From Psammoneis japonica (Eukaryota), in contig QPGO01000035.1 in the NCBI GenBank assembly GCA_008632985.1, positions 1 to 48,168 of the forward strand: a stretch of DNA of 48,168 nucleotides, in the 5' to 3' direction. Below the pieces are notes generated by a model that ran no database searches, was not told the DNA's origin, and worked only from the letters and a program-made list of their open reading frames with translations. Both the position numbers and the translations under genes were made by a program. Shown here one piece after another: positions 1 through 48,168 of this stretch. Every line of letters begins with the position of its first letter. Position 1 is the first letter of the stretch.

Positions 1-716
1 GCTTTGATTTGAATCATTTGCACAACGGGCTGAAAGGCGGGATCCGACGAAGCCCCCTGCAAGGCTTGCTTCATGGTGAGTATCGCTCGATGAGTTAGCG
101 ACATGGTGTCAGTTCTGATGAATAAAAAGAAAAAGTGCGTGTGAGATACACCTGAAAACATGTCGCCGGAGTGATTCAATTATTATAAGGATGCATCCGC
201 TCCGTCGTAAGCGTCTGTAACACCACATAAGAAGCCACAAGAACTCACATAATGTTACTTTACTGATGAATAAGAGGGAGAAACGGTAGTGATTGGTAGG
301 AAAAGGCTGAAAGCAACGGCGCTGTTGTTTGTGTCATGGGGCGCAAGTGAAAGTGGGCGGTGTTGGCTGGGGAGTGCCTTCTCGTCGAAGGTCTCGTGCT
401 CTGGTATGTCATGCAGTGGGATTCTACGCTATGTGAGAAGTGCACTGGATTCTACAAGGCAAATTTGGCGCGAAAGATTTTATACGGGGGACGAACAGAC
501 CGTACGAATCCTAAGGTTGCGGCAGATCACAATCCTGTTTGCGATCGATCACTATCGTTTCGAGCTCCAATTATTGCAGCTAAAATAGCACTAAAAGCTC
601 GGCGATCAACGATCAACATGTAACAGCAACAAACAACAAACATGGGCCCATGCAGCATACCGGTAGTGAGTGTTGACGCTTTATAAGTTTCTTTTTCATT
701 CATCCACGCAAGAACC

Positions 717-1990
717 ATGGAGAATCAGGCAGTTGCTCATCCAAGAGAAGACGAGAATGTTTTGGAGGAGAGCAAAGAGCAAGCAGTTGTTCCCGCGGAT
801 GCAGAGCATGCCGAGACGAAGGATGAATGCTGTGAAACAAATTCCTCGCGAAACAAACAAAGCAATGAGGATGACAGAGACCCCTCCAGCAAAGTCCCTG
901 CTCATCAGAATGATGAACAAATCAAGCGACGCAAACTCAGTGAGAACGGGGATGCGACAATGATGAGCAACGAAAAGAATCAGACAGTTGTGCATCCAAA
1001 AGAAGGCGAAAATGCTTTGGAGGAGATCGACGAGGAGGCAGTTGTTCCTGTCGCGGAAGCATCAGAACACGACGAGAAGCATGAGTGCAATTCCTCGCGA
1101 GACACACAAAGCCATGAGGCCGACAGAGATCCCTCCAGTGACGTCCCTGCGAATCAGAATGACGAACAGAATGAGCGACGCAAACTTGACGAGAACAGGG
1201 AGACGACGCCGATGAGCAACAAGAAGAATCTGACAGTTGCGCATTCAAGAGAAGAAGGCGAGAATGTTTTGGAGGAAGTCGACGAGGAAGCAGTTGTTCC
1301 TGCCGCCGAAGCAACGGAACACGCCAACAAGGATGAATGCGGTGAAAGAAGCTCCTCGCAAAACAAACAAAGCAATGAGGACAGAGATCCCTCTGATGAA
1401 GTCCCTGCCATTCAGAATGAGGAAAAAAGTGATGGACGAAAACTCGATGAGAATGCGGCAACGACGACGAGCAACGAGAAGAATCAGACAGTTGCGCATT
1501 CAAGAGAAGAAAGCAAGAACGTTTTGGAGGAGGTCGACGAGGAAGCAGTTGTTCCTGCCGCGGACGCATCAGAACATGCCGACAAGGATGAATGCGATGA
1601 AACAAATTCCTTGAGAGACAAACAAAGCAATGAGGACAGAGATGCCTCCAGCGAAGAGCCTGCTGTTCAGAATGAGGAAAAAAGTGATGGATGCAAACTC
1701 GATGAGAACGCGGCAACGACGACGAGCAACAAGAAGAATCAGACAGCTGCGCATTCAAGAGAAGAAGGTGAGAATGTTTTGGAGGAGGTTGACGAGGAAG
1801 CAGTTGTTCCTGCCGCAGAAGCAGAACCTGCCGAGAAGGATGAATGCGGTGAAACAAGCTCCTTGCGAAACAAACAAAGCAATGAGGACAGAGATCCCTC
1901 CCATGAAGTCCCTGCCAGTCAGACTGTTGAACAGAACAAGCAATGCAAACTCAATGAGAACGGGGAGATGACGATGGTGAACAACAAAAA
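717..1990 (+). repeat. Five tandem ~250-255 bp (~85 aa) coding repeats
   Basis: Units start near 717, 975, 1224, 1479 and 1734 (aagaatcagacagttg...), with ENVLEEVDEEAVVPA...KQSNEDRDPS repeated. Confidence 0.95.
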
Positions 1991-3029
1991 TAACCCGTCA
2001 GAAGAATTGCGTCGTAAACCAACACCCCGTTACGAGGACACATGGAAGAAAATGTTTGAAAACGTAAAAGCATGCAAGGCGGAACACGGGCATTGTCGCG
2101 CACCGCAGAGGTCCAAGGAAAGACCGATTTTGAGCCAATGGGTCAAGAAGCAGCGCCGGCTTTACCATGAGGGCGAGCTCCAAAGTGATCGCAAGGAAGC
2201 TTTGGCATCAATTGGCTTTGAATGGGGCAAGCAGAAAAACCCGCTTGCTGCACCTAGACCTGCTCTTGACGAAGAGGCATGGAAGGACAAGTTTCAGAAA
2301 TTGAGAGCTTGTCAGGTGGAAAACGGTCACTGTCGCGTCCCTCAGAATTACAAAAAAGATGAATCGTTGGGCAGATGGGTAAAGAGGCAGCGTGTGCTGT
2401 GCCACAGCGGCAAGCTCCTCACTCATCGGGAAGAGGCATTGACATCGGTTGGATTTATTTGGGAAAAGCAACAAGGTGGTCTCCACCCGGACGACAAAGC
2501 TTGGAACAAAAAGCTCGAGCAGCTGAAAGCTTGCAAGTTGGAAAAAGGTGACTGTCATGTCCCGCAGAAACATTTGAGCAACCCTTCTCTGGGAAAATGG
2601 ATGCAAAGACAGCGTTGGCTTCACAGCAAGGGTGAGCCAACTGACAATCGCAAAGATGCCTTGGATGCAGTTGGCGTTGATTGGGAACATCAGAGGTGCG
2701 CTGTCGAAAATGAAGCATGGGACTCCAAATTTGAAAGACTGAAAGCTTTCAAGCTTCAGAGCGGTCACTGTTGCGTGCCGCACAACTGTGAAGAGGACCC
2801 GTCATTAGGAAATTGGGCCATGAAGCAGCACAAGCTGAACAGAAGAGGCGAACTCCACAGTGATCGAAAGGAAGCCTTGGATGCGATTGCTTTTGATGAT
2901 GATGACACATGGAATGAGAAGCCCAAGCGATTGAAGGCTTGCCAAATGGAAAATGGTGACTGTCTCGTCGCTTGCAAGCACAGAAGCTGCCGCTTGTTGG
3001 GAGCATGGGTCAAAAGGCAGCGAGCTTGA
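717..3029 (+). pseudogene. Helicase-associated (HA) domain repeat protein with N-terminal acidic tandem repeats; hypermutated, premature stop
   Basis: Five W..kf..L......GHC.VP......LG.WV..QR......L...R...L..IGF.W units. Tyr positions appear as C/H. The stop TGA at 3027-3029 aligns with CGA (14077-14079) in the paralogous copy, and the HA motif continues in frame after it (RKEALDSIGFPW). Confidence 0.8.
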
Positions 3030-3045
3030 TGCCAGAACAGGACTC

Positions 3046-4000
3046 TCAGCAATGTCCGAAAAGAAGCCTTGGATTCAATTGGCTTTCCCTGGAAATTGTG
3101 GTTGGATGGCACGGAAGGACATTGTTGAAAACATCCTCGATGAGAAGCTTTTGATTCGATCGGCTTGGAATTGAAGGAGCGCAGCACGAGTGTGAAGCCA
3201 ACTCGAAAATGTGAGGTAGCACAACGCAGTGAACTTGACCAGAAGAGCATTGGGATGGAGCCTTAGAGGGTCTGTGAAGCGTCATTGGCAAAAATTGTTG
3301 GACATGTGATGCCACAACGTCGTCCGCGAGATTTTCAATCTGACATTTCAAGGACTTTAGATGTTCGTTCGCGGAGTGTCTGTTGCAATGCTTGTGCTCA
3401 TGCAAGAGAAACGGTGGGAGCTCTGTGCCAATGTCACTGCGCATGCTTTCCACGATTTTACAGTCGAGACCCTCTGTGTCGATGAGAACAAACACTGTGT
3501 TTTTGGACTCAGCAAGAAGCTCTGAGAAGTTGAGCACATTTACGCGAGTTTCAACAATGCAGTCTTCTGCTGTGTGTCCAACCCAAACTGCTTCCATTGT
3601 TGGCTTTCCTTCATTGCAATGCTTTTGTCAAAGACAGAGATTTGAGTCACCCACGGCGGGAGCTGTTTTCCACTGTTGGAATCGTAACCGGTGTGGACGT
3701 CAATGGTCTCATTTGTCGCATGGAACATCAAATCGTTGTCCTCTTTGTCAAGGAACGACACCGGCGTGAACCGTCTTGAAAGTGCACTGTGAGCCTTCAC
3801 ATTTTTTTCAAGTTCAGCACACTCTGGTTAGGAGGCGATGCCTCAATCATTGTGCATTCAATGCAAGCTTGTCGCAGCTCTGTTGGTGGGCCTTCCAACA
3901 AAGCAGTGATGCCCTTGGCAAAGGGATCGTCATCTTCCCAACCTGTGTGCGCTCCAATTCGCAAAACACGCAAGACTTCTGACTTTTCCTGTGGCACTTT
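3046..4000 (-). pseudogene. 5'-truncated, frameshifted, hypermutated copy of the FkbM-like gene at 14357-15349
   Basis: Near-identical to 14100-15060 and split over ORFs 3797-4198, 3540-3800 and 3046-3597. Y->C/H changes; the original TAA stop has become CAA. Confidence 0.92.
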
Positions 4001-4039
4001 GATGCAATGTGCCACGCACGCATGTGTGAGACGACGCCA

Positions 4040-4900
4040 TGCTGTTGTCTGTTCAGCAGAGTGCACACGTCGTGTGGGCAGTGCTTGCTGCGACGCAAAC
4101 TGCCAGAGTGAGTGGTGTGAAAGGGAGCTCCACATGTCTCCCTGACAGCACTCTGCTTTGTGAATCTTCCCACACCTCAACCAACCTCCCTGATTCAACC
4201 ATGTTTTGTCTTGTCACACGTTTGAGCAATGAGACATCATGGCAAAAAAGCCCATGCCTTGTCCCTTTCTTTGACAACAACACTTTGTTGTCACACCAGC
4301 ATCCTTTGGCTGAAGAAAAACACAACATGGGCTCTGATCAGCTGGTGTGACAGCCAGAAAAAACACAAAGTTGCCTCATTTTTCATGTGAGCTTGCCTTG
4401 TCAAACTTCAGCATGGGATCCCTTGGCACTTCTGAGAGGGAGGAAGGAAGTGGAGCAGAGAGAGAGATGAGAGGGAAAAACAAAGAAAAAATGATGTGCA
4501 GCACTGGCATCAGTTGACCATGCAGAGTCCAACACTCACCTTCCCCGTGAGCTTTGACCAGCTCACTTGGCAGCATGTTGGGTGGTGCACAGGGGGGGGG
4601 GGGGAAGCCAGCACCACCTGTGTAAAATGAAGTCCTTTGTTTGAGCTGCTGGCTGGTGTGAGAGATGGGCAAAATGTGCAACTTTGCACATGTGGTGTGC
4701 ACTCTTTCATTTCAGAGAATGTTCTGTTTCCAGTCAGAGCTGCAAAATCCTGTGCACAAGACTTCTCCAATTTTGTTTCACTGCACCAGATGGTGGGATG
4801 GCATGCTGGCCAAAGGTGAAAATGACAAAGATGCAGCCAGCTGGCCCTTGCCACCAGTGGCTGCCCCTGCTCTGCAGCTCAGAAGGGCATGAGCCATCAG
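4040..4900. repeat. Degenerate copy of the hAT-element segment also at ~7030-7850 and ~15570-16400
   Basis: Shared blocks such as tgtgaaagg(g)agctcca, ctga(t/c)cag(c/t)tggtgtg and agctttgaccagctcacttgg. Confidence 0.75.
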
Positions 4901-5249
4901 CACTGTGTCGCCACACATGCAGCTCACATCCCACTTCATTCTTGACCACAAGCAGGCTTGGGCAAGGGCACACTTTGCATCCACTCTTGGTCATCCTCTT
5001 GCAAGTGGATGAATGAACAGATGAACTCAAGAACAACAACAGAAAAATGTGATGACCAGCTCAAATTGACAACAGACAAATGAATGAACAGATGAATGAA
5101 TGATGAGAACATGGGTGCAAACAACACACCACACTGCTGCAAAAAAATGTGCCTCCGCCATTTGGCGCCATTTCTCATTGAGTTAAAACAAACTGCAATG
5201 CACCCCTCACTGGCCAACACTCTGCAACTCAGTTTCTTTGTTGCGCCAG

Positions 5250-7850
5250 TCATTGTCATCAGCAGTGCTGCAACTGCAAATTTTCAACTGCTCACCCCAG
5301 AGCCCAGCAACCATTTCAAAAAGCCTTGGCATTGTTCATTTGCAATCAGCTGCAATCACCATCCCACAATTCAAAAAGAGCAACTCAACCACCATGGCAG
5401 TGGCGGTGCTGAGGAAGCCACAGTCTGCACACTTGGTTCTCATGACAGCATCATCATCATGCAATCTCTTCTTTCCAGCTTCCACTGCAGCTGAAATTTG
5501 GAGGGACAGTCAACGTTGGTTGCATCTGTGGCTGCTTCTTCTTCTGGTGGATGCAGTTCTGGCCAATGCTCCTTGAGAAGAGCTGCAACACAAGCCCATT
5601 GCTTCTCTGACACTGTCAACTGATGTGCCACTCTCCCTGCTCAAAGACTGGGCACTCCATGGGGGGGAAGTGTGCTCTCAAGTGGCTCTCAAACTCCTCT
5701 GAGTGATTTTTTAGAATGGGGGCTTTGTGGCATGCTTTGAACAACTGAAGTTGGTGCAGCAAATTCACATCTCATCATGCTGCTGGCTGGATCTGTCTGA
5801 TCCACTCCTTCAATGTGTCATGCGACAAGGTGTGCAGCAGCTCTTGTCAAAATCCCTCTTCTCATTGGTGCTGAGAAGAGCTGGTGGGACCTTCTCAGTT
5901 TCTTCATTCAGTCCATTCTCAAAATCCTCTGTGTCTTTGGGTGTCACTGCATCAAACTGGTGTGATGCCAAGAACAACCTTGTGGTGCATCTGCCAAACC
6001 AAAGCTTTTTCTTTTTGCTGCCCTGTTTTGTTCTTGGTCTTTGGTCATCTGGCAGGATGTGGTGGTTGCAGATTTTTGCACTGACTTCAATGCTCTGGCT
6101 TGCAGCATGGCTGGATGAGGTGCAGCTCAACAAATTTCTGCACCAACTTTGACTGCACTGGTGATCACAGCATGAGCAGATGAGTGCCACACCCAACAGA
6201 TTTTTGCACTGGCAACTTTGACTGCACTGCCTTGCAGCATGACTGGACAAATGCTGCCCAACAAGCCCACCAGCTTGCCATCAAACATGTTGTTCATGAT
6301 CCAGCATGTCACCCCACCTGATTCAAATGGTGGCAGCATGCACAGCCTCACATTTCTCACTGTGCATTTGTCAACACTGCAGTTGTTGAGAGTGAAAGCC
6401 ACAACAAGAAGCTTGTCAAGAATGTCATTCTCAGACCACATGTTGCAAGCAAGCAGCAGCAAAACAAGATGCAATGGAATCTGCTTCTGGGTCTGTTTCA
6501 TTCAACAATGGCTCAATGGAAAGCAGCAACTTCAGTGCCTGCATTTGTCCATTGGCATCTCTGGTGGGCCACTGGTGGTGTGCAAGAGCATTGTGGCCCC
6601 CAACTGTCTGCGGTGCAAGAATTCCCTTTGCTGAGTGAACCTTTGTCTTTCAATCCAACAACATCAGCAAGCATGACAACATGCTTGTGGATTGTCTTGC
6701 AACTTTTTTTTAAATTCAAATGCTGGTGGCCAACCTCAACTTCCACAATGGACAATGCTTTGTTGTGCTTCACAATGACCTCAATCCAGCCAAATGCCTT
6801 TCTTGCTTTTGCTGAGAACTGGGGCTTGAACGACCCAGCAAATGTGGCATGGAGCTGGGGAGGTTGTTTTGCTGCTGTCATTTCCTCATGGTGCTTCCTC
6901 CAAATCAGCTGCATGGTGTTCTTGCATTCATCAGAAATCCAAGACACTTTTTTCAATGCCGGAAGTGTCCATGGGAAACCAAGTTGTTGCACCCACTGCC
7001 TGAGGCAATTTTGTCTTTCTTGCAATGGGTTGTGAAAGGAGCTCCATGTCTCTTCCTCACAGCATTTTGTCCACTTTGTGAACCTTGCTGCACTGCAACC
7101 AACTTTCCCAGCCCAACCATGATGCCTTGTGCCTTGTCTTCTTAATGACACATGGAAAAAAGTTGTTTTGTTCTTGGAGAGCACAACACTTCATTGTCAC
7201 AATGTCCTTTGGTTGAAGCACAGCACAACATCATGGGCTCTGATCAGTTGGTGTGGCAACAAACAAAAACACAAAGCAATCTCATTTTTCACATGATGAA
7301 AGCTTGTGCCTTGTCAAACTTTGCCACAGAGCTCCACTGTGCTTCTCAAGAAGGAAGGGAAGAAGAGCAGAGAAAACACAAAGAAAGCAAGCATGCACTC
7401 CCAGCTGGACAGTTGGTTGACCATGCAGAGCCCCAGTGCTCACCTCCATTGCACACCAGCTTTGACCAGCTCACTTGGTGCAATGTGTGATGGTGTGCAA
7501 GAGGGAAAGAAAGTCAGCGTCACTTGTGAATGACAAAATCCTTCTGATTTCTTGGAAAGCTGCACAGAAATCTTTGGTTGGGTTGTCTGTCTTTATGTGT
7601 GTGCAGTGTGTGCCCTTTCACATTCCAAGAGTGTGCTCTGTTCCAACCTGTGGCTTTTGCAAAATCATGTGCACAAGACATTTTGGAAATTGGCTGTTGT
7701 GATTGTTTTTGTTTCTTGACCAGAGCTCAAAAAGAGACCATGTTTGGTTTTAGAGACACATCTTGCTCTGTTTTGCTGCAGATGGCAGGGAGGCAGGCTG
7801 GCCAGAGGAGGTGAAAAGACCGTGGGGTGTCTCTCTTTCACACACCTCTG
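5250..7850 (-). mobile_element. Degenerate hAT-like DDE transposon (transposase relic)
   Basis: ORF 6513-7184 has KARKAFGWIEVIVKHNKALSIVE...SCKTIHKHV...TADSWG, resembling stramenopile hAT-like FGW.EWIV...LS.V...KT..KY...DGWS; downstream LNNCSVDK resembles GDNCSVN. Many stops and frameshifts. Boundaries approximate. Confidence 0.6.
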
Positions 7851-7889
7851 TTTCACAGCTGCTGTGCTGGTCAGCTCAAAGGTGCGCAA

Positions 7890-10640
7890 ATCATCTGTTT
7901 TTGACAGGCAAGGTCAGAAAAATCTTGAGACCAACAAATGGATGATGAGCAGCATGGAGAGAGCTTGCCACGTCAATCTCACAGACAGAAACTTGAAGTG
8001 CAGGGCTTGAATCCTCCCAACAGTTGCACATCTTTGGTGTGGGACCCAGTTGGTGGGGCTGTGTGCTCAAGGTTTTGTTTTGTGTGTGCTCTGCTCTTTG
8101 TTGGTGACTTTTCAATGCAACAGAGCTGTTCCCTTCCTTGTGCACACTCCTGAGGCACCCAGCACACCACAAAACCATGTTGGTGAGGCAAGCTGGTGCT
8201 TGCAACCATGGTGTTTGAGCCTGCAGACAACAATTTTCAGAAAGGGGTGCATCATCAACTGTGCTTGTGCCAGTGGCAAGGTGAAAGAAAAAATGGCTTG
8301 CACTGCCAGCATGTGCACAGAGATGGTGGTTCTGCTCAATTGTCCAAAGGTCCCAGAGAAATTTGTTGTTGCACCACAAAGGTGATGTTTGCACACTCCT
8401 CTCAGAATTGGGAGGTCACTGGGGGGTTTCACAATCTAAGATGATGCAAGAAAGTCCAAAGTTTTGGCTCTTCCTGGATTGCTTCCACAACACTCTGTTG
8501 ACAAAGGCAGATCTTGCAGCAAATGTTGATGCCATTTTTGAGCCCTTGGTCTTCTGCAACCATCTCAGCTGTTGCTCAAAAGAGGCACACATCCTTCACA
8601 TTGGCAAACAAGGAGTTTGGCCATTTCAGCACAACAAGCTCCCAACTGCATTGAGCAAATTCACAATCAATGTGAGTCATGAGACCCAAGTCAATGTGTG
8701 GCATTGCACTGTCCCACTGGACCTTGTTCCCACACACTTTTCTGCCCCATGCTTCAGGGGCAACTGTGGTGGCCCATTTGTTGCATTTGTGATTGCTGTT
8801 CCAAGAAGGGTGGGACCATCATCTGGTCATTTGTGTGACAGTCAAGTGTGGCAAACACCATCATTGAGTGTGTTGGGAGAGATGACTTTGCAAAGGATTC
8901 ATCATCACTTCGCTGCAGAATTTTTTGGCATGTTTGCAACTCAGAAAAAATGGAAAATCCCTCTGGAGCAGAGGTGGTGTTGAGCACCACTTTGATCTGA
9001 TGGAACAAAATCTGTGGCAGGCATGTGACACTGGATGTCATTGGGGGTGGGTGCAGCTCATCAGATTTTTTGAGTTGCCTTGAGCTTTCAACATTGGCAA
9101 GCACTTTGGCTGATCATGTGACAATGCTGAGGTGTGTCTCCCAGTGGAGCTGGAGGAGCAGAGTCAAGAGCTGTTTTGAAGGATGCTGTGGAGCATCTGG
9201 TGTGGACACATTTTGGGTGGTGGTGCCTCTGGAGAGTTGATGACAGCATGTGTCTGGGGTCAGCACCAGCACATCTGCTCCATCATTCCACAATTAAATC
9301 TGTCCATGTCTCACAGGTGGGCAAGATGAAAGTTGGGGTTTGGGGCTGACCACTTTCAAAATGACCAAATTTGAAAGCAGTTTTTGTGTGCAAAAAGAGC
9401 ATCCAATGATGACTGTTGAAGGTGCAGGGCTGAACATGATTTGCTTTGTGTGAACACACAAAATGTTTCAAATTTTGAGTTGCCTTGTCTCATTGCTGGA
9501 GTGGGGGGGACATCAACTCCTGGCCAGTTGAAGCACCACTTTTTCATTTTAAGGGTTGTTGACATTGAATGTTTGATCACCAGTTGCTTTGGTCTTTTCA
9601 TCTGCTTGCCTCAATCAGTGGCTGTGATGTGGCGCTTCTTTTCGTTTGAGAATGCATCAGATTTTGTGCGTGGATCTGGCTTTTGTCACTTGATGGTTTT
9701 TGTGATTTTTGCACACAGTGGAGCAACCTTGAGACAAAGCCCCCCTGGTGCCTTGTCCTCACCTCAGGCTGACCTCACCCAACAACCGTCAATCCTCATC
9801 AAGTGCACGTCATTCAAAGGGCACCTTCCTTTTGTGAAGCTCCCCCCCAAAAAGCCAACAGTGCCAATGCAATGTGGCTTCTTCTTTCTCCACATTCTTG
9901 CTGGGGCTCCTTGTAAGAGGGCAGCCATGGTGCAGCTTAAGAAGTGGGTCCACATGCCTTGATTTGCTCCCAGCCTGCTTGCAATGAGCATCTGGACAGG
10001 CTGCAAATGAGGCATCAGCTCGTCAAGATCGGATGACAAATCACAAAGACAACAAGTGCAAGACAGAGTGTGTGGTGTTTTCATGGAATGTTGTGCACTC
10101 TCGCCACTCACTGTGCCAGACCATTTGTGTGGGCTGCAAGAAGTGCCACACCATCAATTTGAGATCAGAGAGGTGTGCAACAAAGAGATGTGACCCCCTG
10201 ATGAGACATTTTGTGTGATGACACTCACACAGATGTTGTGAAATCTTTTTTCTTTGCCAGTGACAAACATCCAAAGAAAGCCCAAGAACACTGCAGCTGT
10301 CCTTCTCTCTCTGAGAGGGACAAACAAGAGACAACATCATGTGCTCATCATCACTCCGTGGCATTGGTTGTTTTGCCGTCCCCCGTGGATGGCTGCAAAG
10401 ACAACAAAACACCACAGCCGCCATCAGTGAAGTGATCAATCAAGTGGTGTTTTCACGTGCAGTTGGACCAAAAAGAAGAGATTCAATGTTGTGTGGTCGA
10501 GCAGTTTTCCCATTGTGTGACTGGCGCAAGATAAAAAGCTGCACCGGCACAGAAGCCTCGCTGTGCATGCAACACCTTGCTGGATTGGCCCATAAAAGCC
10601 TAGCAAAACGGTTATAACGGTGTTCGTGATTATTACCCTA
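7890..10640 (-). mobile_element. Degenerate repeat, possibly a MULE/MuDR-like DNA transposon
   Basis: TA- and CpG-void block. SWIM-like remnant (LGACCAEMAKLLVCQCEG, ~8590-8660), knuckle-like WCAGCLRSVH, and a right end ...attaccc. Family assignment is weak. Confidence 0.3.
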
Positions 10641-11235
10641 AACACTCGAGCAGGCGCGCCTAGGTTTGTAGTTTATAGTAGATACTGTACTTTACTGTGG
10701 TCCCCATTATTAGTTTTGAAAGCTAATATATTCCTAATTGATGAATACGTATATTGGTATTCATCACTTGAAAGTACATATATTATTTATTAAACTCTCA
10801 ACATGTAATATTAAAAGCCCATCTCCTCCAAAAATCCGAAAATTTTCGTCGCGGAGCGAGGCAGGAAGCGAAGATGATGACGACGATGAGAATAGAAAGA
10901 GATGCCGATATGTCAGCGCGATCGAAAGGATTTACAAGGTTATGCTAAAAGAGTAAACGAGTATCCGTCATGATGAGCTTACGGCTGCATGCGCTATGCT
11001 TCAGGTGGTGAGAAAACGAGTTCATCGGAGTTGGCCGACCATACCGTCTTCGCACATGTTAGCGATGTATCCGTTACACATGTTTGGAAGGAATCAGCGA
11101 CCAATCTGTCCGCCCAACAGGGGACTGTGGTTGGAATGAGGTCACAATTCGTACGAGTAGGGCCCTAGGTAGCAAGGTCTCCACAGGCAGTCTCGCTGAC
11201 TTATTGAAGAACTCCATTGTCACAAACTCATCGCC

Positions 11236-13339
11236 ATGGCGAAGTCAAACGACAGGGCTCAAGTGATCGCTCGGCTTCGTCCCAAGAGCAAGAGCGAGCA
11301 AGAAAACGGTGTGTCAAATGCATGGAAGATAGAGGGAGGAACGTCTATTGTAGAAAAGGTCCCAAAGAGGAAAAAGCCACCCAAGAAGTATGATTTCGAC
11401 CGTGTCTTCAATGGCGAGGAAACAACTCAATTTGTCTACGAGAATTCCGCTTGTAAGGAGACTGTGGCCAAAGCTCTTTTAGGGGAAAGCGGTTGCATTC
11501 TCGGATATGGACAGACTTCATCAGGAAAGACTCACACTCTCGTGGGCTCGGCTGATGGTCGTGACGGTGTTGTTCAACTGGCCTTTGCGGACATGCAAGC
11601 CAAGTCCGGTCACGCATCTATTATCCATTTGAGCATTCTCGAGGTGTACAATAAGAACGTCTACGACCTTTTTTCAAAAGAGAGAAAAGCGATAGCAAAT
11701 AAGTGTGATGGAGGGAAGATAGCAAATAAGTGTGATGGAGGGACGCGGGTACATGTCCCCAACTCCAAGGCACTGAACGAGGCGTTGCAAAAGGCTATGG
11801 CCTCTCGAATATGCAAGAAAACGAAGTTGAATGACACGTCATCTCGAAGTCACTGTTTGTTGATGTTCGATATCCGCAGTCAAGCAACGCCGCTAGAAAA
11901 AGAAAATCAAGGTTTGGGAAATCTGCAAGTCAGGGCTTGCAGAGCAAAGCTAGCCATTGTTGATTTGGCAGGTAGCGAGCGAATGTACGATGGTAAGGAG
12001 GACGGGCTCGCCAAAGAAGGAATCGCAATCAACAGGAGGTACGTCCCACACAGATATCCTTCCCTGCCACAAGTGCCTGACTCAAAAACTCATTGTTCTT
12101 GTCTTGTTGCACCGTCCTTCCTCTCTTAGCTTGTTGGAACTCAGACGGTGCATCAGTGCAATTGCCAATGGCAATGCGCGAGTGCCGTACGATGATGTGT
12201 TGCCGAATGCCCTCAAGCCTTACTTCTCTGGAGACGGAAACATTACCACAATTCTTTGCGCAGCTCCTGGGGATCCCAACGTGACTGACACCAAGCAAAC
12301 CTTCGATTTCGGCTCAGATTGCAAGAAAGTCAAGACATGTCCAAAGCAGAAAATTGTTTTGGCAGATCGAAGCATCTTTGATTCGAACGAAGACAAAGGC
12401 ATCAGCTTTCGTCAAGAGACGATGCACCATACTGTTTCACTCTCTGAACACCATCATGTTGTGAGTGAGAAGGAAAGGCTTCAATCCGAATGTGAGAAGC
12501 TTCGCCAGGAATGCGGCGGACATGAATCTGTTTTGTCGCAGAAACAACAGCTTGAGCATGATCTTTATGAGGCCCAGCGAATGCTAAAGGCAGAAAAGAC
12601 CAGTGGCTACGAGAAGGACAAGGCGCGAGTGGAGCTTCAATCTGAAGTTGACAGGCTTCGCCAAGAATACCAGAGTCTTGCGAAAGCGGAAGCTCGTCGC
12701 AAAGAAAGACGCGCGAAGACAAACAAAACGAAAAAAGACGCGCCCGGCAGGACAGCGGATGAAGTAAAAAGTCTTGAGAAGGAAATTGAGAGATTGAAGA
12801 AAGAAGCCCAGCGAAGGGACAGGGAATCAGAATCCAATTTTGATCGGCTCGTGCAGCAGCAGCGAGAGATAGCACTTTCGAATGATAGTTTGGTGCGGCG
12901 AAACAAACTCTTGGAGAAAGAAGCAAAGGAGAAGTACTTACGTTTCTGCGAACACCTTCGAATCAAAGATGAAGAAAATGAGAGACTCGCCATGGACAAT
13001 AAGCGGCTCGCCATGGACAAAGCTGATCTCGAAGAACAGATGAGGATGGGCTACGAAAACGCCACGAAGAAGATCGAACGCTTCAAACGAGAGTGCGAAC
13101 GCATGGAGGAAAAACACATCGAGGAGGTCGAAGGCTTGAAAGATAAGATTAAAGAGTTCGAAGACGAGTTGAACGTCATGAGAGCAGAACGCCTCCGCCG
13201 CAACCACACACGCGTCAAGGGATCCCTAGCACGCGTCATTGATTCCAGTGATGATGATGATGATTCCATCCCGGACTTATCGAATAATGACGATGATCAT
13301 TCCTTCGTGGACCTCACGAGGTGCGATGATGATGAATGA
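11236..13339 (+). CDS. Divergent kinesin (N-terminal motor, coiled-coil tail); intron 12039-12129; ~670 aa
   Basis: ARLRP, YDFDRVF, P-loop GYGQTSSGKTHT, LEVYN, NDTSSRSH, VDLAGSER. Splicing GT(12039)..AG(12129) restores INRSLLEL. Confidence 0.92.
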
Positions 13340-13584
13340 AGGAACGAGTTTGTTTAGTACAAGTGATGGCGACGACTCCTGTAGTAGTAGATTGTTTTTT
13401 AGCCATCATGCTTTTGGTGAGCAACTAATCCTCGCGCGCAATAGTTGTTTGTGCCTCCTTCCATCGCGCCAGTTCAAACTGCTGTAGGCGACACGTTGTC
13501 TTGGAAAATTTTCAAACCGCGCCGTTCAAACCGCCCTCTCTATTAGCAAAGAGGTGGCGCAGACACTGTTCGTGTGCTGCAGAA

Positions 13585-14340
13585 GGCGAGCTCCGAAGTG
13601 ATCGCAAAGAAGCTTTGGCATCGATTGGCTTTGAATGGGGCAAACAGAAAGACCCGCATACTGCACCTAGACCTGCTCTTGACGAAGAGGCATGGAAGCG
13701 ACGAGCAGGCAGTTGTTCCCGCAGAAGCATCAGAACATGCTGAGAAGGATGAATACCTTGAAAGAAATTCCTCTCGAGACAAACAAAGCAACGAGGAGAG
13801 AGATCCCTCCAATGACGTCCCTGCAATCAGAATGACGAACAAAGCAAGAGACGAAAACTCGACGAGAACGGGGAACGAGGCGACGATGATGAAACGGCAA
13901 CGAAAATACCCCCTCAGATGAATTGCGTCGTAAACCGGCACCCCGTTACGAGGATACAAGGAAGCAAAGATTTGGAGAGGTAAACTCATACATGACAGAA
14001 CACGGCCATTGTCGCGTTCCGCGGAGGTCTAAGGAAGACCCCGCCGTTGGGAGTATGGATCAAAAAGCAGCGAGCTCGATACCGGGGGACGATCAGCTGT
14101 TCGAAAAGAAGCCTTGGATTCAATTGGCTTTCCCTGCAAATTATAGTCACATGGCACGGAAGTTCATTATTGAAAACGCCAAAGTCCTCAATGATCGATG
14201 AGAAGCTTTTGATTCGATCGGCTTGGAAGTCAGGGAGCGTAGCACGAGCGTGAAGCCAACTAGAAAATGCGAGGTAGCACAACGCAGTTAACTCGACCAG
14301 GCAGAATAGCGTTGGGATGGAGCGTTAGAGGGTCTATGAA
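13585..14340 (+). pseudogene. Rearranged, internally deleted remnant of the HA-domain gene
   Basis: Contains GELRSDRKEALASIGFEWGKQK...LDEEAWK, one N-terminal repeat unit, RRKPAPRYEDT...HGHCRVP and GVWIKKQRARY, with frameshifts and no start. Confidence 0.85.
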
Positions 14341-14356
14341 GCGTTATTGGTAAAAC

Positions 14357-15349
14357 TTATTGGACATATGATGCCACAACGTCGTCCGCGAGATTTTCAA
14401 TCTGATATTTCAAGGACTTTAGATGTTCGTTCGCGGAGCGTCTGTTGCAATGCTTATGCTCATACAAGAGAAACGGTGGGAGCTCCGTGCCAATGTCACT
14501 ACGCATGCTTTCAACGATTTTACAGTCGAGACCCTCCGTGTCGATGAGAACAAATATTGTGTTTTTGGACTGAGCAAGAAGCTCCGAGAAGTTGAGCACA
14601 TTTACGCGAGTTTCAACAATGTAGTCTTCTATATCCAACCCAAACTGCTTCCATTGATTGCTTTCCTTCATTACAATGTTTTTGTCAAAGGAAGAGATTT
14701 GAGTCACCCACGGCGGGAACTGCTTTCCACTATTGGAATCGTAACCGGTGTGGACGTCAATGGTCTCATTTATCGCATAGAACAGCAAATCTTTATCCTC
14801 TTTGTCTGGAACGACACCGGCGTGAACCGTCTTGAAAGTGCACAGAGAGCTGTGAGCCTTGACATTTTTTTCAAGTTCAGAATAGTTAGGAGGCGATGCC
14901 TCAATCATTGTGTATTCGATGCGAGCTTGTCGCAGCTCTATTGGTAGGCTTTCCAACAAAGCAGTGATGCCCTTGGCGAAGGGATCGTTAGCTTCCCAAC
15001 CTGTATGCGCTCCAATTTGCAAAATACGCAAGACTTCTGACTTTTCCTGTAGCACTTTGTTCATCATTCCCATCATGTGACTTACAAAGCCTCTTTTGCA
15101 AAGGCTCATCCACACCGGCCCGTATAAACCACCAGTGCAAACAGCCTCAGTGCCTCGCACGAAGGCAGCCGCATGTTCCGTTGTCATCATATTTGTAGGA
15201 TTATTGATCGACGCAATCGAGTTGACCTGCATGTCCATGTGAGGACGAGTCCACAAGAGCAACAAAAGGAGACCTACAGAAATAGTCCAAGCTCTGAAGA
15301 AGCGTCTCTTTCGACCATACTTCCTTGTATTTTCCATCATGACAGTCAT
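14357..15349 (-). CDS. FkbM-like SAM-dependent methyltransferase with N-terminal membrane anchor
   Basis: 330 aa ORF with TM segment ISVGLLLLLLW and motifs ILQIGAHTG, IEASP and LIDTEGLD. Confidence 0.8.
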   Translation of the reverse strand: MTVMMENTRKYGRKRRFFRAWTISVGLLLLLLWTRPHMDMQVNSIASINNPTNMMTTEHAAAFVRGTEAVCTGGLYGPVWMSLCKRGFVSHMMGMMNKVLQEKSEVLRILQIGAHTGWEANDPFAKGITALLESLPIELRQARIEYTMIEASPPNYSELEKNVKAHSSLCTFKTVHAGVVPDKEDKDLLFYAINETIDVHTGYDSNSGKQFPPWVTQISSFDKNIVMKESNQWKQFGLDIEDYIVETRVNVLNFSELLAQSKNTIFVLIDTEGLDCKIVESMRSDIGTELPPFLLYEHKHCNRRSANEHLKSLKYQIENLADDVVASYVQ

Positions 15350-15499
15350 GTCATCGAGATTGGGGGATTGTTTGAGGCCGCAGGCTGCAGGCTGTCGCTA
15401 CTACTCTCTAGTTCGGCGTTCGGCCGTCAAAATGTGAGGGGGGAAACGAGAACCGTTATATATTTTTCAGGACTGTAGGGGAATGAAAGGTACGAAATT

Positions 15500-16600
15500 T
15501 TGTCAAATCACTTGCACTGACTGCTGTGCAGTGTCGGCATCATTGCTGGGCTAATGCAGGCCCCCTTGTGTTGTTGTCTGTTCAGCAGATCATGCTATGA
15601 AGCAAACCAGGTGTTGTGAAAGGAGCTCCAAATCTCTCCTGGACAGCACTCTGTACAATTTGTGAACCTTGCTGCACTTCAACCCCACACAACTTCCTTC
15701 TCCCCGGCTCGGTCATGTTTTGTCCTCTTGCTGTGTTTCAACAACAAGGCATGGGTGAAAAAAGTTCCCCAGCTCCTTTGAAGTGACACTTTTTTCATTG
15801 TCACAATCTGACCAGCTGGTGTGACAGCCAAACAACAAGGCACAAGTGCCACACACCTCTTTTTTTTTTGCACGACAATCCTCTCCTTGCTGAACTTTGC
15901 TGCAGAGCCTCTTTGGAAAAAAGAGCAGAGAAAAAGAACAAAGACAATGACCAGGCAGCATGGTGCCAACTGTGCTGGAAAAGTCATGTGGGCCATTGGC
16001 GGGCTTCACAAATGCTGCGACCTTCCCCACGAGCAGCTTTGGCTGGCTTGGTTGGAAACATGTTGGGTGGTGCACAAAAGAGGGCAAGAAAGCCAGCATG
16101 CCTCCTGTGAAATGAAATCCTTCTGAGCTGAGAGAGATGTGCAAAACTGGGTTGTTTTGCTTTGCCTGTGCGGCATGAGCTCTTTCGAGAACGCTCGCCC
16201 TTTGACTCCAACGTGGCTGGGGTTGCAAAAAAGAATTGTGTGGGTCATTGCAGGTTTTTGTTTCTTGACCAGATCTCAAAAAGGGGTGGCTCCACCAGGT
16301 GCTTCTCACTTTGCTCCAGTGTGGGCTGCTGTGCACGGCAGGAAGTTGGTCAAGGGTGAAAGTGCCATGGCTGCACACAGCCAGCTGGCGCCCCCCATCA
16401 CCAGAGCACAAAGAAAAATGCAAAAACATGACCAGACCTTCTGTGTTCACTCCTGCTGGGTCAGGAAGGATGTGATGTCATTCTCACCTGTGCCGCTGTC
16501 CCACCGCAGTCTTGCACAACAATTCATCCATCCATCGATCCAGGGCAGAGATGGGGGCGCGGGCGGGGTGCGGGCGGGCGGGCGCGGCATGAAGAATCAT
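15500..16600. mobile_element. Non-autonomous hAT-derived element between divergent genes
   Basis: Homologous to 4040-4900 and 7030-7850; TA-void interior; GC-rich gcgg-repeat end at 16553-16588. Confidence 0.55.
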
Positions 16601-16700
16601 CATCGTCTGCTTGTTGCACGCGCGAATCATCAACGTGCGATACGCGGCCGCCAGTTTCGAAGATAGCCTCATCATGGAGTGTGATGAGTGATGAACGACA

Positions 16701-18971
16701 ATGAGCATCACTGAGGATGTTACAGAAGCACTAAAATCGGCACGATACAATGATTTAGTTCACATTAATGTGTCATTGGAGGATGATGATCAGCAAAGAG
16801 AAATTATTCTGCGAGCCTCATTGGATGCCGAGAACGGAGGCATTCTGTGGAACCCGTTGAAGCATGACAGCTCAACGATGATGAAACACCACTTGCGCAC
16901 CAAAAGATGGTTCTTTCCCATGCTCAATGATCACCGACGAAATCAGCTTTATGACAAGGCCATTCGACTGGCAAGTGAAGATGTTGTGCGACGATTCTCT
17001 TCCTCTGACGAAACACCTGCTGACGAACAAATTATTACTGGACTCGATATCGGATCGGGTACGGGTCTGCTGGCCATGCTATCCGCAAAACATATCCATC
17101 AAGGTTTGACCAACCTGGCAGCCGACAAGAAGACTTCAGTAGAGATCAAATCCTTGGAAATGTCGAATGCAATGTCGCAAATTGCACAACAAACTGTACA
17201 GGCTAATCAGCTCGGCCACCAAATTCAAGTGCTGGAACGCCATTCATGTGAAATGGATCCTCTCCAACGAAAGGCACATTTGTGTACCTCCGAATTACTC
17301 GAGAGTAAATTGTTGGGAGAAGGATGGTTGCCAGCCATGCGAGATGCGTGGGAGAGGCATTTGCATCCTCAAGCCATTGTTGTGCCACAGCGGGCTCGTC
17401 TGTATGCACAAATTGTCCAAGGAGATAATAGTCTTTGCAACTATTGGGGACCGCATCAGGCTGTCAAGGGATTTCCTGAGAATCGACAGTTGAAACTATG
17501 GTGTACAGGAGGAGATGGAAATGACGAATATCTGTTACAATCGAATGGATTTACCCTGGAGATTCACGCAAAACAGTTGCTTGCCGACAGAGACAATCCT
17601 CTCAGACTATTGTCAGATCCAATTCCTATTCTTGATTTTGATGTTACTTCGAGGGAAGCGATACCTCCAACAGAGGGACGGACGAAAACGGTAGAAGTTT
17701 CCCCGATAGCTAGCGGTAGAGCTCAAGGGGTGTTGTATTGGTGGGAGCTAGATCTGTACGGGGACAGTCTCACTTACAGCACACATTATCACGAGGAGTT
17801 TCAAGATCACTGGCATCAGTGCCTCTTTGTCTTTGCAAGGGCGCCAGAGGATTGTGCGGAGATGATTGCAGGGGAATCAGTCATTCTAAAGGCAATGCAC
17901 GACGACTCGAATATACACTTTGACGTTTCCTCCTTTAAAGAGAAAGAAACCTCCGCCTCCGCAAAGCGCTTGAAGCCCAATCCAGCCGATAAAAAACCAA
18001 CGATATCACCAGAGCGCGCTTGGCAGCTGAATGATCCGAGGCGTATGGGCACAATAAGAAATGGGATATCATTTGCCATGCAACAGGTTGGAATGAAAAC
18101 GTCGATTGTTTTGGATGTATCCGATTTTTCGCTGGGAGCCGTAATGGCTGCCTTGCTTGGAGCTCCAAAAGTGTACTCCATCGAAAGCAGCTCCGGTTCG
18201 TTGCCACTGGCTGCGGCTCGAATCGCTCAGCTAGCAAACGACCTTCCATTGGACAAGGCAGATCCCAGTAGCTTTCAGATACTACAATGTCATCCTGAAC
18301 AATTGACGACACGTGAATTCGAAGGAAAGCAACCAAACATTGTTGTAGCCGAGCCATACTATGAAGTATTGGAAGGTTGGCATTTGCAAGAAGCTCTCAA
18401 CTATTTTTACATGCTTCGTGCCTTGAAGAGAAGAGGTGTTGTCAGCGCCACTGCTCTGTCCGTACCGGCTTCAGCATCCATCATGATTTGTGCATTCGAG
18501 TCATCCGAGATTGGCCGCGCTTATAAGTATTGTGACGAGGAGATCTGTGGATTTCAACACGACGCAATCAATGCCAACGCACCTCTGTTTGATCACGACA
18601 TTGTAATTCCTTCTTGGCAATACGACATTACGCCCTTGACAAAGCCTGTTGCGGTTGCCACGATTGACTATCAGGCTTGCCAAATCACGCAGGGTTCTAC
18701 ACCCGAGAAAGTACCAATTATGACAAGTGGGACTTGTTATGGAATGCTGGTGTGGATAGATTGTGAGATACCACAAGAAGGTGTAACGAAGGGTGTCTTG
18801 TCCACCCGAGGACGTTGTCACCAACAGATTGTACGTTTGCTAGCGCCCCCCGTTGAGGTTAGCTCGACCGATGTTCTTGAAAAGAACGCTGCGTTTTCTT
18901 GCCGATTTGTACTCAACAAGAATGACGACGAGGACTATGACTTCGAGTTTGGTGTTAACCTTGACTCGTGA
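16701..18971 (+). CDS. PRMT7: Protein arginine N-methyltransferase 7-like (two PRMT modules)
   Basis: MLNDHRRN, LDIGSGTGLLAML, double-E loop SELLESKLLGEG, DHWHQ loop typical of PRMT7, and a second degenerate module with AEPYY. Confidence 0.85.
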   Translation: MSITEDVTEALKSARYNDLVHINVSLEDDDQQREIILRASLDAENGGILWNPLKHDSSTMMKHHLRTKRWFFPMLNDHRRNQLYDKAIRLASEDVVRRFSSSDETPADEQIITGLDIGSGTGLLAMLSAKHIHQGLTNLAADKKTSVEIKSLEMSNAMSQIAQQTVQANQLGHQIQVLERHSCEMDPLQRKAHLCTSELLESKLLGEGWLPAMRDAWERHLHPQAIVVPQRARLYAQIVQGDNSLCNYWGPHQAVKGFPENRQLKLWCTGGDGNDEYLLQSNGFTLEIHAKQLLADRDNPLRLLSDPIPILDFDVTSREAIPPTEGRTKTVEVSPIASGRAQGVLYWWELDLYGDSLTYSTHYHEEFQDHWHQCLFVFARAPEDCAEMIAGESVILKAMHDDSNIHFDVSSFKEKETSASAKRLKPNPADKKPTISPERAWQLNDPRRMGTIRNGISFAMQQVGMKTSIVLDVSDFSLGAVMAALLGAPKVYSIESSSGSLPLAAARIAQLANDLPLDKADPSSFQILQCHPEQLTTREFEGKQPNIVVAEPYYEVLEGWHLQEALNYFYMLRALKRRGVVSATALSVPASASIMICAFESSEIGRAYKYCDEEICGFQHDAINANAPLFDHDIVIPSWQYDITPLTKPVAVATIDYQACQITQGSTPEKVPIMTSGTCYGMLVWIDCEIPQEGVTKGVLSTRGRCHQQIVRLLAPPVEVSSTDVLEKNAAFSCRFVLNKNDDEDYDFEFGVNLDS

Positions 18972-19199
18972 GGTCTGGTGAGTTCGTTGTGACAGGGAAA
19001 ACGGCCGTGTCATGGACTAAGAAATAGATTAAGAAGCAGGATGCTGAAAGGAAGATGTTTTGAATTCAACGGCAGAACGAATTACAGTGCACCACTGAAT
19101 TGCAACTTTAGAAGCCAAGGTTCGACAGGTCACGTCATGGAGAATGTGCATGGCCGAATGGTCATCACCGGATGACTGTGGTTTGTCTCATGGGCATCA

Positions 19200-22100
19200 A
19201 CCAATTTAAGAGAGCATCGCCATTGGTGACAAAATACTGTGTGGGTGACTCAGAGACATTCCCCATGTCTTCTGTGCATCACTCGTTTGTTGCCTGGTGT
19301 TAGTTGTGACCAGGAGCCTCAAACCCCAAAGACAAACCCCCACAGATGTGCATCTTGCTTGGTTTCATCTTTCTGTGGGATTGCTTGCTAGAGAGTGGCC
19401 CATCCCAGAAATCAATCATGACCTGAGCACAAAGTGCAGCTTCTGGTGCATCTGAGAGTGATTGCTCAACTCAAAACACATGATCAACTGCCACAACAGC
19501 ACTCAGCAGCCTTGGCACTCTTTCCAAAGCTGATTGGCTGTGTTCCATTGCATTGTGGTGCCATGGTGAGATGGCACTGCATTTTGAAGAGTGAACACAT
19601 GTGTTTTGTGGTCAAGAGCACACCAGCATGTTGCTCTTTGATGGGTCACTCGTGGCCACCTGTTTTCAGTTTTGCATCTCATTTTCAAGAGTGAAATGAA
19701 GTGATGGTGGACTCAAAAGTGATTTTGGCACTTTGTCAGAAATGTGTGGATGCAGATGTGGACAGCTGAGCTGGCTTCAGCGAAGGGCCAACATTCTGAG
19801 TTCATGTGGCGGGCCTGAAAAACATTGGTTTTTTTGCTGCTTTTGAATTTTTGAGGCACTTTGAAGCAGCAGGGGCAGGATTTGTTGGGTGATGCTGTGA
19901 CTCGAGTCTGCACCTCTTTGAGAAGGTTGCTCTTTGGAAATCATGACACATGATGACTCCTGGGCATGACCGTTGCTCAACTTGAAACTCAACAGCACCC
20001 CTGTGCTGGAGTGACTTTTGTGTGACAAGCATGTGGACTTCTTCCCCGTGTTGGATTTGTTTGGTTGTGAGTTGCTGCAGTGGTTGTGCAGCATGGCTCA
20101 AGAGTCAAAGCCCGAAAAGGCTGCTGCAGATTCTAGACGGAGCACAGAGCTGTGAACATTTTGGGCAGAATTTTGCTCACATTGGAGCTCAACAATGCAG
20201 CTGGCTGCTGAGGTTGCTTCATGGCACAAGAGCTGCAGCAACTTTTTTGCACATTGGACTTGTTTGGTTGTGCACTGCTGCTGTTGTGATCAAGCAAGCT
20301 TGATTTGGCACAGCTTGTTGGCAAAGCCAGAGATTTAAAGAAAACTGCAGCATGATGGGGGCTGGGCATCATTGCTCAGCTGGGCACTCAACAACAGCTG
20401 GGGTGACTCATTTGTGACAATTTGGGGCAAAGCCCTGGCAGCATCTGGCAATGATGGTGCACTTCAACACATTTGTTTGGAAGCACCACTGCAGAGGATT
20501 CAAGAAAGAAGCTGGGACTTGAGGCACCTGAAAATTTGAGAGATGGTGTGGTCGGAGGAGGAGCTGCTTGATTGCAAACAATGTGCAACACCTGCACAGC
20601 ACCACAAAACAAGACCAAATTTCTGGAAAAAATCAGGCTGGTGTCGGCCGCATGAACCACCAGACTGCACAGCATCATCATCAACATTGTTCTTTGGACG
20701 GAGTCAAAATGAGCCACAACACAAAAAAACATCCCCATCTCACCAGCTTGTCTGTGCCATCATGCAATGGCCCTGGCAGCATCAAACATTCATCAAGTGA
20801 AGCAGAAATCACTCAAACCGCACTTTTGTGAATGTCTTGACAAGCTCTGTTTTCAACAAGAGGCAGGACAGATGCCCCAATGGGAGGAACACTCAGCTGA
20901 AACTTGAGAAAGATGCACTTCTCTCCTCCGATCTCATCTTTGGTGCACACAGAGCACATCAGCACCAAAGCCAATTGGTGGACACACCAAGGGGTGGCTC
21001 AATGCACTGTGGGACATTCCTGTCCTTCTCACCTTGCTTGTCAAAGTGTTGTTCCAAGTCCAAGAAGAGAGCAAGTGGAGCAAGTGCAATGTGAGGGTGT
21101 CACTGCACATGACAGTCAATGCATGACACTCTTGTGGGAGGTCCTTTTGAATGTTCTTGTGTCAAAAAGTCAAAGTTGCCATGAGTGGCAACCCCAATGT
21201 GGTGAGTGCTTGGGTTCCAAGCATGGGTGCAATGAGCCAAGTTGTCTCCCTGGTGAGTGGTGTGCCAACCCATCAACTCCTCTTGGAGCCCCACATCTCA
21301 AACAGCCACTTTTTGAATCTTGTGCCCATGTTTCACAGCACAGTTTTCAAACCTCCCCATTGTTGGATGAGATGAAATGCTCCACTTCCTTGTTTTGTTC
21401 AAATTCATGAGAGCACATGACAAAATTGCATGCGTGGCTTTACATCTGCTGGTTTTTGGAAACAATCAGCCCACCTGCCTGATCCTGGACTCTGTCAAAC
21501 ATTTCTTGAGCCCATTCAATGACAATGTGGGCAGGAGCTCCAAGACTGTTGTTTGCCCCAGCTCCCCATCCTGGTGAGTGACATGCTCCCACACATTGCA
21601 CTCCAACTTGGCCCACCCAATGGCACTTTCAACCCAGGCATCCATGCTGTTGTTGACAGCACCGCTGCCCTCACATGCAGCAACAGCAACCAATGTCAAG
21701 ATGCCCATCCAGGGCTGCAAACACATCATCAATGCCGGAACATCAAAGCCCACAGTTGCAAAGAACATCATTGGGCATGGCCTGCAAGAGACATCTGTCA
21801 TGAACAAAGTGATTGATGCTTCACTTGAGAATGGACACATCTTCCTGATGCAATGAGTGATGGCCATCATGAATTGTCCTTGCCCCAAAACTTCATCAAG
21901 AAGATGTCACCAACATTGAAAACTTTGTCTGGCGACTCTGTGTCAGCCACATCAATTTAAATCAAGTGACAAAAGCAGCATCATGCTGTGCCCCACATTG
22001 CAATGATGCTGCAGAGCATGGTTTTGGCTTGGCATCACATTTCTTCCTCCTCACTGCATTCAGTGGGTGCCACCAAATCAGGATGGAAGAACCATCAGCC

Positions 22101-24780
22101 ACCAAGACAGCACTTTTGCCACCCCACAAGGCAGAAAGTGTCGGCACACCGTCGTGCCCTTCAGAGTTGTGAACGGGCCCACCACATGTGTCACAATGGC
22201 CTGAGACCTTGAGGACAACAGGGACAATGAGGCCAAGAATGTGGGCATCTTGTTCAATGGCAGCAATGGTTCCTTTGTTGTCATTGACAACAATTTCGGA
22301 TTTGTGGAAGGATGCAACACCACCAGCCTGCGGTGTGTTGAAGCCACCCTGCTTGTTGCCCATCATTGCAGCCCATCTTTGAAACTCGAGAAATGTCTGT
22401 TTTCCCAAAATCAGTGACATTTGTGAGTCACAACCTCACCAGACTTGGAAAACTTCCAGCTGACTCCAAGAGCAGACTGCTCAAGCAATGAAAATGTCCA
22501 CAAACCATCCGAGACATCTCCAGTTTTGTTTTTGGGAATTTCTGCCAATGGCACATTCCGTGCTTCACTTGCCGAGTCAAACATCTGCTCAAGCTGGTCA
22601 AAGAGCATGACTTTGACCACAACATCAGCAACTCCAAATGGACAAGATAATCTCAATGGTGAGTTTGAAGGTGTCAAGTTGGGCCAGCCATGCTGTCCAA
22701 GCCACTGCTCTTTGTCATGTTGATCAGAACAAACAACCACACACCTTCATGCCAACTTCTCAGGACAAGGGATGGGATGTGCACTGCTCCAGCCCGGCAA
22801 TGATGAAGCATCTTTGACAGCCATGGAAAGAGAGGACACAGGTGGAAAATGTGAATTCAACACATCCTTGTCAGGTCTGTGTCTGTTCCCATGTGCATTT
22901 GGCTTGCAACAGTGCAAGGGCATCAAGCAACATCTTCGTACATTGGTGAAGGAGCAGCCCTTCAATGGGGGCAATGCACAAGAATGCCCACACAGTCCAC
23001 CATGGGGAGGTTCATTCACCAACATTGAAGAGACTGCTGTGGGCTGTGATGGATCATGCACTGCAAAGGCTGCAATCCCACCATCACATGCTTGCAGATG
23101 GACTCGCATCATGATGGTCAACCATTGTCCACCGGCCCAATCAAATGCTCAACAATGTGGATTGCTTCTCTTGTTGTGGAAAGGAAATTGACCTGGACCC
23201 ATTGCTGGCAAAATGCATCTCTGCTGCTCAAGAGCAAATGGCATTGGATCCACCAGCAGCCACAGACATGGAAGTCAAGCCCAAGAACATGCCTCATTTC
23301 TGTCGAAACACCAAATCTGCCAAGGCAGCAGCCGACATTGCCACAGCCATCTCAAATCCCAGTGAAGTTGAGGAATCCATCATGCTCAAAAACATTCTGG
23401 TGTCATTTGGCACATCAACTGAGCCAATTGCTCCAGCCAAAACTTGGTGATTCAACAATCCAAGCCACATGCCACCATCCCAATCCCTGCTGTCCCTGGC
23501 AAACATGGCATGCATGGAATCTGCTGCACACTTTCCAACACTCGCTGAGCTCAATGATGAACTTAATGGGGTGCACACAAAAGACAGATTCCTGCCAGCA
23601 ATGATGGACCATCTTAAACACTCATCAAATCCAGTGTTCATTGAGGTGCTCATAGTTGAAGCATTGATGCGCGAGCACAAACAACAGCATGGACTTGACT
23701 GGCCCTCAGCCCACAACCGGAATGCCTGGCCTGCACAGCAACACCGCAAATCATCCCAGTTGGCACCAAATCTGAATCAACTCACCCTTGGCATCATCCA
23801 GAGCAAGCACAAATTATTCTTCATTGCTTGCTGAGCCCCTGGCACCACTCACACCAAATGGAATCTTGCCCAAGTCAATCTCGAATGAACCATGTCCGAG
23901 CATCCCCACCAGCGTGTTTTCGGATGGAAAAATCTGTGCCAAATTCTTCATGCAACACCCACACAATGTGCAATTCAATGCACAGAACAAATGCGTCTGA
24001 AAAGAGCATCACAAACTCAACAGATGATTTGTTGTCCTCCAAAAGACAACTTTCATCTGCTCAAACCTTCTCCCAACACCAGCGCGTTTGTGCCAGTGAA
24101 AAGCGTCTTGTTGTCGTCTCACAATGGGTTCATGTCAACCACCCCAACATGCATCTCCATGGCCCCTTTGATTTTGCCATCATCAATGGTGGAAGACACG
24201 AGACTGAATGTCTCCCAAAGACTGGAGCATCCCATCAAAAATCATCCCAACAGTGCAAGAATGAGCCCCTGCACAAGCACATGTCGCTCCTGTCATTTTC
24301 ATGCCACGTCAACACTCAGTTTCATGCTGTCCATCAGGATCCCTCCATGGAATCTCGTGCATCTGCTCTCCTCACATGCGAGCACATGCACGGTCATCAA
24401 ATGCAGCGTGCCCCTTTCTGCCTGTCAGCTCACTGGCCCAAAACGGGCGAGCACCAAGAATTTTTTCAACCCCCTCAGGTTTTTGCAGCCACGCCTTTTC
24501 TCCTGACCCATCACATCTCTCTTTGCACTCCCATGGTGTTCTGTCCCCCTTTTAATTTTGATCTTGTCAAAAGCTCTGCAATGCAGCTTTTTCCATCTTG
24601 TCTGGGTCGTGGCTCAATGGCTGAAAAGCGGAGCTCGGCACCAGAGCTGATGTCAGCAACGCTCAGCTCTGGAAAGCCATTGACCATTGGCACATGAATC
24701 ACCAATCGCCAATGGTTTTCCTCTTTCCTCACCACTTTTTCAGTTCACCATGGAGAGCAGCTCATAATCTAGACGATCAC
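19200..24780 (+). mobile_element. Degenerate Ty3/gypsy LTR retrotransposon (RT-RNase H relic at ~21690-23200)
   Basis: PIQGCKHIINAGTSKP (IDTG), FFLLTAFSGCHQIRM (LD..SGYHQI), KCRHTVVPF.VVNGP, VVIDNNF (IDD), LKLEKCLF and RNase H GMGCALLQPG...CAFG. LTRs not resolved; 19200-21600 is unassigned and may include another element. Confidence 0.8.
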
Positions 24781-25201
24781 TCGCTTTTCACTCCCTTCCA
24801 CTTTTAAGATCGGACCTCCACGATTCAAATCCGAGATCCAAGATTCGAACCCGCGTCCATCCCGCGCAAACCGAGTCACGAATTCCAAAATGCGATGTTT
24901 ATTCCCCCCGCGAACCCAAACACAGCTTCGCGCTTTCCTTTACTGTAGATAGCAGCTGCATCGGCTCATAAAAACTGCTCATAGTCTTTCTAACGTACGG
25001 ATTATCACCTCTCAACTTTTGGTGCAGCAAAGTTACTGATTGATTGTTGTATCGCAATTGCAGCTTTTAATCACCTGAAAGTGCAGACCAATCTCAGAAT
25101 TCCGCCTACTTTCCCACAACCAAACCTCTAGAGCTTTGTCAGTCCAACATTTGTGGAGGTTGCCAACAAGTTGTGTCAGCTCTACAGCAGCAGTAGAAAG
25201 A

Positions 25202-26122
25202 ATGAAAGCATCAGCCGTTTCACCTTTATTATGGGTTGCTTTTGGTTTCCTTCTTGGATTTCAATTTTCTGTTCTTTATGGAGGATACTTCACATGCTTA
25301 GAGCCCATCACTCCCGTGCCTATCTTGGAAGAGGATAAAGAAGCTGTATTTGGATCTAGAAAGGACAATGGCTGGCATCAAGTTGATGTGTTTTATGGAG
25401 AATCGAGTTATCTAGACAGCCATCCTCCCCGCCGCGATCAGTGGGCATCGCAAGCCGATCAAGATCGCATCGTATGGTCGTTGCTCAACAAAAAATCGCG
25501 AGGGTATTTTGTCGATTTGGCGTCCAATGATGCAACGTTTTTATCCAATTCATATGCGCTGGAGACGTTGTACAATTGGACCGGGCTTTGTATCGAAGCA
25601 AACCCCCGATACTGGCATCGGCTCGCATCCAGACCCCGTTGCAAGGTTATCGGTGCTGTTGTTGGTCATGTCACCCATGAGCTCATTAACTTTACTTACA
25701 ATGCCTTTGGAATGCCATTTTCGAGATCGGATGGTGGCTTGTACGGCGGAATTGTCGGGCGTGACTTTGATAATCGGAAACAAGATGATAAAGACAAGAT
25801 CGTTGAGCCACGATACACCGTGTCCTTGACTGATATTTTCGACCGGTACAGTGTACCATCAACGATTGATTATCTGTCTCTGGATGTAGAAGGTGCCGAG
25901 TCTTATATTATGGGTGGCTTTCCGCTTCAGAATTATACAATTAAAATCATGACTGTGGAACGCCCCAAACCCGATCTAATGAAGAAGCTGAACGAAAATG
26001 GGTATGTTCTTATCAAGAATCAAACCCGATGGGGCGAGAAGATTTTCTGTCACGAATCTGCTCTTCCTTTATTAGACTTTGAAGCTGCAGGAATTGACAG
26101 ACCCCAGTTTGTTAAAGCATGA
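25202..26122 (+). CDS. FkbM-family (Star-like) methyltransferase with N-terminal membrane anchor
   Basis: SQADQD, YFVDLASNDA..LSNSYALE...WTGLCIEAN, IDYLSLDVEGAE, IMTVE. First in-frame ATG at 25202. Confidence 0.88.
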   Translation: MKASAVSPLLWVAFGFLLGFQFSVLYGGYFTCLEPITPVPILEEDKEAVFGSRKDNGWHQVDVFYGESSYLDSHPPRRDQWASQADQDRIVWSLLNKKSRGYFVDLASNDATFLSNSYALETLYNWTGLCIEANPRYWHRLASRPRCKVIGAVVGHVTHELINFTYNAFGMPFSRSDGGLYGGIVGRDFDNRKQDDKDKIVEPRYTVSLTDIFDRYSVPSTIDYLSLDVEGAESYIMGGFPLQNYTIKIMTVERPKPDLMKKLNENGYVLIKNQTRWGEKIFCHESALPLLDFEAAGIDRPQFVKA

Positions 26123-26484
26123 AGGTTTGTACGACGTAAGCTGCGGCTTGGCCGCATTCACAAACGGTGAGAAGACCAATACAGTAAAAGTTAGTGTATC
26201 CACATCACCACAAAAAATATCTTTTCCGCCTCCGAATCATCGCGCGCCATTAAAAGATTTCGGAACAGAAACCGTCATGACACACCGGTTTCAGGTTGAG
26301 ACTCAGACCAATCAGAAGCAGGGAATACGGTAGTGCAAAGCGAATTTCTTCTCTGAGAATGTTCAGTGTAGCAATAAAGAGGAAGAAGTAGTTTTTGTGA
26401 TGACTTTATATGAAAATAAAATATGAAATCAGCTAGGACAGCACAAGATACTTCTCTTGTACATTGTGAGTAATATTTCTTCTT

Positions 26485-27342
26485 CTACTGCCAGGCATCT
26501 CCCGCTCCAGATGGTTCGGTAAAGTCCGTCTTCAACGCCTTGGCCGCGGTTTCTGCCTTGTTGAATGACTTTTGTGCCAATGAGAGAGACAGCTTGACCC
26601 ACTCCTTTCTCTTCTTGTTATCATTTCTTGGATTCAAGGGCGGCAACGCCATGCGCCGCCAGTGAAGCGCCCCGACAAAATCCTTCTTGTGCAAGGCATT
26701 AAACGTAAGCGTCTGCATGACTTCAAAATGCCACGGCTTGATGGCGAGTGCAATACGACACCAATACTCGCTTTCTTGTGTGTCGCCCTTGAAATAGAGC
26801 AGAGCCGCAAGACGCGAGATGGGTTCGACCCATTCGGAACCGTAGTGTTCCACCATGGTGCGTAGTACCATTTCTTCGTGTTCCATGTGCGGACTGCACA
26901 CCAGCGCCATGTCTCGTAAACGCATGGCGCTCTCGGCATCGCGTTCCACCAACCAAAACGTCATGATTTCGTCAATGGCTTCGTCGGAATCTTCGAGACT
27001 CTTGATGAGTTCCATTTCTGCCTGACGGCGACGGCGAGAACTCTCTGTCAGAGGTGGAGGAATATAATCCGCGGGAGACACTGGAAAGCCGGGAGGAGGA
27101 GGTGCCTCGTGATGGTGTTCTTGAACGAGTTGAGCCGCTTCGCCACCCTGCTCGTACATGAGGTGTTCAAACAAGGCACGAGCACGATCCAATTCTTCCA
27201 AACTGTGTTCTTTTTCTTCAAACGAATCATTGGAAAAAACACGAATCGGCGTTGTTATCATTCTGACGCGAGTTTGTGCTGGCAGTGGCACAAACCCATA
27301 TGCCTGCGAAAAAACAAAGAGAAGGAGTGCTGTTCTCATCAT
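26485..27342 (-). CDS. TPR-like protein, probably plastid-targeted
   Basis: Signal peptide ending AYG-F (ASAFAP-like), and a TPR-like WVEPISRLAALLYFKG...ALAIKPWHF. Confidence 0.75.
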   Translation of the reverse strand: MMRTALLLFVFSQAYGFVPLPAQTRVRMITTPIRVFSNDSFEEKEHSLEELDRARALFEHLMYEQGGEAAQLVQEHHHEAPPPPGFPVSPADYIPPPLTESSRRRRQAEMELIKSLEDSDEAIDEIMTFWLVERDAESAMRLRDMALVCSPHMEHEEMVLRTMVEHYGSEWVEPISRLAALLYFKGDTQESEYWCRIALAIKPWHFEVMQTLTFNALHKKDFVGALHWRRMALPPLNPRNDNKKRKEWVKLSLSLAQKSFNKAETAAKALKTDFTEPSGAGDAWQ

Positions 27343-27849
27343 GGTGTGTGTGGCTATGGCAGTAGGGCCCTACCGGAAGAAAAATAATGTCGTCGTCGAC
27401 CGATCAAAAGTGATGGTTTTTCTTTTTGTGTGTGTTCGTTATTATTTGAATTGATGTGTGATGTCAAGTTCAACCAAGTACGAACGAATTCAAACGGTCA
27501 CAAGTAACAGTTGGCAGTAACAGATGCAGAACTCGCTCGAAATGCGAACCAATCATGATTCATCGTGGAATGTGATTGGTTTTGAAGAGAAATTGTGACG
27601 ACCACGTCTCCGAAGTTGCGAACGGCCATGACGTCGGAGTTTCCGCAAAAAATCAAAAATGGTATCAATGTATAGGTACATGAGGAAGAATAAAATTCAA
27701 AAAAGTACGCACGAGACTCCCGGTACTGAAATCACGTATGTGAAATACAGTGTATGTTGTTTGGCGTTTGAAACCAATCGAGTCGAAAGAGTCGTCAATT
27801 TCTCGTTATGTGGCAACGAATCGTTGGGTGTGCAGACAAACAAACACAA

Positions 27850-30783
27850 AAACGTAAACTGCGCCTGTGAACTGGGCACAGGTAGTACCGGTACAGGCTC
27901 TCCGGAGCCTGGGGGTTAGGGCCTCGGTGAGCGCCGGTTACCGCGTACATCAGTACCAAAACCTACGCAGGCCCTTTCTACTTAGGGGCAGGACATCATT
28001 CAATTATAGACGATGAAAGAACATTTATTGATGACTTTTCAGTCACGATCAAAAAATGTCCGACAGTTTCACGTGACCCCTGACACTTAAGTGATCCGAT
28101 GACGCGACGTTAAATGTTGTGAGACAACAAAAGTAGCGGCTTGACCGGCTTTTAGCCTTTCTTCTGGTACATTTTTCACTGGGGGTCTACACGGGAGGAT
28201 GGAAAAAATTGAAAACAAAAAATGCAGGGGCTATAGAGTTACAAAAACACAAAAAACACTCGACCTCCTTCAACCTCACACATCTTCCGATGGGAGAGGT
28301 TGGATGCGACGCGATCTTTTCTTCGGTCCTTGGGAGCGGTCGACCTTACGGCGCTTGGTATCACTAGATTGAGCCTTGGAAGTATCATACAATTGTCTGA
28401 GTGACATAGTACCTCTCTCCTCGTCAATCAGCCTTGCAGATTCCTGGAGTACAGCGGCACGGTCTGAAAAACCACGCACTCGCTCAGACCGTTTCAGAAT
28501 CAAGCCATACAGGTATGAACGACGACTGAGCTGCATAGTGACCCCACCCTGCCAATTCTTTTTGCTCACTCCTTTGTACTGTTCCAAGTGAAACTCCAGG
28601 TGCTCCTCCAACAATTTGGTCATTGTCTTTGGCATTTCTTTTGGAAAGTATGGTTGAGTAGCACCTGACGGCGGCGGAGGCAGATGCTGAACGATGCGCG
28701 AGCGAGTTGGATTCGAATCCAATACGGTACGTGTCTGAATCGCATTCCGACTACTCACAGCCATTCTGATGCTCTGCATCTGCTCACGTTGCTGCTGTTG
28801 TTGCTGCTGGTTTTGCCTCAGAATGATGTTAGTGAAATTTTGAACTTCTGCTGACAGTCGATCCATTTTCCCAACCAGAACCTGTGTATCGGTACGAACC
28901 GAGGAGAAAGCTGTCTGCGCAGCAATGTTCAGATTTTGAATCTCGTCTTCTTCTGCAGTGTCCATATCAGCCAACTCTTGAAGCCTGTCCCTTGCCCACT
29001 CAATGCACCTGCCGCCAAAAACACGAACCAATAGACGGGATACTTCGTGCTGCGGATACTCCGTGACCCAGTGGATGCCGTCTTGGCACAGGACGCGAGC
29101 GAAAAAAGGCAAGGTCCCATATAAAAAGTTTGCACCGCATGGCCACTTACGACCAACATTGTGTTGCTGTTTCCATGCAGGCAGTCTTGGCCATGTCATC
29201 TCTGCCAACTCAGTATCAGTGACGTTTGGTTTTCCGGGAACTAGTTCGCCGAAGGATATGTTGGTACGAGGGACGTAGTAAACCTTCTCCCCATGCAGCT
29301 TAGAGAACCCGGCGGCAATCAACTGCACTTGTGGAGGGATCTCAGGCAAGTATGAGACGTCAAGTGAATCTTTTCCATGTTTCGTCTGCTGCTCAATATT
29401 TTGCTTGGTCGCCCCGCCCATGTTGCTAGAATCGATGCCGGCGGTGCGAAGGTGAGTGCACTTTGCCCACGACGTCTTTGTTGCCCTGTACACCCGTTGG
29501 TATGCCTTACGGTGCGTGTCTAATGTTTTCCAACCCACTAGTTCATACTTGCACCAGTCCGGGAAACCGTCATGTTGATGTATGAAGTGGATTTCCGTAT
29601 CGCTATGAAACCTGCAGGCGGCGACGGCGGCGTTCACACCGGTTCCGCATCGCTTCCAGTCGCGGTGCCGCCACATGCCTGCAACTCTTTTTTTGTGGGA
29701 ACCTCGTTTGCCTGTAAACCGTTGCTCAATCAGAGCTATCATTGGACGTGCGACCGATTCGTTTGGGTTGCCGGGGCCGTGAGTTTCGTCATAGTGAATA
29801 TCCGCATAGCGTGTAAGTCGGAGCTGATCGCCTCGTATCATGGTCTGGCTGCAGCTGGTCCATGACACTACCAAGTTCTTCCAAGCAGCAGATTGAATAA
29901 TATAATTCAATGTCTTATCCTCAGCAACACGAGACAGAGTGTCCGTAGGCAGCTTGTCATGAGCTGATGCAAACGTAGTGAGCAAATTTTGGGTGTATCG
30001 CTCCTTGTGTGCCACCAGAGCGACGTCAACTGCCTCTGATCTCACAACGAATTTTGGATTGGGAGGTTTGTGCTCCTCCCAAGATGAATAATGCTGCAGT
30101 GACCAAATGACACGCTTGGCCGACTTCGGCGTGACGTCTCGTTTCGACACTACCTCCAAGAAGTACCGGTCGACCTGGTCTCGCGTCAAGTAAGGCGGCC
30201 CCGACAGAGCCGGCGATTCATCCACCCACCTTTTGTATGCATTCCACTCAGTGACATAAGTGCCATCCACCTTGGGTGGTGTGATGGTTTGGGCCAACAA
30301 GTCTCCCATGGAGACCTGAGACGCCATCTTGGGTCTGTTCTGCTCATTATGATAGCCTCGAGGGATGGTCTTTTGGGGTGCACCCACCTTACTATCAAAA
30401 GAAAAGAGGTTTTTGAAATCAAACGCTCACTTATGGCGTTCGATAAGTGGAGTCGTTTCGAATCATGTTGACATTCGAGTGGGAAGAAAGAACATTTCGA
30501 TAAGTGGATTTTATGTCTTGTCCTGTTCTGAAGGTTCTTATCTTCACTAACCACAGGCCTATCCGGGGTCCGGGAACCGGTTCCGGGGGTGGTTCCGGCG
30601 CCGGCCTCCTACGGGCAGGAACCACTGAGGACTCCCCCCGGTTAGCGCGGTTAACCCGTGACGTCAGGGGGAAGCGCGCCCCCCAAGTAGGGCCCTAACT
30701 ACTAAAAGGACATGTTGCATCGCGACAGAGATACCGGTGGAATGTGCTGGTCTACTTGCCAGACTCACCAAACGTAAACTGCG
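27850..30783 (-). mobile_element. Putative intact Crypton DNA transposon
   Basis: Single YR ORF between GC-rich subterminal tracts, bracketed by a 14-bp direct repeat aaacgtaaactgcg (27850-27863 and 30770-30783). Exact ends unproven. Confidence 0.6.
28276..30327 (-). CDS. Crypton-type (Ndc10-II-like) tyrosine recombinase with probable C-terminal GCR1_C-like domain
   Basis: Candidate catalytic set R (MIRGDQLR), K (TGK), H..R (THLR), H (TKH), Y (VSYLPEIP...AAGF); also RHRDWKRC, YYVPR, VLCQDG, and C-terminal PKTMTKLLEEH...W...SRR. First ATG at 30327 (30387 is GTG). Confidence 0.82.
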   Translation of the reverse strand: MASQVSMGDLLAQTITPPKVDGTYVTEWNAYKRWVDESPALSGPPYLTRDQVDRYFLEVVSKRDVTPKSAKRVIWSLQHYSSWEEHKPPNPKFVVRSEAVDVALVAHKERYTQNLLTTFASAHDKLPTDTLSRVAEDKTLNYIIQSAAWKNLVVSWTSCSQTMIRGDQLRLTRYADIHYDETHGPGNPNESVARPMIALIEQRFTGKRGSHKKRVAGMWRHRDWKRCGTGVNAAVAACRFHSDTEIHFIHQHDGFPDWCKYELVGWKTLDTHRKAYQRVYRATKTSWAKCTHLRTAGIDSSNMGGATKQNIEQQTKHGKDSLDVSYLPEIPPQVQLIAAGFSKLHGEKVYYVPRTNISFGELVPGKPNVTDTELAEMTWPRLPAWKQQHNVGRKWPCGANFLYGTLPFFARVLCQDGIHWVTEYPQHEVSRLLVRVFGGRCIEWARDRLQELADMDTAEEDEIQNLNIAAQTAFSSVRTDTQVLVGKMDRLSAEVQNFTNIILRQNQQQQQQQREQMQSIRMAVSSRNAIQTRTVLDSNPTRSRIVQHLPPPPSGATQPYFPKEMPKTMTKLLEEHLEFHLEQYKGVSKKNWQGGVTMQLSRRSYLYGLILKRSERVRGFSDRAAVLQESARLIDEERGTMSLRQLYDTSKAQSSDTKRRKVDRSQGPKKRSRRIQPLPSEDV

Positions 30784-31229
30784 AGTTAGGTTCTAGCATA
30801 CTTCTAGTTGTGTCGACAGAGCTACCTGCGGAATGTGTTAGTTTACGTGCGCGAGACTCACCATGATAGACGCAGAAACGACTCATTCGGAGAAGTGTCT
30901 AAGACTGAGAAAGCCCCAGAGTGCCCCAGACCTTTCCCCCACACAGTACAGACCTCCCATGTTGGGAGCGGCCCCAGACCAGTCAGTGTTTTACTCGGAC
31001 CAACAAATCACGTCGATACTGTACGAGGATGCCTATCTTGACCTGTACCTCTAGTGTATGTTGAATGGTAGCTACAGTAGTTACGATTTGAATGTTGAAA
31101 TATGAATGATCCATTTACACAGCTTTTCACTAGACTAGAAAAAACACATGGGGGGTGCGATTCGAAAAAAACAGGGGTTTGGCAACATGAAGATTGACTT
31201 TTTGACATGCACGATACAGAAAGTCAACG

Positions 31230-33155
31230 CTAAAACGCGACGGTATCATCCATGGAGTACGATCTCTCATTTGTGCCAGAAGTCCCCGGTGACCACCGAA
31301 TCTCGGTACCACTACTACTCGCCGCCGACATGTGTGAATGACTGTCGGTGGTTTCCGCCTTGGAATGATTGCTATTGTTTGTTGGTTGCAATTCACTGTC
31401 CACGGCGACAATGGACGGCAACGAATCTTGTGGAAAGGGTTGACTGTAGACACTGCTGGCGCTTTTGCTGCTGTTTGCTGGAGACGGTTTCGTCCAATCA
31501 AAGGACTTGGAGAGAGCGGTGGGTGTCTTTACCACATTGAGAACAACAGGCGAAGATTGGAAATGGTTAGGATAGGGTTTGTCTGGTTTGGTACACGTGT
31601 CGTGGGAATCGACACTGTTGCTTCTGTCATTGCTTTCATTTTGTCTGTCGACCTTGCTTTCATTTTGACTTGCAATCTCGTTTTGGTCTTGTCTTTCGTC
31701 CTTGCTGTCGTTTTGACTTCCGTCCTTGCTATGTTCTTCCTCTTCTTCCAACGTAGCCAGGACGGTCCTTGGCGTGGCGTCGCTGCTCGTGGTACTCTGG
31801 ACTGGTTCCAAATCATAAAAACCATTGATTCTCTTGTGTTGGGGCTGGTGAACTTCTTGGGACAGCGACACGCACCGTGTTGCGGCTTGAAGCTCGCGAC
31901 GTCTGTGCCAAACACAGACGGCAATCAAGATTGCCACAGCAACCAATCCCAAGGTCAAGATCGCAATGCCTACTCCCGACATGCCGCCACCGCCACCGTC
32001 TTCTGAGAACGAGTCTTTGTCATTCTCGGGTGGCAAAGTGGGTTTCTCGGTTTTTGGTGGTTCCGTATCATTAGGAGGTTGCGTCTCTACTGGAGGTTCA
32101 GTGTCGATGGGCGGTTGCGTTATAACAGGAGGTTCAGTGTAGACGGGCGGCTGCGTCTCTACTGGAGGTTGCGTTTCAACGGGTGGCTGTGTCTCGATTA
32201 CTGGTGGTATGGTCAGTACAGGTGGATTTGTTTCTGCTGGAGGTTGCGTTTCAACTGGAGGTTGAGTTGCAACTGGTGGCTGTGTCTCGATTATGGGTGG
32301 CTGCGTCTCGATTACGGGTGGTACGGTCAGTACAGGTGGATTTGTTTGTACCGGCGGTTGCGTATCTGGAAGTGGTAGTGTCGTTCCTGGATTTGCCACC
32401 GGAGAATCACCCAAAAAGAATACAGACTTTACACCCGATTCCTCATCTTCAAATGGATCAGCTGTAGACAAGAAGGCGCCTCGTACAATATCATAGATGT
32501 CCTGTTCCACTTGATCCTTGTCGCCTTGATCTTCACTGGAATAGAGCACCACGCTATCTCGCATGACAAAGCACGTCCTGTCTTCGTCGTTGTTCTCATT
32601 TTGATTCTTGAGAACTCTGCAATCAAAGACTTCACTGAGAGCTGTAGCAGGAGGGCCGACATGGGCGGCCTTGAAGGCATATAATCGCCTCTCTCGACGT
32701 CGTCCGAGCCAATCACACACAAAGGCCTTGTTGGCCAAGACGCGCTTGAGTTTTTCATTCACATATTCTGCCGCCTCTTCTACATCATCGTCGTCCTCTA
32801 CAAGCAATTCATAGAAAAAGACCACCTTGGTTTTTTTCTTCAAATTAAAAAGATCTTGGTATTTTTGAGTTTCACAGGGAAAGACTTCTTCTGGGGCCTT
32901 GTCGGTCAACTTGTCATTATCAGCCTTGAGAACTCGTCGTGGCGTTTGCTGCTGAGGTCGGGTGACGCCTCGGAGTGTAGGGACCGCTTGGACTGTAGAT
33001 ATGGCTGAAAACAGAAGTACTGGTATAACCAGATATGAGCGATAGAGTGCCATCATCATGGCGTATGATAGATGGGGTTCCTCGATGCGGCTTTGATTGT
33101 GGTTGTGTGCGGGAAAACGGTATGTTGGTGGGAGCGGTGGTTGATCGGATGGCAC
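31230..33155 (-). CDS. Type I membrane/cell-surface protein with Pro/Thr-rich repeat stalk
   Basis: Signal-like LVIPVLLFSAISTVQA, RRERRL processing-like motif, more than ten (E/D)TQPP-type repeats, TM helix VGIAILTLGLVAVAILIAVCVW then HRRR. True start may be a downstream Met near 33059. Confidence 0.8.
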   Translation of the reverse strand: MPSDQPPLPPTYRFPAHNHNQSRIEEPHLSYAMMMALYRSYLVIPVLLFSAISTVQAVPTLRGVTRPQQQTPRRVLKADNDKLTDKAPEEVFPCETQKYQDLFNLKKKTKVVFFYELLVEDDDDVEEAAEYVNEKLKRVLANKAFVCDWLGRRRERRLYAFKAAHVGPPATALSEVFDCRVLKNQNENNDEDRTCFVMRDSVVLYSSEDQGDKDQVEQDIYDIVRGAFLSTADPFEDEESGVKSVFFLGDSPVANPGTTLPLPDTQPPVQTNPPVLTVPPVIETQPPIIETQPPVATQPPVETQPPAETNPPVLTIPPVIETQPPVETQPPVETQPPVYTEPPVITQPPIDTEPPVETQPPNDTEPPKTEKPTLPPENDKDSFSEDGGGGGMSGVGIAILTLGLVAVAILIAVCVWHRRRELQAATRCVSLSQEVHQPQHKRINGFYDLEPVQSTTSSDATPRTVLATLEEEEEHSKDGSQNDSKDERQDQNEIASQNESKVDRQNESNDRSNSVDSHDTCTKPDKPYPNHFQSSPVVLNVVKTPTALSKSFDWTKPSPANSSKSASSVYSQPFPQDSLPSIVAVDSELQPTNNSNHSKAETTDSHSHMSAASSSGTEIRWSPGTSGTNERSYSMDDTVAF

Positions 33156-33640
33156 TTTTTCATTTGAAATTCATTGAAACTATGGATTTGTAGACCGATA
33201 AAAGCGGTCAGGTTATTTAGATCCTCAAGTGTGGACCTTATATATATGTTTTCTACGTATGTCACACGATGTTGTCACGGGATATAAACAATTGTTCTTT
33301 ATATATTCATTTAATATATTTAATCTTCCCAACGAATACAATAAGTATATATTTAATACCTTTCAATATGATAATTTAACCGTTTTGTTAAACACGGAAA
33401 TTCAGTATCAAATTTATCTTGAACCGGTAACTCGACGTTTCATAGTCGTTTCAGATATAAATTTTAATCATTTTGGAGACAAGTGGTATTCAACGACTTG
33501 TCGCGCCAAAATTTTGAATTCGTTTTGAGAGGGGAGGCTCTTTGTGTGCTCGCTTGTCTGTGCTCTTCTTTCTTGCTGTGATCTGCTGTCTGTGCTCTGC
33601 GGCAATCACACACAAAAATAAAACAAGAAGCAACCCCACC

Positions 33641-35698
33641 ATGACGCTCTCGTCGGATGATGATTCCGACGACAAGAAGCGTTGGAACCTTGACGTGGAC
33701 ATGACGCTAACACCCTTTCCAGGTGCACGTAAAAGGAAAAAGCAAAACAACAACACCGTGATTGATTCGTCTTCTTCTGAAGACGAATTGGATGCAGCGC
33801 TCCGAAAAATTGGAACCAAGCAACGAAAACAAAAGAAGATGTATGATTCTTCGTCGGATGATGACGACGACTCGTCGTGTTTTGAACCTTCACCGTTTGC
33901 AAAGGAAAAGCATGATGGAGGTTCCCGTTTGGGTGCAGCGCCTCGAAGACGCATGTCAACAACAACAACAATACAGCAGCAGACTGTAACAGCAGAAAAC
34001 TCGGATTCCGATGACGATTCTTCGTGTTTTGAGCCTTCGCCGTTTGCAAAGCAAAAGCCTACAACAGACGACGATTCACGCTTGGGTGCAGCGCCTCTCA
34101 AAAGTTCATCCACGAGAATACAACAGCAGACGGTAACCACAGAAAACTCGGATTCCGACAACGATGCTTCGTTTTGTGAGCCTTCGCCGTTTAGCCAAGC
34201 AAAACTTCAGACAAGTGCTAAGGAACAAACTGCTACTACTACTACATCAGAATTTACCTTGCCCGACCACAATGATGACTCGTCATCCTCAGATGAATCA
34301 TCGGTTGATTTATCGCTCAACAATGGAAGCCGAGGACCGTATGATACTGGTGAAGAATGTTTTGTTGAGACGGAGCCATTATCGTTTCAAAACAACGACA
34401 GTAATGATGATTGGCATACCGGATGTGCATTTAATACGACGACGGCCTCATCGCCGAAAGATCCTCCAAGAAACGACTTTACAGAAAGCGGCTTTGAAGC
34501 AAGCAGTTGTGCAGATGATTTTCATCAAGGAGGTAATCACGAAGCAATTGCGGAGAAAGAGACTCTTCAAGCACCCACGCAAAAGCCGAGAAGGTTCATG
34601 GGAAAGGAGGATGAGCTCGTGGAGAAGGCCTTCTTTTCCTCTTGTGTACCGTCCGAGCCAGAGCCAGCCAAAACAAGAACGCAGAGCTATGCACCGCGAG
34701 ACGCATTTCTCAAGACTACTTCTAGCCACCATAATAGGAAACGAGCACCACCTGTCCATCAAGAAGTGGTGGACTTGTGTGAAGACGACGATGTCAAGCA
34801 ACAGCAAGACATAGCGCCAGAGGTACACGAGGGATTGAGAGTTCCGATTCAGAGTCCGCAATTCAACCAGCGACTCTTCACGGATAATGTCCAACCTGTG
34901 CAACACAAGAAGGACAAAGATAATGATGATATTGTGGAGTGCTGGTCCGATGATGGAAAGAATGCGAGTGCAATGGAGCGAACGAGCACTACTGCAAGAC
35001 GTGAGCACTCCTCTCAGCAGCATCCACTACACAATCCTCGGCAATCGCTATTTTCTCGGTCTTCCAGCACACAGCATGCTGCTTCCGAGAGGAGCAGTAC
35101 CCGCGCATTGGAATCGTCGCATCTTCCGAAACGATGGAATGCCGAAAGAACAGATCGCCGGCGAAGACTTCGGGATGCTACCAATACGCACGAGGCGGCC
35201 GCAGTGGTTTTGAGGAACACTTCGTTTGATAGCAACAATGAACACTCGTTTGCTTCGTCTTCTTCTGCAAGACGGCCCAAGAGAAAGTCCTTTGTTCAGT
35301 CGGAAACAAACGTGTGGTACAGCAACGAGCCGTACTATCCACCAGTAGCTGCCACGGCAAGCGTGACGCAACGCAACGATCTCATGGGTGGTTCTGGTGC
35401 CGGTGTGGGAGGACATGATTTTGTAGCTGCGCCGGCGTCAAAGCCTCGGGGTGGTAGGAAGAAGAAGGCGACGGCGAAGAAGGCGACGACGAAAAAGGCT
35501 TGGGGCGGTCGCCGCCGATACAATGGATACAACAAGAAGAAAGGAACATACAACAATCGAAAAAAGGGAAATTACACCAACAACAGCAACGGTCGGCGAC
35601 GAAACAACAATAACAACAACTCAAACAGTGACTACATGGAGATATCGAGACAAGACCCGCAACTCAATCATGTCGGAGGAGCAAACATTATATTTTAG
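33641..35698 (+). CDS. Low-complexity, probably disordered nuclear protein of unknown function
   Basis: Long ORF from ATG 33641 with NLS-like RKRKK, three DDDSSCFEPSPF-type repeats and a basic K/R/N tail. Confidence 0.75.
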   Translation: MTLSSDDDSDDKKRWNLDVDMTLTPFPGARKRKKQNNNTVIDSSSSEDELDAALRKIGTKQRKQKKMYDSSSDDDDDSSCFEPSPFAKEKHDGGSRLGAAPRRRMSTTTTIQQQTVTAENSDSDDDSSCFEPSPFAKQKPTTDDDSRLGAAPLKSSSTRIQQQTVTTENSDSDNDASFCEPSPFSQAKLQTSAKEQTATTTTSEFTLPDHNDDSSSSDESSVDLSLNNGSRGPYDTGEECFVETEPLSFQNNDSNDDWHTGCAFNTTTASSPKDPPRNDFTESGFEASSCADDFHQGGNHEAIAEKETLQAPTQKPRRFMGKEDELVEKAFFSSCVPSEPEPAKTRTQSYAPRDAFLKTTSSHHNRKRAPPVHQEVVDLCEDDDVKQQQDIAPEVHEGLRVPIQSPQFNQRLFTDNVQPVQHKKDKDNDDIVECWSDDGKNASAMERTSTTARREHSSQQHPLHNPRQSLFSRSSSTQHAASERSSTRALESSHLPKRWNAERTDRRRRLRDATNTHEAAAVVLRNTSFDSNNEHSFASSSSARRPKRKSFVQSETNVWYSNEPYYPPVAATASVTQRNDLMGGSGAGVGGHDFVAAPASKPRGGRKKKATAKKATTKKAWGGRRRYNGYNKKKGTYNNRKKGNYTNNSNGRRRNNNNNNSNSDYMEISRQDPQLNHVGGANIIF

Positions 35699-35819
35699 GT
35701 TGGCAAAGACTTCTCGTACGTGTACGGTAGAGCATAGATGACATATTTTTTAGTCTTTCTACAGTTTTTGCTTAGCTCTTTTGCGAAACATTTATGCTGT
35801 TAAATCCCCAGGAAGAGCT

Positions 35820-38800
35820 GGATCAGGGGGGTAAGTTTTGTTGCGCCGCAGCCTCCAGCCCGCTTAAGTGTCGTCGAATCTTTTTCGGTCAGCAGAATGA
35901 AAGCTGTTCATGTCAGCCACATTCATTCAGTTCCCGTGAACAGACGATGGCTTTGCTGGCCTGTTCCAGGGAGACATGTCCTTAACTGGGGGTGGGAAAA
36001 ACTTGCTTCTGCAAGATGCCTGTTTGACCTGTCCCATTGTGGGGTGGATCTCTGGCGGGTGCAACTTGCTAAAATATTTGGTGGATCAACTCCTGGATCT
36101 TCAGTTGTTCAGGCATGAAAACTCAATGAACATGTCTGCCAAAATTCATTTTGGCACAGAGTGGTGCCCAAGCATGTCTGAGAGTGCCTCTCCAGCTCAA
36201 CACAATGTGGACATGCTTCTTCCTTTTACGGGGCTGCAGAGGGGCAGGAAAGCAATGTCCCAGTTGATGTGGTGCTCCTGGCAAATTTTGCTTGGTCTTG
36301 CTGCCAGACAAATTTTAGTCAGTGCTCTCAGCCCAACACCAAGGTTTGATGTGTGCTGACACCATGAATGAAGGCCACAATTGATTCCAGATGATGTCCC
36401 TTTCTTTGTCTCCCCCAGGGCAAAAATGATTGTGCAACCAAGTCCATTTGCAAAATGATGTTGCTGCCAGTCTTGCCATGAATTCTGACAGAAACTTTTT
36501 GCAATTTGGCAATGATTGGCATGTGTGTCAGATTTGAGTGGTGCTGCATGTTGTTGATGACTGACGACAATGTGTGTCAACCATCAGCATGTGTGTGTGT
36601 GCATGTGTGTGTTTGTGTCTTGGCTCACATGCAGTGCCAATGACATCCCACAAGTTATCACAAATGCATCATCTCATGGTGTGTGGCAGCTTGGCTGGAA
36701 GCCTTTGCCACCATCCACACATGCACACGTGCACCACGCAATGAGAGCAAAGACACTGTGACATGCACTTGCATGGTGTGAATGAACAAATGGTGCTGGC
36801 ATCACCAGTGGGAGAAAAGCATGCAATGAAACACACAAGCAACTTGCATGACAGTCACCAGTCAAAAATGTTGGTGCATGTGTTTCCAAATCAATCAGCT
36901 GGGGCAATGTGCCATCGTGCCAATGCCAGTGGCTGCTCCACACTTCCAAACAAATTGTCAGCTGTGTGTTGCTGCAGCAAAGTGAGCGAACATGACAAAG
37001 ACAATCAAGAAACAGAAAAAAATGACCACAGCATGGCAGTGAATGAGTTTCACAAAAAATTGTAAAAAAGAGCGTTGTTCCAGCTCCTCAGTCACCGGCA
37101 CAGCAAACACACCAACTGTGTGCTCAGCACAGCTGGCAACCACACATCATGTTTGCACATCTCAATGTGTGAGCACATGTGTGCTTGTTTGCTTTCAGCA
37201 TTTTTTGCCACACCTTGCAGACAGCTTTTTGGCTTGCCCAACTTTGGGCCAAAAATTTTGAGGCACACTTCCTGCTTTTGGCTTCTCTTTCTTCTTTGCT
37301 GCTGTTCTGAGTGGCTTTGGGTTCTTGCACCAAGCTTTGCCTCTTTTTCTTGGGAAAGGCAGCTTGATCTTGCTTTTTGTCAGATCCATTTTGATTTTCT
37401 GCAACTGCTCCTCATGGAAAAGCTGCCCCATTTTGGTGTTCTTTGTTGTTGATGAGAACATTCAACTTTGGTGTTTTTGTTGCAAGACAAACTTCAAACG
37501 GCACAAAGAATGAGGGTTGCTTGCACTTTTGCACTTCAAACTGAGGCACTGTCTGGGAAAACGCAAGAAAAAATGCATTGGTTGTCAAACTGTGCCAGAG
37601 AGAATTAAACAATCTGCACTCATCAACCTGTCCTCTCAAAAACAAAAACATTTGCTGTTGCTTTATTTTGTCATGAACACATCATTGTTGCAAGTTGACA
37701 TCCACTGGTTTTTGCTTGCACCAATGCTGCCACAAAAAAATTGTCAAGCCATTTTTTGTGTTTGCAGCATGTCACATCAGATTGAAATGCTTGTGCTGGC
37801 TGGGTCATGCAAAAAAAGCTTGACAGCTGCTTGCTGTTGTCACAATGTGAAAAACCAGCATTGACAAGCTTGCAGACAAGCACATTGATTGGCAATGCTT
37901 GGGAGCAATGTCAAACCATTGGCTTGCAGAGCTGGTGGTGCCCTCAAGCCAGATTCTGTCAAGGGCACTTGAGGGGGAGCTGCAATGAGCCTCTTTCTGT
38001 GCAGAAGCACACCAAAACTCTGCTCAAATCATTGGCCCCAAAACTCTTTGAGAAAGTGAACTGCAAAGCCATTTTTTTCTTGCTGGCCCCTTCTTAGATC
38101 CAAAGAATCCATCCAAGCAGTTGCAACAATGTGCTCAACTCTGTGGCCAGTGTGAGGCAGATGTGTGAAGGCCAGAGCAAAGTTGGCTGAGTTCAAATTT
38201 TTTCTCAAACATGATGATTTGCTCTTGGGGGGATTGGTGCCAGAACAATCCAGGAATTCACTCCAGAGTGATGACAGAAAACACAACCTCACTTTGTCCC
38301 CTTGACTCTCAGCTGGAAATGGCTTCACACCACATTTGTCAATTTTGCTCAACCCCGTGCGCAGCAAAGAGGCTGTGAAGCTCGACTGGTGGCACGCTGG
38401 CTTTCTTGACTTTAATTTTCTCCATTTTCTCACTGACATTTGACATTGCTTGGAGGTTGGCAATGCCCAAAACACAGGCAAGCAGCTCAAGAACAAGCAC
38501 CTTGCTGCTGCAGAGCAACAGCTGAGAGGCTGAAAAAGCAGTGACCCTGAGATTGGGATCTCCGCTCCTCCTTTTTGCACCAAGCTCTCCATGTTGAGAG
38601 CCATCCAATTCATGAATCCAAATTGGGAAAGGAGGTGACACTCAACAGGGATGTTTCAAGGATTTGGAGTTGCACTTTGGTCTGAGGTTCTCTTGAAGGG
38701 ACATTGAAGAGGTGGAGCAAGTTGCTGTCCAACAACAATGCCGTTCTTGTGCAACAAAAAGCTTGGCTGCAGCCACGATGCTGATGTCCTGCACACATGC

Positions 38801-39540
38801 ACACATGTGCACAGCAAATGCACTGAATTCATGAGCAACTTGAGTGCCAGCTGCTGCTTGCCAACACACACCATGGCACTGCTTTGTGCTGCAAAACTCA
38901 ACCAATCGGGGTGAGATGTTGCTGCTGGTTGTGCCAACATGCCAACGCCCACCCCACCAAGTTTTTGAGAGCAAGTTGATCGCACATGGTGGCTCCACAG
39001 CAAAGTGAGCAAATGCAGCTAAGACAGCCAAGAAACAGACAATGAAAATTGTTGCAGAGAGCAGAAATTGGCAGGCTTTGCATGTCTGTGTGAGCATCCA
39101 AGCAGCATCTTCTTCTTGCCCCGCTGGCGGCTCTCTGTCAGCAACAGATGCACCACCCACCCACCAAAGCAACTGGCAAATATGTGTGCACACACAGGTT
39201 CACATCAGCAGCACATTGCATGGTTTCATTCACTCTCACTGTTTTTGCCACACCTGGCAGATGGCTTTGGTCAACCTGACTTCTGAGGCAAAACTGTTGC
39301 CAGAAACTTCTTGATGTTGGGCTCGAGGCTTTTGTTTTGTTGTGTTTTCATTTTCTCTGTCTTCTTTGCTGGCTGTGTTGAACAGCTTCAGGCTCTGCAT
39401 GCGCTGCACACTTTGCCGCTTTTTCTTGGTGAGTGCAGCGCTTGGTCCTGGTTTTTGTTGGATGCGTTTTAGAAAAGGCAACTGTGGTGTGCGCGTTTGT
39501 TTCGCCAAAAGTTGAACTGCGATTCGATTTATTTCCGTTG
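35820..39540. mobile_element. Degenerate repeat, probably a DNA-transposon relic (family unresolved)
   Basis: TA/CpG-void block (~36100-39400) between two normal genes, with no intact ORF; K-rich and Cys-rich remnants on the minus strand. Confidence 0.4.
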
Positions 39541-39750
39541 AACGGAAGATCAACAACATCTATCTAATTAGTATATACTTATTTAAACATACGAATCTTA
39601 AGATCATTATTTTCAGTTTTGTTGCCCTTTCGCTCACAAATTCATCGGAAGCGGACCCTCTGCAGTAAGCGGCATCGCCGCATGATCTAGTCTACTCATT
39701 GCTAGACAAGGCAACAGGCAACGTTGAATACCATCCAATTAATCTTGAAC

Positions 39751-41754
39751 ATGAAAAATCAAGGAAAAGAAGATGTTGAAGATCCATTGATCCCGTCAAA
39801 GGCACCAGAAAAGGTGTTCCCGACTCCGAAATTTGTCGTGACAGTAACGTCACCTGTTGTAGTTTCCGTCAGTGGCACAACAGATGTGAATGATGTGTGG
39901 AAGGAATACTTGGCCAATACAGAGACGACTGTGCACACCGTTCAAACGACAAAGCTGACCAGAGTAAAAATGCAATCGCTCTTAGTGAAAATGATCAACC
40001 GTCTCATCCGAGAAGAAGTCATCCCATACGAAGCTGTTAGTTTCTTGGTTGGTCCTAGAACTGTTTTTGTTCACATTCTAGTTTGTGCAACGGCGGTTCC
40101 AATCATAATGTCTCGGTGTGAGCACATAGGAGTCGGGAACACTGTTGGTTTGTGCTTTGTTTCCCCACTAGAAACCGCTTTGTGTCCTCCGGCACTTGCA
40201 GGCCCCACCAAAGAGATTTCGCTTCCTACAATGACACCTGCAATGGGGGTCTCCGATCATTCGACCGTTGAAGTTGAATCAAAAGCTGAATCCAAAACAA
40301 TAGCAACTGTAGAGGAAAGTATGCTCACTGTTGAAGACGAGTCAAAGAAACAAGACAATGATTTGGGGAGCAGTGTAAGCTCCGTGAAAAGTGACAAGGA
40401 AGAGATCGACGCGAAGAAGAAAGACGCAGCACCCGTAACCGTCATTCCTGACAGTGTTCAAGTACCATTTCTTACTCAAGAGCGGAAAAAGGAACTTGCT
40501 GAATGTGTCGTGAGAGCACGCAAGGAGTGGCGTGACACTGCATCCAAAGTTCGTGTCGCGCAGGTTGTCGAGGAGATCTCAGCTGGGGCAGCCTTTACGC
40601 TTGACTACCTGGCGTTTGTCTTGTGTGCGGCTTTTATAGCAGCATCTGGACTGGTGACTGACAGTAGTACTACAGTAATTGCTTCCATGCTTGTCTCTCC
40701 GATCATGGGTCCTGTATTAGGGATCACATTTTTCACAACAATCAAGAGCAAACCATTGATTGTCAGGTCGTTGCGGAACGAAGTGGTGTCACTTGTGATA
40801 TGCATTGTTGTTGGCATAATTGGCGGTATTGTAACCACAGTTACAGGAACTCCAAAGCGGCGTGATTGGCCAAGTGAAGAAATGGTAAGTAGAGGTGACC
40901 TCACTGGATTGGTCGCTGGAATATGGGTCGCCATTCCTTCTGGAATCGCCGTTGCTCTCAGTACTCTTGGGAAGAACAGCAGTGGAATGGTTGGTGTAGC
41001 TATATCTCTTTCGTTACTTCCTCCATCTGTGAATGCTGGTATATGCTGGGTCTACGATCTCATGCTACGGAGTGACCGGTATGATAGAAACGAAGGTGAT
41101 GACACAAATTACGCAGAAAAGGGAACGATATCCTTTTTCCTTACCCTTGTAAATATTGCATGTATCTGGATTGCTGGAACAATAACATTCAGGCTTAAAG
41201 AAGTCATTCCAGTAAAGCAGAAAAATGCTTTCTGGTCAAGAGATGTTGCTATCTACAGAGAAGCCCAAGATGTCTCCCAAGGGGCTGACCTGGAAGTCCT
41301 AAACGAAGGGTTTAAGGCCACGCTGGAACTACAGGAAGCAACAGCAGTTGAAGGAGACATTTACAAGGATACCAATTTTGATTTGAAAGCGGATCAAGTA
41401 GCTTCAGCCCGTCGGCGTGCACTTGCCGGTAATGCCATCGAAGACGCTTTCGTCTGGAATAACACGGGCCTTAATGGCCCAGTTGTTGGCGGTGGTGCAG
41501 TAACTGATGCATTTCCGGATGAGGTGGAGTTGCAAGATGCCGTAGATGACCTATCTGAAGCATCTCTGTTCGAGAACGCGAACAAGTTTGGAGGACTCGA
41601 GGAAGCTGGACAGGCCCTTTTTGACTATGACCTGACAAGTATTGCCGGTCGATCAATATTTGAAGAGGAAGACTCGCTTAAACGCACTGATGCTTTGATA
41701 CGCCACGAAGATGTTGCTGAAGAGGTACTTCTTCAAGAGATTGATTTTAGTTGA
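39751..41754 (+). CDS. DUF389 multi-pass membrane protein
   Basis: IAASGLVTDSSTTVIASMLVSPIMGP, EMVSRG and GVAISLSLLPP. ATG at 39751. Confidence 0.88.
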   Translation: MKNQGKEDVEDPLIPSKAPEKVFPTPKFVVTVTSPVVVSVSGTTDVNDVWKEYLANTETTVHTVQTTKLTRVKMQSLLVKMINRLIREEVIPYEAVSFLVGPRTVFVHILVCATAVPIIMSRCEHIGVGNTVGLCFVSPLETALCPPALAGPTKEISLPTMTPAMGVSDHSTVEVESKAESKTIATVEESMLTVEDESKKQDNDLGSSVSSVKSDKEEIDAKKKDAAPVTVIPDSVQVPFLTQERKKELAECVVRARKEWRDTASKVRVAQVVEEISAGAAFTLDYLAFVLCAAFIAASGLVTDSSTTVIASMLVSPIMGPVLGITFFTTIKSKPLIVRSLRNEVVSLVICIVVGIIGGIVTTVTGTPKRRDWPSEEMVSRGDLTGLVAGIWVAIPSGIAVALSTLGKNSSGMVGVAISLSLLPPSVNAGICWVYDLMLRSDRYDRNEGDDTNYAEKGTISFFLTLVNIACIWIAGTITFRLKEVIPVKQKNAFWSRDVAIYREAQDVSQGADLEVLNEGFKATLELQEATAVEGDIYKDTNFDLKADQVASARRRALAGNAIEDAFVWNNTGLNGPVVGGGAVTDAFPDEVELQDAVDDLSEASLFENANKFGGLEEAGQALFDYDLTSIAGRSIFEEEDSLKRTDALIRHEDVAEEVLLQEIDFS

Positions 41755-42312
41755 GTAGCAATGTAATTTGAGCCTCCACCCTGTCATCGTATTCGATTGG
41801 ATTTATGACAAGAGCGGCACCCGATACCATTCTCTCCATGGGTCAACTGGCAATCGGGATGCTCGTGTTCATTATCGTCGTGATCATTTGCAATTCACAG
41901 TTGCTCTCTGTAAAAGCGGCTGGTTTGTTGTTACCAGTCGAGCCTTGTTGTAGTACAATCCTACACGTATTTCAATGTACCATACGGTGGCATACTGCTG
42001 TGACACTCCCACCGTGACGGGTCCTGCTCATACTTATGCGGCCCGCGACAGAGGGCGAGACGACGTTGGACAGCTTTGAGCTTTCCAAACTTATCACACC
42101 AAGCTTGGTAGTCATAACGAGCAAACCCGCGAGGCTGCTTGTCTCAGTCAAACCCGACGGAATCCAAGGCTTTTATCAATCGTCAAGTCTTTCTTATTGA
42201 GCCCACGCTGGAAGTCGATTCAATACCCCAACACCGGACCCTGTTGTTCTGCTTTGCGTCTCACACCTCAGCAGCGAGTATTGCGAGGAGATGAGTCTGA
42301 TGTTCACAACCT

Positions 42313-44286
42313 TCATTCCACCCCAGGTAGCTCAGCGCCAGGTAGATTCGGTGCTTTCAAAACGTATGTTGCCACCCATCGTCGCAAGACAGCGTCCGCA
42401 AGATCTGATACTCTCACGTTGCTACTGAAAACGATCCTGTCGTCATCATTTCCCTCGCTGGAGTCGCTGTCTTTCTTGTCCACGTCTTTCCCCGCAATCT
42501 CCCATGCTGCTCTACTGATTTCGATGCTCTTATCGATATTTGTAGTCGACAGTAGATCTTGTGATTTCAAAGCATCCCAGATTTCCTGAGTTTGTTTCAA
42601 CGAAACAGGCTCAAACTTACCGTCCCACACTTGTCCTCTCAGCCCGCCAGCACTTCCACCACCAGTCTTTTCCCAAATGCAGCCGCCACTCAATGCCATG
42701 AAATCTCGTGGCTGAGCCATGCCTGTGCCGATTGCGCTGGCAACCTCCTCGGCACTGCATTCCCAGATGCCCTCTTCGGATGGTAGAAAAGGCACTCCAA
42801 CTTGAGCATCTCGTAGTGTCTGGCTGCAGTGCAGCCAAAGAATCGGCCGGACGCTCTCGCCGCTTACTTCATATTTACCGCCATACTTTTGAACAAAGGG
42901 AACCGGGAGTGTATGGTTTAGTCCCTGCACGGTAACTGGCAAGTCAATCACTTTTGAGGTTGGGTGGTTTAGGTACACGCCCGTTGTGAACTGATCGTCA
43001 TCACTTGTAACCAGAACAATGCACTTGTGCATATCTTGATCAGCCAAGAGAAATGGGGATTGGCTGCTAGAAGACCCGCGAAAAAGATATCCGGGTTGAA
43101 TCTTCGTATCACCAATTGCTCTGTCAATAGAAGCATCAACAGGACCTTCAAGAACAGGACTCAACCTCCCACCAATGAAGCTTGACGCCTTCTCTGAACC
43201 CGACGCTTTAAAGTCGAGACGATCCCTGGCCCACTCTAGCAGCATCAAATCATCAAAACTAGACCTTTCCGTTGATGCATGATCTCGTCCAACTAAATCC
43301 ATTAGAAACTCCCACGTATCCATGCCAGCTTTACGTGGATCAATGTCTGCATTGTTTCGTTTTGTGAGTTCATTCAAGACCGTTCCAGAATCTGTCGAAA
43401 TCATGATCCACGAGTCTCGCGCTAGTTCTTCAAGAAGCTGGCCTCCCCTCCAGCCGCAGTAGCCAGCGAATAACCAGAAATCTGAAGAAACAGCCTCACC
43501 GGCTTTTACTAATTTCTTTGCATTCTCGAACGCTGTGTACTGCTCGAAAGCAACAAAACAGCACAAGTGAGCCGAGGAGGGAAGACCGTATCTCAAGAGG
43601 GTCGATAGTCATTCAAGGGTAAGCCTCACCTTGATATCTTTCATTACCAAAGTCGACACTTCGTCAGCTGCCTTGGATGACAGAGAGTGCAAGCAAACAA
43701 TTTCAGTGTCGTCTGATCTCATTCCCTGCACATCGCCGCCGAACCACACCCGCCATTCGTTGTCAAGAATCAGATTCGAAGGTCGATTCAAAAGGATGGC
43801 TCGTGTGAAAAAGTTTTCTTCATGCTTCAGAACTAAAATCGCTGATTTGTGAAAATACTGCTGTCGAAGACCATACCCAAAGACTGGATTAGGCTTGCTG
43901 AGTATAATGGATCCAGCCTCAATGACAGGACCAGATTCATACGCCCATTGCTTTGGGCTGTCTGAGGTGACCGTGTTTTTGTCTTTTGTGGAGCTCTTTT
44001 CTTGCCTCTTCTCTTGCATGACGAGTTTTGCACGAAAATCTCTCCAGTCCCCTAGATTTTTTTGTCCATCCGACTCGTTGGCTCCGTTGTTTGAATCATC
44101 ATCTGACTTCCCACCATTCTTCAGCGCCATTGTCCGCGAAAATAAGAGGCCATCACATCTCGTCACAAACGCAGTAGGTCCTCGAGAATCGCGTCTTCTC
44201 GGCGTCATTTCATGAAAGGCGTTGACAACGCCAGTGGGACGTGTCGTGGCAGTTGCAAAAAGACATAGAAAGTTAACTGCGTACAT
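42313..44286 (-). CDS. AlgH/YqgE (DUF179) family protein with two domains; intron 43540-43629; ~627 aa; probably plastid-targeted
   Basis: DWRDFRAKLV, QQYFHKSAILVL...ILLNRP, WFGGDV, FAGYCGW..GQL.EEL..DSW; second domain HKCIVLV...GVYLNHP...YGG. The splice joins KDIK|YTAF in phase 0. Confidence 0.88.
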
Positions 44287-44432
44287 TTTTTAATAGCAAA
44301 TCATTCGGCATTCAGCTGATTTGATTCCAAGTAATGCACCCGAGCTGTTGCTTCCAACTTTTCTAACGCTTTTTTTCTTTTCTACTCTCTATAAGCTACA
44401 GTATAAGTAGTAAGTAGAGATTCCGTGGAGAC

Positions 44433-44936
44433 TGAGATATGAGGTATGATGAAGAGATTCGTAAGAAGAGAATGTTGTGTCGCCTTGTAAAGGAACGTTA
44501 GGAGTTAGGATCGCATCCGGTTCACGTCATGACATCCTGGATCCTGGAAGGTCCATAGCTTTGAGCGAGAATAACTACACGGTAGAAAGTAGGTACCGTA
44601 CAGTAACCCCCCCCCCCCGAGGTGCATACGTAACTATCCGAGAGCCTGTGAGTCACGAGTCAACAACCGAGTCTGATTCACGGATGACGCTCCCGGTCAT
44701 GGATCTCTTCTTCCGGAAGAAATGTCCGTTGAGTCTTCTAGCGATAGTAATCGGAGTGACACACACGACCGTTAGGTCATAATGTCATCTCCAATCCCTC
44801 GTGAGATCTTCTCACAATTCGTATCTTTAGCGTATCTTATTGTCCCAAAACCCACTTCTTATCATCCTCTGTTGTATTGTACAACCTCAAGAGAGTCCTG
44901 AACTCTCCATCCTACACAGTGTGTTGTTGTATCCCA
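44433..44936 (+). repeat. Candidate 5' LTR of the copia element
   Basis: Non-coding stretch upstream of gag with imperfect terminal inverted match tgagatat..gtatccca, followed by ag-TGG (possible PBS at 44939). Second LTR is outside the window; an alternative start is tgttg at 44473. Confidence 0.35.
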
Positions 44937-45092
44937 AGTGGTTACGACCCCAATCCACGCACCGGCATCAACTCGCAACGGAGTTGCTGCCACTCGTTTG
45001 TCTCGTTACAGACGACATCCTGTCCAACGGCGATCTTCTATGTCGCAATCCCCACCCACCAATCGATCCTCTACATCGAATCATCCACAACC

Positions 45093-48000
45093 ATGTCCAT
45101 GGATCCTGACACCGTCAAGATGTTTGCTGAGGCCTTCGCCAAGATGCAAACCTCGACCAACCCTCCTACGATCCCCACGCCGCTTCGCGGCGGTGTCCAC
45201 CACTCTCATGGAGTGCATCTGGGTGGCTCGGCTCTGAACAACAAGTGCGAGCAGACCGACACCTGCACCTGCCGTTTTGCCTCGCAACGTCGCCATCCGA
45301 AAGCTGTCGACTCTGTCGAGCGATCTCTCAGAGATCAACTCGCTTCGGCAACCACATCCAAGTTCAACGGCCAGATTGAGTTGTCCAACGGTTCCAGTGC
45401 TGAACTGGACAAAGACCACTTCGTCAAGACCATTCAGGACTCAATCGAGTCACACGGACAAGAAACTTTCTACCATCTCAAGAAAGTCGACGGCAAGGTC
45501 GTGTGCCTTTTTGATCACCTTCACGCCTTCACTGTCAAAGACCTTGAGAAGGAATGTGAGACCCGTGTGGTGGCTACAGGTGACGAAGGCTATGATCAGT
45601 GTGAAATCGATGACATCGGCTTGTCACAACTCATCGTCAAGTCGCGCATCACCGAAACCTTCCGTGAAAAGATTGAAACCAAGTTTAATCACTTGAAGAA
45701 CTGCAAGGATCTTCCGGGGTCTGTCTCATTTATGATGGCTCTGGATGCCTGCAACGCCAGTGCTCTGGTTGACGTCAAGGCCGCCAAGGAAAAGTTGAAC
45801 GACTTAACTCTGGATGACTGCCCTGGCGAGGACTGCACCGAGCTTGCAACCGAAGCTCTGCGCCTGCTCAAGATCATGCAGACGGACCATGCGTCACCAG
45901 TTGAAACTGGGTCTGCTGTTTTATCTAAGGTGTCAAAGACATCCTCCGAGTTTTTCAATCGTCAAGTTTTTGCCAAGCTCGACTCCGTCAAGTGCTTGGA
46001 GCGCAAATGTCGCTTGCGTGACCCGGCAGAAGCCCCCAAGGATGCTGACTGTGCGGATCTTGGACCTGTTGGCCTCATTGGCTGGATCACCAAGACCCAT
46101 GGCGAACTCATTAGCGATGAAGATTGGCCTGCCTTAGCAGCCAAGCTCCCGGAATCCAACCTCGCCAAGGACAACTCGGAAAAGCATTGCTGCGGCTGTG
46201 GCAAGGTTGGGTGCACCAAACGCACGTGTCCCACCTGCAAGGAGCAATGCAAGAAGGACAAAAAGGGCATGGCGGACAAGTCCAAGGATGACCCTCCGGC
46301 TGTCTGGAAGACTAACCCTTCCAAGAAACCACCCAAGCCGGCCTGGCGTTTCGTTCACAAAGGTGCCACTGTCACCGACGAGAAAGGCACGACCTGGCAC
46401 TGGTGCGACAAGTGTGTGAACAAGGAAACGGGCAAGAAGGGCATGTGTCAAGGCCACTCCTCCGCTCAACACACCGGGAAACCGTCTGTCAACACCGAAA
46501 CCACCGCTGCGGCAAATTTATCTGCTGTGTCGGACCCCTCTTCGGGCATTCCTTTTGGTCCTCCCGAGCAGACGACGTCTCCGCCTACAGACAAACCCTC
46601 TGACCCTAACGAGCTGGTTTATTGCGGCATGTGGTGTGCACCTGTGGACGACTCTTTGAGTTCGACTCCAGTGACTACGACCGTCTCGTTCACTCCTGCT
46701 CCATCGGCCAAGAGGGAGACTACCGTGGCCAAACCCGCTCCCATCTTGGTTGAAACGGTTGACCCCGAAGACGCTGACGATTGCTCCGAGTGCTCCGACG
46801 CTCACTCCTCTTTTGACTCCCTACCGTCAGCTATCGAGCTATTTCCGGCCTGTGCTGTGCACGAGATTCAAAATCCGGACGTGTTTTATGACACGATCGC
46901 AACTCACGTGGAAGGTCTGTCCGACGACGTGTTAGACGATCTCGTTTCCGGGGCAAGCATCCTACCTTTCGAAGACAGCTACGAGCACTTACCTCCAAGC
47001 ACCCAGTATCGCGGTTTCGAATTTTACGATCCCGAACCCCAAGATGTTGATTGCAGCGTCGAGGAGGCAACGCCGAGCTCTCGTCTTGAGCTTTTCTGGA
47101 ACTTCTTGAAGCTCCGAGTTTTCTGGCTGTTTGCTGTGTTCTGGGAAACGGTGCTACACATTTGCTGTGCGCCGATTCCTGTCTCACCTCGTCGTATACG
47201 CCGTAAGGCATTCATCCCAACCATTCACGGTTTCCCCTCTACCTGGATGGTGCTGACTGGAGCTGTCATGGTCTGGGCGTCTGTTTTCAACGGTCAGCTT
47301 CCCACGTATCCATTCTCCAATGTCCCTTCTCGCTTCTCCAAAGCTAGCTCTCAGGTCTACTCGATCATTGAAGAACCAGACGATAAGACAGTGTTAGATC
47401 CGGGCAGTTTGGTGGAATGCAACAAGATCAAGGCGCGACAAGTGCTTACCGAATTTGTGGAGCGCGATCCGGACCATCATCTGAGCAAGAAATTCACGCA
47501 GCTCTGGGAGAACGACGTATGCTCTTCCCCAGGCCGCTGTGTCCCTCCAGCTCTAGAAGACCCCGAGTCCTACTTCGACACCCATGATTCAGAGGAAGCC
47601 CTCGGCCCGCTCCCGACCGAGCCGAGCCACTGCTTTGATGCGGTTGAGGAGCTCTCTCCGGACTATTTTCGTTTCGACGAGCTGTCCACCAAGTTTGGTT
47701 TCGTGGACACCACTCCATGGCAAGACCCTGTGAAGCTTCTCCAGGCAGCTGCTGACGGAACCGAAGCCTGTCCTGCTCATACCTCTGTGCAGGTATTGAC
47801 GGGCCAACGTTCTTTAGCACAACTCGCCGCCGACCCGCAAGCTTTGCTGAGCCTAGCACATGAGCGCCACACCGTCATGTGCGACACTGGCGCATCCTCA
47901 GCCATCACTTACGATGAAAACGACTTTGTCGGACCTCTGACGATCCCTGATGGCCCATTGAAGCTTGGGGGTCTAGCAAATGGCTTGACCATTGCCGGCA

Positions 48001-48168
48001 TTGGACCCGTCTCCTGGGTTTTCCATGACAAGGACGGCTCTGAGCTCGTCGTCAAGACGATGGCGCACCATGCACCTCAGGCCGGACAACGTCTTCTATC
48101 CCCACAACGCCTCTACAGCAAGGAACATGGCGTGACAGGAAAATGTGAGGGAGACGAGGACTCATTTC
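45093..48168 (+). mobile_element. Ty1/copia (CoDi-like) gag-pol ORF, open to the window end (absent from the ORF track)
   Basis: Manual translation from ATG 45093 has no stop: gag (DDCPGED, KVSKTSSEFFN), knuckles CCGCGKVGCTKRTCPTC and WHWCDKC...H, protease VMCDTGASSAIT (Asp codon 47883), GIGPVSW and RLLSPQ. Confidence 0.9.

Follow-up and report, generated by a model that had tools for sequence, protein, structure and literature searches.

TpA-depleted domains in a diatom contig and the probable localized conversion of TpA to TpG/CpA

The window analysed here is the whole 48,168-nucleotide (48.2-kb) stretch of Psammoneis japonica contig QPGO01000035.1. By its protein homologies, the window comes from a raphid pennate diatom. 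It carries a segment present in two copies, A and B (Table 1), which share the same arrangement of two convergent genes, one encoding a protein with helicase-associated (HA) domains and the other an FkbM-like methyltransferase. The methyltransferase ORF of copy B, P0001, matches Pfam PF05050 weakly, below cut-off, and has 40 homologues, of which those that are named come from diatoms. The corresponding gene of copy A is a pseudogene: its first 97 codons are missing, the coding part carries four frame-breaking indels, seven Tyr codons are replaced by His or Cys codons and the stop codon by a Gln codon. In the HA-domain ORF next to it, Tyr makes up 0.39% of the residues, and the reading frame stops at a TGA, the equivalent codon of copy B being CGA. 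A degraded element is moreover present in three copies, all three of them depleted in TA and CG. A self-BLAST of the purine/pyrimidine-recoded sequence extends the A/B homology to 2899-4001 versus 13948-15059, and retrieves no sequence in the rest of the window that could be an unmutated progenitor of the depleted domains.

Table 1. Positions of the genes, repeated sequences and TA-depleted domains in the window
Feature	Position	Strand	Remarks
Sub-domain D1a	685..4219		TA lost (17 TA, 4.8 per kb), CG mostly retained (47.8 per kb)
HA-domain ORF, 770 aa, five HA domains	717..3029	+	Fully within TA-free domain
Copy A of the duplicated segment	2996..4001		Hypermutated at TA; 88% identity to 14046-15059; contains the 3' end of the HA-domain gene and the FkbM-like methyltransferase pseudogene
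FkbM-like methyltransferase pseudogene	3298..4000	-	In copy A; from tblastn, alignment and codon projection
Degraded element, copy 1	4120..4767	+	Upstream of the methyltransferase gene; from purine/pyrimidine-recoded self-BLAST
Sub-domain D1b	4220..10531		12 TA (1.9 per kb), 31 CG (4.9 per kb), TG+CA about 1.9 times expectation
Degraded element, copy 2	7034..7684	+	
Copy B of the duplicated segment	14046..15059		Reference copy without hypermutation, normal TA content; outgroup proteins match B residues
FkbM-like methyltransferase ORF (P0001), 330 aa	14357..15349	-	Intact; in copy B
Degraded element, copy 3	15618..16123	+	Adjoins copy B
Domain D2	15655..16640		0 TA; CG-poor to about 16540, then adjoins a CG-rich stretch before the PRMT7 gene
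Domain D3	19390..24764		11 TA (2.0 per kb), 63 CG (11.7 per kb)
Domain D4	36000..39469		12 TA (3.5 per kb), 28 CG (8.1 per kb)

The window is bimodal in its TA content. Four TA-depleted domains, the first of which is divided into D1a and D1b, make up 19.7 of its 48.2 kb and hold 52 TA in 19,678 bases, as against 1,027 TA in the 28,490 bases outside, or 0-4.8 per kb versus 36 per kb. Within the domains, the observed/expected ratio is 0.03-0.08 for TA and 1.3-1.9 for TG/CA, overall base composition is unaltered, and the edges are sharp, within about 50-100 bases. When summed over the five domain and sub-domain rows, TG and CA amount to 2,160 and 2,182, respectively, D3 being skewed to CA (568 TG, 676 CA).

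The depletion reaches far past the interval in which the initial annotation of this DNA had noticed it. When 119 stop-to-stop ORFs of at least 70 aa from the depleted domains were scanned against Pfam, none reached the curated cut-off, and D1b likewise yielded no match at this threshold; the best Pfam score in the domains, 20.3 bit for Imp-YgjV, is below cut-off and was taken as chance. A gag-pol-like ORF at 44805-48167 was considered as a further hypermutated sequence and rejected: its TA observed/expected ratio is lowish (0.21-0.45), but its TG/CA content is normal. The 32 metagenome loci (296 kb) that encode PRMT7 relatives contain no depleted 500-nt interval; these short and gene-rich contigs serve as a control of the metric only and are uninformative on absence in other diatoms. 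We infer that the domains may correspond to silenced chromatin of relic mobile or foreign DNA, together with engulfed neighbours.

The spectrum of the changes can be read directly from the A/B pair. The alignment of A (2996-4001) with B (14046-15059) comprises 990 columns, of which 91 are mismatched; from B to A, these substitutions are 26 A>G, 16 T>C, 12 C>T, 10 G>A and 27 transversions. At the 42 TA of copy B, copy A has TG in 22 cases and CA in 10, another change in three and an unaltered TA in seven, so that 35 positions are altered and 32 of these have become TG/CA. No new TA has appeared in copy A, its seven TA all being TA in B too, and TA>TG/CA (32/42) stands against TG/CA>TA (0/137; Fisher p = 6e-27). 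The 55 CG of copy B have become TG in eight cases and CA in six (14/55). At the 790 sites that are neither TA nor CG, 38 differences are found (4.8%; 17 transitions and 21 transversions). The rate of change at TA is about 37 times that of the per-dinucleotide background (-ln(7/42) = 1.79 versus 2 x 2.4%), and about 5-6 times that of CpG decay within the same segment.

The TA substitutions of the A/B pair are A:T>G:C changes at TpA on either strand, as shown by the occurrence of both products, TG and CA. A>G and T>C are concentrated at TA and rare at non-TA, non-CG sites (9/790, four A>G and five T>C). This is what the initial annotation had claimed from a shorter alignment, and its counts hold for 14341-14570 of copy B, where 9 of 11 TA have become TG/CA (the kept TA being at 14420 and 14521), with three CG>TG (14439, 14486 and 14537) and three other changes (14356, 14513 and 14557). 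The Tyr>His/Cys changes, the stop TAA>CAA and the 3024/14074 pair that it had described are all found.

The comparative evidence indicates that copy B, the intact one, represents the starting state and copy A the mutated one. At the seven positions with Tyr in B and His or Cys in A, 38 diatom homologues carry an aromatic residue, Tyr, Trp or Phe, at six (for example, Tyr in 37/38 at position 243 and in 35/38 at position 315), and at the 29 residues that differ between A and B, the homologues more often share the state of B at 22 and that of A at 7. At sites 3024/14074, the end of the HA gene reads Q-R-A-R-Y in B and Q-R-A-stop-C in A. A third, diverged copy, present in read contigs over 2638-2993, has, among the 32 differences listed, at least 11 TA where the window has TG/CA and at least five CG where the window has TG/CA, with at least one change in the reverse sense for CG. 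The homologue residues, the end of the HA gene and the TA of the third copy all agree with the polarity that had been proposed at the outset. The outgroup comparison with the 38 homologues favours the B state, TG/CA not being ancestral, and together with the lack of new TA in the mutated copy it confirms that the direction is the reverse of that of fungal RIP. For the domain cores (4220-10531, 19390-24764 and 36000-39469), polarity is deduced only from composition and by extension of the A/B pair.

The opposite polarity would imply that copy B and the normal regions have gained TA from CA/TG through a RIP-like C>T process, and that copy A is nearer to the ancestor. RIP prefers CpA>TpA, and B does have a TAA where A has CAA. 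This reading is nevertheless extremely improbable, as B holds an intact 330-aa ORF and A is broken by indels, the homologues have the Tyr of B or another aromatic residue at 6/7 positions and side with B at 22/29 residues, TA is also present in the third copy, and the greater part of the window is not TA-free.

The TA-depleted bases are reproduced nearly exactly by independent read contigs, from runs of one sample and one study that may be the assembly's own source. Contigs of a public run, X1 (word depth of about 60-70), have one other letter over 3758-4602, and one other letter and one gap over 4723-9358. Two differences between window and reads in the domain cores are CG sites, and read depth is equal inside and outside the domains. 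It could be argued that modified bases of heterochromatin (5mC, modified A or T) were misread as T or G, since methylation sites are palindromic and so are the two dinucleotides concerned, and methylation-linked transition errors are known in nanopore consensus sequences. Such a sequencing or base-calling artefact is highly improbable in view of the match of the X1 contigs and of the even depth; moreover, strand-specific miscalls would yield a mixed consensus and not 0-1 TA per kb, and the conversions of copy A come with indels and with ordinary substitutions at 4.8%.

A second run, X2, is RNA-like, as one of its contigs skips a 91-base GT..AG intron in a kinesin gene. Its coverage consists only of genes of normal composition and of a diverged paralogue of 2065-3280. 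Cover is lacking over 3336-10672, 14008-16675 and 19344-20000, which was not counted as silencing.

TA sites that follow a T or precede an A are refractory to the process, the preferred site being V-T-A-B. Among the TA surviving in the domains, 45/52 lie in TTA/TAA, versus 410/1,030 outside (Fisher p = 2e-11), and in the A/B pair 10 TTA/TAA sites are converted and 6 kept, versus 22 converted and 1 kept for the other TA (p = 0.013); the flank effect is based on these 52 survivors and this one paralogue pair. The specificity at the dinucleotide level is also marked, with AA>AG at 2/77 and TT>CT at 3/99, versus 32/42 for TA. These figures disfavour polymerase-eta-type error-prone repair recruited to silenced chromatin, which had been put forward initially as a candidate. 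Polymerase eta makes A>G at WA motifs, but the specificity observed here is T-A and not W-A, and TA flanked as TTA/TAA is refractory, so that this candidate is very unlikely.

As to the chemistry, we consider it plausible, with reservations, that an enzyme deaminates adenine within 5'-T-A-B (A>I, which reads as G), a DNA adenine deaminase having been among the candidates of the initial annotation. As TA is palindromic, A>G is indistinguishable from T>C, and another chemistry might be considered, albeit with some doubt: either a thymine lesion (for example, oxidation to 5-hydroxymethyluracil or another modified T at TpA) leading to T>C, or a symmetric N6-adenine methyl mark that decays or is misrepaired. 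TA being self-complementary, T>C and A>G give the same outcome, and the flank rule can be read equally well as T being disfavoured after T. The sequence itself favours neither chemistry. In dinoflagellates, hydroxymethyluracil preferentially replaces T at TpA, and there is a striking parallel with methylated CpG, which decays to the same TG/CA products. Against a modified base, the records listed by a literature search on 6mA were ApT-type or unrelated reports only, and gave no evidence of such a modification in diatoms.

Deamination could also be imagined at the RNA level: double-stranded RNA would be hyper-edited from A to I by an ADAR-like enzyme, then reverse-transcribed and integrated. 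According to the Discussion of a preprint on Bigelowiella natans (Mettrop et al., bioRxiv 10.64898/2026.01.13.699255), ADARs favour a U ahead of the edited A. Convergent genes could provide the double-stranded RNA. This scenario is hardly credible, however, as the affected sequence is about 9.8 kb of contiguous DNA that includes intergenic sequence, with edges at gene boundaries, conversion is near-complete and concerns both strands, and copy A keeps the two-gene layout of B and about 6 kb of depleted flank, and is therefore not a processed retrocopy.

Most of the DNA in the depleted domains has lost CG too, with an observed/expected ratio of 0.13 in the domain cores, and CG decay is also present in copy A, as counted above. 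The context of the surviving CG has no clear flank bias. In the older cores, CG decay looks as would ordinarily be expected from deamination of 5-methylcytosine. The loss of TA can be separated from that of CG, since 685-4219 has been emptied of the former but retains the latter; the territories of the two losses are nested yet distinct.

The process was initially described as repeat-targeted, a view that is not upheld: mutation is confined to one copy of the pair, this copy A runs without a break into a TA-free domain of 9.8 kb, and no partner exists within the window for the three other domains of this kind. As only copy A is mutated, targeting looks domain-based, either positional or chromatin-based, and not repeat-induced. 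Homology-triggered targeting as in RIP, in which the duplication itself would have led to the mutation of copy A, might be suspected since it is in one member of a duplicated segment that the effect is clearest, and since the degraded element is present three times, each time depleted. It is unlikely, however, given that copy B has escaped mutation (14001-15000 has 40 TA per kb), that the TA-free state of A runs on into about 6 kb of depleted flank, and that the three other domains lack an in-window partner even by purine/pyrimidine-recoded BLAST; furthermore, the main target in B. natans is reported as single-copy in the preprint text (bioRxiv 10.64898/2026.01.13.699255). Between copies of the degraded element, TG facing CA is the commonest double transition (21, versus 3-6 for each other type), and 21, 11 and 8 such discordances are found across the three element pairings. 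This discordance was counted for an action in place, after duplication.

Our results are in favour of a localized directional process which, very probably, has converted TpA to TpG/CpA in place in this diatom genome, in sharply bounded domains and near saturation, copy A being swept in. Copy A, at the edge of a domain, would have been caught by it, and copy B, 11 kb away, would have been left untouched. The TpA step would be converted by A:T>G:C on either strand, almost to saturation, and in the older domain cores CpG would additionally decay to TpG/CpA. As TA>TG/CA creates no stop codon and removes TAA and TAG, gene inactivation would occur via missense, for example Tyr>His/Cys; TA-containing signals may also be destroyed, and long misleading open frames would be left behind.

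Several consequences follow for the study of such sequences. Depleted domains devoid of TAA/TAG give rise to long spurious ORFs, and scans of GC content miss these domains. Ordinary duplicated genes can be engulfed, besides viral inserts. The extended flank rule, with TTA/TAA refractory and V-T-A-B preferred, provides a testable signature. Should the enzyme prove to deaminate adenine in DNA, engineered adenine base editors would have a counterpart in nature.

A broader and more speculative possibility is that of an ancient, chromatin-directed DNA-editing defence, shared by diatoms and chlorarachniophytes and possibly by the whole stramenopile-alveolate-rhizarian assemblage, which would erase TpA in silenced DNA at V-T-A-B and, together with methyl-CpG decay, would turn both of the self-complementary pyrimidine-purine steps into TG/CA. 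Its enzyme could be either a naturally occurring deaminase of adenine in double-stranded DNA or one that writes a symmetric modification at TpA. As no stops are created and base composition is unchanged, a defence of this kind, if real, would have escaped notice; its enzyme would be without precedent in biology and directly relevant to base editing, and false long ORFs would litter annotations. A footprint of this spectrum in a diatom would mean that the TpA process is not a one-species curiosity, and it may be widespread among major marine phytoplankton.

When known systems are considered, the decay of methylated CpG is alike in that a self-complementary pyrimidine-purine step is converted to TG/CA on both strands and in a domain-restricted manner, and it co-occurs here. 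The TA process differs from it in hitting A:T pairs, in being about 5-6 times faster in copy A and in acting also where CG is retained (685-4219). ADAR/ADAT enzymes and the engineered TadA-derived DNA editors have in common with it an A>G change through inosine, with the 5' U or T preference of ADARs already mentioned. The natural enzymes act on RNA, and to our knowledge DNA-level activity of ADAR/ADAT over whole chromatin domains is not established.

RIP of ascomycete fungi is similar in its dinucleotide-specific transitions, its inactivation of duplicated or mobile sequence and its strong compositional footprint. It consists, however, of C:G>T:A changes at CpA (preference CpA>TpA; RIPCAL abstract), which make TpA, stop codons and AT-rich DNA, whereas here TA is destroyed, stops cannot be created and base composition is unchanged. 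RIP also hits both repeat copies, whereas here A alone is hit and B has normal TA and an intact ORF.

The initial annotation knew of no described system with this spectrum, a statement that is now superseded by a 2026 preprint on the rhizarian alga B. natans, in the mutation-accumulation lines of which exactly TpA>TpG/CpA hypermutation arises de novo (Mettrop et al., bioRxiv 10.64898/2026.01.13.699255). Our literature search returned this preprint as the single earlier description of localized hypermutation at TpA, and no report from a diatom. According to the preprint text, 230/231 mutations in the hypermutable regions are A>G/T>C, all of these at TpA, the targets are integrated giant-virus and virophage DNA, the de novo rate is about 1000 times background and an ADAT2-like deaminase is proposed as the enzyme (bioRxiv 10.64898/2026.01.13.699255). 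Both cases have in common A:T>G:C changes confined to TpA, giving TG or CA according to the strand, in discrete regions, and, in the long term, clusters of windows in which TpA is depleted and CpA+TpG enriched, as far as the preprint text describes them. B. natans is a chlorarachniophyte (rhizarian), whereas the present species is a diatom (stramenopile), a distant relative. The TA observed/expected ratio reported for its giant-virus region is 0.45, versus the near-saturated 0.03-0.08 found here, and its targets are described as viral inserts, whereas here a duplicated gene pair of host (diatom) type is among the targets and the domains contain no recognisable viral or transposon protein. The de novo rate of about 1000 times background given in the preprint is also to be set against a historical footprint, about 37-fold per dinucleotide since the duplication. 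In the main text of the preprint, the term 'CpG' occurs 0 times, whereas CpG decay is nested in the domains here, and 'context', 'flanking' and 'trinucleotide' likewise occur 0 times, whereas a TTA/TAA flank rule is found here. The chances that both represent the same process, in the sense of a shared machinery, appear about evenly balanced. The diatom is a new lineage for this barely known TpA process, with added features.

The substitutions that separate the two copies of the duplicated segment, which holds the 3' end of an HA-domain gene and a convergent FkbM-like methyltransferase gene, are concentrated on TA dinucleotides. Copies A (2996-4001) and B (14046-15059) are 88% identical when the window is compared with itself by BLAST, and their global alignment contains 91 substitutions over 990 aligned columns (from B to A, 26 A>G, 16 T>C, 12 C>T, 10 G>A and 27 transversions). 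The 42 TA of B have become TG (22), CA (10) or another dinucleotide (3) in A, or are unchanged (7), and all 7 TA of A are also TA in B. TA is thus converted to TG/CA at 32/42 sites, against 0/137 for TG/CA to TA (Fisher p = 6e-27). The 55 CG of B correspond to TG at 8 sites and to CA at 6 sites of A, and only 3 CG are present in A but absent in B. Outside TA and CG, background divergence is 38/790 sites (4.8%; 17 transitions and 21 transversions). The rate of TA loss in copy A (35/42) is about 5-6 times that of CG loss (14/55) and, per dinucleotide, about 37 times the background.

Both strands are subject to TA conversion, as TG and CA products are intermixed along the segment and are almost equally numerous in the TA-depleted blocks of the window, hereafter domains (2,160 TG, 2,182 CA). 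The tally of the initial annotation for 3278-3510 (9/11 TA converted, 3 CG>TG, 3 other changes) is fully reproduced, and the TpA-specific, two-strand hypermutation that it described is borne out over the whole pair. The target site is T-A and not W-A, since AA>AG is seen at 2/77 and TT>CT at 3/99 sites of the pair, which argues against the polymerase-eta signature that had been put forward as a candidate.

The direction of change can be read from the methyltransferase. Its intact ORF in copy B, P0001, has a sub-threshold FkbM methyltransferase match and 40 homologues, of which the named ones all belong to diatoms (Bacillariaceae sp., Cylindrotheca fusiformis). Its counterpart in copy A starts only after codon 97, and four indels break the frame of the coding part. 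When A is projected onto the frame of B, with gaps as X, and B is aligned with 38 homologues, the commoner state of the homologues is that of B at 22 and that of A at 7 of the 29 positions where the copies differ. Seven positions are Tyr in B but His or Cys in A; at 6 of these, Tyr or else Trp/Phe is found in the homologues (Tyr in 37/38 at position 243, 35/38 at 315 and 34/38 at 191), position 328 being unconserved. Plus-strand translation gives L-G-V-W-I-K-K-Q-R-A-R-Y for B and L-G-A-W-V-K-R-Q-R-A-stop-C for A, the stop arising from CGA>TGA and the following codon from TAC>TGC. Finally, contigs rebuilt from public reads contain a third, diverged copy over 2638-2993, in which, among the 32 differences listed, TG/CA of the window is matched by TA in 11 cases and by CG in 5, with 1 CG difference in reverse. 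The intact ORF of B, the residues of the homologues and the TA of the third copy together indicate that TA changed to TG/CA in copy A, in the reverse direction of RIP, and the polarity initially proposed is upheld. This third copy of the 3' part of the HA-domain gene, located elsewhere in the genome, extends over 2547-3280 (739 bases, with 58 letters different and 7 gaps) and has TA and CG at sites that are TG/CA in copy A; it is found in contigs of both public runs, X1 and X2, the latter behaving like RNA.

The depleted bases are themselves carried by the reads. Contigs rebuilt from X1, with a word depth of about 60-70 inside and outside domains, differ from the window by 1 letter over 3758-4602, 1 letter and 1 gap over 4723-9358, 1 letter over 9361-13638 and none over 15619-20000. 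Both single-base differences in domain cores (the parts that are also CG-poor) lie at CG sites (4240, window TG and reads CG; 5245, window CG and reads CA). There are also insertions of 10 bases after 15510 and of 1 base at 5620. A consensus artefact is excluded for practical purposes by this near-exact agreement, which falls short of an independent replication, the runs coming from one sample of one study and being possibly the assembly's own source. As a control of the metric, no depleted 500-nt window was found in the 296 kb of 32 metagenome loci that code for relatives of PRMT7.

The dinucleotide profile shows that the window is bimodal for TA content and that the effect reaches far beyond the stretch first noticed. 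The domains add up to 19,678 bases, 41% of the window, with 52 TA in all, and their TG+CA reaches about 1.9 times expectation.

Features of the window and dinucleotide content of its domains
Feature	Position	Strand	TA per kb	CG per kb	Remark
Outside domains			36.0	55.4	28,490 bases
Domain	685-4219		4.8	47.8	
Domain	4220-10531		1.9	4.9	
Domain	15655-16640		0		CG-poor up to ~16540
Domain	19390-24764		2.0	11.7	
Domain	36000-39469		3.5	8.1	
Degraded element	4120-4767				depleted copy
Degraded element	7034-7684				depleted copy
Degraded element	15618-16123				depleted copy
HA-domain ORF	717-3029				770 codons, open
FkbM-like methyltransferase ORF P0001	14357-15349	minus			intact, 330 aa, copy B
PRMT7-like ORF	16701-18971				
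ORF containing 18-base repeat	31230-33170	minus			646 aa

Mononucleotide composition and GC% stay normal in the domains because TA decay and CG decay offset each other, so that a GC-content scan would miss them. TA but not CG is lost in 685-4219, and no sizeable region of the window has lost CG without TA; the two losses are therefore separable, nested processes. CpG is nearly absent from 4220-10531, 19390-24764 and 36000-39469 (observed/expected 0.13 overall), with 1-6 CG per kb in windows within 5001-10000, nested inside TA-free domains. Domain edges are sharp within about 50-100 bases and adjoin either promoter-like DNA rich in TA or a CG-rich stretch. The first domain starts directly after a TATAAG-like box (681-686) that precedes the ATG of the HA-domain ORF by about 30 bases, and its edge at 681-717 may coincide with a transcription start. 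The very CG-rich 16540-16650 (23 CG in 16501-16750) abuts a CG-free domain just upstream of the PRMT7 start, and has the appearance of an abrupt transition from decayed to protected CpG. At 9339-10005, X1 word depth rises to about 770, versus about 65 elsewhere, and short joints and loose ends are numerous, as if a short repeat of high copy number lay within the depleted domain.

The TA that survive follow a flank rule. In domains, 45/52 lie in TTA/TAA contexts, versus 410/1,030 outside (p = 2e-11), and TTAA accounts for 25% of all survivors, versus 4% outside. In the A/B pair, 10 TA in these contexts are converted and 6 kept, versus 22 and 1 for the remaining TA (p = 0.013), and converted TTA, once oriented, have mostly become TTG (8/10). 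This rule agrees with A being the target in 5'-T-A-B and, just as well, with T being the target in 5'-V-T-A.

By the genetic code, conversion of TA to TG/CA removes TAA and TAG and can create no stop codon. Accordingly, the HA-domain ORF remains open although Tyr makes up only 0.39% of its residues, the proportion in six further ORFs of the window being 1.3-4.6%. Domain cores contain many long, meaningless ORFs. Tandem units of about 255 bases, 76-80% identical and coding for acidic repeats, make up the N-terminal half of this ORF (721-2001), and copy B has a single related unit (13697-13906).

Among the three copies of the degraded element, TG opposite CA is the commonest double-transition pair (21, 11 and 8 cases, depending on the pairing), versus 1-6 for each other type. 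Independent resolution of ancestral TA or CG in each copy would leave such an excess, which indicates that hypermutation acted on them in place, after duplication. The initial annotation had considered the process repeat-targeted. Repeat-induced targeting in the RIP sense is not supported, as copy B is spared and the depletion of copy A is continuous with the adjoining core. Targeting was probably positional and chromatin-based, and would have spread over copy A.

The window genes are long and intron-poor, with HA-domain repeats. The PRMT7-like ORF has its best named matches in Bacillariaceae sp. and Cylindrotheca closterium (54% each), and remoter ones in Fragilaria, Seminavis, Nitzschia and Thalassiosira. 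By protein homology the window sorts with raphid pennate diatoms and not with Bigelowiella. In the kinesin gene (11236-13339), an X2 contig skips a 91-base GT..AG intron (12039-12129), which restores a continuous motor frame. A 1,121-codon ORF (44805-48167), open past the window end, shows a Cys pattern resembling a zinc knuckle and, towards its end, a protease-like D-T-G-A-S motif, with lowish TA, normal TG/CA and no Pfam match at E<=0.001; it is possibly a diatom Copia-like gag-pol. A 716-aa minus-strand ORF (28276-30426), with a weak, sub-threshold NDC10_II match, is possibly Crypton-derived or tyrosine-recombinase-related. An imperfect 18-base periodic repeat (32056-32331) encodes a Pro/Thr/Val/Glu-rich stretch.

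All these results confirm the observation and its polarity, and support the initial interpretation in part. The TpA-specific, two-strand and RIP-reversed character proposed stands, with a deaminase as a plausible agent, unlike repeat targeting, polymerase-eta and the view that no such system had been described. The last is out of date by months, as a 2026 preprint reports the same TpA>TpG/CpA spectrum in Bigelowiella natans (bioRxiv 10.64898/2026.01.13.699255); our literature search for this spectrum turned up no further description, whether in diatoms or elsewhere. Of 302 nuclear mutations in mutation-accumulation lines of B. natans, 231 were located in two regions, one of integrated giant-virus and one of virophage DNA, and 230 of these 231 were A>G/T>C, all at TpA, at a rate of about 6e-7 per site per generation; 124 clusters of 1-kb windows were depleted in TpA and enriched in CpA+TpG, and the authors proposed an ADAT2-like DNA adenine deaminase (bioRxiv 10.64898/2026.01.13.699255). 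Judged from its sequence, the window is a diatom instance of this kind of hypermutation, otherwise known from that single preprint, to which it adds several new, testable details. Unlike in the B. natans preprint, as far as its main text goes, the lineage is that of diatoms, depletion is near saturation and the targets include duplicated genes of host type; CpG decay, absent from that main text, is nested in the domains, and a flank rule is seen where the main text is silent on context or flanking bases.

Follow-up and report, generated by a model that had tools for sequence, protein, structure and literature searches.

Four TpA- and CpG-poor, TpG/CpA-rich blocks in a diatom locus point to context-specific transition mutation in place

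Four blocks of the 48,168-nt stretch of DNA analysed here (the window) have lost almost all of their TA and most of their CG dinucleotides, and are enriched in TG and CA. We consider it probable that these voids represent old, repeat-bearing and presumably silenced DNA. Two transition processes, each tied to its own sequence context and each yielding TpG/CpA, would have altered it in place, along with an adjoining duplicate of host genes. The host is a pennate diatom: the best matches to the PRMT7 and DUF389 proteins of the window are from Bacillariaceae and Cylindrotheca (47-54% identity). It is therefore a new lineage for the TpA>TpG/CpA hypermutation which has just been described, and which was earlier reported only in an unrelated alga, Bigelowiella natans (2026 preprint; bioRxiv 10.64898/2026.01.13.699255). 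To that report we add saturation, a joint decay of CpG, and the finding that duplicated host genes are also struck.

Composition and boundaries of the voids

Against expectations derived from 24,104 bp of ordinary DNA of the same window, the four blocks (Table 1; void 3 being taken with its edge zone, 19390-24752) together contain 33 TA where 612 are expected and 136 CG where 871 are expected, while TG and CA stand about 1.6-fold over expectation. Expressed as frequencies, TA in the voids is 0.06 of normal and CG is 0.15 of normal. Poisson probabilities across the blocks range from 1e-8 to 1e-107, and the longest TA-free run extends over 1306 bp in a window that holds 1082 TA. G+C content is unchanged (47.8% in voids vs 48.4% in normal DNA). 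Over 15,811 bp of void, approximately 530 TA and 744 CG are missing and TG plus CA are in surplus by a matching amount (approximately 1327), a mass balance from which the ancestral state of the deep voids is reconstructed on the assumption of a gene-like starting composition. As a background control we used 500-bp windows from 80 stramenopile-like metagenome loci (362,464 bp); seven low-TA windows were found in four loci, none of them with CG loss or with a TG/CA O/E of at least 1.5.

The blocks lie where the first-pass annotation had placed them, and its description of the flanking genes as normal also holds (TA O/E 0.3-0.8, CG O/E ~0.7-1.3); intergenic DNA outside the voids is rich in TA (O/E as high as 1.04). 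The sharp edges that it reported are largely borne out: they are no more than 100 bp wide, and TA and CG both reappear at every edge in the space of about 100 bp, but CG recovers gradually across 23.5-24.75 kb. There, in the void 3 edge zone, TA is gone, half of the CG is kept, and the surplus consists almost entirely of CA on the + strand. Promoters and gene ends lie directly beside the sharp edges, so that selection on the flanks, and not the process alone, may have shaped them. A start of the first void at ~4000 is correct for the deep, joint loss of TA and CG but not for the loss of TA, which begins at ~685: positions 1991-4099 have 17 of 81 expected TA and a nearly intact CG complement (96 of 115). 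An acidic tandem repeat, TA-poor by nature, accounts for part of the TA-free run at 685-1990.

Table 1. Features of the window (dinucleotide counts are seen/expected)
Feature	Coordinates	Strand	Details
TA-poor, CG-retaining zone (mutated segmental duplicate of host genes)	685-4099		88% identity over 1030 bp to 14046-15059
HA-domain ORF in duplicate	687-3029	+	
Frameshifted FkbM-like pseudogene (copy A)	~2996-4001	-	
Repeat family copy 1	4050-4889	+	pairs with 6966-7795, partly with 15611-16283
Deep void 1	4100-10531		TA 12/246, CG 32/350, TG 764/480, CA 727/462
Repeat family copy 2	6966-7795	+	pairs with 4050-4889
High-copy segment inside void 1	9339-10005		summed word depth 769.5 vs ~60-70 around
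Unmutated paralogue (copy B)	14046-15059	-	inside intact 346-aa ORF 14357-15397; reference state
Deep void 2	15655-16500		TA 0/32, CG 14/46
Deep void 3, core	19390-23500		TA 6/157, CG 34/224, TG 461/307, CA 509/295
Void 3 edge zone	23501-24752		TA 5/48, CG 29/68, TG 107/93, CA 164/90
Open 332-aa frame in void 3 edge zone	23699-24697		
Deep void 4	36100-39469		TA 10/129, CG 27/183, TG 411/252, CA 389/242
Open gag/protease frame of LTR retrotransposon, running off the window	44805-48167	+	CCHC-type knuckle, DTGAS protease motif

Direction and context of the changes

The states before and after mutation can be compared directly in one paralogue pair of about 1 kb and over 350 bp of a third copy. 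Copy B, which lies 10 kb from the mutated copy A, is untouched: its TA is normal (O/E 0.48-0.65), its ORF is intact, and its protein has a weak FkbM methyltransferase match and 294 homologues at E <=0.001. The 42 TA sites of copy B are represented in copy A by TG (22), CA (10), TA (7) and other dinucleotides (3), such that 32 of the 35 changed sites are TG or CA, and there is no case of the reverse, all seven TA of copy A being TA in copy B also. Fifteen of the 56 CG sites of copy B have become TG or CA, with one reverse case. The same stretch has therefore lost 76% of its TA vs 27% of its CG. A strand lean is apparent at both kinds of site (22 TG vs 10 CA at TA; 9 vs 6 at CG). Of the 32 differences listed over 2638-2993 for a third, expressed paralogue, 10 have TA in that paralogue and TG or CA in the window, and none the opposite. 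At 20 TA-type amino-acid differences examined across 35 outgroup homologues, the copy B state is the commoner at 13 and the copy A state at five, all of which are unconserved sites, with two ties; where at least 20 outgroups agree, the copy B state wins at 8 of 8. Tyrosines 207, 259 and 331, conserved in 33, 33 and 30 of the 35 outgroups, are His, Cys and Cys in copy A, and such Tyr to Cys/His replacements are accompanied there by frameshifts and the loss of the stop codon.

The changes are strongly dependent on context. Strand-normalised A>G counts in the copy pair are 32/82 at TA against 5/174 at AA, 2/133 at CA and 3/140 at GA, or 0.39 per strand at TA vs 0.015-0.029 in the other contexts, which gives a historical rate ratio of ~18 (0.39 vs 0.022 per strand). 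C>T change is found at 15 of 112 CG sites as compared with 2/135, 4/82 and 2/116 elsewhere, so that CpG has changed at ~6 times other C>T rates. Within TA, the 3' neighbour matters (TAT 16/28, TAC 9/17, TAG 5/19, TAA 2/18), and the TA that survive in the voids are enriched for YTAR (19/32 vs 172/1027 in normal DNA; Fisher p 1.3e-7) and for TAA (40 of 64 strand-summed survivors vs 452 of 2057), this preference being based on 32 events and 32 survivors. Taken together, the comparison of copies A and B with its lack of reverse cases, the 35 outgroups, the context bias and the mass balance indicate that the loss of TA is directional mutation and not native composition.

Content of the voids and action in place

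The voids had been assigned to relics of hAT, gypsy and other transposons, an assignment that we do not uphold: neither hAT nor gypsy domains, nor those of any other transposon, were recovered from 129 void ORFs of at least 70 aa, and reading through 9.6 kb of the ~16.5 kb of voids in six frames likewise returned no transposon domain. The same scans found no viral domain, reverse transcriptase or other retroelement domain, and no viral or transposon relative came to light. Terminal direct or inverted repeats at the void edges did not exceed shuffled controls, and the sparing of termini, which the first-pass annotation also proposed, found no support. The open frame in the void 3 edge zone is without a Pfam family, homologue, useful atlas neighbour or viral-contig relative. 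The repeat nature of the voids rests instead on a single three-copy family of ~0.8 kb and on the one high-copy segment, and it is these two, with one pseudogene duplicate, that underlie a wider reading of the voids as foreign or repeated DNA. The third copy of the family is void 2 itself, which resembles 4112-4637 and 7029-7734 and fills the gap between two divergent genes. The high-copy segment has ~12-fold word depth, with many loose ends and with branching contigs at 9329-9373 and 9765-9802; void DNA is otherwise mostly single-copy by word depth. Outside the voids, the retrotransposon frame at the end of the window gives a weak Pol_BBD match (E 0.0059), and its first 1.4 kb (45095-46500) is low in TA (12/54 seen/expected) with normal CG (82/77).

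The first-pass annotation also held that the process works in place on chromosomal DNA rather than during reverse transcription, and here our results agree with it. TG and CA are about equally abundant in the four core blocks (1731 vs 1705), and no long single-strand runs of change were found in the voids. The mutated duplicate is not a retrocopy, because it carries two host genes on opposite strands. A transition-tolerant alignment of repeat copies 1 and 2 (781 columns: 532 identical, 169 transitions, 80 transversions) contains 28 columns of TG against CA compared with 5, 2, 6 and 6 for control dinucleotide swaps, showing that shared ancestral sites came out differently in two copies that lie 2.9 kb from each other, and a paralogue 10 kb from the duplicate was spared. 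The process may target chromatin domains, individual elements that are repeated or foreign, or homology between sequences.

Proposed mechanism, alternatives and known systems

In the mechanism that we favour, a localised adenine hypermutation would convert TpA to TpG, or to CpA if the other strand is struck, with a preference for TAT and TAC, then TAG, and with TAA largely spared. The chemistry may be that of an enzyme, possibly ADAT2/TadA-like, which deaminates adenine in DNA to hypoxanthine, with the target chosen via silent or foreign chromatin. A second process would convert C to T at CpG, for which the simplest cause is deamination of 5-methylcytosine in methylated repeats, and the loss of CpG would then reflect methylation. 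The TpA process is the faster, given the much greater loss of TA than of CG from its youngest target. Of the two processes one adds G+C and the other subtracts it, which holds base composition at ~48%. Under the genetic code, stop codons cannot arise from TpA>TpG/CpA, which instead eliminates TAA and TAG; genes are thus disabled by missense change (Tyr to Cys/His, Ile to Thr/Met/Val) with their frames left open, and the loss of TA-rich signals presumably disables them too.

Other explanations deserve consideration. A homology-triggered process akin to RIP, with a different chemistry but similar logic, might recognise duplicates, for instance before meiosis, and mutate TpA and CpG in bursts. 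The targets do include a gene duplicate, a dispersed repeat family and a high-copy segment, and DNMT4 enzymes related to fungal RID are found in many diatoms (PMC9998398). We nonetheless regard this as unlikely: copy B, at 88% identity, is unmutated (none of the seven TA of copy A differ in it, and there is one discordant TG/CA site), such that a homology trigger, if any, is insufficient today; void DNA is mostly single-copy, as is the hypermutated viral region of B. natans (bioRxiv 10.64898/2026.01.13.699255); and losses of TA and CG are decoupled within the same stretch. Still less probable is a by-product of repair, in which T:G excision at deaminated 5-methyl-CpG is followed by error-prone, Pol-eta-like resynthesis that misreads A/T at TA. 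This would account for TA and CG losses sharing the same domains and for the same strand lean at both in the copy pair. The error preference of Pol eta is for WA, however, and AA is not raised above CA or GA, which identifies TA rather than WA as the motif; transitions, moreover, make up 32 of the 35 changes at TA, and positions 1991-4099 have lost most of their TA while their CG is nearly intact. CpG is also absent from the text of the B. natans preprint (bioRxiv 10.64898/2026.01.13.699255).

The two remaining alternatives we consider very improbable. Editing before integration, in which retroelement RNA or cDNA is deaminated by an ADAR- or APOBEC-like enzyme and then inserted, would explain the sharp edges as element ends and has precedent in the edited retroelement copies known in vertebrates (PMC4866542), but it is at odds with the near-equal striking of both strands and the lack of a one-strand signature or runs, with a DNA-level duplicate carrying opposite-strand genes, with the differences between two repeat copies at one locus, and with the failure to find reverse transcriptase or retroelement domains in the voids. 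Native composition or selection against UpA/CpG could draw on the ordinary genes, which are already moderately TA-poor, and on the acidic repeat; it is contradicted by directional change relative to two paralogues and 35 outgroups, by the frameshifts in copy A, and by the TA-rich intergenic DNA elsewhere. As for an artefact of sequencing or assembly at modified bases, k-mer contigs of run X1, possibly the source data of the window's own assembly, reproduce the voids at ordinary word depth (56-74), matching 3758-4602 and 4723-9358 with one base difference each (plus one gap in the latter) and 15619-20000 with none.

The reading of the voids as DNA rewritten in place by two processes finds its closest parallel in B. 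natans, where 231 of 302 new mutations in mutation-accumulation lines fell in two integrated viral regions, and 230 of these 231 were A>G or T>C, all of these transitions at TpA (bioRxiv 10.64898/2026.01.13.699255). The rate there is ~6e-7, about 1000 times background, and the process is sporadic and ongoing; the authors propose an ADAT2/TadA-like candidate enzyme and interpret it as a defence against invading DNA. Shared with the window are the near-exclusive A>G/T>C change at TpA alone, giving TpG/CpA, the confinement to particular regions beside normal genes, and TpA-depleted clusters enriched in CpA and TpG, many without annotation. The host here is a stramenopile rather than a chlorarachniophyte (rhizarian), and the evidence is read from sequence alone rather than from de novo mutations in lines. 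TA is reduced to ~5% of expectation, whereas the NCLDV region of B. natans keeps 3.3% TpA dinucleotides; ~85% of CpG is lost here and CpG is not mentioned in the preprint text; those targets here that can be identified comprise the small repeat family together with the high-copy segment and the host-gene duplicate, with no recognisable viral gene among them; and the sparing of TAA has no counterpart in the main text of the preprint.

It is tempting, although tentative, to suggest that chromatin-targeted deamination of adenine at TpA is an old arm of genome defence across SAR algae (diatoms and chlorarachniophytes), joined in diatoms with CpG methylation. If so, the self-complementary dinucleotides TpA and CpG would both be driven to TpG/CpA in diatoms by a compositionally 'silent' counterpart of RIP, which leaves G+C constant and would be missed by GC- or AT-based scans. 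Since no stops are made, dead genes would keep long open frames and be annotated as orphan proteins, and TA-rich signals would be stripped as well. On this view one deaminase, or one exposed-strand intermediate, might even serve both dinucleotides, as the A>G and C>T changes lean to the same strand in two zones. Like RIP in ascomycete fungi, the diatom process makes dinucleotide-specific transitions in place, on both strands, in sharply bounded tracts of repeats and duplicated genes. Fungal RIP converts C to T at CpA, which creates TpA and stop codons and lowers G+C, whereas here TpA is destroyed, G+C is constant and no stops arise; RIP also mutates all copies, whereas copy A has lost 32 of 42 TA and copy B is intact. 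Diatom transposons are CpG-methylated through DNMT5 (PMC9998398), and the CpG>TpG/CpA change in the voids, being limited to repeat-bearing silent DNA, resembles the decay of methylated transposons. Such decay covers the CG half only; the loss of TA is faster and reaches DNA in which CpG is nearly intact. There is, finally, a likeness to the deaminase-type, context-dependent hypermutation of invading sequences by animal APOBEC3 and ADAR enzymes. The substrates of these enzymes are cDNA or RNA, their signatures lie on one strand, and their action is bound to the life cycle of the element. ADARs favour a 5' U/T, with UAG as the favoured context, unlike the diatom pattern in which TAG was changed at 5 of 19 sites and TAT at 16 of 28.

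Composition and boundaries of the voids

The compositional anomaly of this contig is real and highly non-random. Four blocks, here called deep voids 1–4, are poor in TA and CG and rich in TG and CA between genes of normal composition, as the first-pass annotation had proposed. This was borne out by a 500-bp dinucleotide scan, the mapping of all TA and CG positions across the window and Poisson tests (P = 1e-8 to 1e-107 for depletion of the blocks), using expected counts derived from 24,104 bp of ordinary DNA within the window. Together the blocks retain 33 TA where 612 are expected (approximately 95% gone), and the longest TA-free run extends over 1306 bp (TA in the entire window: 1082). Their edges are as sharp as had been claimed, with TA and CG both back within approximately 100 bp at every one. 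Genes beside the voids show ordinary dinucleotide values in the 500-bp scan, and the voids occupy the space between genes as far as promoters and gene ends; intergenic DNA elsewhere in the window is TA-rich. Two intergenic stretches, 10591–10800 (which adjoins void 1 on its right side and lies immediately upstream of a kinesin gene) and 33001–33500, are very TA-rich (TA observed/expected 0.9–1.04; G+C 36–42%). These are probably promoter regions, and they indicate that ordinary non-coding DNA of the window is not TA-poor.

Positions of the voids and dinucleotide counts (seen/expected)
Feature	Positions	TA	CG	TG	CA
Void 1	4100–10531	12/246	32/350	764/480	727/462
Void 2	15655–16500	0/32	14/46
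Void 3 core	19390–23500	6/157	34/224
Void 3 edge zone	23501–24752	5/48	29/68	107/93	164/90
Void 4	36100–39469	10/129	27/183

The annotated start of the first block at approximately 4.0 kb holds for the loss of CG but not for that of TA, which is already evident from approximately 685: between 1991 and 4099, TA is strongly depleted (17/81 seen/expected) and CG nearly intact (96/115). The TA-free stretch at 685–1990 was dropped as evidence, being largely an acidic tandem repeat that is naturally TA-poor; the homologous unit in copy B, the intact paralog of a damaged FkbM-like gene, has only 3 TA in its 270 bp. This tandem repeat (721–1923; 255-bp unit, 4.7 copies, 79% matches) codes for an acidic linker that precedes four HA domains, and its units differ at 8 TG-versus-CA columns, against 2–3 in control swaps. 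As a further control, 80 metagenome loci (362,464 bp) encoding relatives of a window protein yielded 7 low-TA windows; CG loss and TG/CA excess were absent from all 7, and none of the 80 loci contained a void.

Across 15,811 bp of voids, the counts fall short of the density normal for the window by approximately 530 TA and 744 CG, and the surplus of TG plus CA is approximately 1327; in void 1 alone, 552 sites were lost and 549 gained. Together with a stable G+C content (47.8% in voids, 48.4% in normal DNA), this mass balance gives the deep voids the composition that gene-like DNA would reach on conversion of both TA and CG to TG/CA. Erroneous base calls at modified bases are very unlikely as the source of the pattern, because k-mer contigs from the public sequencing run X1 match the voids at a word depth (approximately 56–74) that is alike in voids and genes. 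They differ from the window by one base in each of 3758–4602 and 4723–9358 (the latter also with one gap) and not at all across 15619–20000; X1 may be the source data of the window assembly. The interval at approximately 9339–10005 is a high-copy repeat within void 1, with approximately 12-fold X1 depth and many branching contigs. At 4240, 5245 and 11307, X1 differs at full depth by changes of CpG-transition type (TG vs CG, CG vs CA and CG vs TG), and behind 15510 it carries a 10-base insertion; such differences stem from the assembly, the strain or the allele. Contigs of a second run, X2, cover genes and no void, a lack of cover which is not evidence. One of them omits 91 bases within the kinesin gene (12037–12127), apparently an intron removed by splicing, which points to RNA as the source of X2 even though its listing gives DNA (marked as doubtful).

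Direction, specificity and timing of the changes

The direction of change is best seen in a duplicated pair. Self-comparison showed that 2996–4001 (copy A) is 88% identical to 14046–15059 (copy B); copy B lies within an intact 346-aa FkbM-like ORF, and copy A is frameshifted with its stop lost. The 42 TA sites of copy B appear in copy A as TG (22), CA (10), TA (7) or other (3), and all 7 TA sites of copy A are also TA in copy B. Fifteen of copy B's 56 CG sites are TG or CA in copy A, with a single case of the reverse. At the protein level, tyrosines of copy B become cysteine or histidine in copy A (IEYTMIE/IECTMIE, FLLYEHKH/FLLHEHKH, SLKYQ/SLKCQ). We polarised these differences with 35 homologs taken from a library-wide search with 294 hits. 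Where at least 20 outgroups agreed, the copy B residue was the common one at 8/8 TA-type differences, and tyrosine was found in 33/35, 33/35 and 30/35 outgroups at Y207, Y259 and Y331, respectively. Over 20 TA-type differences the copy B state was commoner at 13 and the copy A state at 5, all unconserved positions, with two ties. Of the 32 differences listed for 2638–2993 between the window and a third, expressed paralog recovered as contigs, 10 have TA in the paralog and TG/CA in the window, and none the reverse. The adjoining HA ORF, which lies in the same mutated segmental duplicate next to void 1, has tyrosine at only 3 of 780 residues; that of one domain unit (RRLYHEG) is cysteine and histidine in the next two units.

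The process is specific for its dinucleotide. Strand-normalised A>G changes in the pair number 32/82 at TA, 5/174 at AA, 2/133 at CA and 3/140 at GA, and within TA they fall at 16/28 TAT, 9/17 TAC, 5/19 TAG and 2/18 TAA sites. For C>T the counts are 15/112 at CG and 2/135, 4/82 and 2/116 in the other contexts. The TA sites that survive in the deep voids are enriched for YTAR (19/32 vs 172/1027 in normal DNA; p = 1.3e-7), with TAA making up 40/64 of their strand-summed contexts vs 452/2057 in normal DNA. The motif is T-A rather than W-A, with a 3′ pyrimidine favoured (TAY, then TAG) and TAA spared. Over the same 1 kb of the pair, losses reach 76% for TA and 27% for CG, against approximately 2% per strand for A>G and C>T in other contexts. 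The rate at TpA is therefore roughly 18 times that at other A sites and several times that at CpG. This order of rates is consistent with the TA-void, CG-rich zones at 1991–4099 and 23501–24752 being younger or more peripheral targets.

Several observations support the earlier proposal that the process works in place on the chromosome. A repeat of roughly 0.8 kb is present as direct copies at 4050–4889 and 6966–7795, and a third copy forms void 2. The two direct copies differ at 28 TG-versus-CA columns (5, 2, 6 and 6 in control swaps), which argues that the same ancestral TA or CG was resolved independently after the copies had separated. Strand outcomes are about symmetric and unclustered in the four core blocks (TG 1731 vs CA 1705), with a TG/CA dispersion of 1.76 in voids that is similar to the 1.39 of normal DNA, and a hand count of the pair's 32 events gave no strand clustering (16 runs vs 14.75 expected). 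The pair itself leans to TG (22:10 at TA and 9:6 at CG; 31 TG vs 16 CA in all). The void 3 edge zone leans strongly to CA, with a surplus of 74 CA and 14 TG for 43 TA and 39 CG missing; here the TA and CG changes both seem to have struck the minus strand. Copy A arose by duplication of DNA rather than as a retrocopy, since it comprises two opposite-strand genes in the order found in copy B, and copy B is untouched though equally duplicated. The unit of targeting may be a chromatin domain or an element, the in-place evidence being compatible with either.

Identity of the targets and effects on coding

The hAT and gypsy identities assigned to the voids by the first-pass annotation were not reproduced by ORF and six-frame Pfam scans. 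An initial scan of 20 void ORFs returned chance-level hits only, as did the full set of 129 ORFs of at least 70 aa from all voids, among which there was no transposon or viral family. Six-frame read-through translation, with X at stops, of 19200–22200, 4000–7300 and 7300–10600 (9.6 kb) likewise gave no family, the sole hit being one chance-level bacterial membrane-protein match; 22200–24900, 15400–16700 and 35900–39600 were scanned as ORFs of at least 70 aa. The TA-depleted HA ORF served as a positive control and was detected at E = 3.5e-68; loss of TA is therefore not enough to hide a family from Pfam. The longest void ORF (332 aa) had no homolog among 465 candidates, and its atlas neighbours, scoring at most 0.83, were uninformative. 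No relative of two void ORFs, the longest one among them, was present in the viral_contigs collection, neither direct nor inverted repeats exceeded 30 shuffles where the voids end, and purine/pyrimidine-collapsed 28-mers returned only repeats already known. Outside the voids, an apparently intact LTR-retrotransposon frame at 44805–48167 (+) is open for 1121 aa and runs off the window end. It represents the 5′ part of the element, with a CCHC-type zinc knuckle, a DTGAS aspartic-protease motif, a weak Pol_BBD match, 4.0% Cys and 3.4% His. In its first 1.4 kb (45095–46500) TA is low (12/54) and CG normal; judging from this single copy in the window, the element may be an early-stage target.

The code table explains why long frames persist in mutated DNA, as in the 780-aa (687–3029) and 332-aa (23699–24697) frames: TA>TG/CA never makes a stop (its products are TGA or CAA from TAA, and TGG or CAG from TAG), and CGA>TGA is the sole stop-making CG change. 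With no stops created by TA changes, inactivation would proceed by missense changes and loss of TA-rich signals. The window's genes, including HA-domain repeats, FkbM-type methyltransferases, DUF389 and AlgH-like genes, form a set typical of diatoms. The best matches of the DUF389 protein and PRMT7 are metagenome or run-assembly proteins (51–66%); among named proteins, those of Bacillariaceae and Cylindrotheca (47–54%) exceed those of Fragilaria, Seminavis, Nitzschia and Fistulifera (38–41%). These matches place the host among the pennate diatoms, with no annotated close relative, and set it apart from Bigelowiella. Between voids 3 and 4 lie three long ORFs with normal TA, 28276–30426 (-), 31230–33170 (-) and 33518–35698 (+), of 716, 646 and 726 aa. 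For one of them an NDC10_II match falls short of the threshold (E = 3.8e-4), and the remaining two show no family; all three could derive from a mobile element or be specific to the lineage.

Relation to known mutational systems

The most satisfactory reading of the window is that a newly described TpA hypermutation has acted on diatom DNA in place, alongside CpG decay. In the diatom literature searched there was no TpA-directed hypermutation, and a preprint on Bigelowiella natans alone was directly relevant. According to its available text, 231 of 302 new substitutions in mutation-accumulation lines fell in two integrated viral regions, at approximately 6e-7 per site per generation; A>G and T>C transitions, without exception at TpA, made up 230 of these, and the mutations were confined to some lines (Mettrop et al., bioRxiv 10.64898/2026.01.13.699255). 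The same text describes 124 genomic clusters of TpA-poor, CpA+TpG-rich windows and suggests an ADAT2-like DNA deaminase. As far as this text goes, chemistry and localisation are like those of the window, whereas lineage, saturation, identifiable targets and 3′-neighbour bias differ. The window also shows accompanying CpG decay, and the word 'CpG' is absent from the preprint text available. Diatom transposons are reported to be DNMT5-methylated (PMC9998398), and decay of such methylated CpG plausibly explains the CG half of the pattern.

Other systems account less well for these data. Fungal RIP is a functional analogue but does not fit in its defining features: it generates TpA, raises AT content and introduces stops, whereas the voids lose TpA, keep their G+C and gain no stops through TA changes. 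Editing by ADAR or APOBEC before integration is contradicted by strand symmetry and by the fact that a DNA duplicate, not a retrocopy, was struck, and the WA signature of Pol-eta by the low count at AA (5/174) and the T-A motif. For the TpA process in the window, we infer the enzyme, the trigger and any current activity.

If the process is the same as that in Bigelowiella, a TpA-directed system would span at least two deep SAR lineages, including the ecologically dominant diatoms, and TpA-directed DNA hypermutation is no one-alga curiosity. To the mutation-accumulation study the window adds an end state of near-complete TA loss, a measure of the speed of TpA mutation against methyl-CpG decay (several-fold faster) and a neighbour preference that any candidate deaminase must reproduce; it also shows that duplicated host genes can be victims. 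Relics void of TA and CG escape detectors of the RIP type or based on GC, since their G+C is normal and their open frames are long, and they may inflate orphan-gene counts. Repeat annotation by homology misses them too, there being no transposon or viral domain in approximately 16 kb, part of it scanned as ORFs of at least 70 aa only. A simple scan of TpA vs TpG+CpA would find such relics in any genome. Finally, at 18763 in the PRMT7 ORF the window and X1 have G (TG) and an X2 contig has A (TA), at full depth (19.2/19.2); a TA>TG change between strains or over time could explain this, as could an error.
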